In this document: piece after piece, positions 1 through 64,000 of the stretch
Layout: every line of letters starts with the position of its first letter
How positions within the stretch are numbered: the first letter of the stretch is position 1
Origin: Clostridia bacterium
Lineage (GTDB): Bacteria; Bacillota; Clostridia; Christensenellales; UBA1242
Direction of reading: 5' to 3'
Length of the DNA stretch: 64,000 nt
NCBI GenBank assembly: GCA_017625505.1
Contig: JAGAKV010000002.1
Coordinates: forward strand, 3,287 to 67,286
The notes under the pieces: generated by a model
Seen by the model: only the letters and a program-made list of their open reading frames with translations
Told to the model about the DNA's origin: nothing
Databases searched by the model: none
Made by a program: the position numbers and the translations under genes

Positions 1-1415
1 TTCTTTAATTTTACTTTTTTGTTTTTGTCGCTGACAAAATAAAGAGGAACTGGATTTGAAGTGTGAGAGGTGATTTTGTTTCCGTTTTTGTCAATCATGT
101 TTTCTGCGTTGCCGTGATCGGCTGTGATAATGCAATCTCCTCCGGTCATGAGTGTTGCAAGAGCGAGTGCGTAGGCATTTTTTTCTACGCAAGAAATTGC
201 TTGTTTTGTTGCTTCAAAATTGCCAGTGTGTCCAATCATGTCAGGGTTTGAATAGTTGACGAGAATGAAATCGTATTTGTTGGAAGCTATTGCGTCAAGT
301 GTTTCCATTGTTATTTCTTCTGCTCTCATTTTTGGATAATATGAAAAGTCTTGTGTGTCTATGCTTTCGATAAGCTTACGCTCTTCGCCTTTGTTTTGTT
401 CTTCAATTCCGCCGTTGAAGTAGAATGTAACATGCGCGTATTTGGTTGTCTCGGCAATATGATATTGTTTTAAGCCGTGTTGAGAGATGATCGCGGCCAG
501 TGAATCGTGTATTTTTTCTTCAGGATAGATTATGTTGAGTCTTGCGAAAGCCTCGCTGTACATCTTCATTGGTGAAAATAATAAGTTTGTGAATTTTTTA
601 ACCTCAAACGCTTTAAAGTCAGGATTTGTTAATGCGTTTGTTATTTCGATGGCTCTGTCGGCGCGAAAATTGAAAAAAATCACACTGTCGTTATCTTTGA
701 TTGTGCCGTCTTTGTCGAGGAGGGTTGGGAGGATAAATTCATCATATATTCCCTGTTTGTAATTATCGTTAATGATGCTAATTGCATCTTTTTCGCAAGA
801 ATTTTCGCCAAAAATCATCATATTATATGCTTTTTGTAGTCTTTCGTAACGTTTTTCGCGGTCCATTGTGTATACTCTGCCTGCAATCGATGCGATTTTG
901 TATGGCGTCCCAGCGAGCTTTTCTTGAAGTTTCTCAATGTATTTTATGCCACTATTAATTGGGGTGTCTCGTCCGTCGGTAATGGCATGAATATATAGCT
1001 TTGTAAGTCCTTGCTCTTTTGCTGTATCTATGATTGCGAACAAGTGGTTTATGTGTGAATGAACTCCGCCGTCTGATAAAAGGCCTAAAATGTGAAGCGA
1101 ACTGTTGTTTTCTTTGGCGTGACTGATGGCTTTTAAAAGTTGTGGATTTGTATGAAAAACTTTGTTTTTTATATCATGATTAATTTTTTCAAGGTCTTGC
1201 AATACGACTCTTCCGCTGCCAATAGTGAGGTGTCCGACTTCGCTGTTTCCCATTTGCCCTTTTGGTAAGCCAACATGTTCTCCACTTGCGTTGAGTGTGG
1301 TGTAAGGGTATTCTTTTTTTAGTTTGTCAAGGTGTGGTGTTCCGGCGGCTGCTATTGCATTTCCGAATTTGTGTTTATCTAGTCCAAAACCGTCTAGAAT
1401 AATAAGTGTAACCAT
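1..1415 (-). CDS. gpmI: 2,3-bisphosphoglycerate-independent phosphoglycerate mutase (5' ~471 codons; 3' end lies beyond the left edge)
   Basis: Not in the ORF track because there is no stop in the window. Reverse translation from the ATG at 1415-1413 reads MVTLIILDGFGLDKHKFGNAIAAAGTPHLDKLKKEYPYTTLNASGEHVGLPKGQMGNSEVGHLTIGSGRVV. This is the iPGM N-terminus with the GNSEVGH motif. SD caaaGGAGaaaacac lies directly upstream. Confidence 0.9.
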   Translation of the reverse strand, partial: MVTLIILDGFGLDKHKFGNAIAAAGTPHLDKLKKEYPYTTLNASGEHVGLPKGQMGNSEVGHLTIGSGRVVLQDLEKINHDIKNKVFHTNPQLLKAISHAKENNSSLHILGLLSDGGVHSHINHLFAIIDTAKEQGLTKLYIHAITDGRDTPINSGIKYIEKLQEKLAGTPYKIASIAGRVYTMDREKRYERLQKAYNMMIFGENSCEKDAISIINDNYKQGIYDEFILPTLLDKDGTIKDNDSVIFFNFRADRAIEITNALTNPDFKAFEVKKFTNLLFSPMKMYSEAFARLNIIYPEEKIHDSLAAIISQHGLKQYHIAETTKYAHVTFYFNGGIEEQNKGEERKLIESIDTQDFSYYPKMRAEEITMETLDAIASNKYDFILVNYSNPDMIGHTGNFEATKQAISCVEKNAYALALATLMTGGDCIITADHGNAENMIDKNGNKITSHTSNPVPLYFVSDKNKKVKLK

Positions 1416-1582
1416 GTGTTTTCTCCTTTGATAATATTGTAGTAAATTACGCAGAAAAAGTCAAATGAAAAATAGGCAAGAAAAAATCATTAATTGAGGA
1501 AATTAATGATTTTGGCATAATGAATAAAGGTATATAATTTTTGTCAAAAAAAAACAAATAAAAATATTTTTTGTATTATTAT

Positions 1583-1705
1583 ATTTTTTAATGATATTTA
1601 CTTAATTTTTAATTAAATTTTAATTTTTAATGAAATTTGTCGATTTATATTTAATTTTTATTTATTTTTAATGAAAAATGTTGATTTTTGTTTGAATTTT
1701 ATTAA
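1583..1705. repeat. three degenerate ~40-bp direct repeats in an AT-rich spacer
   Basis: Core TTTTTAATGA occurs at 1585-1594, 1624-1633 and 1665-1674 (spacing 39 and 41 bp). Units 2 and 3 align over about 40 nt. Confidence 0.45.
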
Positions 1706-1767
1706 TTTTAATTGTGTTTTATAAAAAATAGATAATATTTATTTTTATAGTTTTTCTTGGCTTATGA

Positions 1768-2478
1768 TTACATTTTGTCAAATAAATTATATCTTTCACT
1801 GTGTATTATGGCGTTGAAAATCTTTTCTTTACAGTTTGGGTATAGCTTGTTTAGCTGTTTAAGAATGTTTTTGGCGTTCTCTCTTTCGGTGTGTTTGTCG
1901 GCCGGGCAAACGTTATGAAGGATTGGCAAATCTTTACTTACGGATATAATATCTTCTTCGTCGCAAAAAATGAGAGGGCGAATCACGTGAAGATCGGTGT
2001 TTGACAAGTATGATTTTGGTTTAAAAGTTGACATTCTTCCTTCAAAGAAGAGGCTGATTAAAAAAGTTTCAAGCATATCATCTTTATGGTGTCCAAGTGC
2101 GACTTTGTTGCAACCGAGCGATTTTGCTGTGCTGTTTAGTATTCCTCTTCGCATATTTGCGCATAGTGAACAAGGATTTTTTTCTTTACGCACTTCAAAA
2201 ACCACTTCAAATACATTTGATGGAACAACTGTCAATGAAACTTGCAGTGATTCGCAGAATTGCTGTATTTGCGTGTAGTCATTTTTGCCGCCTGTCAAAT
2301 CAACAGCGACTGCTTCAAGTGAAAATTTTTTTGGAGAAAATTTTTGAAACCTTGCCAGTGCCGAAAGTAAGAGTAGGCTGTCTTTGCCCCCGGATATTCC
2401 TACACATATTTTGTCGTTTTCTTCGATAAGATTGTAAGTTTCGCACGCCTTTCGCAGTACTCCTAAAATTTTTTGCAT
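1768..2478 (-). CDS. ttcA: PP-loop ATPase, TtcA-family tRNA thiolation enzyme
   Basis: 236 aa. PP-loop GISGGKDSLLL plus Cys motifs CSLCANMRRG and VCPADKH. SD aaAGGAAttttaaaaa-ATG. TAA stop. Confidence 0.7.
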   Translation of the reverse strand: MQKILGVLRKACETYNLIEENDKICVGISGGKDSLLLLSALARFQKFSPKKFSLEAVAVDLTGGKNDYTQIQQFCESLQVSLTVVPSNVFEVVFEVRKEKNPCSLCANMRRGILNSTAKSLGCNKVALGHHKDDMLETFLISLFFEGRMSTFKPKSYLSNTDLHVIRPLIFCDEEDIISVSKDLPILHNVCPADKHTERENAKNILKQLNKLYPNCKEKIFNAIIHSERYNLFDKM

Positions 2479-2677
2479 TTTTTAAAATTCCTTTTATTTT
2501 TTAATAATTTTATCAAAAAATAGCAAAAAATGCAATAAAATAGCAAAAATAATTAAATTTTAATCAAAATATTTCGAATTAATAAACGGCGAAATTTTTA
2601 ATAAAAAAGAGTGTAAAAATAAGTTAAAAAAATATTTATTTATTATTTAATTAAATGCTATTTTGAGGCTATTTTGT

Positions 2678-2706
2678 TTGACTTTTTTTGTCATAAAATG
2701 TATAAT
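2678..2706 (+). promoter_or_regulatory. sigma-A type promoter of giant ORF 1
   Basis: TTGACT (2678-2683), 17-nt spacer, TATAAT (2701-2706), about 85 nt upstream of the ATG at 2792. Confidence 0.6.
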
Positions 2707-2791
2707 TTATTTAGATAAATTTATTATATAAATTTGTCGAATTTTATGTTTAATATTTGACAAAATTACAGATATTAAACGAGGAGGAATT

Positions 2792-5700
2792 ATGAAAAAG
2801 TTGTTCGTCGGACTTTTAAGTATATTTATGGTTTTAGGAGCATCGATTTTGTCGGCCTGTGGGCAACAAACTCCGCAGCTTCAAATTTATTATAATGAGC
2901 AGGCAGTCTCGGGGAGTATTCCTCTTGAGCTTGATAGTAGCGATCCGGAAGGTGGCTATATTTTGTTGTCTGCTGAACTGACTGGTGTGAGCGGCGGAGA
3001 AATTACAGCTTCTGCGGTAGGTGGATATGAGTCTGTCATTAAAGTGGAAGAAGAACGCTCTAACGGACAACGAAAATTTTTCAAAGTTACTGGACTTAGC
3101 GAAACGGATAATGGGCCTGCGGCTATAGTCTTCCGTGGTTCTCCAGGTGATGTTAGTCAATATGTGTATGTAGATGTTTTCTCTTATGTTTCTGCAATGA
3201 CACAAAAAGAAGATGAAACAGAAAATCAATTCCTCGTTTTAGGTGAAAAATATTTAATCGACGAAAAAGGTATTCACAGTGAAAGTGGAATCAATGACAT
3301 AACAGATGGACAACTTATTAAATTTTCTCCTTCTCAAAAATCAAGAAGAGCATTAAAATGGCAAATACAAAAGAAAAAAGCGGGCGGTGGATTTGAGCTT
3401 GTTGACGTGACAGAGTTTGTGCCCGATGAAAGTGTGATTGAAGAGGCTGCCGATGGCAAGCAGTATGTTCTATTGCAAGCAACTGATACTCTTGGCGCAC
3501 AAAATGCAACAACAACAGTTCGAATCGAAGTTTTAAACACTATTGCTTCTGAAGTTGAACTTGGGTGGAATTATGATCCTGCATCAGAGGTGTTTGATGA
3601 TATGGATGCAGATGGAAATGAGCTTGGCGTGAAGGATAATTCACATAAGCTTATTTCAAACATCTGGAAAAATGAACCAAAGTATATTGGATATGCTTGG
3701 GTGGGTTATGCTGGCACTGAACTTGAAATTACTCCAAATGTTTATAAGAAGATTGTTGAAAACGGTGCGGTGCGTTATGTTCGCCTAGCTGTTACTGAGG
3801 CTGAAAAGCTTGTGCAAAAAGATCAATCTTTGTGGCTTGAAAACAATCTGGTAATTTTGAAGGTGGGCAGCACTGCAAATTATACAATTTACAGTATTAA
3901 ATCAGCGACCTCAGAAAACGTGTCAGACTATCAAATTAGCTTCAATGTGGGGCATGTATCTTACAACTATGCGGGTAAGACGAAAAACATCTACATTGAT
4001 GTTATGGAAAAAGTAAATCAAGTGTCTGTATCGACTAAGGGGTATCTTGAAATTTTTGGTACTCCTGCGCTTGGAGAGGCTCCAAATGTTATTGTGGATG
4101 TTTATGATAACTATGCAACCATTGAAGGCGTTTCAAGAAGAGGAAATGGACAGTTGTTTAATGTTTCGCTTTCTCCAAATGTATTGGACGGGTCAAATAG
4201 ATATACAATTTCATACGATGCAACAAATGTTGTGTTGGATGGTGGAATCACAGAAGATGGCAGCACTCCAATAAAACTTTTCTATCGCGCTCCAAATGGA
4301 AATGTGGTAGAACTTGAAGTGGTAAATGAAGCTTCACTTTGGTATGTTGGAACACGAAATGCTGATGGCGGGATTGTCGCAACAGAGATTTCGGCTGGTG
4401 GCGGAATCTATATTCAAGCGTCAGACAAATTGAGATATCAAACAACTGAAAAACTTACCATAACTTTTACAAGTGTGGATAATGAAAATGCAGCAACTAC
4501 ATTTGGATTGAAACTGAAAAAGTCTGCGTCACAAGATGATTTTTCTGCAATGACAGAGCTTCAATTGGAATTTGATGAAGCAAGCAACGATTATAAGCTT
4601 GTGACTTACGGCCTTGATCCTGACGGTAACCCTGTGTATGCAGAGGTTGACGCCGCGCTTACAGGAAACCTTGTGATTGATAGTAGTGCGGAAGGAAAGG
4701 TGTATAGAAAGGCGTTCAAACTTTCTGGCCAAAGCAACATTTCCGACATCAAGCAAATCAACGGAATTGAAAATGTTGTCGTGAACAACTGGAAAGTTCT
4801 TGAATTTAGCAATGAAGTGAATAATGAGTATGTTATTTTCTCATTTGATGTTATTTTAAAACCATCTGCCTATGGAAAAACGCTTAAAGAGTTTTATTCG
4901 ATTGATCATGCAAACGGCAGCAGTACTGCATTTATTGACAATGCAACCCCTCCAGCATTAAGGGAAAGATTTACATTTGAAATTGTTTTACCTTTTACAG
5001 ATATCAACATCTATCCTGATATGGGTGAAAATCTTTCAAACTCAATTACTTCTGCTAAATACAGCCAAACGACAAACGACATTGAATATTTAATGCTTAA
5101 GAATAATACTGTAACACCAATTATTTTCTCGATGAAAGCAATTAATGGCAATTTGCCAAAGATTGACTACGCGAGTGTGAAATATTTAAGCTTTGAACAA
5201 TATCAAGCATTTGAAGGTGCGGAAAAGACAATACAAGACTTTATGAATCTGTATTACTCAAGTCAGGTAAGAGATTTAGAGTCTTTGACTTTGCATGATG
5301 CAATAAGTGACAACTTGTCTTCATTAAAGTTTGATGTTGATCTTGTTGGGACAAAAGGTGCAATTCTAACAAAAGGCGTAGGCTACGCATATGTTATCGT
5401 GTCATTTGGTGGACAGGATGAACATGGTGAGGAGCGCATTAAAACGAAAGTAATTTTGGTTGAAAGTTACAACGCACCAGAGCGGATGAGTGTTTCTCGT
5501 GATGCTGACAGAGAAGTTGAAGTTTATGCGATTGACAGCGTATCAAGCGAGCATGAACAATTAACATATAAAAATATTCAAATAGATTTTGATAATCCAA
5601 ACACAACGTATTGTGATGTTGAAAACATCAACATAAGAAGCATTGGAAATTCGCTTGATGCGAAATACCGAATTGATAGTGTGCAGGTTGGAAGTAGTGG

Positions 5701-8700
5701 ATTATCGTTTAAAATTACCGGCCTTACAACCGATGGCAGCAATGAAATTACTGACTCAATTGTTGTAGAATACATAATCAAAAAGGCTGTTGACGAAAAC
5801 AAAGATGGCATTATTGATCAAGATGAGTACGGTAGTGATCTTTATGAGACTGTTTATAAATTTGAAATAGCTCTTGCAATTACTGTAAAAAATGCACAAA
5901 GAATTGAAAGCGTAAAATGGACAAATGCTGACGCAGAGGGATTGTACTATCAGATTGGCTCTGATGAGCGTGATGCTTATTCAAGATATATAATTTTAGA
6001 GACAGCACCAACAAATGCTCAAAACTCTTCAATGCACGTGGTTATGACCGATAACATTGGAAATCCAGGTCTACAATTTGTTACTACAAACGACAGAATT
6101 GCAGAAAATACCATTGCTGTAAATTTAGATTCTGATGTAAAAGAAGGGCAAACAGGATATCTGTATATCCTTCCAGCAGATGCGGTATTTAATGGAAACT
6201 TAAAATATTATTATCAATCAGCAAAAGTTTCTGGAACCAAAATTCCATTTGATAGCGATGTGTTTAGTTCAACGGGAGAAGAAGTTGATGTCAATGTTGT
6301 GAATATTAAGATTTCAGAAATTGCACTTTACTATCAAGAGTTGATGACGTATGGATATTTCAAATCAAATAATATTGAAGGTGCTAAAAACGTTGCTTAT
6401 AAAGATGTGATTTTAAAAATCAAAGTTGAAGTTGCTGACGGTAGTAAAGAGCATCCATTTAGGGTCTTTAACGAAACGCAATTTAATGCAATACAAGATA
6501 ATCTTCACTATGTTGTTATGAACGATATTATTCTCACCGAAGAAAGATATCCTTTTGCAACATTTAGTGGTGGGCTTCAAGGTGTTACTCAAAACGTTAC
6601 AATCAAGTTGAATGGCTACAACTTTGCGGGAATACTTGAAGGCTCTATTGAAAATATTACGTTTATCGGAAATGTTGAAGGAAACGGATTTGTAGTTGAT
6701 GAAAACAAAGGAACGCTTTCCAACGTTCTTGTTGATACAAATGGAAATATGGCGAGCGTACTGACTGCTTCAGGTGTTGCAGGAGGGCTCGCTGGACAAA
6801 ACAGCGGAACAATCAGCGGCTGCGGCGTGCTTGGGCTTACTATTTCAGGAAGTGCAAATGTCGTTGGTGGGCTTGTTGGTAGCAATACTGGAAAGATTGA
6901 AAATTGTAGAGTAGAGTTTTACAACCTGCAAGTGGATGCTAATACATATGCTCCAAATACTATTAGCGGTACGAGTGTTGGCGCACTTGTTGGTCAAATG
7001 ACTGATGGAAGTATATATAGAGCGTTTGCTTATGACTATACGTTAAGCATGGCCAACAAAACAAATAGGGTGTTAATAGGAACTAACGTTGATCCTCTTG
7101 TTGAAACGCATACTGCAGGAAGAGTTGGTTATGTTTTCTCTGTTGTAGGCCTTAGCCAGACGAATGTGAATAACAACCTATTATTGGATTATTACTTAGG
7201 TTATTATAGCGGCGAAGTATATACCTTGACTAAAAAAGGAAGCAATTTTATTACTAGCGCTATGGAAGGCTTTGATGGAGAGATTAATGAAGGTCAACCA
7301 TATTTTCAAGATTTCCATCAAGAAAAAGCGATTTCTGCGGCGACTATTGATGGTTTGCAAATTAAAACAACCAAAGAGAATGGATATTACAAATCAATTC
7401 AAACTGACATTTTAGAAGGTGACATAATTGACGACAACAAGGGCATTCTTTTCTTCTATCAAACGGCAGTTGATAAGACTGACCTTTCTGCGGCAGAACA
7501 AGAGGATTTGGTAAAACTTAATACTATTTCAATTTCAGACCTTCTTGGAATCGGCGGGGATGCAAGTGGTATTATTGTTATTTCGTCAGATGAAAGAATT
7601 GTAAAAACAAAAGGCTCTTCAATAGAACTTTGCACCACTGGAAATGTTGATCTTACTATAAGCTCTAAGTATGATGTAAGCCTTAATAAAAAGATTAACA
7701 TCAAAGTTGTGTTGGCGATAACAAATATTTTGATCTCAAGAGTTGACGAAAATGGTCAAAATATTATGGTAGATGAAAACAAACACATCAACATTCAAAA
7801 AACAAAAGCTATTGATGTGACAGCATATCAGGCAAAGGATTATGTAAATCTTGGCAATCTCGCAAGAAAAATCAATCTTGTTACAAGTGAATTCGCTTTT
7901 GAATCAACCTCGGTTGCACAAGACGGCAATGACGACAACAAGATTAAGTCAACAAAAAATGGCAACATAATTAGGCTTGAGGCGGGAGAAAATTCTGTCA
8001 ACAGTAGGATTGAAGTTTATCCTCAAATGTTTACATCAGAAGATGATAAAATTTATCAAGATGCAATTTATAATGAATTTAAGCGTTCATTTATTGCAAA
8101 AGCAACTGAAGGACTTATTTCATTCAAACTTTCAGGAGAACAAATTCCTCTTACTCCATCAACAGTAAGCGAAATTAAAGCCAAAATTGAAACTACAGCT
8201 TTAAATGACACAGTTTATCCTGTAATACGACTGGATGGTCAGACAAAACCGATGGAAAGAAAGCTTGAAAGTGACAAATACGTTTATTATAATTCTTTAG
8301 GACAAAAGGTTCTAAGCGTATCACGTCAGCTTGTTTCAAGTACAGATTCGAAGCCTTATGTATATGAATACAAACTTATATTTGAAGTGCACAGCGAGTA
8401 CAAAAACAAAGTGGCAGATGACATGCGCTTTATTGTGTATTTGATGTCGGCAAGTGGAAGTTCATCTATGTCTTGGGGAGGAAGTTTTACTATCATTCTT
8501 TCAAGACAAACATTTACTAATATCGACGTCGCAAACATGAAAATAGATAGCATGATTATTGATGACGGAAGAGAAATTTATACAGTAAAAAAATATACAT
8601 CAACCCTTGCTCCAGGCAACTCTTCAATTCTTAAAGTAAATGTCAACCCTGAATATGCTTATTATGATTATGCTGAAATTTCTTACAGTGGTGCAAACGT

Positions 8701-11700
8701 TGCAAACGCTGTGAATATTGAGGCGGTTTCAGCGTATGCTGGTGGCAAATACGCAAGCCTTGATGCTGGCACCGGAACAACCGAACGGGTAGGCACAAAA
8801 CTTCGCTTTATTCCAGCAGTAAATTCGGAAACAAAAGATAATCTATACTTTAAGATTTGGATTAATACAACGGTTGATAGCGACACAACGCTTATGTTTA
8901 CAATTGCATTCTATCGCAATGGACAGGCTGAGGCGCTTGACTATGTAAACTACTATCTTGATGTTACTTATCTTGTAGAACCACAGGTGACTATCAATGG
9001 CCAAAGCATTGCATACATTGCAAAAGGATCTACAAGTCAAGTTAAGATTGAAGTGCTTGAAGATCAAAAACTTGAAACTCTTACTCTCTCTGGAGATGTC
9101 AATATTCAAGGAGTATCTCTCTCAAGTGTAAGTAAACCAGAGTTTGATCCAATTCGCAAAGTCAATGTCTATACAGCAACGCTCACTTGCGGAGTAAACG
9201 CGTCAACGGCAAACCGAAACAAATTCTATATTCAGGCAACCGTTTCAAGAGAAATGGATGGAGAGAAAGAATCTAAATCAACAATCGCTACTGCAGTTAT
9301 TGTTGACTTCAAGGTTGATGAAATTGCCATTGAAGGAGCAAATGATGGACAATTTACAGTTTGGCAGAACGTGTCAAAAAACTTCAATGTAGAATACAAC
9401 CTTCTACCAGAAAGTTATAAGATTACCAGTGATCAAACAATTGTAAATCAACTTATTGAAAATAAAGAGTTTTTCAAAACTTACCACTATTTCCCTGAAC
9501 GCGTTGATGTAAATAATGATTATCAAGCAGAATATTACATAAATTATGTAAAGAAAGACGGTGCGTGGGAACATCTTGATATAACAGATAGATTGTATGT
9601 GGTTACACCACAGAATAATCTTCCATATGATGATGCGACCTTGACACTTCCATTTACAATCACAAAATCAGCGAGTGGATCTATTCAGTTTAAAGGTACA
9701 CAAGCAAATGCGACGCCTGTGGAGATGATTCTTTATACATATTTGATTGCAGGCGGAATTCAAACAACAATTGAAACAAGATTTACTGTTGTTGTGAAAA
9801 CATATTCAGACCCTGATCTGCCTCTTCCAATCAAGACAGCAGAGGATTTCCTTAAGCTTGACCCTTCAAAGGAAAACATGGCTGAAACAATAGAACCACA
9901 TGACTATATTCTTGAAAATGACATCGTGCTTGAAAATTATATTCCTTTCAATACATCTCTTATCAGATCACTCGATGGAAATGGTTATACAATTTACATT
10001 AAGTCATTTGATTTAGAGACTCCATCTGCATTAAATTTAGCCCTCTTTACCGAAGTTACTTCGGTGGCGGCTACATCTACAGCAGAGGCAACTGATACTA
10101 CACTGAAAAACCTGCGAGTAAATTATTACAACGGCGGGCAACTTGTAATTGACATTTCAAGACATAAAGAAGTTAATATTGCCGGAATTGCCATTACAAA
10201 CAGCGGTGTAATAACAAACTGCGAAGTTGTGTCATTCTACGGCGAGCAACTTGCTGGAGAATCTATTGCTCAAGTATATGATGGAAATCAACCTCAGCCA
10301 AGCAGATTGCATTCAGCCGTAACAGGCTTTAATGTGTCTTACAGAGACGGAGCCAACACATCACAAGAAGCGCCACTTGCATTCAATAGTGACTGGAGCT
10401 CAAACATTGCAGGCTTTGTACTCAACAACGCAGGAAGCATTACAAATTCACGAGTGGGTGGTGACGAAGTATACTTGATTACAAGTGCATCAAGCACCAC
10501 AGGCGAGAAAAATGTAGACATTCAAGAGCTTGATAACTTCAGCATTGTTGGACAAGGAAATATTGCAGGCTTTGTTCTAAACAACAGCGGAGCAATTTCT
10601 TCCTCATTTGCTAAGAATATTGGCATCAAAAACAATTCAGCATCAACAAGCTTCTTCTCGGCAGGTTTTGTTGGACAAAACAGCTCAAATGCAAAGATTA
10701 TTACAAGCTACATCGAAGGTGTAAAATCATTTGGTGCAGGAGCGAGCGGCAAGAAATATAACTATGCAAACACAGGCTCATCCCTTCATTCGAATATGGG
10801 CGCGGTTGCTGGATTTATCTATCAAAATCAAGGACAAATTAAGGATTCTTATTCAAATATTCTCATTTCAAACTCTACAGACCTTGCGAAAGTTTACCTT
10901 GCATCTGGGTTTGTTTATGAAAATGAAGGATACCTTGAAAACTGCTACTCAGCATCTCAAGTGGCAAATGCAAACTACTCTCAAATGAACTTCTCAGGTG
11001 TAGATCAAAATGGTGATCTGCGCACTGTAGGAAATTATACAAACTGCTACTTCTTCAATGTAGATTTATATGTTGAAGAGGCGCAAGAGGTCGTTGATAC
11101 TTCAACAGAAACTCAATACAACACAGGCGCACTGCTCATCAGAAATCCAAGCATAGCATCAAGTTTCTATGGTTTTGCAATTGCAGAAACAGGAGATACT
11201 CACAAGGATGGAATTTGGGTAATTGATGAGACTTATGGCATCAAACTAGTAGAGCCTGATTATATTTCAGTTTCACATAGATATAAAAATTACATAGCTT
11301 CTGCTGACGGTGAAACCCCATCATTAAGCGAAGATATTGTGGATGAAAATGGCAACTTAGTTACTCTGAAATATATCCTTCCTTATGCAACGTTAGTTGT
11401 AGGCAACACAAAGAAGATTGACACTTCTCTTGGTGGCAGCAACAACCCAATTATTATTGCCGACGCACAAGATTGGCAAGATATTAGTGGTGCTTCAAAG
11501 TCATCGGTGATCAGCGAACACTTGCAAAACAACAATATTAGCGGCGTGTATAGGCTTGTAAGAGACATCGATTTATCACTTCTTAAGCAAGATCTTCTTT
11601 CGACAAGCAAGACATTCAGCGGTGCACTTTATGGAAACGGCTTTACAATAAGCGGAATTTCAATTTCACAATCAAACGAGGATGTTTTGGATAGCGATGT

Positions 11701-14700
11701 AACAAGCATTGGCTTGTTTGCGAAAATTGTTAAAAAATCAAGCTCAAGTCTTGAAAGCAGCAAATCTCCAGCGCTAGTATCAAATGTAAACATTGAAATT
11801 GTTCAAGTTACAGCGGGAAACGTCTCAGCGGTTGGCGGCCTTGCGGGCGTTGCAAAAGACGCGTCATTAATCAACATTGATGTTGCTTTTGCAGACGATT
11901 CAATTGTTGAAGGTCTTCACTATGCAGGTGGCCTTGTGGGCTTTGCGTATGGAAACAACAAACTGAAAAATATTGTTGTGACAAATCCAAACGTACTTGC
12001 TGACACAAGAACTGAAGATGAAGGTGGGCGCTACTATATTGAAAGTGCACAGCAATTGTCTTCTTTGAGAACGCAAACCGCAACAGATATCAATAAGACT
12101 CTTAAAACTGCAGGTTATTCTTATGCTGGCGGTGTAGCGGGATTTGTTGATAATTATACCGATCAAAACAACAAAGGTTTTGAAAACGAACTTAATCAAA
12201 CTATAAAATATGAAATAAACAACATTAAAGTTGAAGGCAATGTAAACGTAAAAGGTCAGGTTGTAGGTGGCTTATTTGGTATTGCTGGATATGGCACAAA
12301 TATAAATGATGCAGGCCTGATTATAAATGCCGATGCAGAAGCTTCTTCAAAAATTGCTTCAACTCGCTACTTTGCTGGTGGAATTGTAGGTCAATCGTTT
12401 GGAAGACTGTCAAGAGTATATGCTGGGCATGAAAACTCAGTTCAAGAGGCGATTGAAGATGAAATGGCAGACTTCTATGCAGGTGATACTTCAGCTCAAC
12501 GTGGTGTGTTAGATTTATTTGACACATCAAAGACTGATAGTAAAAACCATCAAATCGCTGTTGGTGGACTGATTGGTTATGCAGGCAGCGGACTTCTTGA
12601 AATTTCTTATAGCAAAGTCAATGTGACGGCCCTTTCTGCAAAGTACGCTGGTGGAATTGTTGGATTTATGGATGTTGCAAAGGTGCAAACTCCATATGCG
12701 GTTGCTCCAGAAGCATTGTATACATCATCATCTTCTTCAGATGCACAAAAAGAAACTACAAAATATTTCATCAATGAAGTATTTGCAACCGGTGATGTGC
12801 GTGCAAACGAAATGGCAGGAGGACTCATTGGTGCAATCAAAGGCAAAAACAGCGACATAAAACTTCTCGCTGTAAATGCACTCAACTATATTACTCTTTA
12901 CAACTATCAAACAGAAACTTATGAAGAGCCTGTAGCAGGTCGCTGCGAAATTTCATCAGCGCTTAAGATCAACTCTTTTGTAGGTAAATTCTTGTATGAA
13001 GATTCCTATGGCTTTGAGAGAGAGGAAGCGTTTGTTGAAAGACGTTATGAAAAATCTGCTAACAACAACCAAACAGCTGTTCTTCTTCAAAGCGGAGCTG
13101 ATAGTCTAGACGGATATATTAGCTTCCTACTTGGCAGAGAAAACTATGGCTCTATTGGTGAAGAAGGCGCCGGCGGCGTTGAACGTCTTGCTACGGTGGG
13201 CAGATATAACTATTATAGTTTTGACGGAAACAAAGTTTACTTAAAACGTTTTGGTGAAAACCTTTTAATAAGCAATCAAGAATATCTATTAGAACAAGAA
13301 AACAAAATAGATTTTGAAACTGGAATGGGGGCAAATGAATTGAACATCTATTCAATTGCATCTCCAGACCAATATACGTCTTCTACAGTAGGGCGTACAT
13401 ACACACAAATGGGATTCATTAACTCTGGAGTTTGGTCTTATGCAAATTGGTATCATCCTCTTGATGACCTGTTCCCAAGTGTAAAACTTCAAGAAATTTA
13501 CAATGTTGTATATCTTGATGTATACAACGCGGCTGAAATTTTTGAGAAAATGAGCAACTCTGACATGGTTGTAATTGTTCGAGGATTGAAAACTGCGACA
13601 TCAGATGTTTCTCAACTTGAAAGTTATAGCGATATCAAAATTTACAAAAATGAAGATGGATCCTTCTACGTACTTCAAGCTGACGGCGTTCATGCAACCA
13701 GCAGTCAATCTCATCACTTCAATGCTATCAGAGGGTTTAGTGGTAAGATTATTGGTGGAAGATATCCACAAGGGGCAACAAGCAAAGTTAAAATCGTTTC
13801 ACACGCCGGAAACTTTATCGACAGTGTGGCAGAGGGATTTGCTGTGTCTGATCAAACCTTTAGATATGAAAAAGTTAAGACGCTTAAGGCTGGCAGTTCA
13901 AGTCCTGATGAGGTAGAATATATTGCAGTGAAAAATTCATTGTTTGTTGATGGCAGCATTGCTGGGGCAGATATTTCAAACTTGACACTTGAAATCGCCT
14001 CTCAAGTAGTGACTACCGCAGAAAGTGACGGTGGAAATTATGGACTTGTTGCCACATCAATACAAAGCACAAACATTGATACCCTGTCAATTGTTGATGT
14101 ATGGAGTTACGGTGAGGACAAAGCGTTGTTTAGGGTGCAAACGGGTGTTGATTCACTAAGCAGTACAACTAATGTAGGCCTTGTAGCTGGTCAACTGATT
14201 CAGAATAGCGAAGAAAAACTTATGATCGTAAGAAATCTTGCTGTTTCAAAAACATATTTCAACTCGGGAGCTATGCCTTTAATCGATGTTGACACGGGCA
14301 CAAACGGAAAAGCGGTTGCCGACTTAAATGTTGGTGGATACTTTGGTCTTATCACAAAAGCGGCAGAGGCAGGCAGATCTATAGAAGAACTTAGAGTATA
14401 TGCTGCGTCATATGCGGCAAACAGAAAGGCGCAATTTATTTTGCAAAGCGCAACAGTCAACAATGTGCTTAATGTTGGAGGCTTTGCAGGTACAATCACA
14501 GATGTTGATAGTTTAACAGTGCAAACAGACTTGACTATGTCGTCAGATATTGAGTATAAATTGCCAGAAACTGTCAAAGATCTTCGCATTGGAAATCTTG
14601 TTGCAACGCTTGCAAACGGAGCTGCCCTTCGTGTTGATGGTGGCAGCGCGACAATTAAGTCGTCACTTGCATTCAAAGAAGGTTCAACAAATGACGCAAA

Positions 14701-17700
14701 TGTAGATAATGCATATATAGGTGGACTTGTAGGGCATCACAGCGGTGCACCTTTGACGCTTACAAACTTTACAAATGTCACATTTGACGTACAAAACTTG
14801 ATTTGCGCACGTGAAGCTGTTTTAGGTGGGTTGGTTGGATATACAAACGCACAGCTTGACATCTCATCAAATGAAGCAGTCGAGATTTCTGGTAACGTTA
14901 ATGTATCATGCGAAGAAACTGCTGGTGAGATTGTTGTTGGTTCTGTTGTCGGAAAGACTGATGCGACAGTTGCTCTTGACGGGGCAAATACAAGCAAGAG
15001 TTTATCAATTGTGGGCGACATTACATCAACGCTTAATGCAAACATCACTGCGAAAAATGCTACATTTGGTGGAATTGTTGGACAAATTAAGTCTGCAAAC
15101 GCCGAAGGCGGAGCAGAAACTGGTCCTAAGTCAGGAATTATTGCACAAATTGGTGATGGAGGAAGAGTGCTTTCATACAATGGAAGTGTAACTTCTCAAA
15201 ACGCACAGAGTGTTAAGTTTGGCGGAATTGTGGGCGAGTTTGACGCTAAGGGTGATGGAGAGGACAACACTGTCGAGCTTGCAATAAATAAGACATCATT
15301 TGGCGGACATTTCACAATTAAAAACTCACAAGCCGCAACAATAACTGTAGGCGGAACAATAGGATCTGTTTGCTCAGACAACGCGATTGCGAATATACAA
15401 CTTTTCCGTGGCTACAACTATGGAAATGTATATGTAGAGTACGATGCAACGCTTATATCATTAGCTGAATATAATTTTGGTGGAATTATAGGTGAAGTTG
15501 GGGCTGCCAAATACACTATCAGCGAAAACTATAGTGCGGTTTCAAGCCATAACTCAAGATATTTATCATCTTCAAATAGAGCTCACGCTTTATTTGGTTA
15601 TGGTGATCCTACAGTAAATGTAGGTGGTTTTAAAACAACAAACTTCTACAGCCATGCAGTATGTTTATTGACTGACGACAATGGTACAGATATTGGCTAT
15701 AAAACATCATATAGTGACGAAAGACTTGGATATGATAGGACTGAATCACTTTCAGATGAAAATGATATAATCTCTGCAATTTTAGCAGGAACAGGAAAAA
15801 CATTGGAGCAGCTTGGTGCTGATACAGCAGGTCACAAACTGAATCCAAAAGAACTTAAAAACACAACAAGTGTTGCTGACCTAGGCAAGACTGACACAGA
15901 GACAGATCATGTGTTTGAAAAATTGACATACTATGTACTTAAAGAGAATATTACAATATCAAATAAAACATTCAAGTTGACAGATGCAGCCGTTGTTGGA
16001 GATGGCTTTAAAGTAAACTTTGAAAATACAAGCGCAGCAATACCAGCACTCTTTACTGATGCAACAGGATATGCATATATTTCATCGCTGATTGAAGAAG
16101 TTAGTGTGAAGTTTGACGATTCTCAAAACGTGCAAGTTGCAGGCTTGGCTGTGCGTTTTGGCGGAAATACACAAATTTACGCAGTCAACGCATACGGCAA
16201 CATGGATGTTCATTCGTCGACAAAAAATGTATTTGTTTCAGGACTTGGGCAAGATATCGCAGGAAAAGTCGCAGACTCTTCAACTGATATTGATATGATT
16301 GGCCGAATGGCAAATAATGCATGCACACAAGCACATGAGCATAATTCTGCTTGGTACGATTTCTCTCAACTTACTGGATTTGTTGATACAAGTTATCCTT
16401 CCGAGGCAAACGGATATGCAATGTCTTACATTGAAAACTGCTTTGCTCTTGGAAGCGTGCAAACACTTGCTGGAAATAAAATTTGGCCGTTTGTTCAACC
16501 AAACAGTAAGGGTGACTACAAAACGAAGACGCAAAATTGCTATAGCGCAACACGCATTGACTATAGAAACTATCTTGATCTTGCTGATGCTGCGGTTGTA
16601 AGCGAATATTCTGGGGCTTCTGCTGCTAATGTATATTTCAACAGCTCAGTGGATAATGCAGGAGTGATGTTTGATTTAGATTCTCTTAATCTTGCAGTAT
16701 CTAACAGCGCGATTCAAACATTTAATTATAAAGATATTAACTCTATCTTTATAGACGCAACTCGCAGCGAGGATAAAAAAGTGTGGATACGAGATATGAA
16801 TTTCAACTATTACTATCCAACGCTTAAGTATCAATATCTCAAGATGTCGTCATACTCAACTCAAAGCGAGCCAATTCTTGACTGTGGACATGAGACTTGC
16901 GATCAATCAACTTACGATTGCTATGTAAAAAATTACACATATACAAGAGTGCCTAATGGTCTTACTCTCAACACAGAAAATCTTTCAAAGGGTTTCTACA
17001 TGATTACACATGCAGGGGCACTTGCAGAAAGACTTGCAGAAGCAAAAGATGGACATAACGGCTGGCAGCAAAATTATGCAATCAAATATGATATGGATTT
17101 AAGCATATATGATGTTGATAGCGATGCTACTACAACACGCGTGAGTCCACTTAAAGATATAACATTTACAGGAAAACTTGATGGTCAAGGAAAAACTATA
17201 CGCGGATTGACACACAACTTGTTTGCTGCTGTTGGCTCAGATGAAACATCAACTGACACATGTTATGTTCGCAATTTAAGATTGACGGGTGCTAATGTTG
17301 TGAATGTAGACGGTATTTTAGCTAAAACAATTACAAAAGCTGAAGTGTCAAACATGACAATCGGTGGTTTAATGACAATAGATAGTACATACGCAGACGC
17401 ATATGTAGGCGCGCTTGCTGGAATTTCATACAGCGCTGAAATTAATACGACTACAAGTACAACACAAATTAAGGTGGAAGACTGTCAACACGGAATTGAT
17501 GTAGGCGGAATTGTAGGAAAAGCAGAAACCAGCACAAATATAAGATACTGCTCAAACTATGGACCAATTTCAGTTACACATAGTGTTGCTAATCAACAAT
17601 CAACTGTTGGTGGAGTGGTTGGTGCAATAAACTATTCAAATGTTTACAATTCATACAATGCAGCATCTGTTCTCAACAACTATAAAGGCAGCGTAGTAGG

Positions 17701-20700
17701 TACATTCTTTACTGGAGGAATTGCTGGACATGCTGATGTTGATAATGCAGAAGGCGAAACAAACAACTGCACAATTGATGGCTGCTACAATAGTGGTATG
17801 ATTAAGTCAGGGCATAAAGGAAACAAAATAAGCGGAACTACAACTGATGCTGATGGAAATACAATTGATACAAACATTTTCGCAAATAATACTGACCTTA
17901 ATCGAGGCTCTCATGCAGGAGGAATTCTTGCATTCCAAGGTGATAGTGGAGATGTGGCAATTTCAAACTGCTATAATGAAGGCACGGTTGAAGCACTTGC
18001 AGAAAATGGAACGTTTGAAGTTGTGTATGAAGAGCCTTACGTAAAAATCAATCAAACATCATCACAAAACGTTGTGGCATATGCAATCGGCCCAGGTGCG
18101 AATAATACATGTATCGCTAAAATTGAAGAAAATGCTGATGGAAGAACATCTGTTCTTGCTAATGGCGCTGCAACAGCAAAAGATACTGCAGTATATAGGA
18201 TGACTTATGATGCCAATACATGGGTGCCAGAGTACAATTATAATAACCTATATTATGCAACAGCTTGGGCACGAAGTGGGAAAAATCATTATGTTGGCGC
18301 TCAGATAAGATATTATCGTATTGCAGAACCTGTGCGTCAAGAAAATGGTGTAACTACGCATTCATTCAGTATTGTAGATAAGGAAAACACACGAAACTTT
18401 TTGAATCTTCCTTTGAATGTGGTTTATACTGCTGATTATAGGCTTGGCGTCATGATGTATGCAGATCAGGCTAGAAAACTAAAAAATATTAATCCTGATA
18501 GACTGCTGTCCTTATACAACTATTCGTCAGGAAGTGTGATTGTTTGCTTCGTTGGTGCGAAAGGTGACTTTACCGAAAGATTTAGTATGCCTGTCAATGC
18601 ATTGGATGGGTTATCATCATATAATGGCACATTAAATCAATATGACAACATCTTGGCAAATTATATTCATCTTGCAAAACCAACTTCTGATGAATCAATT
18701 CAAATAAAGAATAAAGAATTTGGATTGCAAGGAGAATTGTCAAATGGCACAAAAACAGCTGAAGAGATTAAGCAAGAAACGAAAACGAGGAAGTCAGAAA
18801 CAAATGAGACGCTAAAAGTTGGGGGGACGAAATTCTATCTTGCATCAAACAACAATCTTGATATTTTCCAAGCGGGGCTCAATAAAAATAATTTCACAGT
18901 TACAATCAAGAAACAGGAAAACGTTTCTTATCAAGTATCATCTGTAAAAACTCGCGACACAAACAAAAACTTACATTTTGGTAATATTGGTGAGTGGATA
19001 GATGATGGTGCAAATCAAACAACCACACTTGATGTGTATTTTGCAGAATCAGACATTTCACAAGCGATTACAGTGCAAGTAGCCGCTGAGTATAGAAATA
19101 ATGTTGAAATTGATGTTTCAAATCTTTCGTTCTATACAACTGATTATGGAATTGGGCTTGGAATTACCGATGAACAGTGGAAAACAGCAATAACCACATT
19201 GAATAGGGTGGATATTCAAGATGCTAATGATAACACATATAACGCATATGAAATAACCGCAGCAAGCCATAGTCTTTCTACAGGAGACGCGCTATATTTA
19301 GTTTATGATTATCAATTTGATGATTTTGTCTACATTCCAAATGCAAAAAGCGTTGAAAATGGGACTAAGGTTAACACTATTTCGTTGGCAGATCTTAATG
19401 GTCTATCTTGGAAAGTAACACTTAATAGTCAAATTAACACTGAGGTTATGAAATTTACAAACGGTATGTCTTATAGCGCCTCTTTAAATGTTGAACCCGC
19501 TACGATTATCCAGTATCAAGAAACAATTATTGGCACGAACAAGATTCTTCCAAACAATTTGGCAGGCAATGTGCTTGCTTTAAATGGAGATACTGTTGTT
19601 GCAGGAAGCTCAAACGGAGGAGAAACTTGGTATGGCGCAGAAAAAGTTGAGCTTGTAAATATAGCAAATGGACAAGAAATTCAGCTTGTAGAGCCAGTAC
19701 ACAGTGTGTCTAGTGATATAACATCTACAGCCTCTGGAACATATGGATTCGCAATTAATCAATCATTGGTAGAGTTCTTTGATGACGCGGAAAAGACTCT
19801 TACTAAAGATGGAGTAAAGATTGAGAATGTAGAATATAGCCTAAATGGAAATATAGTAACAATTTCTGGATTAGAGCCAAATGAACAATATAGTTTAAAC
19901 TACACTTATCCACAAATCTACCGTAAAGTTGCAACAGTAGATCAAAACAATGTTATTAGTTGGGAAACTGACTATAGTGATAGTCCGGACAATATACTGC
20001 GCATTGTGGACGCCGAAGGAACCGAACTAGCAAGACGTACTGAGGGGATATGGGATAATAACGTGGAAGTCTCAATTCGTTATCGCGCGAACGATGCTAC
20101 ACGTTATATTCAAGAACAATCAGCAACCTGGAATACGACTTATGAAAAAGAATATTCAGTTTCAGACTACACGATTACAGTATCTTATAGAGCAACAGAA
20201 TCAAGCGTTGTTAAGACTTACCGAAACGAAGAATCTGGCGTTGAGATTAATATAAATTACTCCACGACCGTTGATTACGACACTATAGTAGGATACGAGA
20301 TTATTAAAGAACATTTACCAGATGAATTGAATTATATTGGAGTCTTTACTTTACAAATTGGTGATCGCTTGATTGAGCATAATGCGTTTGTTGAAACTTC
20401 AGAATATCAGCAGCAGCTTAATGAAGGCGAAGAAGTATCTATAGAAGAAAATGCTGAGTTGAGATTTACGGCTTATCAAACACATAGGTTTGAAAAAGAG
20501 TTTGATCAGTATTCAGTTAGTCTTTATAGTTCGGCCACAAATGAATGGTATGGTTATGATTATGTGAAGGATAATAATGCCGAAAATGGATACACTGAAC
20601 AGTACTATAAGTATGCAGTCGAAAGACACGATTATGGTGAAGATGGTACTGAAGATTTGATATCAACAACAGACTTAAATGGGAATGGAGATTGGTGCGT

Positions 20701-22333
20701 AGTTGAAAATGATGTGCACAGCAGGTATGTTTACGTAAATGATCTTAATTATCAAGCGATTTCTATGGAAGACTTTAAGGCTACGGTGCAAGGTACCTTA
20801 AAAGAAGAAACGTATGTAGAAACAAAAGATTCAACGGCAGAATTGGTGGATATTATAGGCGTTACTTTATATCCTTCAGAGTTTAGTTATGTTGCTGAAG
20901 AGCAGATTGAAACTATTATGCTAAGCAATGCGGCTGTTGCAATGACTGTCAATAATCTTGCATATACAGATGTAGAATATAAAATAGAATCACAACTAGA
21001 TAAAAAGGGATATGAATATGCTCTAGATAATGCAAGTGCTAAAGCTACAATTACGATCTATGCGAAGTCATTTGATAACTTGGCTAAAGAAAGCTTTGTT
21101 ATTATTGGATCGAACACAATATCAATGCCTCAAAAAGTAGATGAAGATTGGATTCTTACGAAATCCAATACAATAGAAATAAATCCTATAATATTTAACT
21201 GCGATGTTTCATTAGGTTTTGTTGAAAACTCTGCGGAGCTTAGTGTTGATATTATAGGAAATGGATATAATCTCATTTATAATGGAAAATCGCTCTATTC
21301 AAAAACGACACAGAAAATCAATGGACTAAACATCTTGGCGGAAGTTGAAGTTTCGTCAGGCAATCATTCATATTTATTCCAGGATGGTATAGATGGTGGC
21401 TCCTTAAGTGATATTAATATGTACGGCACAATCAATATTTCAACAAGCGCGATTACTGGTGATATTGAAAATATTTTGATCAACAACGCTTCCGGGGAGG
21501 TTGAAAACGTTGCTACATATGTTGGTATTGATTCAAGTTACTATAACGGATCACTAACACTTGCAAAACAACAAAATATCACAAGAAAAGAGGAAGTGTA
21601 TGTTGCTGCCGATGGGCGTGATAGATTCTTATATCGTAAAGAAAACAATCTTTACAGCACTGATAATAATCTTGGTACGCAAAGTTCAGAATGCTTTAAA
21701 ATTTATTATACAGGTGGTGATCTTGTTAATCAAGATGCCAAAGGTAACGATGGCGAAAACAAAGCATACGCAAATTATAACCTTAAAAAGAAAGACTTTA
21801 CAATGTGTGAGACGGATAATGGTTATAAGTATTCGCTTGACATCTACGTTTCTTCTCGCCTAGCATTTACAAAATCTACTAGTTCTGGTGTAAATGAATA
21901 TGGCTATACTAATGGCTATTGCCGGGATACTTATTTTGCCGGCAAACAACTTCTCAGTGCAGATTCTATAAAAGATGGTGTAATTGAAAAAGTTTCTTCG
22001 CCATTTACAGACTGGGAAACAAGTGGAAGATTGAATAAAAAATACACAGATTTATCACAGGACAGTAATCTTATATTTGGTGTCAAGGGAGAAGACAACA
22101 ACAAAAAGATTATTCTAGATGATCAAGGGGTTTCATATGATGAGTGGTGGATTTGGAACAAACCACATGGAATGGCAAATAACAATAATTTTAGTAATGC
22201 ATTACTTACAGGCATTGATAATGCGGGCACTGTAAACGCTGCTCCAACAGGAATTGCTTTGTGTCCAGCGGATCCAGAGTTAGAGTACCAACAAATGACA
22301 AACTTAAGCTTTATTGCACGCTATGGCAAGTAG
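2792..22333 (+). CDS. giant surface lipoprotein (6,513 aa) with reiterated GLUG-type beta-helix modules
   Basis: Uninterrupted 19,542-nt ORF with SD cgaGGAGGaatt-ATG. Lipoprotein signal MKKLFVGLLSIFMVLGASILSA|C, with Cys23 at 2858-2860. Many GGLVG/GGIVG/GGLAG turns followed by N/C-rich rungs, for example VGGLVGSNTGKIENC. No LPXTG or other C-terminal anchor. TAG stop. Confidence 0.9.
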   Translation: MKKLFVGLLSIFMVLGASILSACGQQTPQLQIYYNEQAVSGSIPLELDSSDPEGGYILLSAELTGVSGGEITASAVGGYESVIKVEEERSNGQRKFFKVTGLSETDNGPAAIVFRGSPGDVSQYVYVDVFSYVSAMTQKEDETENQFLVLGEKYLIDEKGIHSESGINDITDGQLIKFSPSQKSRRALKWQIQKKKAGGGFELVDVTEFVPDESVIEEAADGKQYVLLQATDTLGAQNATTTVRIEVLNTIASEVELGWNYDPASEVFDDMDADGNELGVKDNSHKLISNIWKNEPKYIGYAWVGYAGTELEITPNVYKKIVENGAVRYVRLAVTEAEKLVQKDQSLWLENNLVILKVGSTANYTIYSIKSATSENVSDYQISFNVGHVSYNYAGKTKNIYIDVMEKVNQVSVSTKGYLEIFGTPALGEAPNVIVDVYDNYATIEGVSRRGNGQLFNVSLSPNVLDGSNRYTISYDATNVVLDGGITEDGSTPIKLFYRAPNGNVVELEVVNEASLWYVGTRNADGGIVATEISAGGGIYIQASDKLRYQTTEKLTITFTSVDNENAATTFGLKLKKSASQDDFSAMTELQLEFDEASNDYKLVTYGLDPDGNPVYAEVDAALTGNLVIDSSAEGKVYRKAFKLSGQSNISDIKQINGIENVVVNNWKVLEFSNEVNNEYVIFSFDVILKPSAYGKTLKEFYSIDHANGSSTAFIDNATPPALRERFTFEIVLPFTDINIYPDMGENLSNSITSAKYSQTTNDIEYLMLKNNTVTPIIFSMKAINGNLPKIDYASVKYLSFEQYQAFEGAEKTIQDFMNLYYSSQVRDLESLTLHDAISDNLSSLKFDVDLVGTKGAILTKGVGYAYVIVSFGGQDEHGEERIKTKVILVESYNAPERMSVSRDADREVEVYAIDSVSSEHEQLTYKNIQIDFDNPNTTYCDVENINIRSIGNSLDAKYRIDSVQVGSSGLSFKITGLTTDGSNEITDSIVVEYIIKKAVDENKDGIIDQDEYGSDLYETVYKFEIALAITVKNAQRIESVKWTNADAEGLYYQIGSDERDAYSRYIILETAPTNAQNSSMHVVMTDNIGNPGLQFVTTNDRIAENTIAVNLDSDVKEGQTGYLYILPADAVFNGNLKYYYQSAKVSGTKIPFDSDVFSSTGEEVDVNVVNIKISEIALYYQELMTYGYFKSNNIEGAKNVAYKDVILKIKVEVADGSKEHPFRVFNETQFNAIQDNLHYVVMNDIILTEERYPFATFSGGLQGVTQNVTIKLNGYNFAGILEGSIENITFIGNVEGNGFVVDENKGTLSNVLVDTNGNMASVLTASGVAGGLAGQNSGTISGCGVLGLTISGSANVVGGLVGSNTGKIENCRVEFYNLQVDANTYAPNTISGTSVGALVGQMTDGSIYRAFAYDYTLSMANKTNRVLIGTNVDPLVETHTAGRVGYVFSVVGLSQTNVNNNLLLDYYLGYYSGEVYTLTKKGSNFITSAMEGFDGEINEGQPYFQDFHQEKAISAATIDGLQIKTTKENGYYKSIQTDILEGDIIDDNKGILFFYQTAVDKTDLSAAEQEDLVKLNTISISDLLGIGGDASGIIVISSDERIVKTKGSSIELCTTGNVDLTISSKYDVSLNKKINIKVVLAITNILISRVDENGQNIMVDENKHINIQKTKAIDVTAYQAKDYVNLGNLARKINLVTSEFAFESTSVAQDGNDDNKIKSTKNGNIIRLEAGENSVNSRIEVYPQMFTSEDDKIYQDAIYNEFKRSFIAKATEGLISFKLSGEQIPLTPSTVSEIKAKIETTALNDTVYPVIRLDGQTKPMERKLESDKYVYYNSLGQKVLSVSRQLVSSTDSKPYVYEYKLIFEVHSEYKNKVADDMRFIVYLMSASGSSSMSWGGSFTIILSRQTFTNIDVANMKIDSMIIDDGREIYTVKKYTSTLAPGNSSILKVNVNPEYAYYDYAEISYSGANVANAVNIEAVSAYAGGKYASLDAGTGTTERVGTKLRFIPAVNSETKDNLYFKIWINTTVDSDTTLMFTIAFYRNGQAEALDYVNYYLDVTYLVEPQVTINGQSIAYIAKGSTSQVKIEVLEDQKLETLTLSGDVNIQGVSLSSVSKPEFDPIRKVNVYTATLTCGVNASTANRNKFYIQATVSREMDGEKESKSTIATAVIVDFKVDEIAIEGANDGQFTVWQNVSKNFNVEYNLLPESYKITSDQTIVNQLIENKEFFKTYHYFPERVDVNNDYQAEYYINYVKKDGAWEHLDITDRLYVVTPQNNLPYDDATLTLPFTITKSASGSIQFKGTQANATPVEMILYTYLIAGGIQTTIETRFTVVVKTYSDPDLPLPIKTAEDFLKLDPSKENMAETIEPHDYILENDIVLENYIPFNTSLIRSLDGNGYTIYIKSFDLETPSALNLALFTEVTSVAATSTAEATDTTLKNLRVNYYNGGQLVIDISRHKEVNIAGIAITNSGVITNCEVVSFYGEQLAGESIAQVYDGNQPQPSRLHSAVTGFNVSYRDGANTSQEAPLAFNSDWSSNIAGFVLNNAGSITNSRVGGDEVYLITSASSTTGEKNVDIQELDNFSIVGQGNIAGFVLNNSGAISSSFAKNIGIKNNSASTSFFSAGFVGQNSSNAKIITSYIEGVKSFGAGASGKKYNYANTGSSLHSNMGAVAGFIYQNQGQIKDSYSNILISNSTDLAKVYLASGFVYENEGYLENCYSASQVANANYSQMNFSGVDQNGDLRTVGNYTNCYFFNVDLYVEEAQEVVDTSTETQYNTGALLIRNPSIASSFYGFAIAETGDTHKDGIWVIDETYGIKLVEPDYISVSHRYKNYIASADGETPSLSEDIVDENGNLVTLKYILPYATLVVGNTKKIDTSLGGSNNPIIIADAQDWQDISGASKSSVISEHLQNNNISGVYRLVRDIDLSLLKQDLLSTSKTFSGALYGNGFTISGISISQSNEDVLDSDVTSIGLFAKIVKKSSSSLESSKSPALVSNVNIEIVQVTAGNVSAVGGLAGVAKDASLINIDVAFADDSIVEGLHYAGGLVGFAYGNNKLKNIVVTNPNVLADTRTEDEGGRYYIESAQQLSSLRTQTATDINKTLKTAGYSYAGGVAGFVDNYTDQNNKGFENELNQTIKYEINNIKVEGNVNVKGQVVGGLFGIAGYGTNINDAGLIINADAEASSKIASTRYFAGGIVGQSFGRLSRVYAGHENSVQEAIEDEMADFYAGDTSAQRGVLDLFDTSKTDSKNHQIAVGGLIGYAGSGLLEISYSKVNVTALSAKYAGGIVGFMDVAKVQTPYAVAPEALYTSSSSSDAQKETTKYFINEVFATGDVRANEMAGGLIGAIKGKNSDIKLLAVNALNYITLYNYQTETYEEPVAGRCEISSALKINSFVGKFLYEDSYGFEREEAFVERRYEKSANNNQTAVLLQSGADSLDGYISFLLGRENYGSIGEEGAGGVERLATVGRYNYYSFDGNKVYLKRFGENLLISNQEYLLEQENKIDFETGMGANELNIYSIASPDQYTSSTVGRTYTQMGFINSGVWSYANWYHPLDDLFPSVKLQEIYNVVYLDVYNAAEIFEKMSNSDMVVIVRGLKTATSDVSQLESYSDIKIYKNEDGSFYVLQADGVHATSSQSHHFNAIRGFSGKIIGGRYPQGATSKVKIVSHAGNFIDSVAEGFAVSDQTFRYEKVKTLKAGSSSPDEVEYIAVKNSLFVDGSIAGADISNLTLEIASQVVTTAESDGGNYGLVATSIQSTNIDTLSIVDVWSYGEDKALFRVQTGVDSLSSTTNVGLVAGQLIQNSEEKLMIVRNLAVSKTYFNSGAMPLIDVDTGTNGKAVADLNVGGYFGLITKAAEAGRSIEELRVYAASYAANRKAQFILQSATVNNVLNVGGFAGTITDVDSLTVQTDLTMSSDIEYKLPETVKDLRIGNLVATLANGAALRVDGGSATIKSSLAFKEGSTNDANVDNAYIGGLVGHHSGAPLTLTNFTNVTFDVQNLICAREAVLGGLVGYTNAQLDISSNEAVEISGNVNVSCEETAGEIVVGSVVGKTDATVALDGANTSKSLSIVGDITSTLNANITAKNATFGGIVGQIKSANAEGGAETGPKSGIIAQIGDGGRVLSYNGSVTSQNAQSVKFGGIVGEFDAKGDGEDNTVELAINKTSFGGHFTIKNSQAATITVGGTIGSVCSDNAIANIQLFRGYNYGNVYVEYDATLISLAEYNFGGIIGEVGAAKYTISENYSAVSSHNSRYLSSSNRAHALFGYGDPTVNVGGFKTTNFYSHAVCLLTDDNGTDIGYKTSYSDERLGYDRTESLSDENDIISAILAGTGKTLEQLGADTAGHKLNPKELKNTTSVADLGKTDTETDHVFEKLTYYVLKENITISNKTFKLTDAAVVGDGFKVNFENTSAAIPALFTDATGYAYISSLIEEVSVKFDDSQNVQVAGLAVRFGGNTQIYAVNAYGNMDVHSSTKNVFVSGLGQDIAGKVADSSTDIDMIGRMANNACTQAHEHNSAWYDFSQLTGFVDTSYPSEANGYAMSYIENCFALGSVQTLAGNKIWPFVQPNSKGDYKTKTQNCYSATRIDYRNYLDLADAAVVSEYSGASAANVYFNSSVDNAGVMFDLDSLNLAVSNSAIQTFNYKDINSIFIDATRSEDKKVWIRDMNFNYYYPTLKYQYLKMSSYSTQSEPILDCGHETCDQSTYDCYVKNYTYTRVPNGLTLNTENLSKGFYMITHAGALAERLAEAKDGHNGWQQNYAIKYDMDLSIYDVDSDATTTRVSPLKDITFTGKLDGQGKTIRGLTHNLFAAVGSDETSTDTCYVRNLRLTGANVVNVDGILAKTITKAEVSNMTIGGLMTIDSTYADAYVGALAGISYSAEINTTTSTTQIKVEDCQHGIDVGGIVGKAETSTNIRYCSNYGPISVTHSVANQQSTVGGVVGAINYSNVYNSYNAASVLNNYKGSVVGTFFTGGIAGHADVDNAEGETNNCTIDGCYNSGMIKSGHKGNKISGTTTDADGNTIDTNIFANNTDLNRGSHAGGILAFQGDSGDVAISNCYNEGTVEALAENGTFEVVYEEPYVKINQTSSQNVVAYAIGPGANNTCIAKIEENADGRTSVLANGAATAKDTAVYRMTYDANTWVPEYNYNNLYYATAWARSGKNHYVGAQIRYYRIAEPVRQENGVTTHSFSIVDKENTRNFLNLPLNVVYTADYRLGVMMYADQARKLKNINPDRLLSLYNYSSGSVIVCFVGAKGDFTERFSMPVNALDGLSSYNGTLNQYDNILANYIHLAKPTSDESIQIKNKEFGLQGELSNGTKTAEEIKQETKTRKSETNETLKVGGTKFYLASNNNLDIFQAGLNKNNFTVTIKKQENVSYQVSSVKTRDTNKNLHFGNIGEWIDDGANQTTTLDVYFAESDISQAITVQVAAEYRNNVEIDVSNLSFYTTDYGIGLGITDEQWKTAITTLNRVDIQDANDNTYNAYEITAASHSLSTGDALYLVYDYQFDDFVYIPNAKSVENGTKVNTISLADLNGLSWKVTLNSQINTEVMKFTNGMSYSASLNVEPATIIQYQETIIGTNKILPNNLAGNVLALNGDTVVAGSSNGGETWYGAEKVELVNIANGQEIQLVEPVHSVSSDITSTASGTYGFAINQSLVEFFDDAEKTLTKDGVKIENVEYSLNGNIVTISGLEPNEQYSLNYTYPQIYRKVATVDQNNVISWETDYSDSPDNILRIVDAEGTELARRTEGIWDNNVEVSIRYRANDATRYIQEQSATWNTTYEKEYSVSDYTITVSYRATESSVVKTYRNEESGVEININYSTTVDYDTIVGYEIIKEHLPDELNYIGVFTLQIGDRLIEHNAFVETSEYQQQLNEGEEVSIEENAELRFTAYQTHRFEKEFDQYSVSLYSSATNEWYGYDYVKDNNAENGYTEQYYKYAVERHDYGEDGTEDLISTTDLNGNGDWCVVENDVHSRYVYVNDLNYQAISMEDFKATVQGTLKEETYVETKDSTAELVDIIGVTLYPSEFSYVAEEQIETIMLSNAAVAMTVNNLAYTDVEYKIESQLDKKGYEYALDNASAKATITIYAKSFDNLAKESFVIIGSNTISMPQKVDEDWILTKSNTIEINPIIFNCDVSLGFVENSAELSVDIIGNGYNLIYNGKSLYSKTTQKINGLNILAEVEVSSGNHSYLFQDGIDGGSLSDINMYGTINISTSAITGDIENILINNASGEVENVATYVGIDSSYYNGSLTLAKQQNITRKEEVYVAADGRDRFLYRKENNLYSTDNNLGTQSSECFKIYYTGGDLVNQDAKGNDGENKAYANYNLKKKDFTMCETDNGYKYSLDIYVSSRLAFTKSTSSGVNEYGYTNGYCRDTYFAGKQLLSADSIKDGVIEKVSSPFTDWETSGRLNKKYTDLSQDSNLIFGVKGEDNNKKIILDDQGVSYDEWWIWNKPHGMANNNNFSNALLTGIDNAGTVNAAPTGIALCPADPELEYQQMTNLSFIARYGK

Positions 22334-22377
22334 AATACAATAAACACGATTTTAAATAAAAAACTTAGGAGGAAGCT

Positions 22378-23169
22378 ATGAGCAAGAAAATAGAAAAGGA
22401 TGAAGCGCATTTTGAAAAACACATGCATGACGGGCATAGAGGAAGATTGCTTGCGACTGTAAACGAAACAGGACTATTTTATTTAAGTCAAGTGCAGATT
22501 CTTGAATTCATCCTATTCTATATTTTCCCAAGAGGGGATGTAAATCCCATCGCTCATCGCCTCCTTGCTAAGTTTAATTGTATTTCGGCTGTTATGGAAG
22601 CGCCATTTGAAGCCTTGGTCAAAGTAAAAGGCATGGGTGAAGCTTCTGCCAAGAAGTTGCAGTCACTTCTCAGTATTTTTGACATTTACAATATTGATAA
22701 AATCAATAGTAGTGCAAGTGTTGCAAATTTTGGCATCTTTCTTGACAACATTGAAATGCTTCTTCGCAATAAAAATGAAGAGTGTTGTTATATCTTTGCT
22801 GTCATGCCAAACGGCAATATCAACTATGGCCGCCTTTTTAGCAAGGGCGATGCTGGCAAGGTTGATTTCGAGGTTACTGAAATCAGCAGTTACATTTCGA
22901 CGTACAAAGTGAAATCATTGATTTTTGTACATAACCATCCGGGCGGATCATGTTTTCCATCACTTCATGATATGGAAACAAACGAACGGCTTAAACACTT
23001 CTTAAAATTTTGCGGCGTACATTTATATGATTCGATTATTATCGGAAAGAATGGAATATTTAGTTGTGAAACAAATTCCATTAGAAGAGAGTTTGGGCGC
23101 AAACCATGTAAATTAGACAACCTAACAGACTACCAAAAAGTGATGCTGCAAACGACAGAAGAAGAATAA
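22378..23169 (+). CDS. radC: RadC-family JAB/MPN domain protein
   Basis: 263 aa. N-terminal HDGHRGRL, HhH-like segment VKGMGEASAKKLQSLL, and JAMM motif HNHPGGSCFPSLHDMETN. SD ttAGGAGGaagct-ATG lies 44 nt after the giant ORF stop, with no terminator between. Confidence 0.85.
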   Translation: MSKKIEKDEAHFEKHMHDGHRGRLLATVNETGLFYLSQVQILEFILFYIFPRGDVNPIAHRLLAKFNCISAVMEAPFEALVKVKGMGEASAKKLQSLLSIFDIYNIDKINSSASVANFGIFLDNIEMLLRNKNEECCYIFAVMPNGNINYGRLFSKGDAGKVDFEVTEISSYISTYKVKSLIFVHNHPGGSCFPSLHDMETNERLKHFLKFCGVHLYDSIIIGKNGIFSCETNSIRREFGRKPCKLDNLTDYQKVMLQTTEEE

Positions 23170-23461
23170 TCCAAAGGCGGGGGGATGCTTTCCTCTCGCT
23201 TTTTTGTCTGCCTTCATTTTCAAGAATTTCATTGCCAAACGGAAGAATGCACAAACAAAAGACATCTTCTTCGTCATACTTTATGGAGATATACTCTTGT
23301 CTTTCGAGGTATATGAGGATATGATTCAGTCCGTCATTATCAACACGATATTTAATGGGCATGGCAGAAATTATGTCCTTGGCTTCAACTAAATGATATG
23401 CGCCATTAGGACATTCTTTTTGCAATATTTTCAAGACAATTTTCGACTTAATATCAAGCAT
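23081..23461 (-). CDS. small winged-helix-like protein with C-terminal transmembrane anchor
   Basis: 126 aa. The N-terminal ~80 aa fits a wHTH-like pattern (KIVLKILQKEC...LNHILIYLERQEYISIKYDEE...). A basic linker is followed by the TM segment LWIILLLSFAASLFGSLLGCLIYMV. Paralog of 23645-24004. Overlaps the radC 3' end by 89 nt. Confidence 0.6.
   Translation of the reverse strand: MLDIKSKIVLKILQKECPNGAYHLVEAKDIISAMPIKYRVDNDGLNHILIYLERQEYISIKYDEEDVFCLCILPFGNEILENEGRQKSERKASPRLWIILLLSFAASLFGSLLGCLIYMVCAQTLF
23177..23205 (+). terminator. candidate rho-independent terminator after radC
   Basis: Arm gcgggggga (23177-85), loop tgctt, arm tcctctcgc (23191-99). The stem is 9 bp with two G-U pairs and is followed by T6 (23200-05). 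It lies inside the 3' coding part of the convergent gene 23081-23461. Confidence 0.45.
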
Positions 23462-23644
23462 GTATCAATTTTTGCCTTGTTGTTGTTATTTAATACACGA
23501 GAAAGAAAGATTGGGTTTGAATAGGCTTTGGTTGAAACAAACTCAATATATTTGGACGTAAACAAGAAAAGAAGAGAGGAGTAAATGCAAACAGCCACTT
23601 GCGAGATGTATTTTTTGACTGAAATTTGTCAATAACAAGGTAAA

Positions 23645-24004
23645 ATGCAGGAGAGAAAAGAGAGACTTGTTTTAAGGTGTTTGTGTGAGGTGTGTGATGG
23701 GAAGAAAACACATCTTATTTCTCCGCACGATATTGCAAAATCGGTAAGCAGGAAGATTGTTTTGTCGGTAAGTGAAATTGATGAAATCATGACCAGTTTA
23801 AGCCTGCAAAACTACATTGATTTTGTGGTGTCGGATAGCAAGAATGGATACTTTTATTGTGTTAAATTAAAGAAAAAAGGACAGACATACTTGGCGGACT
23901 CAAAAAGGCAAAAAAAGACTTTGGGTTTGCTGGTCTTACGCAGCATTTTTCTTGCATCAGTCAGTTTTGTGTTTGGTCTTATTTTAAGAGCAATTTTTAA
24001 GTAA
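23645..24004 (+). CDS. small winged-helix-like protein with C-terminal transmembrane anchor (paralog)
   Basis: 119 aa. Aligns from residue 1 with the divergent neighbour (RLVLRCLCEVC...IDEIMTSLSLQNYIDFVVSD...). C-terminal TM GLLVLRSIFLASVSFVFGLILRAIF. Weak SD cAAGGtaaa-ATG. Confidence 0.6.
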   Translation: MQERKERLVLRCLCEVCDGKKTHLISPHDIAKSVSRKIVLSVSEIDEIMTSLSLQNYIDFVVSDSKNGYFYCVKLKKKGQTYLADSKRQKKTLGLLVLRSIFLASVSFVFGLILRAIFK

Positions 24005-24117
24005 GTACATGTTCGGTATTCCCTGTTTTACAAGTAAAAATGGAAACGCAGCGGTAATATTTTGGAAGTCACTTATTAGTAGTAGCCTATAAAAGAAAAA
24101 TATCTGGTGATAAACTC

Positions 24118-24146
24118 TTTATTTTATTCTTCAAATGTTGTATAAT
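24118..24146 (+). promoter_or_regulatory. candidate uvrB promoter with leaderless geometry
   Basis: TATAAT at 24141-24146, then 6 nt (gattac), then ATG at 24153. The -35 is weak (tttatt, 24118-23, 17-nt spacer). Confidence 0.4.
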
Positions 24147-24152
24147 GATTAC

Positions 24153-26135
24153 ATGGAAAAAGAAATGGATTTTAAGCTAGTTTCAAAATATGCTCCATCT
24201 GGGGACCAGCCGAAAGCGATTGACAGTCTTGTTGAAGGTTTTTCAGATGGACTGAAAGAACAGGTTTTGCTTGGCGTGACAGGAAGCGGCAAGACTTTTA
24301 CCATGGCAAACATCATTGCAAAAATGAATAAGCCAACGCTTGTGATTGCGCACAACAAAACACTTGCAGCGCAGCTTTGCAACGAGTTTCGTGAGTTTTT
24401 CCCACATAACGCAGTGGAGTATTTTGTTTCATACTACGATTATTATCAACCAGAGGCGTATATTGCGTCATCTGACACCTATATTGAAAAGGATATGTCA
24501 GTCAACGAGGAAATTGACAAACTGCGCTCAAGCGCCACATCGTCAATTTTAGAGCGTAAGGATGTAATCATCGTTGCATCTGTCTCTTGCATTTATGGTT
24601 TGGGAAATCCGGAGGAATACTACAACTTGCATTTGGCGCTTCGCGAAGGAGACGTGATCGACCGTGACGAGGTTATCTCTCGACTTATTGATATTCAGTA
24701 TACGAGAAATGATATTGATTTTAAGCGATCGACATTTAGAGTCAAGGGGGATACGCTCGACATTTTTCCGGCCAATCAATCAGAGCTTGCAATCAGGGTT
24801 CAATTTTTCGGCGACGAGATTGAAAAAATATACAACTTTGAGCCCCTTTCTGGAAACTTGATTAATGAGCTTAAAATGGTTGCAATCTATCCAGCCACTC
24901 ATTATGCCGTGGGACAAGATCGCATGCAAAAAGCGCTTAATGAAATTGAAAGAGATCGACTTATTGCAATTGATGAATTTGAAAACAATGGCAAGCTTAT
25001 CGAGGCAGAGCGCATTGGACAGCGCGTAGCCTATGATATGGAAATGATGAGAGAGGTTGGTTATTGCAGTGGGATTGAAAATTATTCTCGTTATTTTGAT
25101 GGACGCAGGCCGGGGGAGGCCCCTTATACCCTGATCGATTATTTTCCAAAAGACTTTCTTACAATCATTGACGAAAGTCATATGACTCTGCCTCAAGTGC
25201 GTGCAATGTACAACGGAGACAAGGCAAGAAAACAGTCTCTTGTTGAGTTTGGATTTAGGCTGGAAGCGGCAAAAGATAATAGGCCACTTACCTTTGACGA
25301 ATTTTCATCAAAACTTAAACAAACGCTTTATGTGTCTGCAACGCCCGCGCCATACGAACTTTCAAAGGCCGGTCAGGTTGTGCAGCAGGTTATACGCCCA
25401 ACAGGGCTTCTTGATCCGGTTATTGAGGTGAAGCCAATCACAAATCAGATCGAACAACTGATGCTCGAAATAGAAAAAACAATAAAAAATGGTGCGCGCG
25501 TTCTTGTCACAACTCTGACTAAAAAAATGGCAGAAAGCCTTACAACATATCTGCAAGAGCACAATTTTAAAACAAAGTATATGCACTCAGAAATAGACAC
25601 AATGGAGCGTGTTGAAATTGTCAATGGCCTTCGCGGGGGAGAGTTTGATGTGCTTGTTGGAATCAATCTTTTAAGAGAGGGGCTTGATATGCCAGAAGTA
25701 GAACTGGTTGCGATTCTTGATGCGGACAAAGAGGGCTTTTTGCGTAGTGAAGGGGCTCTTATTCAGACAATTGGACGCGCCGCACGTAATTCAAATGGCA
25801 GGGTAATCATGTTTGCCGATACAATGACAGATTCTATGAAACGGGCAATAGAAACCACCGCAAACCGCAGAAAGCTTCAAGAAGAGTACAATCAAAAGCA
25901 TGGAATTGTGCCAAAGACTATCATTAAAGAAATTAAAAATACCCTTGAAATCACTAAGAAATTAAGCGACGGAAAACTCAAGAAAGAAGAGATTCCTGCT
26001 GAGATTGAAAAACTCACCGCAATGATGAAGGTTGCCTCTGCAAATCTTGACTTTGAACGTGCAATAGAGCTTCGAAATCAAATTCAAAAACTGCGTAAGC
26101 GACTGGAAAAAGCGTCAATTAAAGGTAAAAAATAG
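24153..26135 (+). CDS. uvrB: excinuclease ABC subunit B
   Basis: [23 protein letters not shown]...[10 protein letters not shown] (Walker A), DESH box and a C-terminal UVR coiled coil ([16 protein letters not shown]). Start moved from the track's 24135, which overlaps the -10, to the in-frame ATG at 24153. ATG 24165 is an alternative. Confidence 0.93.
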
Positions 26136-26154
26136 AACAATTAGCTCATGACGC

Positions 26155-26184
26155 TTGACTTGCGTAGACTTGAAATGATATACT
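26155..26184 (+). promoter_or_regulatory. candidate promoter of the LRR gene
   Basis: TTGACT (26155-60), 18-nt spacer, TATACT (26179-84). Confidence 0.45.
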
Positions 26185-26226
26185 AAAATTAGTTAATGCT
26201 ATAAATCCTAAGATTGGAGGGTTGAT

Positions 26227-28386
26227 ATGAACAATATAAAAATAAAAAATCATAGATTGCTTTATGCTGCAATTGGCTTTGGCTTTGCAATATGCATTAT
26301 GCTGGGCGCGCTTGTGGGCGTATTTGCGGCAACAAGCCAGACGGTTACATCAAGCTTCAGCGTCAGCTATTCAATCGGAAACAATATTGCAGCTAAGGTA
26401 AGAACGGAAAAATATATTCCAAACCTTGATGAAGACAACGACGGCAAGGAAGACGGCGCCGTTGCAATCACGCAAGATAAAACACTCAATAAAATTGAAA
26501 CTGATGAAAACAGCTATGTTGTTTTCAACGCACCAGACGCCGCAACCGAAAAAGAAGTTTACATTGGCAAGGTCAATCTAAACCCATTTGCATCAAAGGC
26601 ATATTTCTACTTCACTGTTGAAAGTTTGCTGAGCGATGGATTTATCAGAGTGACCTGCACTCCAACTTATGACGCAAACAAAACAAACATCAACGCAGAT
26701 ATCTCTTACTACAACATCAACGATGGAGAAAGTTTTAATTCAGCAACTTCAGCATCAACAATTGCAGAGGACAACTGGACAAAAGCCCATTACAACAACA
26801 TTCCAGCGGGCGGCTATAAGATGATTCGCATTGCACTGTCAGTAAACGACATCAACAAAAAAGCAAACTGCAGCGGAATATTTGACATTCAACTTGACTA
26901 TTCTTCTGTTACAGGCCTTGCGCCAATTGCTGATACAACAATCTCTTCAATACAAAGTGACTATTCAGCAGCCGAGCAAATTATTTTCGCATACGCCGAA
27001 GAACAGCCAGCAGGTGCTGTTGAAACATCTGCCGCAAAACCAATGGCAGACACAGAAAAGAAAATCTGGACAGAATATGACGAGGCAAGCCTTACCCTAT
27101 ACGTTTATTCAAACTATACAATTGATCTTCCCGAGGACTGCACATCATTCTTTGCAAACCGCAGTACCCTTACAAGTCTTGACCTTTCAAACTTCAATAC
27201 ATCAAACGTGACCAATATGGCTTCAATGTTTGAAAAATGTGAAGCATTGACAAGCATAAACTTCACAAACTTCAACACATCAAAAGTGACAAACATGCAA
27301 AAAATGTTCAACTATTGCAGCGCACTTACTGAACTTGACCTCTCTCATTTCGACACATCACAAGTGCATGATATGGGGGCTATGTTTCAACAATGTAATC
27401 TTTTAGAGAAGGTTGATTTATCGTCATTTGACACATCAAATGTTGATAGCGAATTTGGAATGAGAAATATGTTTTATTATTGCAAAAACCTTACATCACT
27501 TGATATCTCTTCGTTCAACACAGAAAAAGTACCCACAATGCAGGCAATGTTTGCAAACTGCACTCAGCTTGAAACGCTAAAGTTTGATAAAAGCACATTT
27601 ATTACTTCAAGTGTGACAAGCATGAGCTCTATGTTTGGTGGTTGTAACAAACTTACAAATATTGACCTGTCAAACTTTGATACGTCAAAGGTCACATCTA
27701 TGAAACAAATGTTTTATGCTTGTTTGGCAATGGATGTAATTGATGTATCTAATTTTGATACTTCAAGCGTGACTGACATGGGTTATATGTTTTATAATTG
27801 CAAAAATACAACATCCATTGTTTTTGCAGAAGATATTGACACTTCAAACCTGACTGATATGTCATATATGTTTTATTACTGTCAAAAAATCACAGCCTTA
27901 GACGTCTCAAATTTTAACACAGGAAATGTTACAACCATGGAACGTATGTTTTTCGCTTGTGCTAGGGTGACTTATTTAGACCTTTCATCATTTAATACAT
28001 CTCAAGTTACTAATATGAACTTTATGTTTGGTTATTGCAAAGGGCTTACATCTCTTGATTTGTCAAGCTTTGACACTTTAAATGTAACTGATATGGGGGC
28101 GATGTTCGCATCCTCAGAAAATCTTATATGGATTGACCTTTCGTCCTTTAATACTAAGAATGTTGTTGATATGTCGAGCATGTTTTCTTCATGCTTAAAT
28201 GTTGAACATATCTATGTTGGCGGTGACTGGACAACAGCTGCAGTCACAAATTCAGGGTATATGTTTTATAGTTGCACAAAACTTCCAAATTTCATTTCAA
28301 CAAAATATGATAAAACCTACGCTTATGTTGGATTGAATGAAACGACTGACAAGTATGGATATCTCACTTACAAAGCAAATGATTAA
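26227..28386 (+). CDS. BspA-family (DUF285-type) leucine-rich-repeat surface protein
   Basis: 719 aa with SD ttGGAGGgttgat-ATG. Signal segment ends in GVFA|ATSQ. Shared ~210-aa N-module, then about 13 repeats of ~25-26 aa (LTSLDLSNFNTSNVTNMxxMFxxC). C-terminal cap ...YGYLTYK. Confidence 0.85.
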   Translation: MNNIKIKNHRLLYAAIGFGFAICIMLGALVGVFAATSQTVTSSFSVSYSIGNNIAAKVRTEKYIPNLDEDNDGKEDGAVAITQDKTLNKIETDENSYVVFNAPDAATEKEVYIGKVNLNPFASKAYFYFTVESLLSDGFIRVTCTPTYDANKTNINADISYYNINDGESFNSATSASTIAEDNWTKAHYNNIPAGGYKMIRIALSVNDINKKANCSGIFDIQLDYSSVTGLAPIADTTISSIQSDYSAAEQIIFAYAEEQPAGAVETSAAKPMADTEKKIWTEYDEASLTLYVYSNYTIDLPEDCTSFFANRSTLTSLDLSNFNTSNVTNMASMFEKCEALTSINFTNFNTSKVTNMQKMFNYCSALTELDLSHFDTSQVHDMGAMFQQCNLLEKVDLSSFDTSNVDSEFGMRNMFYYCKNLTSLDISSFNTEKVPTMQAMFANCTQLETLKFDKSTFITSSVTSMSSMFGGCNKLTNIDLSNFDTSKVTSMKQMFYACLAMDVIDVSNFDTSSVTDMGYMFYNCKNTTSIVFAEDIDTSNLTDMSYMFYYCQKITALDVSNFNTGNVTTMERMFFACARVTYLDLSSFNTSQVTNMNFMFGYCKGLTSLDLSSFDTLNVTDMGAMFASSENLIWIDLSSFNTKNVVDMSSMFSSCLNVEHIYVGGDWTTAAVTNSGYMFYSCTKLPNFISTKYDKTYAYVGLNETTDKYGYLTYKAND

Positions 28387-28404
28387 AATAGAACTCAAAA
28401 AAAA

Positions 28405-28429
28405 CAGGGGGCGAGCGCCCCTTGTTTTT
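28405..28429 (+). terminator. rho-independent terminator
   Basis: Arm cagggggc, loop gagc, arm gccccttg (8-bp stem with one G-U), followed by T5. Confidence 0.75.
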
Positions 28430-28537
28430 ATATTTATAGTCCTTGATAAATTAGCAATATAAAAAGTATTGCTTTTTTGTTTTAAATGGTGTAAAATTGT
28501 GTTACAATAATTTTATAAAAATGCAGAAGGAGAAAAC

Positions 28538-31366
28538 ATGAATAATCTTATTCGCATAAATGGTGCAAAAGAAAACAACTTAAAGAATGTGAGTCTTGAA
28601 ATTCCAAAAAACAATTTGGTTGTTTTTACTGGCGTGAGCGGATCAGGAAAATCAAGCCTTGCTTTTGGCACAATTTTTGCTGAAGGGCAGCGAAGATATA
28701 TTGAAAGTTTGTCATCTTATGCCCGTATGTTTTTGGGACAAATGCAAAAACCGGACGTTGAATCAATTGACGGCTTAAGTCCAGCTGTTTCAATCGACCA
28801 AAAGACAACAAACCACAACCCTCGTTCTACGGTTGGAACTGTGACTGAAATTTATGATTATATAAGATTGCTATTTGCGCGTGTTGGCGTTCCATATTGC
28901 CCGCACTGCGGAAAACCTATTGCGCAACAAACGGTTGACCAAATTGTAGACGCTGTTGAGGATTTTGAAAAGGGGAGCAAGCTTATTATTATGGCACCTG
29001 TTGTGCGAGGGCAGAAGGGGGCATTTGCAAAGCAACTTGAGGGCTATAAAAAATCTGGCTTTGTAAGAGTGAAGATTGATGGCAGCATTTATACGCTTGA
29101 CGAGGAGATCAATCTAGACAAAAATTTAAAACATGATTTAAGCGTGGTGATTGACAGAATTGTGGTGAAAGAGGGGATTACATCGCGCCTGACTGATTCA
29201 ATTGAAACGGCTGTAAAACTTGCAGAGGGGCTTGTTGTGGTGGAATGCAATGGTGAAGAACACCTATTCAGCACAAATTATTCCTGTCCGACATGCGGGT
29301 GGACTCTTGAAGAGCTTACTCCAAGAATGTTTTCTTTCAACGCTCCATTTGGTGCTTGCCCAACTTGCAGCGGACTGGGCGTTTATTCTGATCTTGACGA
29401 GAAACTAATTTTAAAAGATTCTCACCTGTCTGTTCGTGACGGCGCGTTCAACTGCGTTGGCTGGAGAATGGATAATGGCGGGCTGGCTGAGAAGTATCTT
29501 CGTGCAATGGGGGAGAAGTATGATATCAATTTAGACGTGCCTCTTGAAAAGCTTCCACGTAAAAAACTGGAGCTGCTTCTTTATGGCAATAACGGCGAAA
29601 AACTTGACCTCTACGGCAATGAAAAACAAAACAAAACGTTTGAACATTTCAACGGGAAAAAAGCACTCGCCTTTGAAGGAATTGTCAACAACTTAAAACG
29701 CCGACTTGCTGAGGCGAAAAGCGAATACGTGCGCTGGGAAATTGGCAAGTTTGTCCACGAAATTACCTGCCCGACATGCAAAGGCCAACGCCTCAACGAA
29801 AGCGCGCTGGCTGTTAAAATTAAGGGCGACAACATTTCAGAGGTTTGTGCAAAACCTGTTGGCGAACTCTTAACATATTTTGATGATATAAAGCTATCGA
29901 AAGAAAATGCAGAGGTGGCGGAGCCTATTTTGAAAGAAATCAAGGCGCGTCTTACATTCCTTTCTGATGTTGGACTTGACTATCTCTCGCTTGCCCGCTC
30001 TGCGGAAACACTATCGGGTGGAGAGGCGCAGCGAATCAGACTTGCCACACAAATCGGCAGCGGACTTTCGGGAGTGCTATACATCCTTGACGAGCCATCA
30101 ATCGGGCTGCACCAGCGCGATAATGACAGGCTGATTAAAACATTGAAAAATCTTCGCGATCTTGGCAATACGCTTATTGTGGTGGAACATGACGAGGATA
30201 CAATTCGCACTGCCGACTGGGTTGTTGATGTTGGCCCTTATGCAGGCGTCCATGGCGGCGAAATTATAGGCAACGGAACGCTTGACCACATCATGAAAAA
30301 CTCTCAGTCAATCACTGCAAAATTTTTGCGTGGTGATGAGAAGATTGAAGTGCCAAAGGAAAGACGAAAAAGTGACAAATATCTGGTGATAAAGGGCGCA
30401 AAACAAAACAACCTTAAAAATATTGACGTCAAAGTGCCACTTGGAGTATTTACTTGCATTACTGGTGTTTCGGGCAGTGGGAAGTCCTCCCTTTTGACTG
30501 ATATAATTTATCCACATCTTTCAAACAAACTTAACAACAGCAAACTTGAAGAAGGCGCTTTCAAAAAGATTGAAAATGTCGAAATGCTTGACAAAGTGAT
30601 CAACATTGATCAGTCTCCAATTGGCAGAACGCCACGCTCAAACCCTGCGACTTACGTTGGACTGTTCACACCAATCAGGGAACTGTTTGCCAGCACGCCG
30701 GACGCAAAAGCAAAGGGTTATACTTCAGGGCGCTTCAGCTTTAATGTGAAGGGGGGAAGATGTGAGGCCTGCGAAGGTGCGGGAGTTAAGGAAATTGAAA
30801 TGTATTTCCTTCCAGACATATCAGTGCCATGCGAGGTGTGCAAAGGGCACAGATACAATCGCGAAACGTTGGAAGTGCGCTATAAAGGAAAGACAATTTC
30901 TGATGTGCTTGACATGACGGTTGAAGAGGCGGTCAAATTTTTTGAAAACATTCCTTCAATCAAAAACAAAGTGCAGGCTCTTGCTGATGTCGGACTTGAC
31001 TACATCAAACTTGGACAGCCTGCAACCACCCTCTCAGGCGGGGAGGCGCAGCGCGTTAAACTCGCAACCGAGCTTGCTCGCAAATCAACGGGTAAGACAA
31101 TCTATCTTCTTGACGAGCCAACAACAGGGCTGCACTCTTATGATGTGCGCAAACTGATTGGCATTTTAAACAGACTTGTCGAGAATGGCAACAGCGTAGT
31201 TGTCATTGAGCATAACCTTGATGTAATCAAGTGCGCTGACCACATAATTGATCTTGGCCCAGAAGGCGGAGATAAAGGGGGAACGATTGTTGCTCAAGGC
31301 ACGCCTGAAGAGGTGGTCAAAAATGACAAATCTTACACTGGAAAATATCTTAAGAAATATCTTTAA
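28538..31366 (+). CDS. uvrA: excinuclease ABC subunit A
   Basis: 942 aa. Two ABC modules (GVSGSGKSSL twice, LSGGEAQR twice) and zinc-finger CxxC pairs. SD gaAGGAGaaaac-ATG. Confidence 0.95.
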   Translation: MNNLIRINGAKENNLKNVSLEIPKNNLVVFTGVSGSGKSSLAFGTIFAEGQRRYIESLSSYARMFLGQMQKPDVESIDGLSPAVSIDQKTTNHNPRSTVGTVTEIYDYIRLLFARVGVPYCPHCGKPIAQQTVDQIVDAVEDFEKGSKLIIMAPVVRGQKGAFAKQLEGYKKSGFVRVKIDGSIYTLDEEINLDKNLKHDLSVVIDRIVVKEGITSRLTDSIETAVKLAEGLVVVECNGEEHLFSTNYSCPTCGWTLEELTPRMFSFNAPFGACPTCSGLGVYSDLDEKLILKDSHLSVRDGAFNCVGWRMDNGGLAEKYLRAMGEKYDINLDVPLEKLPRKKLELLLYGNNGEKLDLYGNEKQNKTFEHFNGKKALAFEGIVNNLKRRLAEAKSEYVRWEIGKFVHEITCPTCKGQRLNESALAVKIKGDNISEVCAKPVGELLTYFDDIKLSKENAEVAEPILKEIKARLTFLSDVGLDYLSLARSAETLSGGEAQRIRLATQIGSGLSGVLYILDEPSIGLHQRDNDRLIKTLKNLRDLGNTLIVVEHDEDTIRTADWVVDVGPYAGVHGGEIIGNGTLDHIMKNSQSITAKFLRGDEKIEVPKERRKSDKYLVIKGAKQNNLKNIDVKVPLGVFTCITGVSGSGKSSLLTDIIYPHLSNKLNNSKLEEGAFKKIENVEMLDKVINIDQSPIGRTPRSNPATYVGLFTPIRELFASTPDAKAKGYTSGRFSFNVKGGRCEACEGAGVKEIEMYFLPDISVPCEVCKGHRYNRETLEVRYKGKTISDVLDMTVEEAVKFFENIPSIKNKVQALADVGLDYIKLGQPATTLSGGEAQRVKLATELARKSTGKTIYLLDEPTTGLHSYDVRKLIGILNRLVENGNSVVVIEHNLDVIKCADHIIDLGPEGGDKGGTIVAQGTPEEVVKNDKSYTGKYLKKYL

Positions 31367-31374
31367 AAACGCTT

Positions 31375-31397
31375 GCGCTTTAAGTAAGCGTTTTTTT
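31375..31397 (+). terminator. rho-independent terminator after uvrA
   Basis: Arm cgctt (31376-80), loop taagt, arm aagcg (31386-90), then T7 (31391-97). A longer alternative stem is aaacgctt/aagcgttt. Confidence 0.65.
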
Positions 31398-31568
31398 GAC
31401 TATGATTATTAGCAATAATTGAAATTTTCTTTACTTGTTCGGTTAAAGGCTCGAAAAATTCTTGACTTATTTTTTGTTGCGGTAGTCAATTTTTTTATAT
31501 TTTGACATAAGAAATCGTTTTAAATTTATGTGTTTCAACAAAAGTTTTGAAAAAATATTTAAATTTAC

Positions 31569-31595
31569 TTGACATTTTTCCGGGGGGGGTAGAAT
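31569..31595 (+). promoter_or_regulatory. candidate promoter with a G8 homopolymer in the spacer
   Basis: TTGACA (31569-74), 15-nt spacer tttttccGGGGGGGG (G8 at 31582-89), TAGAAT (31590-95). Confidence 0.45.
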
Positions 31596-31640
31596 AAAGA
31601 TAGATATAATAAGGGGTATTATGCTCCTAAGGAGAAAAGT

Positions 31641-33500
31641 ATGGAAAAAGCAAAATCTCAAAACAAAAAACTTATCTATGCTGTGGTAGGACTTGCATTT
31701 GCATTGTTTGCAGTGCTTGGCGCGCTTATCGGCGTTTTTGCAGCGACAAGCCAGTCAATCACAACAGGGTTTAACATCAACTACACGGTCGGTGATAATG
31801 TTGCTGCTGCAATCAGAACGGAAGCCTACGTGCCAAACTCAGGCAACGCTGCCTCGACAATCATCACAGATAAGGACGGCAACGAAGTTGACAACGAAAA
31901 CGGCTATGTTGTTTTCAACGCACCAGATGAAAGCGTGCCAGCCTCTGTTTATATCGGTGACTTTTCACTTACACCAACAACACCACAACTTGAGTTTTAT
32001 TTTACAATTGAAAACAAACTTGAAACAGGCTATGTTCAAGCAGTTGTAGGCAAAAACTGCACAACGCAAAACAACATGACTGTCAAGACATACTACTACA
32101 ACACCGATTCATTTACTTCAACAAACTCAGCAACCACAATTGACGAAAGCCTGTGGAAGACAAACGCCCACGTGCCAAACGCAGTTGCAGGCGGCTACAA
32201 AATGGTGAAGGTTGTCCTCTCAGTTGACGATGTCAACAAGGCCGCAGCCTGCGCCGGCGACATCAAAATCACCCTCAACTATTCTGATGTTGACAAAAAT
32301 ATTTCTTATCCAAGCATTGATGCAATTACTTCTGTGCTTGGCGCTGGATATTCACAACTTGGCAGTATGCCAGGGCTTGTTTTAGATTATGCCTGCAACA
32401 ATACTTCATATCAAACAACAGGCACTGATGTAAGTTATGCAGGTGATGGCAGCATTTGGGCATATTATGAAAATGGCAACATATATATCCTCTCAAATCA
32501 AACGATGGCACTCGCAGGGGATTGCACTGGCGTTTTTAGCAGCGGTCATCCAGCTCTTGTGATCAACAATATTGACACTTCCGCTGTGACAAATATGTAT
32601 CGAATGTTTAGTGGCTATACCGGCACAATATTAGATTTATCCCTTTTTGACACATCCTCTGTGACGGATATGTCATATATGTTTAATTTCTGCAACAGCC
32701 TGACCAGTCTTGACCTATCAACCTTTGAGACATCAAGTGTGACGGATATGTCATATATGTTTAATTTCTGCAACAGCCTGACCAGTCTTGACCTATCAAC
32801 CTTTGAGACATCAAGTGTGACGAATATGTCACGGATGTTTGCTAGCTGTTCCAGTCTGACTAGCATAGGCCTCTCATCTTTTGATACATCCTCTGTGACT
32901 GATATGAGTTATATGTTTGGTGGCTGCAGCAGCCTGACTAGTCTAGACCTATCAACCTTTGACACATCCTCTGTGACGAATATGTCACAAATGTTTTTTG
33001 GTTGCAACAGTCTGACCAGTCTAGACCTATCAACCTTTGATACATCATCTGTGACAAGTATGTCAAGTATGTTTTATAGCTACCGCAGCCTGACTAGCAT
33101 AGATCTATCGTCTTTTGATTCATCAAGCGTGACGAATATGTTAAATATGTTTTCTTGGTGTGAGAAACTGACCAGTCTAGACCTATCAACCTTTGACACA
33201 GCAAGCGTGACGAATATGGAAAACATGTTTTCTTACTGTTACAGCCTGACTAGTCTTGACCTCTCATCTTTTGATACATCGTCAGTGACAAATATGCTGC
33301 AAATGTTTTATTACTGCACAAACCTTAAAACAATCTATGTAATCGGCAGCTGGTCAACAGCGGCAGTGGCAAATAGCAGCAATATGTTCTATGGCTGCAC
33401 AAACCTTGTTGGCCAAAGCGGGGTTGTGTATAGCGCAAGTAATATTGGCGCAACAATGGCAAACTGGGAGACTGGCTATTTGACACTGAAAACAGCCTAA
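31641..33500 (+). CDS. BspA-family (DUF285-type) leucine-rich-repeat surface protein
   Basis: 619 aa with SD taAGGAGaaaagt-ATG. Signal ends GVFA|ATSQS. Shares the N-module with 26227 and 33717. About 10 repeats of 26 aa (SLTSLDLSTFDTSSVTNMSxMFxxC). Confidence 0.85.
   Translation: MEKAKSQNKKLIYAVVGLAFALFAVLGALIGVFAATSQSITTGFNINYTVGDNVAAAIRTEAYVPNSGNAASTIITDKDGNEVDNENGYVVFNAPDESVPASVYIGDFSLTPTTPQLEFYFTIENKLETGYVQAVVGKNCTTQNNMTVKTYYYNTDSFTSTNSATTIDESLWKTNAHVPNAVAGGYKMVKVVLSVDDVNKAAACAGDIKITLNYSDVDKNISYPSIDAITSVLGAGYSQLGSMPGLVLDYACNNTSYQTTGTDVSYAGDGSIWAYYENGNIYILSNQTMALAGDCTGVFSSGHPALVINNIDTSAVTNMYRMFSGYTGTILDLSLFDTSSVTDMSYMFNFCNSLTSLDLSTFETSSVTDMSYMFNFCNSLTSLDLSTFETSSVTNMSRMFASCSSLTSIGLSSFDTSSVTDMSYMFGGCSSLTSLDLSTFDTSSVTNMSQMFFGCNSLTSLDLSTFDTSSVTSMSSMFYSYRSLTSIDLSSFDSSSVTNMLNMFSWCEKLTSLDLSTFDTASVTNMENMFSYCYSLTSLDLSSFDTSSVTNMLQMFYYCTNLKTIYVIGSWSTAAVANSSNMFYGCTNLVGQSGVVYSASNIGATMANWETGYLTLKTA
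32661..32816 (+). repeat. perfect 2 x 78-bp in-frame tandem duplication (one LRR unit)
   Basis: 32661-32738 and 32739-32816 are identical (gtgacggatatgtcatatatgtttaatttctgcaacagcctgaccagtcttgacctatcaacctttgagacatcaagt). Identity continues 6 nt into the next unit. Confidence 0.95.
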
Positions 33501-33530
33501 TAAAAAATATAAAAACGTAAATAAGAAAAA

Positions 33531-33553
33531 CAAGGCGTGTGCCTTGTTTTTTT
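33531..33553 (+). terminator. rho-independent terminator
   Basis: Arm caaggc, loop gtgt, arm gccttg, followed by T7. Confidence 0.8.
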
Positions 33554-33647
33554 GTTTAAGTGAGTTTATTTTTGATTGCTATAGGAATACGGTGCGAAGC
33601 TTAACCATATAAAAATCAGGCAAAATATAAATATTTTTTAATTTTTC

Positions 33648-33677
33648 TTGACTTATCACTTGCTCTCTTGGTAAAAT
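33648..33677 (+). promoter_or_regulatory. candidate promoter with extended -10
   Basis: TTGACT (33648-53), 18-nt spacer, TGgTAAAAT (TAAAAT at 33672-77). Confidence 0.5.
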
Positions 33678-33716
33678 AAGGGTAAGAAAGACACACTAAG
33701 TGAAAGCGAGGGGTAC

Positions 33717-34394
33717 ATGGATAGCACTACAGCAGCATATAAAAGGCTTAAAATTGCAATTGTTATTCTTTGCGTTGCAATAATGGTTGTAATCGTTGGA
33801 GTGATTGGTGTTTTTGCTGCGCCATCACAATCAATAAATTCTTCCTTCAACATCGAGTATTCGGTGGGAGGCAACATTGCAGCAAAGGTAAAAACGCAAC
33901 ATACTGTTGGCGCAACCACGATTGTTGCCACGAAGGACGCAAGCGGCAATGTCATTACTGATAAGGATGGCTATGTGGTTTTCAACGCGTCAGACACGTC
34001 AGCTTCAAAAGTGGTGGCAATTGGTGACATTCCGATAGATCCGAAAAACACCGAAGTTGAAATGATGTTTACTTTTGAAAACATTTCTGACAGCAATGAC
34101 TTTTATATTCTTTTTCAAGAAAACATCTCAAATGTAAAAAATGTCAAAATCACAGTGTCAAGCATCAAGACTCCATCGGCGGACACATCTTCTTGGGCTG
34201 ATGCCTCTGCGTGGACTGAAGAAGCTGAAATTGAGAATGTGACTACAACAAACTGGTACAACGTGACAACGTTGGGTGCTGGGCTAAAAACAGCATACAA
34301 GGTTAAAATCAAAGTTGACAATGTCAACTGGAGCGCGTCATGCACTGGCGGATTCAGCTTGCTTCTCAGTGAAGAAGATCCTGTCGTAGCATAA
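33717..34394 (+). CDS. secreted or anchored protein consisting only of the N-module shared with the two LRR proteins
   Basis: 225 aa. Signal ends GVFA|APSQSINSSFNIEYSVGGNIAAKVKT. The conserved core DGYVVFNASD aligns with 26227 and 31641 over the whole length. No LRRs. Confidence 0.75.
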   Translation: MDSTTAAYKRLKIAIVILCVAIMVVIVGVIGVFAAPSQSINSSFNIEYSVGGNIAAKVKTQHTVGATTIVATKDASGNVITDKDGYVVFNASDTSASKVVAIGDIPIDPKNTEVEMMFTFENISDSNDFYILFQENISNVKNVKITVSSIKTPSADTSSWADASAWTEEAEIENVTTTNWYNVTTLGAGLKTAYKVKIKVDNVNWSASCTGGFSLLLSEEDPVVA

Positions 34395-34395
34395 T

Positions 34396-34426
34396 AAAAA
34401 ATCCACAAAATTTGTGGATTTTTTTG
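34396..34426. terminator. bidirectional rho-independent terminator
   Basis: aaaaa-atccacaaa-a-tttgtggat-ttttttt. A perfect 9-bp stem flanked by A and T runs, sitting between convergent genes. Confidence 0.8.
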
Positions 34427-34494
34427 TTTGTATTTAATTTTCAAAACAGCAATTTTGGTTTGTTAAGCAAGAATACCTGTTTTCAAAACATCAA

Positions 34495-36201
34495 TTAAAT
34501 TTGCGTTTCAATGTCATCTTCAAATGCTTCTTCAAGGATTTTGTCTTCTTCATATTTGGCAGCTTGCGAAGGGGTAAGCTTTACTGACATGAAAACTGTT
34601 GCAAGCTCTGCGCTTATTGTGTTGTCAGCTTTTACGCGTTCGTCCATACTTGCCATTGTGAAGGTAGGCGTTCTTCTGCGGTATTTCACGTTTGACTTAA
34701 GTTTTGGGTCTGCGTCAACAAGTTTGTAAAAACTTTTGATAAGGCCTTCAATATATGGGCTTGCAATTGCGGCTGTTTTGCCGAGGAATGCTTTGTCAAA
34801 ACTGATGTTTGCAATGTCAAGGCTTGTGCCCATTTTTTTGCGGATTTTCTTAAATACTTCTTTTGCTCTTCCAAGTTCGTCAAAGCGCTTGTTTACAATA
34901 TCAATCAAAAGATCGGCGTTTCTTATGTAGCGAATTTTGGCAACAGGCTCTTCTTCTGCAGTGATAAGTGTCACGCCAAGTTGCTTTGCAAGTGACATCA
35001 GGTTTTCTTCGCCTTTTGCAAAGTTGGCTTTTCTTTCTCTATACTTCACCAGCGTTGAAAGGGTGCCAACAAGCTCTAAGCGGTGTTTATCCACAACTTT
35101 TGCAAACACGTCAAGTTGTTTCTTAGTGTATGCGGCAGCGTCTAAAGTTCCGTCTTGTGCCTGCTCTTCTTTTTCATCATCTGTTTCGGCGTTGATGCCA
35201 TGTACAATTTCGTCAGCAATGATGTTTGCTTGATTTTTAAATCCAATCAGAATATTTGATGCGTTAAGCAGAGGATTTTTTTGAGCCATAAGCTTTGGAA
35301 GGTTTTCAATTCTAGCAAGCAGGTTGAATCCAATCTGGTTGTTTTTGTCCATTTCGCCGTAGCCAAGCTGTTTTGTGATTGTGATGAGAATAAGGGTTGC
35401 TTTGTACTCTTTTTCAAGCTCGTCCCCGCAGTATCTTGCAGAAGTTGGGTCGGTTGAATTAAGATAGTTTGTTTTAATAAAGTTGTATGCAGAGCTGTAG
35501 TTTGCAACAGAAGATGTTTTCAATTTTTCAACAAGGTCGCTCACGTTTGAAATCTCAACATTTTCAATGTCCTTGATTTCTTCAAATGTTTTATAGTCAT
35601 ACCACTTTTTGCAGTCTTGAACTTCTGGATTTGTTGTAAATGCCACGCCCAAATAGCTTTGTGCTTTTTCTACATCAACATTGAAATAAGATTTTGCTAG
35701 GTCTGGGTTGATATCGTTTTCAAAAATTTCCAAAATGTGAGCACGTGCTTCGGTGATGCGAGAATCCTTGTATGCGCTCGAAAATTGCAGAGAAAGGAAA
35801 AGGTCGCTTAAATACTCTTCCATTTTAGGATTTTTGTCGCCCAGTGAGTTGACAATGTTTGCAGTCCAAACAAGTTTTACAATGTCAATTGAAGAAGTGT
35901 CAAGGCTGAAAGTCCTTGCAACTTTTTCAAGATAGTCGGCGATGATTGCGTTTTCATTTCTCGACTTATCAGCGCGAAGTTTTAAAAGCAGTGTTGAGAT
36001 TGTTGTTGGATTGCTTAGCCCTTCACCAAACTCTTTAAAGTATTTTGGCTCGTCATAAGCAATTGTCAGCCTGTCAATTGTGCTGAAATTGTTTTGCATG
36101 ATGCTTGCAGTGATTGGATCAAAAGAAAATTTGTAAGAGTTAAGAGCGTTTGTGTCTACGCTTGAAACTAGGCTTGGCAATTCTTGAATTAAATTTGACA
36201 T
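34495..36201 (-). CDS. hypothetical cytoplasmic protein, 568 aa, no motif recognised
   Basis: Long ORF with SD tatGGAGGgataaaaa-ATG, its own promoter and terminator. No signal peptide or TM segment. Helix-rich composition and an acidic C-terminus (EEAFEDDIETQI). Confidence 0.7.
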   Translation of the reverse strand: MSNLIQELPSLVSSVDTNALNSYKFSFDPITASIMQNNFSTIDRLTIAYDEPKYFKEFGEGLSNPTTISTLLLKLRADKSRNENAIIADYLEKVARTFSLDTSSIDIVKLVWTANIVNSLGDKNPKMEEYLSDLFLSLQFSSAYKDSRITEARAHILEIFENDINPDLAKSYFNVDVEKAQSYLGVAFTTNPEVQDCKKWYDYKTFEEIKDIENVEISNVSDLVEKLKTSSVANYSSAYNFIKTNYLNSTDPTSARYCGDELEKEYKATLILITITKQLGYGEMDKNNQIGFNLLARIENLPKLMAQKNPLLNASNILIGFKNQANIIADEIVHGINAETDDEKEEQAQDGTLDAAAYTKKQLDVFAKVVDKHRLELVGTLSTLVKYRERKANFAKGEENLMSLAKQLGVTLITAEEEPVAKIRYIRNADLLIDIVNKRFDELGRAKEVFKKIRKKMGTSLDIANISFDKAFLGKTAAIASPYIEGLIKSFYKLVDADPKLKSNVKYRRRTPTFTMASMDERVKADNTISAELATVFMSVKLTPSQAAKYEEDKILEEAFEDDIETQI

Positions 36202-36227
36202 TTTTTATCCCTCCATAAATTAATTAG

Positions 36228-36256
36228 ATTTTACCATAAAATGTTGCTTTTTTCAA
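36228..36256 (-). promoter_or_regulatory. candidate promoter with extended -10
   Basis: Minus strand: TTGAAA (36256-51), 17-nt spacer, TGgTAAAAT (TAAAAT at 36233-28). Confidence 0.5.
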
Positions 36257-36307
36257 TAGTAATTGCAAAAAATAATGCTAAAAACATAGAAAAAAGCACT
36301 TTTTAAG

Positions 36308-37090
36308 CTATTTTAGCCTAAAAAATGCTCCCGGAGTTTGTGTCGCAACGTCAATTTTGATATGCTCGCCCTCGATGATGCCATTTTTCGAAAGCTCTTG
36401 TGATATATATCGATATGCAATAAGCGGCGAGTTGTTCTCTTTGCTTAAGTGCGATAAAACAATTTGTTTAGTGCCATTTTGGCAGAGATATTCAATGGCA
36501 TCAGCGCAAGATTTGTTGGAAAGGTGCCCGTTTGGACCGTCAATTCTTCGCTTAAGCGAAAGAGGGTATTTTGTCCCGCTTATAAGCATCTGACGGTCGT
36601 AATTTGCTTCAAGGTACACAATTTGGCTGCCCTTGATTGCTGACAGTATGCGGTCATTTGTGTGACCAAGGTCGGTCAGCACGCTTATTTTGTTTGTGCC
36701 ACTTTCAAAACTAAAGCCATAGCAGCTTACATCATGAGGTATTTCGATTGGATTTATAATAAGCTCGCCAAGCGAAAACTTTTCATCAAACATCTTTCGA
36801 TTTTCTTTCCCTATACGCTTAAGTTTGCCGTCTAAATCAATCCAAACTTTTTCATGCGCATAAACAGGTGTGTTGTATTTGCTTGCAAAAACGTCAATGC
36901 CCTTGATGTGATCGCTGTGCTCGTGAGTGACAAGGATTGCATCAATCTCGCTTGGCTTAATGTTGATCAACTCAAGCCTTTTGTCCACTTCAGCGCATGA
37001 CAAACCCATATCCAAGAGGATCTTCTTGTTCTCACTTTCAATGTATGTAATGTTGCCATCGCTTCCGCTTGCTAAATTGATTACTCGCAT
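36308..37090 (-). CDS. MBL-fold metallo-hydrolase (YycJ/VicX-like)
   Basis: 260 aa. MRVINLASGSDGN...ILVTHEHSDHIKG (HxHxDH motif) and a later H/D ligand pattern. TAG stop. Confidence 0.85.
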   Translation of the reverse strand: MRVINLASGSDGNITYIESENKKILLDMGLSCAEVDKRLELINIKPSEIDAILVTHEHSDHIKGIDVFASKYNTPVYAHEKVWIDLDGKLKRIGKENRKMFDEKFSLGELIINPIEIPHDVSCYGFSFESGTNKISVLTDLGHTNDRILSAIKGSQIVYLEANYDRQMLISGTKYPLSLKRRIDGPNGHLSNKSCADAIEYLCQNGTKQIVLSHLSKENNSPLIAYRYISQELSKNGIIEGEHIKIDVATQTPGAFFRLK

Positions 37091-37096
37091 ATATGC

Positions 37097-37125
37097 ATTA
37101 TATCATATTTCGTCAATATTTGCAA
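37097..37125 (-). promoter_or_regulatory. consensus promoter placing +1 on the ATG (leaderless mRNA)
   Basis: Minus strand: TTGCAA (37125-20), 17-nt spacer, TGaTATAAT (TATAAT at 37102-37097), then gcatat (6 nt), then ATG (37090-88). No SD. Confidence 0.6.
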
Positions 37126-37165
37126 GAGATTTCGCTTTTTCAATGAGGGAGCGAGGCCGCGCAGC

Positions 37166-37369
37166 TTAAAACAAGAAGAAAACGAGGGTGTTTTCTGTGT
37201 CTGCGGCTGAGTCTTGACAAGAAAGAGCGTCAACTTTTTCAATAGCAGAAGTTTGATTGTTGCCTTTTCCAAAGTTTTCTTCGCAGTAGCGAAGGCCAAG
37301 ATATGTCGCACCCCAAACAAGCATGCATAGTAAAATAATTCCTATCAAATAAACTACTTTTTTCTTCAT
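37166..37369 (-). CDS. possible small membrane or secreted protein (67 aa)
   Basis: MKKKVVYLIGIILLCMLVWGATYLG is an N-terminal hydrophobic segment. No SD. TGtGATAAT lies 8 nt upstream of the ATG, so it could be leaderless. Confidence 0.35.
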   Translation of the reverse strand: MKKKVVYLIGIILLCMLVWGATYLGLRYCEENFGKGNNQTSAIEKVDALSCQDSAADTENTLVFFLF

Positions 37370-37459
37370 ATTTTTACATTATCACAAATGATGGAAAATC
37401 AAAAGAAGAAAAATATCGCAAAATGTAGAATAGAAAAGATTTTTTGCGTTTGGAAATGC

Positions 37460-37488
37460 TTGACAAAAAATAAATATAATGGTACACT
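37460..37488 (+). promoter_or_regulatory. candidate metG promoter
   Basis: TTGACA (37460-65), 17-nt spacer, TGgTACACT (TACACT at 37483-88). Confidence 0.45.
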
Positions 37489-37512
37489 TATTTGCATAAA
37501 AAGGGGAATAAG

Positions 37513-39099
37513 ATGAAGGAAAAATTTTATGTAACAACACCAATTTACTATCCAAGCAGAAAGCTTACTCTTGGAAACAGCTATACCACAATCATTTGTG
37601 ACGCAATTGCTAGATTCAACAAAAAATTTGGCAAAGATGTTTTTTATTTGACTGGTACTGACGAACATGGCCAAAAAATCAGCCAAGCAGCGGCAAATGC
37701 CGGCAAGAAGGAAATGGACTACCTTGACGAGATTATTGCTGACACAAAAAATTTGTGGAACCTTCTTGGCATAGAGTACGATAAGTTTATCAGAACAACC
37801 GATGACTACCACGAAAAGACTGCTCAAAAAGTGTTTAACGAACTTTACAAACGTGGCTATATTTATAAAGGTGCTTACAAAGGCTGGTATTGCACTCCTT
37901 GCGAGTCTTTCTTTACTGAAAGCCAACTTGTTGACGGCAAATGTCCAGACTGCGGCCGTGAAGTGAAATTTCAAGAGGAAGAGGCGTACTTCTTCAAACT
38001 CTCTGAGTTTGGCGACCGCCTTATCAAACTTTACGAAGAAAATCCAGAATTTCTGCAGCCTCAATCACGAGTAAATGAAATGATCAACAACTTTATCAAA
38101 CCAGGGCTTAACGATCTTTGCGTGTCAAGAACGTCAGTTAAGTGGGGCGTGCCAGTTGAGTTTGATCCAAATCATACAATCTATGTTTGGATTGATGCGC
38201 TTTCAAACTACATTTCAGCACTCGGTGCATTCTCAGACAATGACGAAAACTTTAAGAAGTTCTGGCCAGCAGATGTTCATGTCGTGGGAAAGGAAATTGT
38301 AAGATTCCACGCAATCATTTGGCCTGCAATTCTTATGGCGCTCGACCTTCCACTTCCAAAACGTGTTTACGCTCATGGCTGGATTCTTTTCGGCGGCGAC
38401 AAACTCTCAAAGAGCAAGGAAACAGGTGAGAAAGAATGTGTAGATCCTCGCGTTCTCGTTCCACTTTATGGCTCTGATGCTATAAGATATTTCCTTTACC
38501 GTGAAATTCCTTTCGGTGGCGACGGAAATTATTCAACAGCACTTTTCTTAAACAAGTTTAACTCTGATCTTTCAAACAACTTTGGAAATCTGGTTTCAAG
38601 AACATTTGGAATGATGAGAAAATATTTTGCAAGCGTTGTGCCGGCTGCTGAAGAAATTACAGCTGACGATGAAGAATTTAAAAACAATGTTCTTGCCGAA
38701 GTAAAAGCGGCTTATGAATATATGGATAAGATTGAAATCACAAAGGCAATCACCGCTGTTTTCAACATCTTTACTCATGCAAATACCTATATTCAAAAGG
38801 TAGAGCCATGGGCTGTTGCCAAAGCTGAAAATGGCCAAGCAAGACTTAAAACAATTATGAGATATCTTCTCGAATCAATAAGAATTGGAACAAGCCTTTT
38901 TGAACCTTTTGCCCCAGACTGCACAGCCAAAGTGCTTACTGCCCTTGGCCTTGAGACTAGAGGTGTTTTCGAAAATATGGAGGACTTCGATGGCCTTGCG
39001 CAAGGCAAAGAGCTTGGTGCTCTTGACATCCTTTTCCCTAGACTTGATGTTGAGGCAGAGACTGAAAAACTTAGAAAAATTGCAAACCCAGAAGAATAA
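37513..39099 (+). CDS. metG: methionine--tRNA ligase, short form without the C-terminal tRNA-binding domain
   Basis: MKEKFYVTTPIYYPSRKLTLGNSYTT...YLTGTDEHGQKI. Zinc knuckle CTPC...CPDC. KMSKS motif reads KLSKS. SD aaaaGGGGaataag-ATG, so the track start at 37492 was rejected. Confidence 0.9.
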   Translation: MKEKFYVTTPIYYPSRKLTLGNSYTTIICDAIARFNKKFGKDVFYLTGTDEHGQKISQAAANAGKKEMDYLDEIIADTKNLWNLLGIEYDKFIRTTDDYHEKTAQKVFNELYKRGYIYKGAYKGWYCTPCESFFTESQLVDGKCPDCGREVKFQEEEAYFFKLSEFGDRLIKLYEENPEFLQPQSRVNEMINNFIKPGLNDLCVSRTSVKWGVPVEFDPNHTIYVWIDALSNYISALGAFSDNDENFKKFWPADVHVVGKEIVRFHAIIWPAILMALDLPLPKRVYAHGWILFGGDKLSKSKETGEKECVDPRVLVPLYGSDAIRYFLYREIPFGGDGNYSTALFLNKFNSDLSNNFGNLVSRTFGMMRKYFASVVPAAEEITADDEEFKNNVLAEVKAAYEYMDKIEITKAITAVFNIFTHANTYIQKVEPWAVAKAENGQARLKTIMRYLLESIRIGTSLFEPFAPDCTAKVLTALGLETRGVFENMEDFDGLAQGKELGALDILFPRLDVEAETEKLRKIANPEE

Positions 39100-39128
39100 G
39101 CAGGATAGTTTCTGCTTTTCTTTTTTTT
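39098..39128 (+). terminator. rho-independent terminator after metG
   Basis: Arm aagcag, loop gatagttt, arm ctgctt, followed by ttcTTTTTTTT. Confidence 0.65.
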
Positions 39129-39283
39129 ATGTGCTTATGCAGGGCTTGATGAAGCGGCTGGTGGCTGTATTCTTTTAACTTCATTTTTGACGTACTTGTC
39201 TATTAGCCAAAATCCTTATAAAATAATTTTCTTAAAAACTTGTAAAATAATTTACTTTTTATGTAAAATGGTGTAAAATAAAG

Positions 39284-40444
39284 ATGATGAAAAAGGTAAA
39301 AACGACAATTTATGTAGTGTTATACTCATTTCTCGTCTGCATTGCGATGTCGATGGGCGTTTTTGCTGTCTCAATGCCGCAAATTGAAACCTATACAAAC
39401 ATTTTTTATCATACAAAAACCCCAATGATTGGCAAAACAAACTTTCAAAATGCATATTTAGAGTTTAATGAAGAAGCTTCGTCAATCGGCAACCCTGTCA
39501 TAACAGAAATCTATTTTGACAGTTATACCGATGCTGACCGCGCCACCTACGCGTTTGCGCGGGGTGGGGGTAGCCTTGTAAGTACAAACGTGCTTTCTAC
39601 AATCGATGTAAGTTTGGCGCAAGATGAAAGCATCTTTGCCCACTATTACACTTATTACAACCGCGAGACGTCATCACATATCGGCGCAATGTTTGTCCTT
39701 TCAACCGAGACAATCACAATGCCGGCAGATGCTTCTGATTTTTTTAGAGAAACAAAACTTTATGATTACGATGCAACGGGAGCTCCGATTTCAGTTTTGA
39801 CAAAAATTGAATTTAATAATATTGACACTTCGCTCGTAACAACTATAAATAACATGTTTAACTATTGCCGTTCTCTTACCTCATTGGATCTTTCTATGTT
39901 TGATACACCAAAACTTACAAGCTGCTATATGGCGTTTTTTGGATGCAACCATTTAACTTCGCTCAACGTATCAGGTCTAAAAACATCACTAGTAACGGAT
40001 TTTGGATATATGTTTACACATTGCTCACGCTTACCTCAGCTTAATGTATCAAATTTTAATACATCAAGTGCAACAAACATGGGATATATGTTTCATAATT
40101 GCACTAGCTTAACATCTTTAGATCTTACGAATTTTACAACGAATAATGTAACAAATTTCAGGAATATGTTTTACAATTGTGGGAAACTTGAAATGTTAGA
40201 CCTAGCTTCTTTTAACACATCATCAGCACAAAATATGACGCAGATGTTTTATGTTGCGAGAAAAGTAACTAATATTTATGTTGGTACGGGATGGAACACG
40301 GACAATGTTGTTGAAAGTACGGATATGTTTTCTAGTTGTATCAGTTTACCAAATTATGATCCAAATTGTGTAGACAAAACCTACGCCTACGCTGGGATTG
40401 ATGAGTCGACAGGTTTGTATGGATACTTGACTTTTAAAGAATAA
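39284..40444 (+). CDS. BspA-family (DUF285-type) leucine-rich-repeat surface protein
   Basis: 386 aa. Signal ends MGVFA|VS. About 6-7 LRR units (LTSLDLSMFDT...YMFxxC) and a C-terminal cap ...LYGYLTFKE. No SD. ATG 39284 or 39287 lies 4 or 7 nt after a TAAAAT. Confidence 0.8.
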   Translation: MMKKVKTTIYVVLYSFLVCIAMSMGVFAVSMPQIETYTNIFYHTKTPMIGKTNFQNAYLEFNEEASSIGNPVITEIYFDSYTDADRATYAFARGGGSLVSTNVLSTIDVSLAQDESIFAHYYTYYNRETSSHIGAMFVLSTETITMPADASDFFRETKLYDYDATGAPISVLTKIEFNNIDTSLVTTINNMFNYCRSLTSLDLSMFDTPKLTSCYMAFFGCNHLTSLNVSGLKTSLVTDFGYMFTHCSRLPQLNVSNFNTSSATNMGYMFHNCTSLTSLDLTNFTTNNVTNFRNMFYNCGKLEMLDLASFNTSSAQNMTQMFYVARKVTNIYVGTGWNTDNVVESTDMFSSCISLPNYDPNCVDKTYAYAGIDESTGLYGYLTFKE

Positions 40445-40464
40445 AGAGAATTTCTGCACAAAAA

Positions 40465-40486
40465 AGAGCCTTGTGGCTCTTTTTTT
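40465..40486 (+). terminator. rho-independent terminator
   Basis: Arm agagcc, loop ttgt, arm ggctct, followed by T6. Confidence 0.8.
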
Positions 40487-40590
40487 GATGAGATTATACA
40501 TTAAAAATGTATAAAAATGCAAAATCTTTGAAAATTGATTGTAAAAAAGGAATAAAAAATGGTAATATATATTTGAAAAGGGGGTATTTT

Positions 40591-43272
40591 ATGAATGCAA
40601 CTTTAGTAGGCTGGCTGATGACGCTGCTGTTTGTTTTATTTTTGGCGGCAGGTTTTCTTATTGGATGTTGGCGTGGCCTGAGAAAATCTACAATCAGCTC
40701 GGTGTTATCACTCGTCGGGATTGTGATTGCTTTTTTCATCACGCCGGTTATTACAAATGCGCTGCTTGGCATAAATGTTAATGTCGATGGAGAGGCAATG
40801 CCGATTAGAGAGATTGCTCTTTATCTTTTTAAGCAAGATCCTGACATTTCACTTTTGATGATTGCAAATCCAAATCTTCAAACATTGGCATTAAGTTTGC
40901 CAGGGGCAATAATCAATGCAGTGCTTTTTATTGCTGTGACAATTGTTGTGGAACTTGTTTTATACCTTGTATACAAAATATTGGCTAAAGTTGCCTTTAA
41001 AGAAAGACTCGGCGCGAAAAAACGTAGAGCATGGGGCGGCGCAGTAGGGCTTGTTAAAACCTTTATTATTGTGATTGTTGCAGTAATGCCACTTGCAAGC
41101 TTAATTGGGCTTGCTTCTTCAATGCTTGGGACACCTGCCTCTCAGCAACAGCAAGTTGTTTCGGCGGCTGAAAGCGATGATGAAACGTATGGAGAAACAA
41201 TTTTATCGTCATCCGTTCCAAATGAGATTATTGAAATTGTTGGCGGGCTTGAAAACAACATGCTTATCCAGTGTTGCAGTGTTTTCGGCATGGATGACGC
41301 CATGTTTGACTACTTTGCCACAGTTGATATAAACGATGAAAAGGTGGTAATTCGTAAGGAAGTTTCAAATGTTTACCAAACAGTAAATTCTGTTTATCAA
41401 GTTAAAAGAATTTTGACTGAAGGCAGTGGAAAGGTAAGCAGTTTAGATTATGACGCACTTTCTCGCATGGTAAATGAAATTGTTGATGGTCCTATGTTTA
41501 AGACTATCATTTCTGAAACTGCAGGAGAGATGTTTGTAAGCTATGAGGATTATGATCTTCAAAATGCTATCGATGTTGAAATTCTTGAAGATATAAAAGC
41601 GGGGCTTGAAACAACTAAGCAAAAGACAGGCTCTTATCATGCATATTTTGCCGATGATATTAAAATTGTTTTTGAAATATTTAGAAAACTTGGAGAGGGC
41701 GGCTATATTGATGGCATAGTTGCCGTTGAAAACCAAACTCCAGATGGCATACTTTCATATATTACCTGCGCAGGGAATGTTAAAACGTTTACATCTTGCA
41801 TTTTAAGCGCTTTTGAAATGAATATTCTTCGCGCTTGCGCAGAGCCTTTGGCACAACAACTTGTAAATTCTGTTGCTGAAGGCAAAATTGTCAATGTAGA
41901 CACTTCACACTGGACGGATGCGCAGTGGACAGAGGCAGCTCAATCATTATCAGATACAGTCACTCTTCTCGGCGAAGTTTTGGATGACATTGAACTGAGC
42001 ACTCTCTCTTCAAATGTTATGATGCTTCTTGATAAAAACGAAAACTATGACATTGTGAGCATCTTAGGTAAAACTGGCCAAATTATTGATAATCTCAGAG
42101 GAAATGCGCTGCTTCAAGTTACAGACGCACAAACAAATGAAGAATCCCCACTGATTGATATGTTTTTGGGACAAACGCTTTCTCTTCCAACAGAAAATGT
42201 AAAAACTATTGATGCAAACGGCACTATAGTTGAAAAAGAAATTTCTTCATATGTTGAGCTTTTTGAGTTTGTCTCTCCAGCGCTTGTGAAAATGCGTGAT
42301 GAAAATATTTACAATATTCTTTCAAATAGTACAAATATGATCAAAGATCTTGCAGATGTTATAAGTAAAGCGGGCAAAAAAGATCTTCTTCGCGACATCA
42401 TTCTTCCTCTAAATCAAGTAAGTCCAACTAAAGAAATTATGTCGTCATATCTTGCCAATATGGGTGGCGATCTTATGGACTTGACAACTCTTAATACTTA
42501 TGAAGAATGGAAAAGCGACCTTGAATATATTTCAACTTTGCTTATCAATTTAAATAAGGCGCCAATAAGCTCTAGTGCTAAGAAATATCTTGACTATGTA
42601 CTTGAAGGCGATTTAGCAGGTTTGGTAGATGTGCTTAATACAGAGGATGTTACAGGAATTTTTACTCCAATTATTTATGCAAAATCAACCGAAACTGTAA
42701 GAAACAACGTCTTTTCAATGATGGGCGAAATGCTTACAGACATGGTTGACATGCAAGGCGTTACAGTTACACTTGATTATGAGAATGCAGTCTTTGAAAA
42801 AGGCAACATAGAAGATCAAACAGCAGAGTTTTGTGCGGTAGTTGAAAGCCTTGTGCTTGTTAAGAAGAGCTATGCTGATGGAGACTTGAAATCCATTAAT
42901 AAAAACCACTTAGGTGCGGCGTTAGAAGTGATGAAATACAATGCTTACAGGACCTCGCTTACAGAAATTCCTATGATTAGTCTAAATATTGTTTCGGGCA
43001 AGTTGATGGTGACATATGTCGACAGAGCTTCAAATCTAGAAAATGATGGAGTTTTCAAAGATGCTTTTGCTGCTCTTATGACGAAAATGAAAACGACCTA
43101 TGGACTGGAAATTGCTGCGCTTGAGCTGTTTGAAGTTGCTTATCCAGCCGCAAGCGAAGAAGATAAAGCAAAGGCAGCATTCTATAAGGATGCACTTGAC
43201 AACAACAGGTACGATACAATCAATTTTATTGACATGATGGATTTCTTTGAAAGATATGCAGCGGCAGAATAA
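40591..43272 (+). CDS. CvpA-like polytopic membrane domain fused to a ~700-aa extension
   Basis: 893 aa from the ATG at 40591 (SD aaaaGGGGGtatttt-ATG). N-terminus MNATLVGWLMTLLFVLFLAAGFLIGCWRGLRKSTISSVLSLVGIVIAFFIT resembles CvpA family proteins. There are about 4 TM segments. The remainder is helix-rich with no motif I recognise. Confidence 0.6.
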   Translation: MNATLVGWLMTLLFVLFLAAGFLIGCWRGLRKSTISSVLSLVGIVIAFFITPVITNALLGINVNVDGEAMPIREIALYLFKQDPDISLLMIANPNLQTLALSLPGAIINAVLFIAVTIVVELVLYLVYKILAKVAFKERLGAKKRRAWGGAVGLVKTFIIVIVAVMPLASLIGLASSMLGTPASQQQQVVSAAESDDETYGETILSSSVPNEIIEIVGGLENNMLIQCCSVFGMDDAMFDYFATVDINDEKVVIRKEVSNVYQTVNSVYQVKRILTEGSGKVSSLDYDALSRMVNEIVDGPMFKTIISETAGEMFVSYEDYDLQNAIDVEILEDIKAGLETTKQKTGSYHAYFADDIKIVFEIFRKLGEGGYIDGIVAVENQTPDGILSYITCAGNVKTFTSCILSAFEMNILRACAEPLAQQLVNSVAEGKIVNVDTSHWTDAQWTEAAQSLSDTVTLLGEVLDDIELSTLSSNVMMLLDKNENYDIVSILGKTGQIIDNLRGNALLQVTDAQTNEESPLIDMFLGQTLSLPTENVKTIDANGTIVEKEISSYVELFEFVSPALVKMRDENIYNILSNSTNMIKDLADVISKAGKKDLLRDIILPLNQVSPTKEIMSSYLANMGGDLMDLTTLNTYEEWKSDLEYISTLLINLNKAPISSSAKKYLDYVLEGDLAGLVDVLNTEDVTGIFTPIIYAKSTETVRNNVFSMMGEMLTDMVDMQGVTVTLDYENAVFEKGNIEDQTAEFCAVVESLVLVKKSYADGDLKSINKNHLGAALEVMKYNAYRTSLTEIPMISLNIVSGKLMVTYVDRASNLENDGVFKDAFAALMTKMKTTYGLEIAALELFEVAYPAASEEDKAKAAFYKDALDNNRYDTINFIDMMDFFERYAAAE

Positions 43273-43287
43273 TACAAAAGGAAAACT

Positions 43288-44220
43288 ATGGAATTTAAAC
43301 ATAAGCCTGTGCTTCTTGATGAAGTGATTGAAGGCCTAAATATACAAGAAAACGGAATTTATATAGATTGCACAATGGGCGGTGGCGGACATTCAAGCGT
43401 CATCGCCAGTCACTTGTCAAGCAAGGGGCAACTTGTTGGCTTTGACAGGGATAGCGACGCAGTCGGTGTATGCAGGGATAGATTTAAAGACAACTCAAAT
43501 ATCAAGGTTGTACATTCAAATTATAAAGATGCTCCGGCTGTTCTTCGTGAAATGGGTATAAATGAATTTGATGGCCTTCTTATCGACCTTGGAGTAAGCT
43601 CCTATCAGATTGACACAGCAGAGCGAGGCTTCAGTTTCAACCATGATGGCAGATTGGACATGCGTATGGATAAATCGCAAGACCTCGACGCATATTATGT
43701 TGTCAACAACTATCCGCCTGAGCGATTGATTGAAATTTTATATCGTTATGGCGAAGAAGATAATGCAAGAAGGATTGTGCAAAACATTTGTAAGTATAGG
43801 CAACAACAGCCAATCGAAACAACATTTCAGCTGAAAGACATTATTGAAAACTCCTTTCCTAAAAAAGTTATTTATGGGAAAGGTGGAGTCTCAAAAAAGA
43901 CCTTTCAAGCAATCAGGATTGAGGTGAATGGAGAACTTGATGGCCTAGATAAAACGCTTGAAGAGTTTGCAAACATGCTGAAACCAGGTGGCAGAATGGC
44001 CGTGATAACATTTCACAGCCTTGAAGATCGCATCGTTAAGAATGTGTTTAAAGACCTGTCTACTGGGTGTGTATGTCCGCCTAAAACGCCTGTGTGCATT
44101 TGTGGGCATAAAGCCAGCGTAAGGCTTGTCAATCGTAAACCTATTATTGCCGGGAAAGATGAGCTTGAGAAGAATTCTCGATCTAGCAGTGCAAAGCTTC
44201 GTGTAATGGAAAAAATTTAG
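43288..44220 (+). CDS. rsmH: 16S rRNA (cytosine1402-N4)-methyltransferase
   Basis: 310 aa. HKPVLLDEV...DCTMGGGGHS...DLGVSSYQID...FHSLEDRIVK, matching MraW/RsmH signatures. Confidence 0.93.
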   Translation: MEFKHKPVLLDEVIEGLNIQENGIYIDCTMGGGGHSSVIASHLSSKGQLVGFDRDSDAVGVCRDRFKDNSNIKVVHSNYKDAPAVLREMGINEFDGLLIDLGVSSYQIDTAERGFSFNHDGRLDMRMDKSQDLDAYYVVNNYPPERLIEILYRYGEEDNARRIVQNICKYRQQQPIETTFQLKDIIENSFPKKVIYGKGGVSKKTFQAIRIEVNGELDGLDKTLEEFANMLKPGGRMAVITFHSLEDRIVKNVFKDLSTGCVCPPKTPVCICGHKASVRLVNRKPIIAGKDELEKNSRSSSAKLRVMEKI

Positions 44221-44249
44221 TGATATTAAATAAAGGAGGAGAGTATATT

Positions 44250-44894
44250 ATGAGTGAGAAATCTTTGCTTTTAGAGATTGAAAAAGAGAAACAACAAATA
44301 GTTGAAAAACAGCTTGCTCGTGCGAGAGAAAAGCAACAAGAAAAAGAGACTGAAGAGGCTCTAAAGTCTGGCAAAACGATTAATATATTTTCTTCTGCAA
44401 CATTCCCACAAGCAAGTTTAGAATTCCTGCAAGAAAAACAGCAGGAAGAAGAGGAAGTGGATAGGCTGGAAAGCAAGGTTTCTCAAGTAATCGAAAAGCC
44501 TAATTATGATATGATAGAAGGACTATCGCAAGCAGAACGGGAAAAGATTTTTAAGATTGAGAAGGAAGAGGTGGCAAAACCTCAGGTCAAGTTTGGTAAA
44601 CTGAAGTGGATTATGTTGTCCATTTTGCTTGCAATCTTTGGCGTATGGGGGCTTATTAATATTGCAACTCTTGACAACCTTGCGGCAGAAGTGGCAAGCG
44701 TGGAGGCGATATATAATATAAACATCGCAACTTATGCAAAAAATTTGGCAACGCTTGACGCAACAAGTGCAGAAAATATGGAAAATCTTCTTCCAACCAT
44801 TCCAGACCAAAAGCTTGATGCAAACCAAATTGGCGAGCAATCAAACTGGTTTGATAGGTTCTGTAATTTCATAGGAGGCTTATTTGGAGGTTAA
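44250..44894 (+). CDS. bitopic membrane protein in the ftsL position of the dcw cluster
   Basis: 214 aa from the ATG at 44250 (SD aaAGGAGGagagtatatt-ATG). The N-terminal ~125 aa are E/K/Q-rich and look like coiled coil. Single TM WIMLSILLAIFGVWGLINIA, then a short external domain. Sits between rsmH and the class B PBP. Confidence 0.55.
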   Translation: MSEKSLLLEIEKEKQQIVEKQLARAREKQQEKETEEALKSGKTINIFSSATFPQASLEFLQEKQQEEEEVDRLESKVSQVIEKPNYDMIEGLSQAEREKIFKIEKEEVAKPQVKFGKLKWIMLSILLAIFGVWGLINIATLDNLAAEVASVEAIYNINIATYAKNLATLDATSAENMENLLPTIPDQKLDANQIGEQSNWFDRFCNFIGGLFGG

Positions 44895-44896
44895 CC

Positions 44897-46786
44897 TTGC
44901 AAAAAGCCTTTACCTTATATTCATTAAAGAAAAGGATATTGGCAGTAACGCTTGCAATATCCTTTATTTTTTGCGCACTTGTTGTGCGTTTGTTTATCTT
45001 GCAGATAATAAAAGGACCTTCTCTCCAGCTGCGGGCGACCGATCAATGGACGAGAGATTTAAAAATTACTGCGCCTCGCGGAAAAGTGATTGATCGCACA
45101 GGCTCGGCACTTGCGGTAAGTTATACCACTTATAATGTTTATGTTCGCTCTAGAGAGGTGAGTGAAACATCAGTTGTGGCAAATATTTTATCAAAAGAGT
45201 TGGGACTAACCTTTGAAAAGGTGTATGAAAAAATAAAAAACAACAAATCTAGTGAAGTGCTTATAAAAATGCAGGTCGAAGGTGAGGTCGCGGAGCAAAT
45301 CTATAATCACAGCCTTAAAGGCGTATATTTGGTAGAAAACGCTAATCGATATTATCCCTATGGCAATCTTCTTTCACAAATTATGGGTTTCATATCAGTT
45401 GATAATGAAGGCCAGAGTGGACTTGAGGCATACTATAACGATTATCTAAAGGGTGAAAACGGCTTTAGTTATGTGCAAAGCGATTTGCAAGGGAAAGAAA
45501 TTGGCGGCAGTTTAAGATATTATGTGCCAGCTACTGCCGGGGCTGATTTGACGCTGACGGTTGACAGCAAAATGCAGCTTATCTTAGAGCATACCCTTGA
45601 AAAAATAATGGAAGAACAGCAAGCCAAGTCTGTTAGCGGTGTGATTATGGATGCACAAAGCGGCGAGATTTTGTCCATTTCAAGCAAACCAAGTTTTGAC
45701 CTTAACGACGTGCCAAGAGATGACCTTACAAGCCTATTTGAACAAAGCAAAGTCAAGGTGGTTACTGATGTATACGAGCCCGGTTCAACATTCAAAATCC
45801 TTACTGTTGCAGCGGCGCTGGAAGAGGGGCTTACAAACCTTAATGATCGTTTTTACTGTCCGGGATATCGCATGATTGACGGCATAAAAATTAAGTGTTG
45901 GCGGACAATTGGACATGGCTCTCAAACATTATCAGAGGCGTTTGCCAATTCATGCAATTGTTGTTTTATGGATTTAGCGCTAAGGCTGGGGACAGAAAAA
46001 TTTTATTCATATATGCATAAGTTTGGACTGGGGCAGAAGACGGGGATTGATGTGAGCGGTGAGGCGAGTGGCATTCTTATGGCGAGAAACCTTGTGAAAA
46101 AAGTGGATTTAGCAAGAATGGGCTTTGGCCACGCAATTGCGCTTACGCCTATTCAGCTTTGCTGTGCAGTCTCTTGCATTGTAAACGGCGGGACGTTTAA
46201 TAGTCCGCATATTGTAAGCCTAAATGGCGAAAATGAGGGGCTTAATCTAAACTTTAAGAGGACGGGTAATATAGTCAGCGCTCAGACCTCGTCCACCGTC
46301 AACGCTCTACTTGAGTTTGCAGAGAATAAAACTGGAAAATATACCTTTGTTGAGGGATACAACGTTGGCGGTAAAACAGGCACGGCGCAAAAATATAAAG
46401 CGGGGGGTGGCATTGATCAAGGAAAATATATATCGAGTTTTATAGGTACTTACCCTGCGGATAAGCCGAAGTATCTGGTTTTTGTAATGGTTGATGAGCC
46501 GGGCGCTGGGGCATATTATGGAAGCATTGTTGCTGCGCCATATGGTAAAGAAATTTTTAGCGGAATGTTTGACTATTTGGATGAGAAAAAACAAAATGAG
46601 AACGTGACCAGCGAGTTTGTGCAGATGCCAGACGTCGAGGGAAAATCGTTGGCAGAATGTGCATCATTGCTTAAGACTTTAGGACTTTCTTACGAGCTTG
46701 ATGGGGAAGGCGCGGTGATTGTAAAGCAACTTCCGCCAGCTGGAACTAGCGTGCAAAAGGGGCAAAGCGTGCTTCTTATCACTTAA
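44897..46786 (+). CDS. class B penicillin-binding protein (PBP2B/FtsI-like) with one PASTA domain
   Basis: 629 aa. TTG start after tGGAGGttaacc. N-terminal TM. Motifs SXXK (GSTFK), SXN (SCN) and KTG (GKTGTA). C-terminal PASTA segment (MPDVEGKSLAEC...VIVKQLPPAGTSVQKGQSVLL). Confidence 0.9.
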   Translation: MQKAFTLYSLKKRILAVTLAISFIFCALVVRLFILQIIKGPSLQLRATDQWTRDLKITAPRGKVIDRTGSALAVSYTTYNVYVRSREVSETSVVANILSKELGLTFEKVYEKIKNNKSSEVLIKMQVEGEVAEQIYNHSLKGVYLVENANRYYPYGNLLSQIMGFISVDNEGQSGLEAYYNDYLKGENGFSYVQSDLQGKEIGGSLRYYVPATAGADLTLTVDSKMQLILEHTLEKIMEEQQAKSVSGVIMDAQSGEILSISSKPSFDLNDVPRDDLTSLFEQSKVKVVTDVYEPGSTFKILTVAAALEEGLTNLNDRFYCPGYRMIDGIKIKCWRTIGHGSQTLSEAFANSCNCCFMDLALRLGTEKFYSYMHKFGLGQKTGIDVSGEASGILMARNLVKKVDLARMGFGHAIALTPIQLCCAVSCIVNGGTFNSPHIVSLNGENEGLNLNFKRTGNIVSAQTSSTVNALLEFAENKTGKYTFVEGYNVGGKTGTAQKYKAGGGIDQGKYISSFIGTYPADKPKYLVFVMVDEPGAGAYYGSIVAAPYGKEIFSGMFDYLDEKKQNENVTSEFVQMPDVEGKSLAECASLLKTLGLSYELDGEGAVIVKQLPPAGTSVQKGQSVLLIT

Positions 46787-46799
46787 ATAGCAAAAATAC

Positions 46800-46828
46800 T
46801 TGTAATTTTATTTCAAATTGATTACAAT
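46800..46828 (+). promoter_or_regulatory. promoter placing +1 on the ATG (leaderless mRNA)
   Basis: TTGTAA (46800-05), 17-nt spacer, TACAAT (46823-28), then atagtt (6 nt), then ATG at 46835. No SD. Confidence 0.5.
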
Positions 46829-46834
46829 ATAGTT

Positions 46835-47542
46835 ATGGATACAACGTGGGTTATAATAATTGCTGTGATAGGAGTGGCAGTTTTGCTGTGCTTTTTGCTT
46901 TCGATTGCAAATTTCTCAGGCGAACGCTTTTTAGAAGAGTATGAACAGACAAACAAAATTGAAGTGCAAACAGAATGTACGCCGCTGCAGTTTGTCGCGG
47001 AGATGAACGAAAAACATTTTAAAGGCAGGCTGCGCGTTGGGCAAGTTGCACAAAAGGCAACAGATGCCTACAGTAAGGGCACGATCTATCTTTCCACGCA
47101 AACAATCTATACAAACTCGGTTGCATCTTTTACGATCATCGCACATGAGCTTGGTCATGCTTTGCAAGATCAAGAAGGGAAGAAGCTTAAGTCTTTAACT
47201 TTTTTAAGAAGATTTGGCCGTGGTATTGCCTTGCTTCTTGGCCCGTGCATCATCGCTGGCGGCATTTTGGCAATTCTAGAGTATTTTCTATTAGCTTTAT
47301 GCTTGTTGGGGGCAGCCATTTTAATATTTATACTTTCACTTTATGTTAAACTTAAAACCATATCAATTGAAAAAGATGCAAGTGTAAAGGCAGTTGCCAT
47401 GCTGGGGGAATATTTAACAGCAAATGAGTTAAAAATAAGTAAAAAGCTTTTGAAAGATGCAAAGCTTACTTACTGGGCGGATTTCCTGAGGATTTTCTTA
47501 TGGTGGACGGCCCTTTCAAGAAAGACAAAACTGTTTAATTAG
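46835..47542 (+). CDS. YugP-like membrane zinc metallopeptidase (Zn_peptidase_2 type), divergent copy
   Basis: 235 aa. N-terminal TM, HELGHALQ (HExxH), C-terminal TM pair. Confidence 0.75.
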   Translation: MDTTWVIIIAVIGVAVLLCFLLSIANFSGERFLEEYEQTNKIEVQTECTPLQFVAEMNEKHFKGRLRVGQVAQKATDAYSKGTIYLSTQTIYTNSVASFTIIAHELGHALQDQEGKKLKSLTFLRRFGRGIALLLGPCIIAGGILAILEYFLLALCLLGAAILIFILSLYVKLKTISIEKDASVKAVAMLGEYLTANELKISKKLLKDAKLTYWADFLRIFLWWTALSRKTKLFN

Positions 47543-47551
47543 GAGGAAATT

Positions 47552-48259
47552 ATGTTGTTTTTAGGTTATTATATTTGCGGCGGGATTGTGCTTGTGACAA
47601 TCCTTATTTCACTGTTTGCACAGGTTAAAGTGCATAGTGCGTACAATAAATATCAACAAGAGGCGTCTCCGCTTGACATGACGGGTGTTCAGCTTGCTCA
47701 TAAACTGGCGCAAGATCACCATATGGCTCTTACAATAAGAAGCACGTCCGGACACCTGTCTGATCATTTTGATCCAAGGGATAACAGCATCAACATCTCA
47801 CACGACAATGTCAATTCAAAGTCCATTGCAGCTCACGCGATAATCGCTCATGAGTTTGGTCACGCGTTGCAACATGAGGAAAACTATATGCCTTACAAAG
47901 TGAGGCAGGCAACAGTAAAGATTGCAAGCTTTGTGTCAAAATTGCTCATTCCTATGATTATTCTTGCCATATTGCTTGAAATTTTTGTGCTGATGGGGGT
48001 TGGGAATATAATTCTTTACGTTTATGTCGGTATTTATGCTGTTTCATTTATTGTGAGTCTGGTGACCCTTCCAGTTGAATTTAATGCGTCAAAAAGGGCC
48101 AAAAAGGCTTTGGCAGAAATGGGTGTTTCGGGTGAAAATGCAAATGGTGTGGCTGACGTGTTAAACGCCGCTGCAATGACTTACGTTGCTGCAATGCTTG
48201 TTAATTTTGCATATCTCCTGCGAATTCTTTCGCTATTACGCTTTTTCTCGAGAGATTAA
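47552..48259 (+). CDS. YugP-like membrane zinc metallopeptidase
   Basis: 235 aa. LFAQVKVHSAYNKY...GHLSDHFDPR...AHEFGHALQH, close to the Bacillus YugP pattern. SD ttAGGAGGaaatt-ATG. Confidence 0.85.
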   Translation: MLFLGYYICGGIVLVTILISLFAQVKVHSAYNKYQQEASPLDMTGVQLAHKLAQDHHMALTIRSTSGHLSDHFDPRDNSINISHDNVNSKSIAAHAIIAHEFGHALQHEENYMPYKVRQATVKIASFVSKLLIPMIILAILLEIFVLMGVGNIILYVYVGIYAVSFIVSLVTLPVEFNASKRAKKALAEMGVSGENANGVADVLNAAAMTYVAAMLVNFAYLLRILSLLRFFSRD

Positions 48260-48468
48260 AGGTTAAAGTAATCTTCATAGGAGGACATACCATTATCAAA
48301 AATGGTTGCGTCCTCTTTTTTATCAGCACGCGGGATAAAGTATGAGCATGAGGGGGCGCATTTCTCCTCATTGATGGTACAGGTGCAACCAAACCCACAA
48401 CGATTACCTTCTTTTTTATATTTACAATCAGGGTTATTGCAATTTTCGCCATGAAAAACGTTTTCCAT
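48256..48468 (-). CDS. small cysteine-rich protein (70 aa, 8 Cys)
   Basis: SD aaaAGGAGaatgat-ATG. Cys pattern is ENCNNPDCKYKKEGNRCGFGCTCTINEEKCAPSC. Its stop overlaps the yugP-like stop by 4 nt (ttaa). Confidence 0.55.
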   Translation of the reverse strand: MENVFHGENCNNPDCKYKKEGNRCGFGCTCTINEEKCAPSCSYFIPRADKKEDATIFDNGMSSYEDYFNL

Positions 48469-48570
48469 ATCATTCTCCTTTTATATTGTTATTTTGTGAA
48501 AAATAGAATGATTTTATTATAATTTTATTGTTTTTATATCTGCGTCCGCATGGATTTTAAAAATATAGTC

Positions 48571-48599
48571 TTGACAATCTCAACCTTTCATGCTATAGT
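48571..48599 (+). promoter_or_regulatory. candidate promoter
   Basis: TTGACA (48571-76), 17-nt spacer, TATAGT (48594-99). Confidence 0.5.
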
Positions 48600-48624
48600 T
48601 ATGTTATATCAAATGGAGGAAAAA

Positions 48625-48966
48625 ATGGATTACAAAAAGAAAATGGCAAGATATGAGGATAAACTTAACACTGCGATAAAAAAAGGTAATATAAAAAAGA
48701 GAAAAGCTATTGAAGAGTCAATGGTTTGCCTTGCAAGTCGTGCTATTTCTTCGAAATATGGATACACAACAGGAAGAGTTGTGATATATCAATTTGTTGA
48801 AGAAAATGGCAGAGCAAAACTTAATGTGACAACTGATGTTCATAAGCCACTCTCAGGCGAACAAATTTCAAAAGCTCTTAAAGAGAAAAACGCTTCACTT
48901 AATTATGATAAAGAGAAAAAAGAGGAAGAGTCTTTGTTTGACCTATCAGAGTTTCATATTCACTAA
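48625..48966 (+). CDS. hypothetical Lys-rich protein (113 aa)
   Basis: The ATG at 48625 follows atGGAGGaaaaa. The track start at 48550 would lie upstream of the promoter. No motif recognised. Confidence 0.5.
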   Translation: MDYKKKMARYEDKLNTAIKKGNIKKRKAIEESMVCLASRAISSKYGYTTGRVVIYQFVEENGRAKLNVTTDVHKPLSGEQISKALKEKNASLNYDKEKKEEESLFDLSEFHIH

Positions 48967-48983
48967 AATTAGAGATAACAATA

Positions 48984-49014
48984 AAAAAATCACGAGAAAT
49001 CTCGTGATTTTTTG
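48984..49014. terminator. bidirectional rho-independent terminator
   Basis: aaaaaaa-tcacgag-aaat-ctcgtga-tttttt, located between the convergent genes 48625-48966 and glyQS. Confidence 0.8.
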
Positions 49015-49104
49015 TTGCATTGGCTGCGTTTAAATGTAAGAAACGCCTAGATTACATTGTTTTTGTTAAAAATTTTTACATTGTTTTTAAACAAATAAAC
49101 ATTG

Positions 49105-50484
49105 TTAATTAAACTTAACTTTCTCGCCCATATATGCAACCAGCTCGCTTATAGGAAGTCTGATCTGCTCCATAGAATCTCTATCTCTGATTGTAACAGT
49201 GTTGTTTTCAAGAGTGTCAAAGTCAATTGTTACGCAGAAAGGAGTTCCAATTTCGTCTTGTCTACGATATCTTTTTCCAATTGATCCTGCAAGGTCGTAG
49301 TCGCACATAAATTCTTTTGCAAGTAGTGCATAAACTTCTTCTGCCTTTTCACTTAAATTCTTTTGAAGTGGAAGGATTGCAACCTTGTATGGTGCAATTG
49401 CTGGATGAAGGTGCATAACGACTCTTGTTTCGCCGTTTTCAAGAGTCTCTTCCTCGTAGGCCTCGCAAAGGGTTGCAAGTGTAAGTCTGCCAACACCAAT
49501 TGAGTATTCAATAACTGTAGGAAGAATTTTTTCATTAGTTACTGGATCGGTGTAAAGCATAGATTTTCCACTATATTCTTGGTGACGAGAGCAATCCCAT
49601 GTTCCTCTATGGTGAACTCCGTTGAGTTCTTGCCAGCCGATAGGGAAGTTGTATTGAATGTCGCAGGCCGCTTTTGCATAGTGTGCGAGTTTGTCGTGGT
49701 CATGGAAACGAAGTCTTGTTTCATCAAGTCCGATATCTTTTGCAAAATTCCAAGCTTTTTCTTTGTACTTATTGTAAATGTCAAGTGAGTCTTCATCTTT
49801 GCAGAACATTTGAAGCTCCATTTGTTCAAATTCAATTGTTCTGAAAAGGAAGTTTCCTGGAGTGATCTCATTTCTGAATGATTTTCCAATTTGCGCGATA
49901 GCAAAAGGAAGTTTTGCTCTTGCAGTGCGTTGTACATTGAGGAAGTTGACGTACTCGCCTTGGCATGTTTCAGGGCGAAGATAAACCTTGTCAGCTTCTG
50001 CTTCAAGCGTTCCTCTAGAAGTGGTAAACATAGGATTGAATTTGCGGATTTGAGTCCAATTTTTGTTGCCGCAGTGAGGACAGCGAATGTTGTTTTCTTC
50101 AATGTAGTTTTCCATTTCCTCGTTGCTCATGCAATCAGGCACTACGTCGCCTTTTCCATAGCTTTCAATAAGTGTATCCGCACGGAAACGTTGCTTACAA
50201 ACTTTGCAATCCATTTTTGGATCGCCAAAATTTGCTACGTGTCCGCTTGCCTCCCACACGCGTGGATTCATAAGAATAGATGCGTCCACTCCGTATGTGT
50301 TTGGACTTTCTTGTACAAATCTTTTCCACCATGCACGTTTAATGTTGTTTTCAAGTTCTACTCCCACAGGGCCAAAGTCCCAAGTGTTTGCAAAGCCGCC
50401 ATAGATATCGCTTCCAGGGAATACGAATCCGCGAGATTTACACAAGTTTACGATTTTGTCCATAGTTACATTTTTTTCTGCCAT
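49105..50484 (-). CDS. glyQS: glycine--tRNA ligase (alpha2 dimeric type)
   Basis: 459 aa. MAEKNVTMDKIVNLCKSRGFVFPGSDIYGGFANTWDFGPVGVELENNIKRAWW is the canonical GlyQS N-terminus. SD taAGGAGagaaaaataATG. Confidence 0.93.
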   Translation of the reverse strand: MAEKNVTMDKIVNLCKSRGFVFPGSDIYGGFANTWDFGPVGVELENNIKRAWWKRFVQESPNTYGVDASILMNPRVWEASGHVANFGDPKMDCKVCKQRFRADTLIESYGKGDVVPDCMSNEEMENYIEENNIRCPHCGNKNWTQIRKFNPMFTTSRGTLEAEADKVYLRPETCQGEYVNFLNVQRTARAKLPFAIAQIGKSFRNEITPGNFLFRTIEFEQMELQMFCKDEDSLDIYNKYKEKAWNFAKDIGLDETRLRFHDHDKLAHYAKAACDIQYNFPIGWQELNGVHHRGTWDCSRHQEYSGKSMLYTDPVTNEKILPTVIEYSIGVGRLTLATLCEAYEEETLENGETRVVMHLHPAIAPYKVAILPLQKNLSEKAEEVYALLAKEFMCDYDLAGSIGKRYRRQDEIGTPFCVTIDFDTLENNTVTIRDRDSMEQIRLPISELVAYMGEKVKFN

Positions 50485-50544
50485 TATTTTTCTCTCCTTA
50501 TATTTTAATTGACAATGTTTTTTTTAGATTGTGCATTCTGCATA

Positions 50545-50690
50545 TAAAAAGCCCCCATTGCCTAAGGCAATAGGGGCGAGATTTACTTCGCTGTTCCACC
50601 CTAATTCGCACTAAGAAAGTGCCTTCATTAGTTGTCTTTACGCCGACCCGCGTTAAGCTCGGGAGTTGCCAATTCCGTCATCACTTAACT
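50545..50690 (-). promoter_or_regulatory. T-box riboswitch leader (glycine type)
   Basis: Minus strand contains a GA/K-turn TGATGA, a candidate GGC specifier (complement of 50642-44) and the T-box AATTAGGGTGGAACAGCG (complement of 50591-50608). The terminator is gcccctattgcc-ttag-ggcaatgggggc followed by TTTTT (50580-50545). Confidence 0.8.
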
Positions 50691-50693
50691 ATA

Positions 50694-50721
50694 ATTATAC
50701 TTATTTCTATCCAAAAGTCAA
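50694..50721 (-). promoter_or_regulatory. glyQS promoter
   Basis: Minus strand: TTGACT (50721-16), 16-nt spacer, TATAAT (50699-94). Confidence 0.6.
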
Positions 50722-50820
50722 TAATTTTTTAGATTATTTACGAGTTTGTTTAAAAATCTAAATAATTGTGAGAGTCTTTATGTTTTGTGTGTTTGTTGAT
50801 TAATGTAGTTTTCCTATTTA

Positions 50821-51159
50821 TTAGCCAATCTCAAGATTGCCGATTGTGGCAATTGGCTGCTCTTTATATGCTACTCCATTCCTTTTTGCGACCTCTCGAT
50901 CAAGCGCCTCTTTTTTTCTGCGCAAAACTAGAGATGTTGGTATTGCTGCTAACAGTATTGTGGGAAGGCTAAAAAATGCTGTGGCAACGACTGCGTTTGG
51001 AATCTCTTTTGTAAATAATGATGCAAAAGGTATTCCAAAGATTGTGACAAATCCAAGAATGTTGCTGCCCAGTGCAGTTAGCACGCTTATTTTTGTCGCA
51101 AGGGAATATGCTTTTTGTTTTTTAAGTAGTTTATCCATAGGTAGGTCTTTGTGTGCCAT
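50821..51159 (-). CDS. small two-TM hairpin membrane protein, paralog 5 of 5
   Basis: 112 aa from the ATG at 51159 (SD aAAGGAGaaaac). MAHKDLPMDKLLKKQKAYSLATK followed by 2 TM segments. Confidence 0.6.
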   Translation of the reverse strand: MAHKDLPMDKLLKKQKAYSLATKISVLTALGSNILGFVTIFGIPFASLFTKEIPNAVVATAFFSLPTILLAAIPTSLVLRRKKEALDREVAKRNGVAYKEQPIATIGNLEIG

Positions 51160-51169
51160 GTTTTCTCCT

Positions 51170-51790
51170 TTAGTGCTGGATTGGCTCAATTTCCATTGCT
51201 TTGGTTAAGGTGTCTGTGCTTATAGACCTTTTGGCTCTTCGTTTTCGTTCTTCTTTAAGCTGTGCTAATGTACTTTGCTTTTTGCCGTGAAGTAGCATTG
51301 CGCCAAGGCAAGAAACGGCTTCAACACCTACTAATGCGGTGCAGACTGAACCTGTGTTTGTTCCGATTTCAAGAGATCTTTCAACTGCTTTGTTGTGTTT
51401 TTCGAAAGCTGCAATTTGTTCTTCTGTGCCGTATTGCTTGATATAATCTTCCCTTGAAATGCCTTTAGCGTTCTTTTTCTGTTCGATATATTCTTCAGGG
51501 GAGATGTCTTTGCTGTAAAGTTGATTTTCCAGCGATTGAAGTTTTTCGTTTAATGTTTCCTCATACACTTCGTTGTACGAAGTTTCTTCAATGACCTGAT
51601 TGCGTTTTTCTCCATGAATAAATGATGAAAACATGCAACCAAACATAAAAATTAGTGTTGCGGCGCCAGTGATGACTATAGGAAGTACAAGCTTGTTTGT
51701 TTTGATTATTCCGCTGTGCTTCTTTTCTAAACAGTTGATTTTTTCCTCTAATTGTTCGTCACTTAGGACTGTAATTTTTTCTTTTTTCAT
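51170..51790 (-). CDS. two-TM membrane protein with a ~95-aa loop, paralog 4 of 5
   Basis: 206 aa with SD acAAGGAGaaaac-ATG. TM1 LVLPIVITGAATLIFMFGCMFSSFI, a charged helical loop, then TM2 GSVCTALVGVEAVSCLGAMLL. Confidence 0.65.
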   Translation of the reverse strand: MKKEKITVLSDEQLEEKINCLEKKHSGIIKTNKLVLPIVITGAATLIFMFGCMFSSFIHGEKRNQVIEETSYNEVYEETLNEKLQSLENQLYSKDISPEEYIEQKKNAKGISREDYIKQYGTEEQIAAFEKHNKAVERSLEIGTNTGSVCTALVGVEAVSCLGAMLLHGKKQSTLAQLKEERKRRAKRSISTDTLTKAMEIEPIQH

Positions 51791-51803
51791 GTTTTCTCCT
51801 TGT

Positions 51804-52118
51804 CTAAATTGAGCAGTTTATATCTTCGCCTTGATGTGTATGTTCATCGGTTTCGTGAGAAGATATTTTCTTTTCAAGCGCTTCGCCGATGATCGTAGAG
51901 GTGATTCCCAAAATTCCAACGCCCATACCAATTCCTGCAGTCGTCAGCACTGTTGCTGCGTCGGCGTTTGCCACAACATCAAGACCAATTGCTGCCATAA
52001 TTCCTCCAAGTCCAAGAGCGTTGAGGATAAGAGAAGTTATATTATTTGCAAGCATATATGTTTTTTTATTTTTTAGTAGTCCGTTGTTATTGTCAATTTT
52101 ATAATTCTTTTTTGTCAT
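51804..52118 (-). CDS. small two-TM hairpin membrane protein, paralog 3 of 5
   Basis: 104 aa from the ATG at 52118 (SD aAAGGAtaaagcaa). This start avoids overlap with the upstream gene. ...GLLKNKKTYMLANNITS followed by 2 Gly-rich TM segments. Confidence 0.6.
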   Translation of the reverse strand: MTKKNYKIDNNNGLLKNKKTYMLANNITSLILNALGLGGIMAAIGLDVVANADAATVLTTAGIGMGVGILGITSTIIGEALEKKISSHETDEHTHQGEDINCSI

Positions 52119-52131
52119 TTGCTTTATCCTT

Positions 52132-52485
52132 TTACATTCCGATGTCAAAGTTGTATCCATTGTCTTGAATTGTGTTGTCCTGTTTTTGATTGTTTTCTTC
52201 ATCCATAATAATCATGTTTTTGTTTGTAAGGTTTTTCAGTTGTTGCTGATTTTTCTCTTTAGCCTTGCGTGCCGCGATATGTCCAAGTAAAGATGTTGCA
52301 GAGATAATTAAGCCGGCACACATAACATTTTTTGATTTTGTAGCAGCTCCTATAAGTGTAACTGAGCTTCCAATGATTTTTCCTATTAATGCAAGGTTTG
52401 TGTTTAATTTGCAAAGATTTTGTTTTTTTAGTAGTGATTGTAAATATTGTTTATCTATAATAATTTTTTCGTTGTTTTTGTTCAT
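52132..52485 (-). CDS. small two-TM hairpin membrane protein, paralog 2 of 5
   Basis: 117 aa with SD taAGGAGagagaa-ATG. ...LQSLLKKQNLCKLNTNLALIGK followed by 2 TM segments. Confidence 0.6.
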   Translation of the reverse strand: MNKNNEKIIIDKQYLQSLLKKQNLCKLNTNLALIGKIIGSSVTLIGAATKSKNVMCAGLIISATSLLGHIAARKAKEKNQQQLKNLTNKNMIIMDEENNQKQDNTIQDNGYNFDIGM

Positions 52486-52499
52486 TTCTCTCTCCTTAT

Positions 52500-52967
52500 T
52501 TAAATTAATTCATTTAATATGTCGTCTTTGTTTTCGCACTTACTTATCTTTATCATCTTGCCGCAGCCATAGGCTATGCCGCATGTTCCAAGCAGTGCTG
52601 CGTTTGCTGCTGCAGTTATGCTTGCTTTTTTGTGTGCTTGATATTTTTGATAAGTCGTACTTGGCGTGTTTTTCATGTAATCGTTCATGTCATAATTTTT
52701 GATAGCGGATTTTTTTGCTTCTTTTTCGCTCTCGTTTAGGCTAGAGTTTTCAATTTCGGTGATTTGAGCATTTTTGTAAGCTTCGTTAAAGTCTGTGTAG
52801 CCGGCATCAGCAGCAATATTGTTTGCGGCGGCGCTGGTAAAGAGACTGGCAACAAGCAGTGCAGCCTCTACAACGACGGTTACAAGCGCAAGCTTGAGAA
52901 ATGTTGACGTTTTTGATTTTATTTTGCCTTTTTGCAGTAAATTATCGTAATTTTCTTGCGAATTCAT
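52500..52967 (-). CDS. two-TM membrane protein with a ~65-aa loop, paralog 1 of 5
   Basis: 155 aa with SD taAGGAGaaaatt-ATG. ...NLLQKGKIKSKTSTFLKLALVTVVVEAALLV, a loop, then TM2 ITAAANAALLGTCGIAYGCG. Confidence 0.65.
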   Translation of the reverse strand: MNSQENYDNLLQKGKIKSKTSTFLKLALVTVVVEAALLVASLFTSAAANNIAADAGYTDFNEAYKNAQITEIENSSLNESEKEAKKSAIKNYDMNDYMKNTPSTTYQKYQAHKKASITAAANAALLGTCGIAYGCGKMIKISKCENKDDILNELI

Positions 52968-52991
52968 AATTTTCTCCTTATTTCGCTTATT

Positions 52992-53020
52992 ATAATAACA
53001 TAAATTTATACTATTGTCAA
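52992..53020 (-). promoter_or_regulatory. candidate promoter of the five-gene membrane-protein operon
   Basis: Minus strand: TTGACA (53020-15), 17-nt spacer, TGtTATTAT (TATTAT at 52997-92). Confidence 0.5.
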
Positions 53021-53032
53021 TAGTCGTTTATG

Positions 53033-53060
53033 CGAAAAAAAAGCATACAAGTGTATGCTT
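53033..53060 (-). terminator. rho-independent terminator after the ABC-F gene
   Basis: Minus strand: aagcatac-actt-gtatgctt followed by T8. Confidence 0.8.
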
Positions 53061-53087
53061 ATGTTTCTCTTTCTGCTGTTTTGAGTT

Positions 53088-54668
53088 TTATTTTCCGTAT
53101 TTTTCAATATATTCTTGATAAGAGCCTGTGAAGTCGATTACTTTATCTTCGTCGATGATGTCGATGATTCGATCGGCAACTGTTTCGATGATTTCTTGGT
53201 CGTGTGTTGCAAACAGCATGTTTCCACGGAAGTTTTGCATGCCCTTGTTGAGCGCGGTGATTGATTCAAGGTCGAGGTGGTTTGTTGGCTCATCAAGGAT
53301 TACAAGGTTGCCTTGTTCAAGCATCATTTTTGCAAGCATACATCTTACTCTTTCGCCGCCGGAGAGAACGTTTGCTGGTTTAAGGTTTTCTTCGCCGGTA
53401 AACAACATTCTGCCAAGCCAGCTTCTGATATAGGTTTCATTTTGGTCTTTTGAGTATTGTCTCAGCCAATCAACAATTGAGTCGGTTTTTCCTTCAAAGT
53501 ATTCATTATTGTTTTGTGGCAGGTGGGTTGTCTTGATTGTCTTTCCGATGAAGACTTGACCGTGGTCTGGTTTTTCAATTCCCATAATAATATTAAATAA
53601 TGTAGTTAAAATTTGACTATTTTTTGCAAAAAATGCAACTTTTTGCCCTTTTTCGATGTTGAAAGAAAGGTTTTTAAACATTCCAGTTTTGGTTAGATGA
53701 TCAACTTTAAGCACCTCTTTGCCAATTTCTTGAGTGTATTCAAAATTGATGTAAGGGTATTTTCTAGAAGAAGGCTTAATGTCCTCAAGGGTGAGTTTTT
53801 CAAGTTCCTTCTTTCTAGAGGTTGCTTGTTTTGATTTTGAAGCGTTGGCAGAGAATCGGGCAATAAATTCTTTAAGTTCTTTAGCGCGTTGCTCAGCTTT
53901 TTTGTTCTGGTCTTTCATTTGTCTTAAAATAAGTTGGCTTGATTCGTACCAGAAATCATAGTTTCCGATAAACATATTGATTTTTCCATAATCTACATCG
54001 CAGATATGTGTGCACACTTTATTGAGGAAGTGTCTGTTGTGAGATACGATGATGACAATGTTTTCAAATTCAAGAAGGTGTTCTTCCAGCCATCTTGTGG
54101 TTTTGAAGTCGAGGTTGTTTGTAGGTTCGTCAAGCACGAGAATGTCAGGGTTTCCAAAGAGGGCTTGCGCAAGAAGGATTTTTACCTTAATCTTTGCGTC
54201 AAGTGTGCCCATGATTTGGTCGTACATCTCTTCAGTTATCCCCATGCTTTGAAGAAGTGCTTTTGCTTCGCTTTCAGCTTCCCAGCCGCCAAGTTCGGCA
54301 AACTCAGTTTCAAGTTCGCCCGCACGAATTCCGTCTTCTTCTGTAAAGTCGGGCTTCATGTACAATGCATCCTTTTCTTTTTGAACTTCCATGAGGCGCT
54401 TATGGCCAAGAAGTACGGTGTTTAAAACTGTTTCGTTGTCGTACGCATTTTGGTTTTGCGCAAGAACGCTCATACGTTCGCCTGGAGTGATAGAAATTTC
54501 TCCAGTGTTTGGTTCAATTTCTCCTGTGAGGATTTTTAGGAATGTTGATTTTCCTGCTCCGTTTGCACCGATTATTCCATAGCAATTGCCTTTTGTGAAT
54601 TTTAAATTTACTTCTTTATAAAGCACTCGTCCGCCGAATGCTAGTGAAATATTGCTTGCCTGAATCAT
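53088..54668 (-). CDS. ABC-F family ATPase (YbiT-like, no membrane domain)
   Basis: 526 aa. Two ABC cassettes (GANGAGKST; LSGGERVR) joined by a charged linker. The N-terminus aligns with the YbiT-type pattern (GHKRLMEVQKEKDALY...EDG). Confidence 0.85.
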   Translation of the reverse strand: MIQASNISLAFGGRVLYKEVNLKFTKGNCYGIIGANGAGKSTFLKILTGEIEPNTGEISITPGERMSVLAQNQNAYDNETVLNTVLLGHKRLMEVQKEKDALYMKPDFTEEDGIRAGELETEFAELGGWEAESEAKALLQSMGITEEMYDQIMGTLDAKIKVKILLAQALFGNPDILVLDEPTNNLDFKTTRWLEEHLLEFENIVIIVSHNRHFLNKVCTHICDVDYGKINMFIGNYDFWYESSQLILRQMKDQNKKAEQRAKELKEFIARFSANASKSKQATSRKKELEKLTLEDIKPSSRKYPYINFEYTQEIGKEVLKVDHLTKTGMFKNLSFNIEKGQKVAFFAKNSQILTTLFNIIMGIEKPDHGQVFIGKTIKTTHLPQNNNEYFEGKTDSIVDWLRQYSKDQNETYIRSWLGRMLFTGEENLKPANVLSGGERVRCMLAKMMLEQGNLVILDEPTNHLDLESITALNKGMQNFRGNMLFATHDQEIIETVADRIIDIIDEDKVIDFTGSYQEYIEKYGK

Positions 54669-54702
54669 TTATTTTTTTTCTCCTTAATTTATTTTTGAAA
54701 AC

Positions 54703-54731
54703 ATTATATATCATAAAAAATGTTTTGTCAA
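54703..54731 (-). promoter_or_regulatory. consensus promoter of the ABC-F gene
   Basis: Minus strand: TTGACA (54731-26), 17-nt spacer, TATAAT (54708-03). The leader is short, with no attenuator hairpin visible. Confidence 0.6.
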
Positions 54732-54866
54732 GCAAAAGGCGTTAGGCGGCGAAAGAAGGGGCGTTGATTTGGTGTTTTAAAAAAAACAAAAATTAAATTA
54801 GGAATAAAATAAAAATAAAACAAGAATCAAATAAAAAAGAAAATAGAAAGAAAATAAAAATAATTA

Positions 54867-54975
54867 AAAATTAATCTAAAAATAATAAAAAAATCGAAAT
54901 TTTTGCTATTTTTTCTAAAAATAATATAAAATTTGAATAATTATAATTTTTAATTGTTTTAAAATTAATCTAAAA
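54867..54975 (+). repeat. 15-bp exact direct repeat within an extremely AT-rich island
   Basis: AAAATTAATCTAAAA occurs at 54867-54881 and again at 54961-54975. Confidence 0.5.
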
Positions 54976-55063
54976 CCTTTTTTCTTTAGGCAAATATTGA
55001 AAAATAAATATTTTTGTTATTTATAATTATAATAATATTATTCTGACAAATACCGAAATTTAT

Positions 55064-55092
55064 TTGCATTTTTCGCGTAAAAAGATTAAAAT
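55064..55092 (+). promoter_or_regulatory. possible promoter of giant ORF 2
   Basis: TTGCAT (55064-69), 17-nt spacer, TAAAAT (55087-92). The AT-rich context offers many alternatives. Confidence 0.3.
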
Positions 55093-55129
55093 AAAATTGT
55101 ATTAAAAATTAGAAGTGAGGTAGCTTTTA

Positions 55130-58100
55130 ATGGCAAAGAAAATAAAGAAAGAGAAAGTTGATAAAAAAGAACTTAAAACCTCAAGAGGTTTGCGTCCTTG
55201 GATGACAATACTTGGTGTTGTTGGCGGAGTATCTCTTGTCTGCGGCGCAACTGTTTTGGGAGTTTTTTTGACTGGAGGCTTTGAAGAGAAGGTTGTCAGT
55301 CCAGAAGATATTTCGTTTGTTTATGACGAAAGTCTTTTTAATGACGCTTACTCTCAACTTGAAATTTCTGATTCGTCTCAAGAGGGAGAATTCGAACTTG
55401 TAATCAATACAACCACAGAAGAAGTTACGCAAAAAAAGGTGGAACTTTCTTTTGATGATGCTCTTGAAGAAAATGTAGTCACAAGTATCCATGGCTTTGT
55501 TTCCAACTCTATTATTCAGGTGCCTCAGTTTGTAAATATTGGAGAGCCTTTTACAGTAAAACTTCTTAATGAAATGATTGAAGTTGAGGAGGAAAATGGC
55601 GAAGGCGAAATTGTTTCTAAAAAGATTGACTGGATTAAGGGTGGCATTTCAACGCTTTTTGCTCAGAGCGAAAATATCGATGTACCAGTGACCAGTTTAA
55701 AGATTGCTGTAGACACGCCTGTATATTCAACTAGAACGGTTGTGTACGATTCTACAGGAAAACAAATCCAAGTGGATGAAGAAGGTATTAAAGTTATTGC
55801 GGGAGAGGCGTTTACAGTTGATACCAAATTCTTTCCTGCAAAAAGTGAATATATGTATGCAGATGATAGTGCGGTAAACGCTATCGACGAAGATGCAAGA
55901 AGAAAGAAACACTCTTTCTTTGAAGCAAAACTAGCAACCGACCAGCCAAACGCGATTGTACCTGAGTATGACGGGAAATACAAATTGCATTTCGTGGCAG
56001 CAAATAAAACGTTTGAAAAACCAATTGCAATCAATGCTTACACATTTAGATATGCTGATGTTGAACTGGAGTTTACAAACAATCATCCAACCAAGTCAAC
56101 ACCGGAGGATGTAGCAGGCATCACCGAACTTGAGTTTTATCAGCTTGCAATTACAACTCTTGCAAGTGACATGCTGGGCGCGTATAAACAAGAGGGTGAA
56201 ATCATTATAAGTGAAGCGACGATTGGACAATTCAGAATAAACAATCAAAGCAACGTTATGCTTACTCGCGGAAAATCAACAAGGCTTTATCTTGATTTCA
56301 ATGAAGATGATCCAGCGCTTAACTACCTTTCTGCGTCAGTAAGAGCAAACACGGTAGAGCCAAGATATCTTGACAATATGCTTAAGCAAATTGGTATCAG
56401 ATTTACCAACAGTGCAGGTAAAGATGTTGCAATTGCAAGTGACGATCAATTGATCAGCCTTAGTGATTGTCAAGAAGTAAAATATGATTTAAATGGTGAT
56501 GGTGCGCTTGAAACTTTCTATTTACCAAACGCTAGCGGAGCAAACGTGCGTAAAGGATACTGGAATATTACAGCCCTTCCAACCGACTCTAAAGAGACGC
56601 AAGATGATGAAAACATTACAATGGAAATAGTTCTCTTCACTTCAATAACACAAGTAGAGGGAGAAGGTGGAACTTACTATCAAGGCAAGATTTACCAGCA
56701 ATTTGCAACCGGAAACGATGGTGAGGAAATTAAGAATGATGTAGTTATCAGCGGCAAATCATTAGTGCTGACAGATAAGCAAGATTACAATGTCTCTTGG
56801 AATGATGCATCAAGCTTAACAATTAATCTTGACTATCAAAATAGCAAATTTATTCCACAAACAATCAATTTAAGCAAGTTTATTACAGTGCCAAAAGATA
56901 AAGATGTTGTTTTCTTTGTTGACTTTAAAGATGTAACAGCAGATGCGGAAGGCGGGATTAACAGAGTTCTCGGCGAGACTTCTTATTCAGATTTGGTAGA
57001 ATATCTTGAACCAAATGGCGTTCCTGTTAAACTTTATGTATTGACTGAACAAACTATTACGCTTTATGATACTGGAAGTTTTGATATTTATTTTGCAACG
57101 ATTAATTCAAAAGCTGAACCTGGACAACTTGGTTATATAGAGCTTTGGTGCAACGACGCAAAACAAGTTGTTTGTCAAAAATCTCTCTATCAAGAGTCTG
57201 TGAGCGGTGCGGTAATCATGCTTCCAGAAGCAGCGTTTGATAGTGAACAATATTATACCTATGTTGGCGTTGAAAACGAATTAAAAACAGTGTTTACGGT
57301 TGACTTTATAGTAAACCCTGATTCATATCCAGCATTCCAACAGGCGATTGAAAACGGTGAACAGTTTGATATTAAACTTTATGACTCTCTTGGAAATGAT
57401 ATCAGCCACTATTTTACACTTCATACAGATCTGGCTGCAGGCATTACAACAAACCCAAGCCTTATTGATCTTGCAGCAGCTCTTGAGGAAGGTGAGGTGT
57501 TAGAAGGCGATTACAGATATGCATACAGAGCAATCTATAAAATAAAAGACAATATTACAATCAATTCCGATCTTGTTATCGATAAGGGTGAGGGTGAACA
57601 AACCTATACAAAAACTGCCCTTGTCGCTCGCGCAGAACTGCTTTTTGGTAAAAAGGACGAAGAAGCTGCTATTGTGTGGGGAAATAAAGGAGAAGCGACA
57701 TTCGGCTTCAGTAAATATCTTTATATTTACAAGCCTGTGACAGCATCTATTGTGATAGCAGATGAGTATGGCGGAGCAACTGGTGGAATCGTTACAGAAG
57801 ATGTTATTAATGTTAATCAAACATTATTAGCTGCTGGTGGATTGTCTACTTCTATTACATACACATGCTACATGCTTGACGGGGACGGGACTTATACTGA
57901 AGAAAATGCAACACTAGAAGAATTTATTGAAGATCTTACATATGGAATTGTGCTTACCGACCAGCATGGAGACACTCAAAGTTTGCAAGGTAAGTGGCAA
58001 TTTGTGACTAACAATAGTGACATTATCAGCATCAGCGATGATAAGCAAAGCTTTGAATTTAAAAATGCATCAAATGAAAAGGCAAACATTTGGATTGAAG

Positions 58101-61100
58101 CTCAAGATTCTATTTCAAACGAACCAGCAATCAAAAACGAAGCTGGCAATACAAAGATTTATACTCTCAACCTTACAACAACTGGCGTTGGAGAAATTTC
58201 AGTTGACGGCGGAGCGCGAACTAATGTTGTCACGTCCGCAGAAATTACGAGAAAAGGGAGCATAGACACGTCACAAATTGAAATACCAAGCATTATAAAA
58301 TATTATATTGTTAACAATGGCGTCGAAAGCGTTTACAATCCGACAGAGATCTCTTATGCATTAAGTGCGATTACAACTACGTCTATGACGGATGAACAAA
58401 AGAAAGATTTGTTTGGATATTACAAAGAAAGTGAAGATGCAGTAGAGCCAATTGAAGGATGGCTTGAGATTCAAGATCAAAACGAACAAGTAGTCAGAGC
58501 AATCATAGATTATGATGGAAATGTTGTTGGCTTTACTGGTGATATTACAAATCTTAAAACCATAACAATTAAGAAAAACTTTTCGGCGCCTGCAACGATT
58601 GTAATCAATATTTCAGCAATTGGAATTAATACAACCCTTACAATAAACATTTCTGCAGAAAACAGTATTGAGGGCGCTACTGAATACTCAGTTTTCGCAG
58701 GCAAGGCTTACGCTAGCGATGTGATTTCCAATACAATCGTTCTTAGCGAAGCAAGTTTGTTGGGAAGCTATACTGGCACACATTATGTAGTTGCATCTGA
58801 GCAGGGCGGGTATAGGCTTGATAGCGCTGAAGAAAACGCTTTATCTGCCGTAGGACACCTTGACAATGGTGTGTTAACTTTCAATGATTTTTGGACAGAA
58901 GAGGAAAAAACATTTACAATTCGTTTTGCCCCAGAGGGTGATGGTTATTATGCGGTATGGAAAGATATTACTTTCACCGTACAGCGAAACATTAAGATTG
59001 TGGCAAGCTCAGACAATTTAGCAGGAAACCTTATTCCTGTCGAGGCTGCCGCCGAAATGACATATTTCATTGTTTATTCAGGCGGTAAACCAACTGTATC
59101 AACATTTGTTAGTGTAACGCGCATTGAAGGTGATGATAAAACCCTTCCAGAAATTGCGTATGCAACAACAGCACTTACAAACTCATATTTTACTATCAAT
59201 AAAGCTGGAGAGATAGAGAGAAACGCAAATATAGAAATAATATTTGGCACAGAAACAATTGTGCAAGGAGAGCAGTCAAGAATTTCTATCAGCATTGGCT
59301 CGACAATTCTTGCAACAGTGCAGCTTCAAATAAAATTACATGACGATATTTATAGCAATGTTGCCTCTTCAATTTCAAAGAAAATTAGTGTTGATCAAGG
59401 GCAAGGCGCTGCACAAGTGGAAGAAACTGTTAACGCCAAGGTGCAGGAGATTAATGGCAAAAAATATGTTGTTGTTGATGCAACGAAAGGAAGTACAAGT
59501 TGGGAGTGGAACGGAAGTATAACAGGGGGAACAATAGCCCTTCTTGGCCAACATAAAGGGTATCGTTCAGAGCTTTATGAAATTCAAGCTGCTCAGACAG
59601 AGCAAGGACCAGGCGATATTTCGTTTAATACAAAAGGTGTATTATATGGATATAACAGCAACAACTACCTGATTATTCACACAGAAGGAAGCACTCAATC
59701 AAATAAACACAGTGAGTGGATTTATATTCCTGCGATAATTTCTGCAGTAGGAGAAACGCCAGTGTTATATAACAAGAAGGGCGACTCTATAGCGTCTCAA
59801 GACGGAAGAAATGGAGCTATATCAAAATATTCTGAAAGATATCTTGATGTTGCTATGATGAGCCCAGACGATCTTATTGCAAATGGAATTTATGATGAGT
59901 TTATAGCAGGTGAATCTTATACAATTTATAATGCCAAAGGCACCGACGGCCATGGCCTTTGGTTTGGCAATGGAATGAGCATCTCAATTGATGTTTATGA
60001 TGGCGCTGGAGCAACAAACAGCGAAATTACAAATAAGATTCGAAAGCAGATTAATTATGTAAACACCACAGGCGAGAAAACAGTTAAAATCGACTTGTAC
60101 GATCTGGCAGACAATATTGGCGGGGACTATTACATTGCCCTTAAATATACTGTTATTCTCAGTTCAACTGGTCACAGACAAGATTTTTACTATCTTATGA
60201 AAATCATTCCTAATGTGCATGTAGAAGATCCTGTTTATCCATACGGAGAAAACACAAGATACGAAAATTTACAAGAATCAAATGGACAAATTGATCTCAA
60301 CGCGACGTTTGACTCAACAACTCTTGCAACCGGTCAAAATAGATTTAATGTAAGTTATATTCTTTCATATGACCAGGCAAAAACATTCACAATTAAGAAA
60401 ATCAACAAGGATTCTATCATCAGATTTACATGGAAAGATCAAACAAAAGAATACATTGCAACAGAAAATAAAGATAATGAAGATAATGAAGTGTTGACGC
60501 TAACTTTAAAGGATTATTTCCCTGACATCCAAAAGGATGATAAGTTGTACATGATTCTTCAAAACTCTGAAATTGAAGTGACATATGCAGAGACTGAAAA
60601 CGCAAAAGTTTATACACCAAGTGCGTATATTGATACGGTTTCAAATGTGACTGTCAATGACAACTACGTTTATACTGACAAAGCAGAGTGGAGCAGTTTC
60701 ATTTCAATTGAAATTGTAAATGGTGTTATGACATATCAAGCACACATTTCCGATCCAATCAGCTTTACAATCAAACGTACTTATGTAAATAGTCAAGACA
60801 CAAGCATTGAACAAATTGTGAGCGGATCGCATGAATATGTGTTCATGGTCAACGATAGAACAAAAGATTACTCAATCAGATTTATTAAGCAGGTGGATGA
60901 TCCTGCAACGTCAGAAGTAGTAGAGGCTGTTACAACAACGCTTCCAGATACTTTTGGAGTAACTCAGTATACAATTTCATTCAGAAATGGTGACGTGGAT
61001 GATTCAGCCCAACAAAAAGTTCAAATTGGACTTGTGGAAAATGGCACGGAGGACGGCTATACATATACAGGCCTTAAGCTGTTCTTGATTGAAAATGCTG

Positions 61101-64000
61101 TTGCAGGCAACTCTTCAAGCGGAACAGAAGTGTTTAATGTTGTACATGTTGAATGTTCAAACATCGAGGGTGATGTAGCTGCATTTAAAGGAAAAACGAT
61201 AAGCGTTTTTGATCCAGCGGACGAGAGCGGAGCGTTTACTCTCAATCTACCAAAGTACATCAGTCAAGACACAAAGCTTACATTCACAATCTTTACCACT
61301 TACGGACATATCGCAACACTTATTTTTGACCTCAAGGCAAATGCCAGCGTGACATTTGTTGGCGAAAAATCATCGTGGAAAGCAGGTAACTCTTATCTGT
61401 GGGGTAGCCAAGATGGTTCTAGTGGAATATTCGATCTGCAAGTCACGGGAGATGCAAAAAAATTTGCGTCGATTCAGCTCGATTGCGATGTGATTGATCT
61501 CAACGAGGAAAGCAAAGCAAAATATGCTGAAATGAAAAAATATATCAGCATTGACAGCGGAAATAATATTGTCATCAAAGACACAACAAAAACTCAGACA
61601 TTTAAAGATGTACCATTCATAATTACCTTCACGGATGGCGATATATATAAATTTGTAACTGATTTTACAATTGAGGCAAACGTTATTAAGACGGCAGCGG
61701 CTTATGAAAATGAAAAAGAAGTTGTTGCTGGGAATGATCTTGTTGTTGAAGTTGCCAAATTATTCGATGAAGGTGGTGCACCAACATCCGGCTTTAGCGT
61801 GACTGCTGAAAGTGCTCAAGATGTTCTTGCTAGCGGTAATGTTGCTGTGACTGGTGATGATGACAAATACAGCATTACAATAAAGACAATTCATGTTGCC
61901 TCCAAGGTTACAGCAACAATCCAGTTGACATTCATGTTGAATTCGGGCGAGGAGGTTGTAGTATCTTATATTGTGACCATTGCGCCAAGTGTAAAACTTG
62001 AGACAACTTATCCAAATCCTACTGGCGAGGGTTCAATCGGCAAAGAGTTTGTTAAACATGAATTTACCACAGACAATATCAATGTCTTCTTAAATGGCAC
62101 GGCATTGTTTGCGGACAACACTCGTATTGTGGAATTGCTAGCTGATGCGCCTACTGCTGATGGCGAAACAGAGGTTACTTACAGTGACAAAGGCACTATA
62201 TCAATAATGACAGTTACACTTGCAAAAGCATCAAACGCAAATATTTATATTGTTGGTGATGAGACTGATAGTGTTAAGGAAAATGTTAATATTACAGGCA
62301 AGGCTATTAGATTTGAACGCGGCACAAATGCGGCAGAAGACTCAATTATTGTACTTTCAGTAAAACTCAACAATGTTGTTGCAACATATACAATCTACAT
62401 TTCAGACGAACTTTGGACAACTGAAGGAAATTATGTTACAAACAACGTGACAACAGAATATTATCCAAAAGAAAAGATTTATGGCACGCATAGGGTGACC
62501 GCTACGGAATCTTATGATATAAGTATTCTTGATATTGTTGATGCGGAAAAACTGAAAAATGGTAGTATCTTAAAATGCACGCTCTCACTTCCAGATGGTG
62601 CTAGCGGATCAACTGAAGGCTTTAAAGTTCAGTATAATAACAAAAGTATTTTAAACAAAGAGTTTAAGTATGATAGTGATAACAATATAATTTCTGTGTC
62701 TGATGTTGCAGTTGATACAATTATCACTATTGAAAACACACCAGGGCAAACTACAACAGAAAAAATTTATATAGATAAAACAGAAATTACAGACATCTTT
62801 GCAGATGATCGTATGGCCAGTGTCAGCGTAAGCTCTACAGCAGAAGCTGGAGAATATTATGTGGTATATCTTAAAAATGGTACGGATAGTCGTAAAAAAT
62901 CTTGGACGGGGATGAATAAAATTCAAGAACCATTGAACATTCCAGAATATGCAAGATTGTCTCAAAATGAAGAAATTATTATTAAAGTAACAGGCAATGC
63001 GGCGGTTATAGGCTATGATGGGGAATATATAGTTAATAATTTTGATGAAGAAGCTCAAATGGTGACAACAAGCAAAACGGGAGTTCTGACTTTTAATAGC
63101 ACAGGTACTATTTCAATTATTCGAAAGGGAAATGTGACCATTGAATATATAGCGAAATCCTATGGTGAATATTACGCTTCATATCCTCTCTATATTAAAG
63201 CTGATGACATCGGCAAAAATCTTACTGTTGATCTTGGCAAGAGTATGTCTGGCTGCAGATATTATGCAACATACTCAACTGAAGAAATTGAGAAAGCAAA
63301 AATTTCTCTTGCTACTGATAGGTTACTTAAAGTAAAAGATGCAGCAGGGCAGCCTACAGATATGTCGCTTGATGATTTGGACAACATGACACAGGCAAAT
63401 ATCTTTGTTGGAGAGCCAGTTGCAACAAACAGAATTCAACTCTACTATGGTTCAAGCAGCGAAAAATATGCTGTTGCAAGCCATAAGTATGAGCCGGATA
63501 ATGATAATGTTGGAAATATCAGCAACGTTGGAACAATCGAAGAAGTTGCCGGAATTTTAGTTGACTTTAAACTGACAGGCGCTGATGAAACGCTCCTTTC
63601 ATTTAAATATCACTACAAGCCAATGATTGATATTGACATGAAAGATTCAGTTGAGGCAAGTGATGCGGCAAACTTTGATGTTGTCTTAGAAGCCGGAAAA
63701 GAATATACAAGCCTGTCGCAGGAACTGGGACTTGTTCATCCTTCAACAGGGTTGCACCTTTCTCCAGTTGATGGCGATATGGTGTCTCTTGCACTTACGG
63801 TAGTGGATGACGCAACAGCGACCACTCTTGAATTTTATGACAGCTACAAAGGCAAGTGTGGTCCAACGGAAACCCCATTCTTTAAAAGCACGACAGATGA
63901 TGGACAAGAATATCTTTCTTATTCTCAGGTGACAAACTCAAGTGGCAAAACATATGATTTCTATTTGCTGCCACATGGAGCGAAGAATGACGGAGACTTT
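55130..64000 (+). CDS. second giant surface protein, N-terminal 2,957 codons (3' end beyond the right edge), signal-anchor TM
   Basis: Not in the ORF track. I read the frame codon by codon from ATG 55130 (SD agaaGTGAGGtagctttta) to 64000 and found no stop. Begins MAKKIKKEKVDKKELKTSRGLRPWMTILGVVGGVSLVCGATVLGVFLTGGFEEK, then a beta-rich, Thr/Asn/Ile-rich body. All minus-strand ORFs in this span are antisense shadows. Confidence 0.88.
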   Translation, partial: MAKKIKKEKVDKKELKTSRGLRPWMTILGVVGGVSLVCGATVLGVFLTGGFEEKVVSPEDISFVYDESLFNDAYSQLEISDSSQEGEFELVINTTTEEVTQKKVELSFDDALEENVVTSIHGFVSNSIIQVPQFVNIGEPFTVKLLNEMIEVEEENGEGEIVSKKIDWIKGGISTLFAQSENIDVPVTSLKIAVDTPVYSTRTVVYDSTGKQIQVDEEGIKVIAGEAFTVDTKFFPAKSEYMYADDSAVNAIDEDARRKKHSFFEAKLATDQPNAIVPEYDGKYKLHFVAANKTFEKPIAINAYTFRYADVELEFTNNHPTKSTPEDVAGITELEFYQLAITTLASDMLGAYKQEGEIIISEATIGQFRINNQSNVMLTRGKSTRLYLDFNEDDPALNYLSASVRANTVEPRYLDNMLKQIGIRFTNSAGKDVAIASDDQLISLSDCQEVKYDLNGDGALETFYLPNASGANVRKGYWNITALPTDSKETQDDENITMEIVLFTSITQVEGEGGTYYQGKIYQQFATGNDGEEIKNDVVISGKSLVLTDKQDYNVSWNDASSLTINLDYQNSKFIPQTINLSKFITVPKDKDVVFFVDFKDVTADAEGGINRVLGETSYSDLVEYLEPNGVPVKLYVLTEQTITLYDTGSFDIYFATINSKAEPGQLGYIELWCNDAKQVVCQKSLYQESVSGAVIMLPEAAFDSEQYYTYVGVENELKTVFTVDFIVNPDSYPAFQQAIENGEQFDIKLYDSLGNDISHYFTLHTDLAAGITTNPSLIDLAAALEEGEVLEGDYRYAYRAIYKIKDNITINSDLVIDKGEGEQTYTKTALVARAELLFGKKDEEAAIVWGNKGEATFGFSKYLYIYKPVTASIVIADEYGGATGGIVTEDVINVNQTLLAAGGLSTSITYTCYMLDGDGTYTEENATLEEFIEDLTYGIVLTDQHGDTQSLQGKWQFVTNNSDIISISDDKQSFEFKNASNEKANIWIEAQDSISNEPAIKNEAGNTKIYTLNLTTTGVGEISVDGGARTNVVTSAEITRKGSIDTSQIEIPSIIKYYIVNNGVESVYNPTEISYALSAITTTSMTDEQKKDLFGYYKESEDAVEPIEGWLEIQDQNEQVVRAIIDYDGNVVGFTGDITNLKTITIKKNFSAPATIVINISAIGINTTLTINISAENSIEGATEYSVFAGKAYASDVISNTIVLSEASLLGSYTGTHYVVASEQGGYRLDSAEENALSAVGHLDNGVLTFNDFWTEEEKTFTIRFAPEGDGYYAVWKDITFTVQRNIKIVASSDNLAGNLIPVEAAAEMTYFIVYSGGKPTVSTFVSVTRIEGDDKTLPEIAYATTALTNSYFTINKAGEIERNANIEIIFGTETIVQGEQSRISISIGSTILATVQLQIKLHDDIYSNVASSISKKISVDQGQGAAQVEETVNAKVQEINGKKYVVVDATKGSTSWEWNGSITGGTIALLGQHKGYRSELYEIQAAQTEQGPGDISFNTKGVLYGYNSNNYLIIHTEGSTQSNKHSEWIYIPAIISAVGETPVLYNKKGDSIASQDGRNGAISKYSERYLDVAMMSPDDLIANGIYDEFIAGESYTIYNAKGTDGHGLWFGNGMSISIDVYDGAGATNSEITNKIRKQINYVNTTGEKTVKIDLYDLADNIGGDYYIALKYTVILSSTGHRQDFYYLMKIIPNVHVEDPVYPYGENTRYENLQESNGQIDLNATFDSTTLATGQNRFNVSYILSYDQAKTFTIKKINKDSIIRFTWKDQTKEYIATENKDNEDNEVLTLTLKDYFPDIQKDDKLYMILQNSEIEVTYAETENAKVYTPSAYIDTVSNVTVNDNYVYTDKAEWSSFISIEIVNGVMTYQAHISDPISFTIKRTYVNSQDTSIEQIVSGSHEYVFMVNDRTKDYSIRFIKQVDDPATSEVVEAVTTTLPDTFGVTQYTISFRNGDVDDSAQQKVQIGLVENGTEDGYTYTGLKLFLIENAVAGNSSSGTEVFNVVHVECSNIEGDVAAFKGKTISVFDPADESGAFTLNLPKYISQDTKLTFTIFTTYGHIATLIFDLKANASVTFVGEKSSWKAGNSYLWGSQDGSSGIFDLQVTGDAKKFASIQLDCDVIDLNEESKAKYAEMKKYISIDSGNNIVIKDTTKTQTFKDVPFIITFTDGDIYKFVTDFTIEANVIKTAAAYENEKEVVAGNDLVVEVAKLFDEGGAPTSGFSVTAESAQDVLASGNVAVTGDDDKYSITIKTIHVASKVTATIQLTFMLNSGEEVVVSYIVTIAPSVKLETTYPNPTGEGSIGKEFVKHEFTTDNINVFLNGTALFADNTRIVELLADAPTADGETEVTYSDKGTISIMTVTLAKASNANIYIVGDETDSVKENVNITGKAIRFERGTNAAEDSIIVLSVKLNNVVATYTIYISDELWTTEGNYVTNNVTTEYYPKEKIYGTHRVTATESYDISILDIVDAEKLKNGSILKCTLSLPDGASGSTEGFKVQYNNKSILNKEFKYDSDNNIISVSDVAVDTIITIENTPGQTTTEKIYIDKTEITDIFADDRMASVSVSSTAEAGEYYVVYLKNGTDSRKKSWTGMNKIQEPLNIPEYARLSQNEEIIIKVTGNAAVIGYDGEYIVNNFDEEAQMVTTSKTGVLTFNSTGTISIIRKGNVTIEYIAKSYGEYYASYPLYIKADDIGKNLTVDLGKSMSGCRYYATYSTEEIEKAKISLATDRLLKVKDAAGQPTDMSLDDLDNMTQANIFVGEPVATNRIQLYYGSSSEKYAVASHKYEPDNDNVGNISNVGTIEEVAGILVDFKLTGADETLLSFKYHYKPMIDIDMKDSVEASDAANFDVVLEAGKEYTSLSQELGLVHPSTGLHLSPVDGDMVSLALTVVDDATATTLEFYDSYKGKCGPTETPFFKSTTDDGQEYLSYSQVTNSSGKTYDFYLLPHGAKNDGDF

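Follow-up and report, generated by a model that had tools for sequence, protein, structure and literature searches.

A giant predicted lipoprotein of gut Clostridia and the undescribed family to which it belongs

The giant gene and its surroundings

The window, the whole 64,000-nt stretch of DNA that was analysed, carries a giant ORF for a predicted lipoprotein whose mature form comprises 6,491 residues, with a computed mass of 708.5 kDa and a computed pI of 4.6 (Table 1). Ser, Gly, Asn, Val, Thr, and Ala each make up 7.6-8.8% of the residues. Upstream lies a divergent ttcA-like gene, an arrangement conserved in 36 loci. The radC-like gene downstream is also found behind the orthologue on L010, and no terminator-like site was detected between it and the giant gene. 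From their coordinates, this ORF and a second giant ORF together fill 44% of the window, the share given in the preliminary description. The two were considered as possible paralogues, an idea rejected on finding no similarity between them. Neither Rfam nor a tRNA scan gave any match in the window.

Table 1. Coordinates of the giant gene, its upstream signals, the proposed regions of its product, and the second giant ORF.
Feature	Position	Strand	Remarks
Promoter-like TTGACT-17-TATAAT	2678..2706	+	-35 at 2678-2683, -10 at 2701-2706
5' leader hairpin	2747..2781	+	13-bp stem, abuts the Shine-Dalgarno sequence
Shine-Dalgarno sequence GAGGAGG	2781-2787	+	forms a block with the leader hairpin (2747..2787)
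Giant lipoprotein ORF	2792..22333	+	ATG start, 6,513 aa, one terminal stop
Lipoprotein signal peptide	2792..2860	+	lipobox L-S-A-C, predicted acylated Cys23
Membrane-proximal region, aa 24-1217	2861..6442	+	moderately conserved, no known domain
Beta-helix module 1 (proposed), aa ~1218-1500	6443..7291	+	cap and GLUG coils
Inter-module all-beta region, aa 1501-2334	7292..9793	+	AF2 and Foldseek
Beta-helix module 2 (proposed), aa 2335-2800	9794..11191	+	most conserved part of the family
Beta-helix module 3 (proposed), aa ~2885-3400	11444..12991	+	
Beta-helix modules 4-6 (proposed) and linkers, aa ~3830-4270, ~4360-4700, ~4740-5075	14279..18016	+	boundaries approximate
Distal region, aa ~5100-6513	18089..22330	+	fast-evolving; includes an unassigned C-terminal stretch of ~180 aa
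Stop codon	22331..22333	+	radC-like gene 44 nt downstream
Second giant ORF	starts about 55124, runs off the window		at least 2,959 aa

Aligned with its counterparts in six other species, the spacer between the ttcA-like gene and the giant gene is 51% identical overall, with conserved islands at the -35 element, the -10 element, and the leader and Shine-Dalgarno block. Both promoter hexamers are kept in six of the seven species and agree with the consensus at 11 of 12 positions. Promoter-like matches in this AT-rich spacer are no more numerous than expected by chance. Being both consensus-like and conserved, TTGACT-17-TATAAT is a predicted promoter, as the preliminary description had it, and the strong Shine-Dalgarno sequence claimed there was likewise located. 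The leader block TACAGATATTAAAC-AGGAGG is near-invariant across the seven species. Folding of the RNA from 2713 to 2800 gave a minimum free energy of -17.8 kcal/mol (z -4.6), and none of 200 shuffled sequences was as stable. Roles considered for the hairpin are mRNA stability, translation control, and a protein operator.

An ORF of this size could in principle be an artefact, either of a chimeric assembly or of a decaying pseudogene that happens to look intact. The source data are short-read metagenome assemblies, several public contigs break within the giant gene, and truncated copies are carried by P0003 and L053. However, scaffold_2431 of the ENA, from another sample, covers the entire 19.5-kb ORF with 12 substitutions and no indels, and its product is likewise called at 6,513 aa. 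Tandem Repeats Finder and direct-repeat scans found no misassembly-prone repeats in the ORF. With stop trinucleotides at a frequency of 0.051 in the window, 6,513 codons in a row would stay open by chance with a probability of about 1e-149, and about 70 species keep the frame open beyond 5,500 aa. The 21 pooled single-nucleotide variants (SNVs) in the ORF are made up of 15 synonymous and six nonsynonymous changes (pN/pS 0.11, p = 2e-6). The artefact reading is thus effectively refuted, and the ORF is a functional chromosomal gene under purifying selection. The uninterrupted frame reported earlier is upheld by the independent assembly, by this selection, and by dozens of orthologues of similar length.

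Export signal and domain architecture

The protein begins with the signal peptide MKKLFVGLLSIFMVLGASILSA immediately before Cys23. Its layout, MKK-LFVGLLSIFMVLGASI-LSA-C23, places a hydrophobic h-region between a positive n-region and a lipobox, and it matches the lipoprotein pattern [LVI][ASTVI][GAS]C. This predicted type-II (lipoprotein) signal would direct Sec export, with Cys23 as the predicted acylated N-terminus. An equivalent signal (MKK, an h-region, and LSA, YA, or TA before the Cys) occurs in all 73 orthologous loci that include the gene start, which accords with the textbook lipobox of the preliminary description, and a lipoprotein signal is also present in the database homologues P0001, P0002, P0004, P0007, P0010, and P0011. 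The signal peptide is the sole transmembrane-like hydrophobic segment in the whole protein. Read by eye, the last residues (...CPADPELEYQQMTNLSFIARYGK) contain neither an LPXTG motif nor a hydrophobic tail, and Pfam and NCBIfam gave no match to an SLH or other anchor or wall-binding domain, in line with the earlier statement that no C-terminal anchor is visible. Cys23 therefore appears to be the only visible tether of the giant protein. No gene for Lgt or LspA was identified among the window ORFs scanned.

Behind the signal peptide, the membrane-proximal region matches nothing in Pfam or NCBIfam, and its fold is assumed to be all-beta or Ig-like by analogy with aa 1601-2340. Beyond it, seven right-handed beta-helix modules are proposed, with varying support: GLUG motifs for modules 1, 3, 4, and 6, AlphaFold (AF2) for module 2, and a cap motif only for modules 5 and 7. 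By approximate boundaries, the modules account for about 40% of the residues and are separated by all-beta, probably Ig-like stretches. The GLUG family of Pfam (PF07581, gathering cut-off 20.5 bits) becomes visible only when the protein is cut into 800-aa tiles, as tiles of at least 3,300 aa gave no Pfam match. Three 800-aa tiles exceed the cut-off and a fourth reaches 20.0 bits; in addition, 15 GLUG cores match a strict regular expression, so the many GLUG-type turns noticed earlier are borne out.

Module 1 gives the strongest GLUG match (31.4 bits), with cores at aa 1330 and 1358, and the cap profile of module 2 matches its aa 1218-1347 in register (iE 9e-6). The same profile matches module 3 at aa 2885-2983 (iE 1e-3), where eight GLUG cores fall between aa 3014 and 3342 and the GLUG match is the one of 20.0 bits. 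Tiles 6, 7, and 8 score 13.7, 26.4, and 21.7 bits. In the region of modules 4-6, GLUG cores lie at aa 3895, 3976, 4904, 4939, and 4974, and cap-like motifs at aa 4401 and 4796. The last cap-like motif, IIGNGYNLIY, lies in the distal region at aa ~6154.

Module 2 was modelled with pLDDT of 70-96 over most of aa ~2345-2750, as a beta-helix with regular strands of 3-5 residues. Aligned across 35 species, it has a mean identity of 46%. Its invariant columns are mainly Gly, Asn, and Phe, plus Tyr, Leu, Ile, Ala, Val, and Ser, and the only charged ones (D43, D61, and K105) all lie in the cap. With invariant residues of this kind and the charged ones confined to the cap, module 2 looks structural rather than catalytic. 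Ahead of module 2, the AF2 model of aa 1601-2800 consists of nearly all strands, with pLDDT mostly 30-80; the mean pLDDT of the model underlying the Ig-like assignment is 53. Foldseek matched this 1,200-aa model to generic multi-Ig, cadherin, and S-layer chains (E 1e-7 to 1e-4, with TM scores of only 0.06-0.25) and returned no specific structural homologue. On this model, aa 1501-2334 is probably a string of Ig-like sandwiches. Pfam detected no Big domain in the window protein; Big_2 is carried by the relative P0004 and by the tandem neighbour of P0004.

Searches of all tiles against Pfam (beyond GLUG), NCBIfam, and PHROGs gave no meaningful match, the single NCBIfam row being Sta1 at 13 bits (E 0.079), far under its 80-bit cut-off. 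The PDB gave no sequence match to the protein itself, to a profile of module 2 built from 35 sequences, or to a C-terminal profile built from four, and for the distal region Pfam had no match either. That the overall architecture could not be matched to a characterised adhesin, as the preliminary description put it, thus holds against all four resources. A single-sequence AF2 model of the last 454 aa was unusable (pLDDT 30). No internal repeats were found in the protein. It is best pictured as a long, non-repetitive, almost all-beta fibre, which by typical dimensions of beta-helices and Ig domains would measure roughly 150-200 nm when fully extended. The beta-solenoid or Ig-like fibre suggested from the first reading fits the confident beta-helix of module 2 and the low-confidence, all-beta, Ig- or cadherin-like ~740 residues preceding it.

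An undescribed family with a conservation gradient

Using the conserved 466-aa module 2 as bait, 89 relatives were found in GTDB genomes. These belong to 80 species-level genomes, all of uncultured gut Clostridia. Literature searches found no published description of the family. Together, these searches indicate that the giant protein is not an orphan but founds a large, conserved, and previously undescribed family, present in at least 80 species; family membership, non-repetitiveness, and the fast-evolving C-terminal fifth are additions to the preliminary description. The ORF is open for more than 5,500 aa in nearly all loci, in most of which no stop has been reached by the end of the retrieved DNA, after 5,800-6,160 aa, and full-length relatives span 5,580-6,910 aa. 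The nearest GTDB species ('Clostridia bacterium') is 66% identical in module 2 and 81% identical in TtcA.

Two of the 80 species are named members of the genome-reduced family UBA1242 of the Christensenellales, to which Ca. Caccovivens belongs (PMC8035907). Members of the protein family are present on L055 and L090. UBA1242 genomes are 0.67-1.6 Mb in size and lack biosynthetic pathways and standard transporters (PMC12306168). Most of them are smaller than 1 Mb, and they are predicted to depend on other cells. The source genome probably belongs to UBA1242 and is probably under 1 Mb, in which case the giant gene alone would occupy about 2% of it.

No homologue was retrieved with the first 1,200 aa as query, within the sensitivity limit of the word index. 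This does not make the region an orphan, since P0001, P0002, and P0007 align from residue 1. Scored over 79 family members, about half are alignable over aa 1-750, ~90% by aa 1000-1250, about 95% over aa 1501-2334, and about 75% over aa 3250-5000. The proportion then falls to 33% over aa 5001-5250, 8% over aa 5251-5500, and about 0 beyond aa 5500. Residues 1000-5000 are thus conserved family-wide, whereas the C-terminal ~1,400 aa can be aligned only among the closest relatives. A search of the last 1,200 aa against 1.84 billion representative proteins found only the cluster of the protein itself and one orthologue, P0007. P0007 is collinear with the giant protein over residues 1-6389, and its identity drops from ~60% to ~30% toward the C-terminus. 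In close relatives generally, divergence of the C-terminus is gradual, collinearity is kept, and no swapped cassette was seen. This variable part contains transmembrane-like hairpins and Gly/Asp-rich stretches in some relatives. Within the sampled population, 12 SNVs fall in aa 881-3034 and none in the distal half, so the tip is not hypervariable between strains of one species.

Comparison with known systems and proposed function

Giant surface adhesin-like proteins are an already known kind, although on present comparisons the giant lipoprotein family itself appears to be undescribed. In Apilactobacillus kunkeei, Giant1-5 are surface proteins of 3,000-8,000 aa that take up several percent of a 1.5 Mb genome, and they carry a Sec/SPI signal, a single beta-solenoid near the N-terminus, a long stalk of internal repeats, and a C-terminus of DUF5776/SH3b-like type that binds the wall (PMC12863079). 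They resemble serine-rich repeat adhesins. The giant lipoprotein, too, would be elongated, contains a beta-solenoid, has a presumed role in adhesion, and comes from host-associated Bacillota with a probably small genome. However, its polarity is opposite, as the lipid anchor sits at the N-terminus and the variable end at the C-terminus; repeats and DUF5776 are absent, seven beta-helix modules are proposed, and no sequence similarity to the A. kunkeei Giants was detected. Its G-G-hydrophobic-hydrophobic-G coils and proposed right-handed beta-helix rod resemble those that serve as an adhesin stalk in GLUG-motif (PF07581) proteins, Fap2, and Pmp. Fap2 of Fusobacterium forms a rod. Fap2 and chlamydial Pmp are type V autotransporters of diderms with a C-terminal beta-barrel, whereas Pfam finds neither that barrel nor the TPS domain of TpsA (FHA-like) proteins here. 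The giant lipoprotein instead comes from Clostridia (Bacillota), has a predicted N-terminal lipid anchor, and alternates its proposed beta-helices with probably Ig-like stretches. Sortase-anchored giants of Gram-positive bacteria, such as Ebh, are built of many near-identical repeats and end in a C-terminal LPXTG or transmembrane anchor. These are likewise megadalton-scale, Sec-exported surface fibres in Bacillota, but the giant lipoprotein lacks the repeats and would be anchored by N-terminal acylation.

Very large genes in reduced genomes are also known from Omnitrophota, which are ultra-small, host-dependent prokaryotes and whose giants are reported to have numerous transmembrane regions, mostly divergent SecA DEAD helicase domains, and predicted lengths of up to 85,804 aa (10.1101/2023.11.21.568195). 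Predicted partner dependence and beta-helix filaments are further points of likeness. The giant lipoprotein differs in having a single lipoprotein signal without transmembrane regions or SecA DEAD helicase domains. The Clostridia giants in the same preprint are RCC1 or Listeria-Bacteroides repeat proteins, other than the present family (10.1101/2023.11.21.568195). Lastly, the effectors APD1 and APD2 of Amoebophilus are anchored through a lipobox, and their N-termini are conserved whereas their C-termini are polymorphic (PMC3482391). The signal peptide and lipobox, the conserved N-terminal part, the variable C-terminus, and an organism dependent on another cell (here by prediction) are all shared. 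In contrast to APD1/APD2 and polymorphic toxins (CdiA/Rhs), no effector or toxin domain, immunity gene, or cassette-like replacement was found here, and the variable stretch, ten times as large, shows gradual divergence.

Taken together, topology, architecture, and the conservation gradient lend somewhat greater weight to adhesion than to its absence: the protein may be a fibre tethered to the membrane, its stalk conserved and its distal end evolving fast, by which partner-dependent bacteria attach. Acylated Cys23 would tether the fibre, which would span the wall from the cytoplasmic membrane and reach far beyond it. Residues ~1000-5000 would form the conserved stalk, and the membrane-distal C-terminal ~1,400 residues are proposed as the specificity end because they evolve too fast for family-wide alignment. 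The binding target of this end would be some structure at the surface of a partner bacterium, a host cell, or a glycan matrix. Pfam, NCBIfam, and the PDB revealed no ligand-binding domain, lectin, CBM, or known adhesin domain in the distal region.

The same features could belong to a structural envelope protein that binds no partner and serves as a surface coat, an S-layer-like scaffold, or a wall or envelope spacer in a minimal-genome cell. The S-layer proteins SbsB and SbsC are among the Foldseek matches, the protein is acidic and all-beta and is conserved across the family, and a binding domain was not found. However, S-layer proteins usually have masses of 40-200 kDa, an SLH or other wall-binding module is absent, and a pure scaffold would leave the divergence of the distal 1,400 aa against an alignable stalk unexplained, all of which make such a role improbable. 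It is quite improbable, too, that the protein is a cell-surface enzyme array, in which some or all of the beta-helix modules would act as pectate-lyase-fold lyases or hydrolases on dietary or host glycans or on the partner's wall. Many lyases, GH28 enzymes, and phage depolymerases do adopt the right-handed beta-helix fold. Moreover, the giants of predatory Omnitrophota have been linked to cell-wall degradation (10.1101/2023.11.21.568195). Yet no lyase or hydrolase match appeared in Pfam, NCBIfam, or the PDB, even with the 35-sequence profile, the invariants of module 2 are mainly Gly, Asn, Phe, and hydrophobic residues with D43, D61, and K105 in the cap, and UBA1242 genomes lack standard sugar transporters (PMC12306168).

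An anchored polymorphic effector or toxin would also account for a conserved N-terminal four-fifths and a polymorphic C-terminus, the former serving for trafficking and as a stalk and the latter acting on a neighbouring cell. Lipobox-anchored effectors with polymorphic C-termini are on record (Zhang et al. 2012, PMC3482391), and the variable part of some relatives, with its transmembrane-like hairpins and Gly/Asp-rich stretches, could be read in the same way. Even so, this explanation is very unlikely: a known toxin domain was not found, the window protein has no distal transmembrane segment, the C-termini of close relatives diverge gradually and remain collinear, and the next gene downstream is the syntenic radC-like gene rather than an immunity-like small ORF. 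Toxin cassettes also usually measure 100-300 aa, as against the ~1,400-aa variable part here.

If the protein is an attachment fibre, a bolder and on balance unlikely extension is that these Clostridia are episymbionts, for which the giant family would be an attachment, and perhaps nutrient-access, organelle whose distal part sets the partner range. UBA1242-type cells would then lead a Patescibacteria-like life, attached to other cells of the gut, and the giant lipoprotein fibre would find and hold the partner. In some lineages, distal hydrophobic hairpins (P0005 and P0010) might insert into the partner membrane. If true, the family would offer the first molecular entry point to episymbiosis within the Bacillota.

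UBA1242-type Clostridia are uncultured and widespread in animal and human guts, and we know of no account of the way in which cells that lack standard transporters and have less than 1 Mb of genome sustain themselves. The giant gene is a strong candidate for the key surface structure of the lineage, since its length, lipid-anchor signal, and upstream neighbour (in 36 loci) are kept across dozens of species and it would take up ~2% of the genome. With about 6,500 residues, no sequence repetition, and an N-terminal lipid as its sole predicted tether, the protein is also unusual in itself. It could serve as an antigen for labelling and enriching UBA1242-type cells, its distal region as bait for finding a partner or ligand, and its gene as a marker for the family.

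As for the setting of the window DNA, the closest relative comes from a roe-deer colon MAG; this, along with the 'XIEF21-1' sample labels, invites the guess of a ruminant gut origin. UBA1242 genomes carry sporulation genes and are predicted to belong to obligate symbionts or parasites (PMC12306168). A SpoVD-like PBP is encoded in the window, and SpoIIID lies close to the homologue on L008.

Integrity and start signals of the giant gene

The giant ORF (2792-22333, plus strand) begins with ATG and stays open for 6,513 codons, up to its only stop. At the window's stop-trinucleotide frequency of 0.051, the probability of a random open frame of this length is near 1e-149. Contigs of other samples were retrieved through exact-protein look-ups of both genes flanking the giant gene. 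Among these, ENA scaffold_2431 covers the entire gene with 12 substitutions and no indels relative to the window, and its product was called independently at 6,513 aa. Four more partial contigs carry additional variants, likewise without indels, and 15 of the 21 distinct SNVs in the gene are synonymous (pN/pS 0.11, p = 2e-6 against neutrality). Neither tandem nor dispersed repeats occur in the 19.5 kb, making a repeat-driven chimera implausible, and NCBI nr holds the identical protein on a 67.5-kb contig. The giant ORF is a real gene under selection. An assembly artefact or pseudogene was rejected given the indel-free scaffold, the pN/pS value and the lack of repeats. Within the gene, a 158-aa antisense ORF (14200-14676, minus strand) is almost certainly spurious.

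The uninterrupted frame, Shine-Dalgarno (SD) sequence and promoter of the preliminary description were all recovered, with GAGGAGG 4 nt 5′ of the ATG and the promoter-like TTGACT-17-TATAAT at 2678-2706. In 36 loci of the family, a ttcA-like gene in divergent orientation lies upstream of the giant gene. Conservation of the spacer between the two is low outside the -35, the -10 and a leader block whose 3′ end is the SD, and these three islands support both the promoter and the start codon. In the 5′ leader (2713-2800), two hairpins are predicted (MFE -17.8 kcal/mol, z -4.6), the second being a 13-bp stem that ends at the first G of the SD. The 3′ arm of this hairpin and the SD block (TACAGATATTAAAC-AGGAGG) are near-invariant across seven species whose giant proteins are merely ~55-65% identical. 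The hairpin could serve as an mRNA-stabilising element, a translation-control element or a protein operator.

Predicted membrane anchor and architecture

The N-terminus, MKKLFVGLLSIFMVLGASILSA followed by the lipobox cysteine (Cys23) described previously, is a textbook lipoprotein signal and provides the sole TM-like segment of the protein. A lipobox-type start (MKK-hydrophobic-[LSA/YA/TA]C) is present in 73/73 loci with the start in view, and the signal is therefore conserved across the giant family. As expected from the preliminary description, the C-terminal residues showed no LPXTG on inspection by eye, and Pfam revealed neither SLH nor any other anchor domain.

S, G, N, V, T and A each account for ~8% of residues. 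The GLUG-type turns noted earlier were borne out by a Pfam scan, in which GLUG (PF07581) exceeded the threshold in three 800-aa tiles. No internal protein repeats were detected by blastp at 1e-5, and phmmer revealed nothing more than faint similarity between modules. Seven proposed beta-helix modules were defined by motif mapping, Pfam and a module-2 cap profile (Table). Each follows a pattern in which a cap, '...DGNG-aromatic-x-I...', precedes coils of G-G-hydrophobic-hydrophobic-G or AGF. AlphaFold2 modelling of aa 1601-2800 from a five-sequence input gave a mean pLDDT of 53, with values of 70-96 across most of the module-2 beta-helix, while the 740 residues N-terminal to it were predicted with low confidence as near-pure beta-strand. 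Foldseek searches with this model returned only multi-Ig, cadherin and S-layer chains at low TM-scores, which is compatible with, though not proof of, a string of beta-sandwiches before module 2. By these predictions, one beta-helix module at least is confident, and GLUG coils occur in several others. Of the long beta-solenoid or Ig-like fibre originally suggested, the solenoid is supported by module 2 and the GLUG tiles, and the Ig-like part is compatible with the low-scoring Foldseek matches. No further matches were found in Pfam, NCBIfam, PHROGs or PDB sequences, profiles included.

Table. Segments and modules of the giant protein (aa) and PARCEL-repeat genes of the window (nt)
Feature	Coordinates	Observation
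Conservation segment	1-750	~50% of 79 members aligned
Conservation segment	1000-3250	~95% of 79 members aligned
Conservation segment	3250-5000	~75% of 79 members aligned
Conservation segment	5001-5250	33% of 79 members aligned
Conservation segment	5251-5500	8% of 79 members aligned
Conservation segment	beyond 5500	~0 of 79 members aligned
Beta-helix module 1 (proposed)	~1218-1500	
Beta-helix module 2	2335-2800	confident in AlphaFold2
Beta-helix module 3 (proposed)	~2885-3400	
Beta-helix module 4 (proposed)	~3830-4270	
Beta-helix module 5 (proposed)	~4360-4700	cap motif alone
Beta-helix module 6 (proposed)	~4740-5075	
Beta-helix module 7 (proposed)	~6154 (cap-like motif)	cap motif alone
PARCEL-repeat (DUF285 / 'Liste_lipo_26') surface-protein genes, three	26227-28386, 31641-33500, 39284-40444	

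A gut-bacterial family with a variable distal end

Five homologues, 4/5 of them truncated or partial, were recovered by word-index searches that used aa 1201-3800 and aa 4001-6513 as queries. Those that include the N-terminus all have a lipobox, and one (P0001) is collinear with the giant protein from residue 1 to 4396. An exhaustive HMMER search of 1.84 billion representatives, with the last 1,200 aa as query, returned only the protein's own cluster and P0007, a full-length orthologue of 6,626 aa that is 44% identical and collinear over residues 1-6389. The family was then surveyed in one genome per GTDB species with a four-sequence alignment of aa 2335-2800, the best-conserved module, yielding 89 relatives, of which 80 loci were kept. 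Every one is a MAG of uncultured Clostridia/Bacillota recovered from an animal or human gut; among them are 'Candidatus Caccovivens sp.' and 'Christensenella sp. UBA1242'. The ORF starts 6.7-7.2 kb upstream of the module-2 match (73 loci) and in nearly all loci is still open at the end of the fetched DNA, after 5,800-6,160 aa; complete members span 5,580-6,910 aa. A radC-like gene lies 3′ of the giant gene in the window and in one related locus (L010). Database annotation of all family proteins is 'hypothetical protein' only, literature searches found no published description, and the uncharacterised family has the giant protein as its first described member.

Conservation was measured as the share of 79 family ORFs alignable to each part of the protein (Table). 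Compared with its closest full-length orthologue, the protein is ~60% identical over aa 2000-3000 and ~30% identical over aa 5500-6500, with collinearity kept. Thus, the family is conserved with a variable distal end, and the fast-evolving region is the one most distant from the lipid anchor. Within the sampled population the distal region is not variable, as all 12 scaffold_2431 SNVs fall in aa 881-3034 (window 5434-11891). The distal 9.9 kb (12378-22333) and the upstream flank are identical, and the clustering looks like a recombination patch between strains.

Several distal features differ among homologues. TM-like hydrophobic hairpins occur at the C-terminus of P0005 (L010) and near aa 5480 of P0010, and Gly/Asp-rich 'GxDGxxG' runs follow the last beta-helix cap in P0005, P0010 and P0011 (C-terminal ~300 aa). 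The window's protein has no distal hydrophobic segment, just a degenerate Gly/Asp stretch. In a distant relative (L009; JGI 3300077746, 1-19918), a tandem pair of genes of the giant lipoprotein type, encoding 5,037 aa and 3,305 aa with Big_2 and GLUG, lies immediately 5′ of rpoB and rpoC, so the family also has paralogues elsewhere on the chromosome.

Proposed role and genomic setting

The giant family includes UBA1242 members (PMC8035907). Genomes of UBA1242 are mostly <1 Mb and lack biosynthetic pathways, some glycolytic steps and standard transporters; sporulation genes are retained and dependence on other cells is predicted (PMC12306168). The SpoVD-like PBP and PARCEL/DUF285 surface lipoproteins encoded in the window fit a wall-bearing, surface-specialised, host-associated member of Bacillota. 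Together with the predicted dependence, they favour an attachment fibre, a reading judged somewhat more likely than not. The mature 708.5-kDa protein would hang from the cytoplasmic membrane via acylated Cys23 and extend as a fibre through the wall and beyond, reaching 150-200 nm if fully extended by a rough geometric estimate, and its distal region may bind something outside the cell.

Rival proposals are that the protein forms a structural coat, that it is a tethered enzyme array or that it acts as a polymorphic effector anchored at the surface. In the module-2 alignment (35 species), invariant residues are mainly G, N, F and other structural residues, with three charged ones only, in the cap, a make-up that looks structural and not catalytic. 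The effector has a conceptual precedent in the lipobox-anchored APD effectors of Amoebophilus (PMC3482391); the defining features of polymorphic-toxin families were tested, as were those of LPXTG, SLH, SRRP/Giant and autotransporter families, and none was found in the giant protein. This agrees with the earlier failure to match its architecture to a characterised adhesin. Giant1-5 of Apilactobacillus kunkeei (PMC12863079) are the closest analogues but differ in polarity, anchor and repeat structure. Long beta-helix autotransporter adhesins require an outer membrane, and the giants of other host-dependent microbes (Omnitrophota) differ in domain content. The protein is filed with giant surface adhesin-like fibres. 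Its gene matters not for ORF size but because it encodes a surface structure that is conserved, costly and lineage-defining, in genome-reduced gut bacteria that form an unstudied group.

A second giant ORF begins at 55124 and continues beyond 64000 (at least 2,959 aa). Its product carries a TM helix at the N-terminus in place of a lipobox, has no Pfam match, shares no similarity that could be detected with either the first giant or P0001-P0005, and is a separate uncharacterised giant protein. The two giant ORFs fill 44% of the window, as first calculated. The Rfam scan of the 64-kb window found no Rfam families, including T-box leaders upstream of metG or glyQS, and no tRNAs were found. A missing T-box at these genes is unusual for Bacillota. 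Five consecutive small Lys-rich ORFs (50821-52967, minus strand; 117-206 aa), most with hydrophobic TM-like stretches judged by eye, may be a paralogous membrane-protein cluster; the 206-aa ORF, the one scanned against families, had no match. A 921-aa protein whose N-terminus holds a CvpA/Colicin_V domain is encoded at 40507-43272, and a tandem pair of Zn_peptidase_2 (PF04298) paralogues at 46835-48259. A cluster of rsmH, a 224-aa ORF (no family match) and the SpoVD-like PBP is followed by the Zn_peptidase_2 genes, not the usual mur/fts genes. The three PARCEL-repeat genes are interleaved with uvrB, uvrA and metG, and surface proteins, these and the giants, dominate this chromosomal stretch.

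Follow-up and report, generated by a model that had tools for sequence, protein, structure and literature searches.

A giant, non-repetitive and probable membrane-anchored surface protein encoded upstream of cardiolipin synthase in uncultured gut Clostridia

The stalks of typical adhesins are repetitive in sequence, variable in copy number and patchy in distribution, S-layer proteins usually have a mass of 40-200 kDa, and Ebh of Staphylococcus aureus is a highly repetitive helical protein (FIVAR/GA repeats) with a C-terminal anchor. The S-layer proteins of Bacillales (Sap, 9g93/6hhu; EA1, 8opr; SbsB, 4aq1; SbsC, 5ftx) are acidic chains of non-identical Ig-like domains, low in Cys and highly variable between species. 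In fibrillar adhesin-like (FA-like) proteins the stalks are commonly made of tandem repeats of known families, the adhesive domain is usually terminal, and about 20% of those lacking known anchors have transmembrane (TM) helices (Monzon et al. 2021, PMC8286594). The giants of Omnitrophota exceed 30,000 aa and have many transmembrane regions and SecA_DEAD domains (West-Roberts et al. 2023, bioRxiv 10.1101/2023.11.21.568195). We here give the full length, architecture and evolutionary profile of a giant of ~400 kDa which, as far as its sequence and structure models indicate, most likely serves as a fibre or adhesin of the cell surface. Its family has not been described before and is confined to one clade of uncultured Clostridia of the gut, and a literature search on giant proteins or on surface proteins, adhesins and S-layers of Christensenellales found nothing specific. 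Giant bacterial surface proteins built of Ig-like domains are already well known, and no new principle is involved.

The giant gene runs over the end of the window, by which we mean the whole 64,000-nt stretch of DNA analysed. On the forward strand, frame 2 is free of stops from the ATG at 55130 to the window end at 64000, over 2,957 codons (8,871 nt, exactly 3 x 2,957), whereas the remaining forward frames hold 142 and 319 stops over the same interval and the reverse frames 89, 137 and 237; at ~38% GC the chance of so long an open frame is about 1e-88. An earlier note on this DNA had described the frame as a second giant ORF that the ORF track missed, open from ATG 55130 and of a length divisible by 3. 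Retranslation agrees on both counts, a six-frame check finds zero stops in frame 2, and the sole reason for its absence from the ORF list is that the tool omits ORFs running past the window end. Because the closest in-frame stop on the 5′ side is a TAG at 55121-55123, ATG 55130 is the earliest possible start of the ORF, and a Shine-Dalgarno sequence read from the letters (GAGG, 55117..55120, + strand) lies 9 nt 5′ of it. The CDS within the window (55130..64000, + strand) comprises codons 1-2957 of 3661.

The missing part of the gene is found in a near-identical strain, whose contig (L001) shows one mismatch to the window over 18,871 nt. The giant gene there occupies 10001-20986, equivalent to window positions 55130-66115, which locates the stop that the earlier note had proposed to find by extending the contig; the complete protein has 3,661 aa and a mass of 401.6 kDa, and the window holds the 5′ 81% of its gene. 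Its composition includes 9.2% T, 8.6% I, 7.7% S, 7.7% V, 7.5% E, 7.2% D and 6.0% N, the ectodomain is acidic (pI 4.4), and there are only 14 Cys in the protein. The family is narrow, with 109 representatives in 1.84 billion proteins; 49 gut MAGs at species level contain it, and in every one the gene order is ABC-F / giant / cls. These genomes belong to a widespread clade and come from human, mouse, rabbit and ruminant samples, and databases label the members only ‘hypothetical’. Members are collinear over their full length; their median is 3,550 aa, 79 of 84 fall between 3,100 and 3,900 aa, and invariant aromatic, Gly and Pro residues are spread over the entire alignment. Short matches to the N-terminal module had suggested a separate, smaller architecture, an idea that was dropped: the one checked, P0107, runs into the end of its contig and has the same synteny.

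That this is a real giant gene, as the earlier note had supposed, is borne out by 85 full-length homologues that align end to end. One could still ask whether the frame arose through faulty assembly or annotation or belongs to a pseudogene in decay, since one of the 49 loci (L020) is interrupted near the N-terminus. However, 39 independent species-level assemblies have an uninterrupted frame of 9-15 kb, the protein database adds 46 distinct full-length sequences, the second assembly is identical bar 1 nt, the collinear alignment carries its invariant residues throughout, and dN/dS is below 1. Because the giant is conserved, we take this reading as refuted and leave it practically no probability.

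The giant gene is divergent to an ABC-F gene (53088-54668, - strand), and the very AT-rich, 460-nt intergenic region between the two (54669..55129) presumably contains divergent promoters. Degenerate A-rich tandem repeats lie in this region at 54779-54894, the promoter-like sites in the equivalent L001 stretch (9574-9963) are consensus matches only, and an Rfam search over 54000-64000 gave no match. On the other side, in L001, the cardiolipin synthase gene (cls) starts 29 nt past the giant stop with its own RBS and no terminator between, and a strong hairpin follows 3′ of cls. From its arrangement, the pair is shown to be a two-gene unit, as predicted from sequence features; in 36 further species the earliest possible start of the cls frame, relative to the giant stop, ranges from a 4-nt overlap to a distance of a few hundred nt. 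When loci were picked by Cls alone, a giant was found directly upstream in all five, four of them with 3,462-3,672 aa and one cut by the contig end. The giant diverges far more rapidly than the genes around it: within the same loci, identity is 24-31% for the giant versus 70-92% for ABC-F, GlyRS, Cls and PBP. In one strain pair the C-terminal third of the giant has a dN/dS of 0.50 at 93.8% aa identity, and in the same pair cls is 100% identical and the three genes downstream of cls have dN/dS values of 0.08-0.24 (0-0.24 over all these neighbours). The earlier note mentions neither this rapid evolution nor the operon with cls nor the conservation across the family.

The protein begins with MAKKIKKEKVDKKELKTSRGLRP, followed by WMTILGVVGGVSLVCGATVLGVFLTGGF. 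Residues 1-23 (55130..55198, + strand) make up a Lys-rich, presumably cytoplasmic stub with the family consensus MKKxKKEK...KKW, and aa 24-52 (55199..55285, + strand) a single hydrophobic helix, read as a signal anchor from its hydrophobicity and from the AlphaFold2 helix at 24-47. This is the only hydrophobic segment across the whole giant, with an uninterrupted stretch of 24-28 residues; exactly one such segment, N-terminal, is present in 79 of 85 family members, and a C-terminal one in 0 of 85. In the family alignment, residues G39, G44, G49 and G50 of the helix are invariant, and T41, L43 and L47 are conserved at 90% or more. Of all 50-aa blocks of the family the first is the best conserved, and this conservation of the helix is something that a passive anchor leaves unexplained. 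A lipobox ([LVI][ASTVI][GAS]C) is absent from the signal end, where Cys38 stands in the context S-L-V-C and is unconserved in the family; the sole match to the pattern in the giant is at residue 3504. LPxTG occurs nowhere in the giant (P0001), nor within the last 80 residues of any of the 85 members. The earlier description of the N-terminus as a Lys-rich stub with one TM helix, and not a lipoprotein, thus stands.

A polybasic stub and a single N-terminal hydrophobic helix predict, on sequence alone, that what follows is an exported ectodomain, and we infer that the helix is an uncleaved signal anchor. It could also be that the hydrophobic segment serves as a long, conserved signal peptide that is cleaved off near G49-G50/F51, which would leave no anchor and make the giant a secreted or loosely wall-associated exoprotein. 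Small residues do occupy positions -1 and -3 of such a site (T-G-G/F), GGF is invariant or nearly so, and the YSIRK-type peptides are a precedent for length and conservation in the signal peptides of Gram-positives. However, the hydrophobic stretch is long enough to span the membrane, the pattern of G39, G44 and G49 seems to resemble a helix-packing motif, and a cleaved 400-kDa product would be free, there being no second anchoring device in the giant. We consider cleavage quite unlikely.

The signal type also separates this protein from the first giant ORF of the window (2792-22333), which has a lipoprotein signal (..LSAC/G). Motifs of the type GG[LIV][VIA]G number 0 in the second giant versus 17 in the first, in line with the earlier observation that GGLVG-type rungs are lacking here, and BLASTP between the two gave no match at E<=0.01; at the level of sequence they are not paralogs, which agrees with the earlier note.

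Behind the anchor lies a conserved membrane-proximal module of beta-sandwich domains (aa 53-250; 55286..55879, + strand), recognised from alignment and AlphaFold2 and marked by the motifs GGFxEKVxxPExIxFxYD and IAVDVPVY; in the most distant giants (L043, L045, L047-L049) this module is the only part still recognisable. The rest of the ectodomain in the window (aa 251-2957; 55880..64000, + strand) is, according to the models, a succession of beta-sandwich domains, each of them unique. No sequence repeats in the giant were detected with self-BLASTP or Tandem Repeats Finder, and hhalign of family tiles returned only one pair of cryptic copies, aa 1660-1732 (60107..60325, + strand; motif FYYxxKIxPxVxV) matching aa 2951-3023 with a probability of 92% and an E of 7e-7; the second copy begins at window position 63980 and continues beyond the edge. 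Two lineage-specific insertions, aa 2451-2550 and 2601-2700, which together with the conserved stretch between them span 62480..63229 (+ strand), are missing in ~90% of homologues (gap fractions 0.75-0.93 in alignment A1).

Pfam, run on the window ORF in three tiles and on the C-terminal 704 aa, yielded only sub-threshold noise (POLO_box, RHS_repeat, SWM_repeat), which was dismissed, and NCBIfam had no match to the full protein. Neither showed a wall-binding module (SLH, CWB2 or similar) in the giant at E<=1, none of the known Pfam families of stalks, adhesive domains or anchors matched, and Pfam was equally silent on the longer, distant giants of L043 and L047. A profile HMM of 22 full-length homologues found nothing among all PDB sequences at E<=1. 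GGxGxD nonapeptides and DxNDN linker motifs are absent by regex, and there is no Cadherin or HemolysinCabind Pfam match.

The tiled HMM and structure searches that the earlier note had called for together give no significant Pfam match but Ig-like beta domains in the modelled thirds. The AlphaFold2 models of aa 1-1150 (pLDDT 74.7; beta domains after the N-terminal helix) and aa 2830-3656 (pLDDT ~88) are both nearly all strand, the latter with a pTM of 0.67 for the whole 961-residue model. The ends at aa 1100-1150 (model 1) and aa 2701-2829 (model 2) are unreliable, tile ends being scattered when aligned to full-length homologues, and a 1,200-aa C-terminal tile (A5) was discarded because of such scatter. 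In both modelled thirds the predicted structure is a row of Ig-like beta-sandwiches, with some ten domains to every 1,000 residues, which agrees with the earlier claim of a beta-rich polypeptide, and in the unmodelled middle the beta-type hydrophobic periodicity is similar to that of the modelled ends. Foldseek returned only Ig-like or cadherin-like domain chains for both models, the best matches being the S-layer proteins Sap, EA1, SbsB, SbsC and HPI together with cadherins, GhpA, alpha2-macroglobulins and the repeats of RTX adhesins; folds of enzymes or toxins were absent from the best matches of the modelled parts, and a search of BFVD produced generic phage Ig-like proteins only. TM-scores are low (0.07-0.2 overall, 0.07-0.18 for the Bacillales S-layer proteins), and the matches reflect generic Ig chains and no shared assembly.

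The anchor, the beta body and the cls neighbour might bring to mind a lipid-transport bridge of the AsmA/TamB/YhdP type, and such a bridge would suit both the topology, in which a long beta polypeptide comes after an N-terminal helix, and the operon with cls. The idea was rejected on fold grounds, as the models give discrete beta-sandwich domains in aa 1-1150 and 2830-3656. Moreover, two top-50 PDB lists from Foldseek contain no AsmA/TamB/YhdP or lipid-transfer description, Pfam matches neither AsmA nor DUF490, very fast evolution is atypical of a housekeeping transporter, and among the products of the window is a division PBP of Gram-positive type with a PASTA domain and nothing indicating an outer membrane. 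Such a bridge appears very improbable.

How, then, does the giant compare with described systems? With bacterial alpha2-macroglobulins (E. coli ECAM, 4rtd; Foldseek E ~5e-7) it shares a predicted N-terminal membrane tether and a chain of MG-like beta-sandwiches, but it has no CxEQ thioester motif, no A2M Pfam match and, in the modelled parts, no helical thioester domain. Like the Omnitrophota giants it is very large, metagenome-derived and mostly unannotated and needs tiled structure prediction; unlike them it has 3,661 aa, one helix and no SecA_DEAD. With Ebh and other giant Gram-positive surface proteins it would share its giant size, a membrane anchor and a span across the envelope, and a role in envelope integrity is plausible; no sequence or fold relation to Ebh was found. 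With the FA-like proteins it would share, as predicted here from sequence and models, the form of a long, single-chain, multidomain extracellular protein with a stalk-type string of beta-sandwiches, fast evolution and a surface anchor, in this case a single, non-canonical N-terminal membrane helix. In some homologues recognised binding modules occur at one end, with seven LRR_5 stretches in P0031 and Flg_new plus LRR_5 at the C-terminal end of P0025. In this giant, however, neither an adhesive Pfam domain nor, among Foldseek matches of the modelled parts, a distinctive adhesive fold was found, its domains are non-repeating and belong to no Pfam stalk family, and it keeps a fixed locus and a stable length in every genome examined instead of being patchy and variable in copy number. 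Anchoring by an N-terminal helix would also reverse the polarity usual in Firmicutes, where the adhesive part is N-terminal and LPxTG C-terminal.

The giant is therefore, in our judgement, probably though by no means certainly a non-repetitive, N-terminally anchored fibrillar surface protein, either adhesin-like or coat-like. The helix would act as an uncleaved N-in/C-out signal anchor, Sec would export the ~3,600-residue ectodomain, and the conserved first ~200 ectodomain residues would lie next to the membrane or inside the wall. The rest would project as a fibre of ~35 domains, on the order of 100 nm when fully extended, whose distal parts, which evolve fast, may touch the environment, be it other microbes, phages, antibody or the mucus or glycans of the host. 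BspA-type LRR or Listeria-Bacteroides repeat modules, carried at the C-terminal end in some lineages, may serve in binding. Because the protein is non-repetitive, keeps its length and occupies one and the same locus in all genomes examined, a structural envelope role fits at least equally well.

One such role would be that of a core envelope scaffold or S-layer-like coat, obligatory for the cell envelope in this clade: a lattice or sheath held by lateral contacts between the unique domains and maybe functionally coupled to Cls. Several features point that way: the same locus in 49 of 49 species-level genomes recovered and in all five Cls-selected loci, the narrow length range, domains that are orthologous one-for-one and without repeats, a highly conserved membrane helix, a pTM suggesting defined packing in the C-terminal 830 residues, and S-layer proteins as the best bacterial Foldseek matches. 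Against this, the giant has a membrane-helix anchor without SLH, CWB2 or any other wall-binding domain, its ~400 kDa lie far beyond the usual S-layer size (four to seven times that of the Bacillales proteins), and the structural matches are those of generic Ig chains. In addition, the locus is collinear across the clade, so that constant presence may partly mirror general synteny. We consider a scaffold or coat in this sense rather unlikely.

Going further, the giant might be an indispensable organiser of the envelope, working with the co-transcribed Cls, its conserved, glycine-studded helix and polybasic stub docking in cardiolipin-rich membrane domains or contacting Cls and thereby fixing the export site of the ~100-nm chain. 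We regard this as a long shot. If it were true, the chain could act as a polar holdfast, a cell-cell tether or an S-layer substitute, and this would reveal an unrecognised coupling, in monoderm gut bacteria, of lipid-domain synthesis to the placing of a megadalton-scale surface structure. Returning to the fibrillar surface protein that we favour, the non-repeating domains, fixed length, conserved helix and invariant operon with cls are atypical for adhesins and provide testable hypotheses. The giant is probably among the main structures that these bacteria show to host, phages and neighbours, which would make it a natural target for strain typing, metaproteomic detection and colonisation studies.

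The gene that starts at ATG 55130 is real and complete. On translation, its frame contains no stop codon across 2,957 codons (window 55130-64000, plus strand) and the remaining five frames of this interval contain 89-319 stops each, the chance probability of such an open frame being ~1e-88 at local base composition. Owing to an in-frame TAG at 55121-55123, translation can start no earlier than ATG 55130, and by sequence a ribosome-binding site, GAGG, lies at 55117-55120 (plus strand). The earlier note was thus right that frame 2 is open to the window edge and had been missed, because the ORF list omits ORFs running off the window; the N-terminal sequence and composition it described also agree with our translation. 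An antisense ORF of 103 aa within the 5′ end (55181-55492, minus strand) is most likely a chance ORF. A 3,661-aa entry in a large protein collection matches the window product throughout, with A459V as the sole difference. The complete gene lies on L001, a 30.3-kb contig of an ENA metagenome assembly; over 18,871 shared bases this contig and the window show a single mismatch (1 nt) and are therefore effectively of one strain, so that extending the contig, as had been proposed, through L001 places the end of the gene at window-equivalent 66115. The product of 3,661 aa has a mass of 401.6 kDa, an ectodomain pI of 4.39 and only 14 Cys in its whole length.

The protein harbors a sole hydrophobic segment (aa 24-52, window 55199-55285, plus strand) preceded by a Lys-rich stub, a pattern shared by 79 of 85 family members, which bears out the predicted stub and single TM helix. 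The proposal that it is not a lipoprotein holds as well, the N-terminus having no lipobox and Cys38 being unconserved in the family. Neither a C-terminal LPxTG nor a C-terminal hydrophobic tail occurs in any of the 85 members. The best-conserved 50-aa block of the family is the first 50 residues, with invariant G39, G44, G49 and G50, and the ~200 residues that follow rank second. Conservation of the helix to this degree would be atypical of a passive anchor or signal peptide and hints at helix-helix packing or at processing at GG|F; the segment may also be a cleaved signal peptide. As an anchor, it would give an N-in/C-out topology with Sec export of the ectodomain. Self-BLASTP matches and DNA tandem repeats were both absent from the giant. 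Profile-profile comparison of family tiles detected one cryptic duplicate (aa ~1660-1732 versus ~2951-3023, probability 92%) centered on the motif FYYxxKIxPxVxV, and the window protein carries two lineage-specific insertions (aa 2451-2550 and 2601-2700).

The beta-rich character of the polypeptide claimed earlier was confirmed by the suggested tiled structure prediction, in which aa 1-1150 and 2830-3656 form chains of beta-sandwiches. The AlphaFold2 model of aa 1-1150, built with 45 family sequences (mean pLDDT 74.7), has a helix at 24-47 and then beta-strand domains, any further helices being short. That of aa 2701-3661 is all-beta, with a pLDDT near 88 at aa 2830-3656 and a whole-model pTM of 0.67, its first 129 residues (aa 2701-2829) being misplaced by the alignment and unreliable. 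Outside the confident models, at aa 1151-2829, the family-averaged hydrophobic periodicity is beta-like and about as strong as at the modelled ends. From strand groups and pLDDT dips we estimate ~ten domains per 1,000 residues in the models, and therefore ~35 in the whole giant. The top 50 PDB matches that Foldseek gave for each model were all multi-domain Ig-like or cadherin-like chains, among them nucleoporin gp210, the Bacillus S-layer proteins Sap, EA1, SbsB and SbsC, the Deinococcus HPI layer, classical cadherins, protocadherins, RTX-adhesin repeats, GhpA, and complement and alpha2-macroglobulin proteins. Their E-values ranged from 1e-14 to 1e-6, yet TM-scores were just 0.07-0.3. A viral library yielded generic phage Ig-like proteins, and none of the matches listed for the two models had the fold of an enzyme, a toxin, a pore or a lipid groove.

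Homologues numbered 47 in the protein collection, and GTDB representatives, taken as one genome per species, contributed 49 loci; these come without exception from MAGs of uncultured bacteria (Clostridia, Eubacteriales or 'Christensenella sp.'), whose sources were human, mouse, rabbit, deer and rumen samples. With aa 1-1150 as the query, phmmer found only 109 matches in the complete set of 1.84 billion cluster representatives, which makes the family narrow; these are full-length proteins (about 3,100-4,400 aa) or shorter entries, one of which was inspected and is cut by a contig end. Forty-five full-length members align end to end with invariant Gly, Pro and aromatic residues over the entire length, and 79 of 84 members are 3,100-3,900 aa long (median 3,550). 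Pfam domains are absent from the members, save that a few end in Flg_new or LRR_5. Larger genes (4,366-5,059 aa) occupy the equivalent position in four of the more distant members of the clade. One of these giants (L050) is alignable to about 62% of the window protein; the other three (L043, L047 and L048) share just the N-terminal ~230-aa module, and the L043 giant and the C-terminal 3,051 aa of the L047 giant have no Pfam match, the body of these distant giants appearing to be replaced or diverged beyond recognition. We found no published description in the literature on Christensenellales, and the family is an undescribed one.

The window, a chromosome segment of Bacillota type with low GC (35-43%), encodes uvrB, uvrA, metG, a glyS-type GlyRS, mraW and a division PBP with PASTA. 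Virtually all loci of sufficient length have the order PBP, two Zn-peptidase genes, GlyRS, an ABC-F ATPase gene on the minus strand, the giant and cls (cardiolipin synthase), with a U32 peptidase gene further downstream in most. The Zn_peptidase_2 (PF04298) genes are tandem paralogues (46835-47542 and 47552-48259, plus strand), one far more divergent than the other (model E 3e-24 versus 9e-64); both occur at the equivalent position in most related loci, and a single copy in the most distant (L043, L047, L048). Between GlyRS and ABC-F, consecutive small ORFs (about 104-206 aa) with no Pfam match occupy 50821-52967 (minus strand), an interval that differs in length among species and thus represents a variable islet within an otherwise collinear region. 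ABC-F and the giant are divergent across an AT-rich 460-nt spacer that presumably carries their promoters; tandem repeats there (54779-54894) are A-rich and degenerate, with periods of 11 and 23, and have no Rfam match.

In L001, cls encodes PLDc_N and two PLDc_2 domains, starts 29 nt after the giant stop and has its own ribosome-binding site, AAAGGAGGG; no terminator-like hairpin was found in the gap, and the strongest hairpin of the region (11-bp stem) is positioned after cls. Since the gap is short and hairpin-free and the hairpin follows cls, the two genes look, from sequence, like one transcription unit. Across loci, the giant stop and the first possible cls-frame start codon overlap by 4 nt at one extreme and lie a few hundred nt apart at the other. 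Because the synteny sample had been chosen via the giant itself, four Cls homologues (71-79% identity) were picked independently of it; a giant gene lay immediately upstream of cls in 5/5 loci of this pick (3,462-3,672 aa in four, the fifth being cut by a contig end). A lipid-transfer function of the AsmA/TamB type, prompted by the cls neighbor, is unsupported by the folds of the modelled parts. In some relatives (L051 and L052, 5579-8626) a Ku-LigD (NHEJ) cassette lies directly 3′ of cls; it is not in the window strain's locus.

Identity to the window strain is 77-92% for ABC-F, 56-86% for GlyRS, 55-74% for Cls and 61-74% for PBP, and across those loci only 24-31% for the giant, whose recognizable part in the most distant loci is limited to the first ~230 residues. 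In the close strains L051/L052, a single pair carrying a homologue rather than the window strain's gene, the C-terminal third of the giant has a dN/dS of 0.50 (93.8% amino-acid identity), cls is 100% identical and three genes downstream have dN/dS values of 0.08-0.24. Giant frames of 9-15 kb are uninterrupted in 39 species-level assemblies, the sole interrupted one (L020, 588-6772) having a break near the N-terminus that could be a frameshift, stop or assembly error. Conservation excludes an artefact or pseudogene.

The best-supported reading is a non-repetitive, N-terminally anchored fibrillar surface protein. It would be exposed at the surface and interact with the environment, as suggested by its acidic, Cys-poor composition, its faster evolution than neighboring genes and, in some homologues, C-terminal BspA-type LRR and Listeria-Bacteroides repeat modules. 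Giant bacterial surface proteins of Ig-like domains are a well-known category, to which it belongs in kind. Compared with the fibrillar adhesin-like proteins of Monzon et al. 2021 (PMC8286594), its surface anchor is a non-canonical membrane helix, its extracellular placement would follow from the predicted topology, and its fold fits a stalk but tandem repeats and known stalk families are absent; no adhesive domain was found. It lacks the defining features of LPxTG proteins, lipoproteins, AsmA-like proteins, alpha2-macroglobulins and RTX or cadherin-type adhesins, and it is unrelated to the multi-TM Omnitrophota giants of >30,000 aa (West-Roberts et al. 2023, bioRxiv 10.1101/2023.11.21.568195), having 3,661 aa and a single helix. 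The leading alternative, a structural coat or scaffold, would fit the equivalent locus in every genome examined, the fixed length with one-to-one domain orthology and the S-layer proteins among the Foldseek matches, but the giant has no S-layer anchoring or other wall-binding module, and its size also argues against a coat.

The 64-kb stretch is unusually rich in putative surface proteins, comprising two giants and three DUF285/BspA-type LRR proteins of 719, 619 and 386 aa (26227-28386, 31641-33500 and 39284-40444, plus strand) interspersed among the housekeeping genes uvrB, uvrA and metG. The first giant ORF (2792-22333, plus strand; 6,513 aa) has a lipoprotein-type signal (..ASILSAC|GQQ), no Pfam match and 17 GG[LIV][VIA]G motifs clustered at aa 1331-1359, 3015-3343, 3977-4230 and 4905-4975. 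The second giant contains none, the earlier note having observed that its visible part lacks the GGLVG-type rungs of the first, and BLASTP similarity between the two is nil, in keeping with its view that they are not simple paralogs. A RadC-like gene (22378-23169) follows the first giant, and a 921-aa protein (40507-43272, plus strand) is recognizable only at aa 40-205, an N-terminal CvpA (Colicin V production) membrane domain, its remaining ~700 aa having no Pfam match.

Returning to the anchored fibrillar protein, there is a small chance that it has a more novel, envelope-organizing role, considering jointly the invariant pairing with cls, a membrane helix rich in glycine and unusually conserved, and an architecture that lacks repeats and is stable in length. 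It is these features of the giant that merit follow-up.
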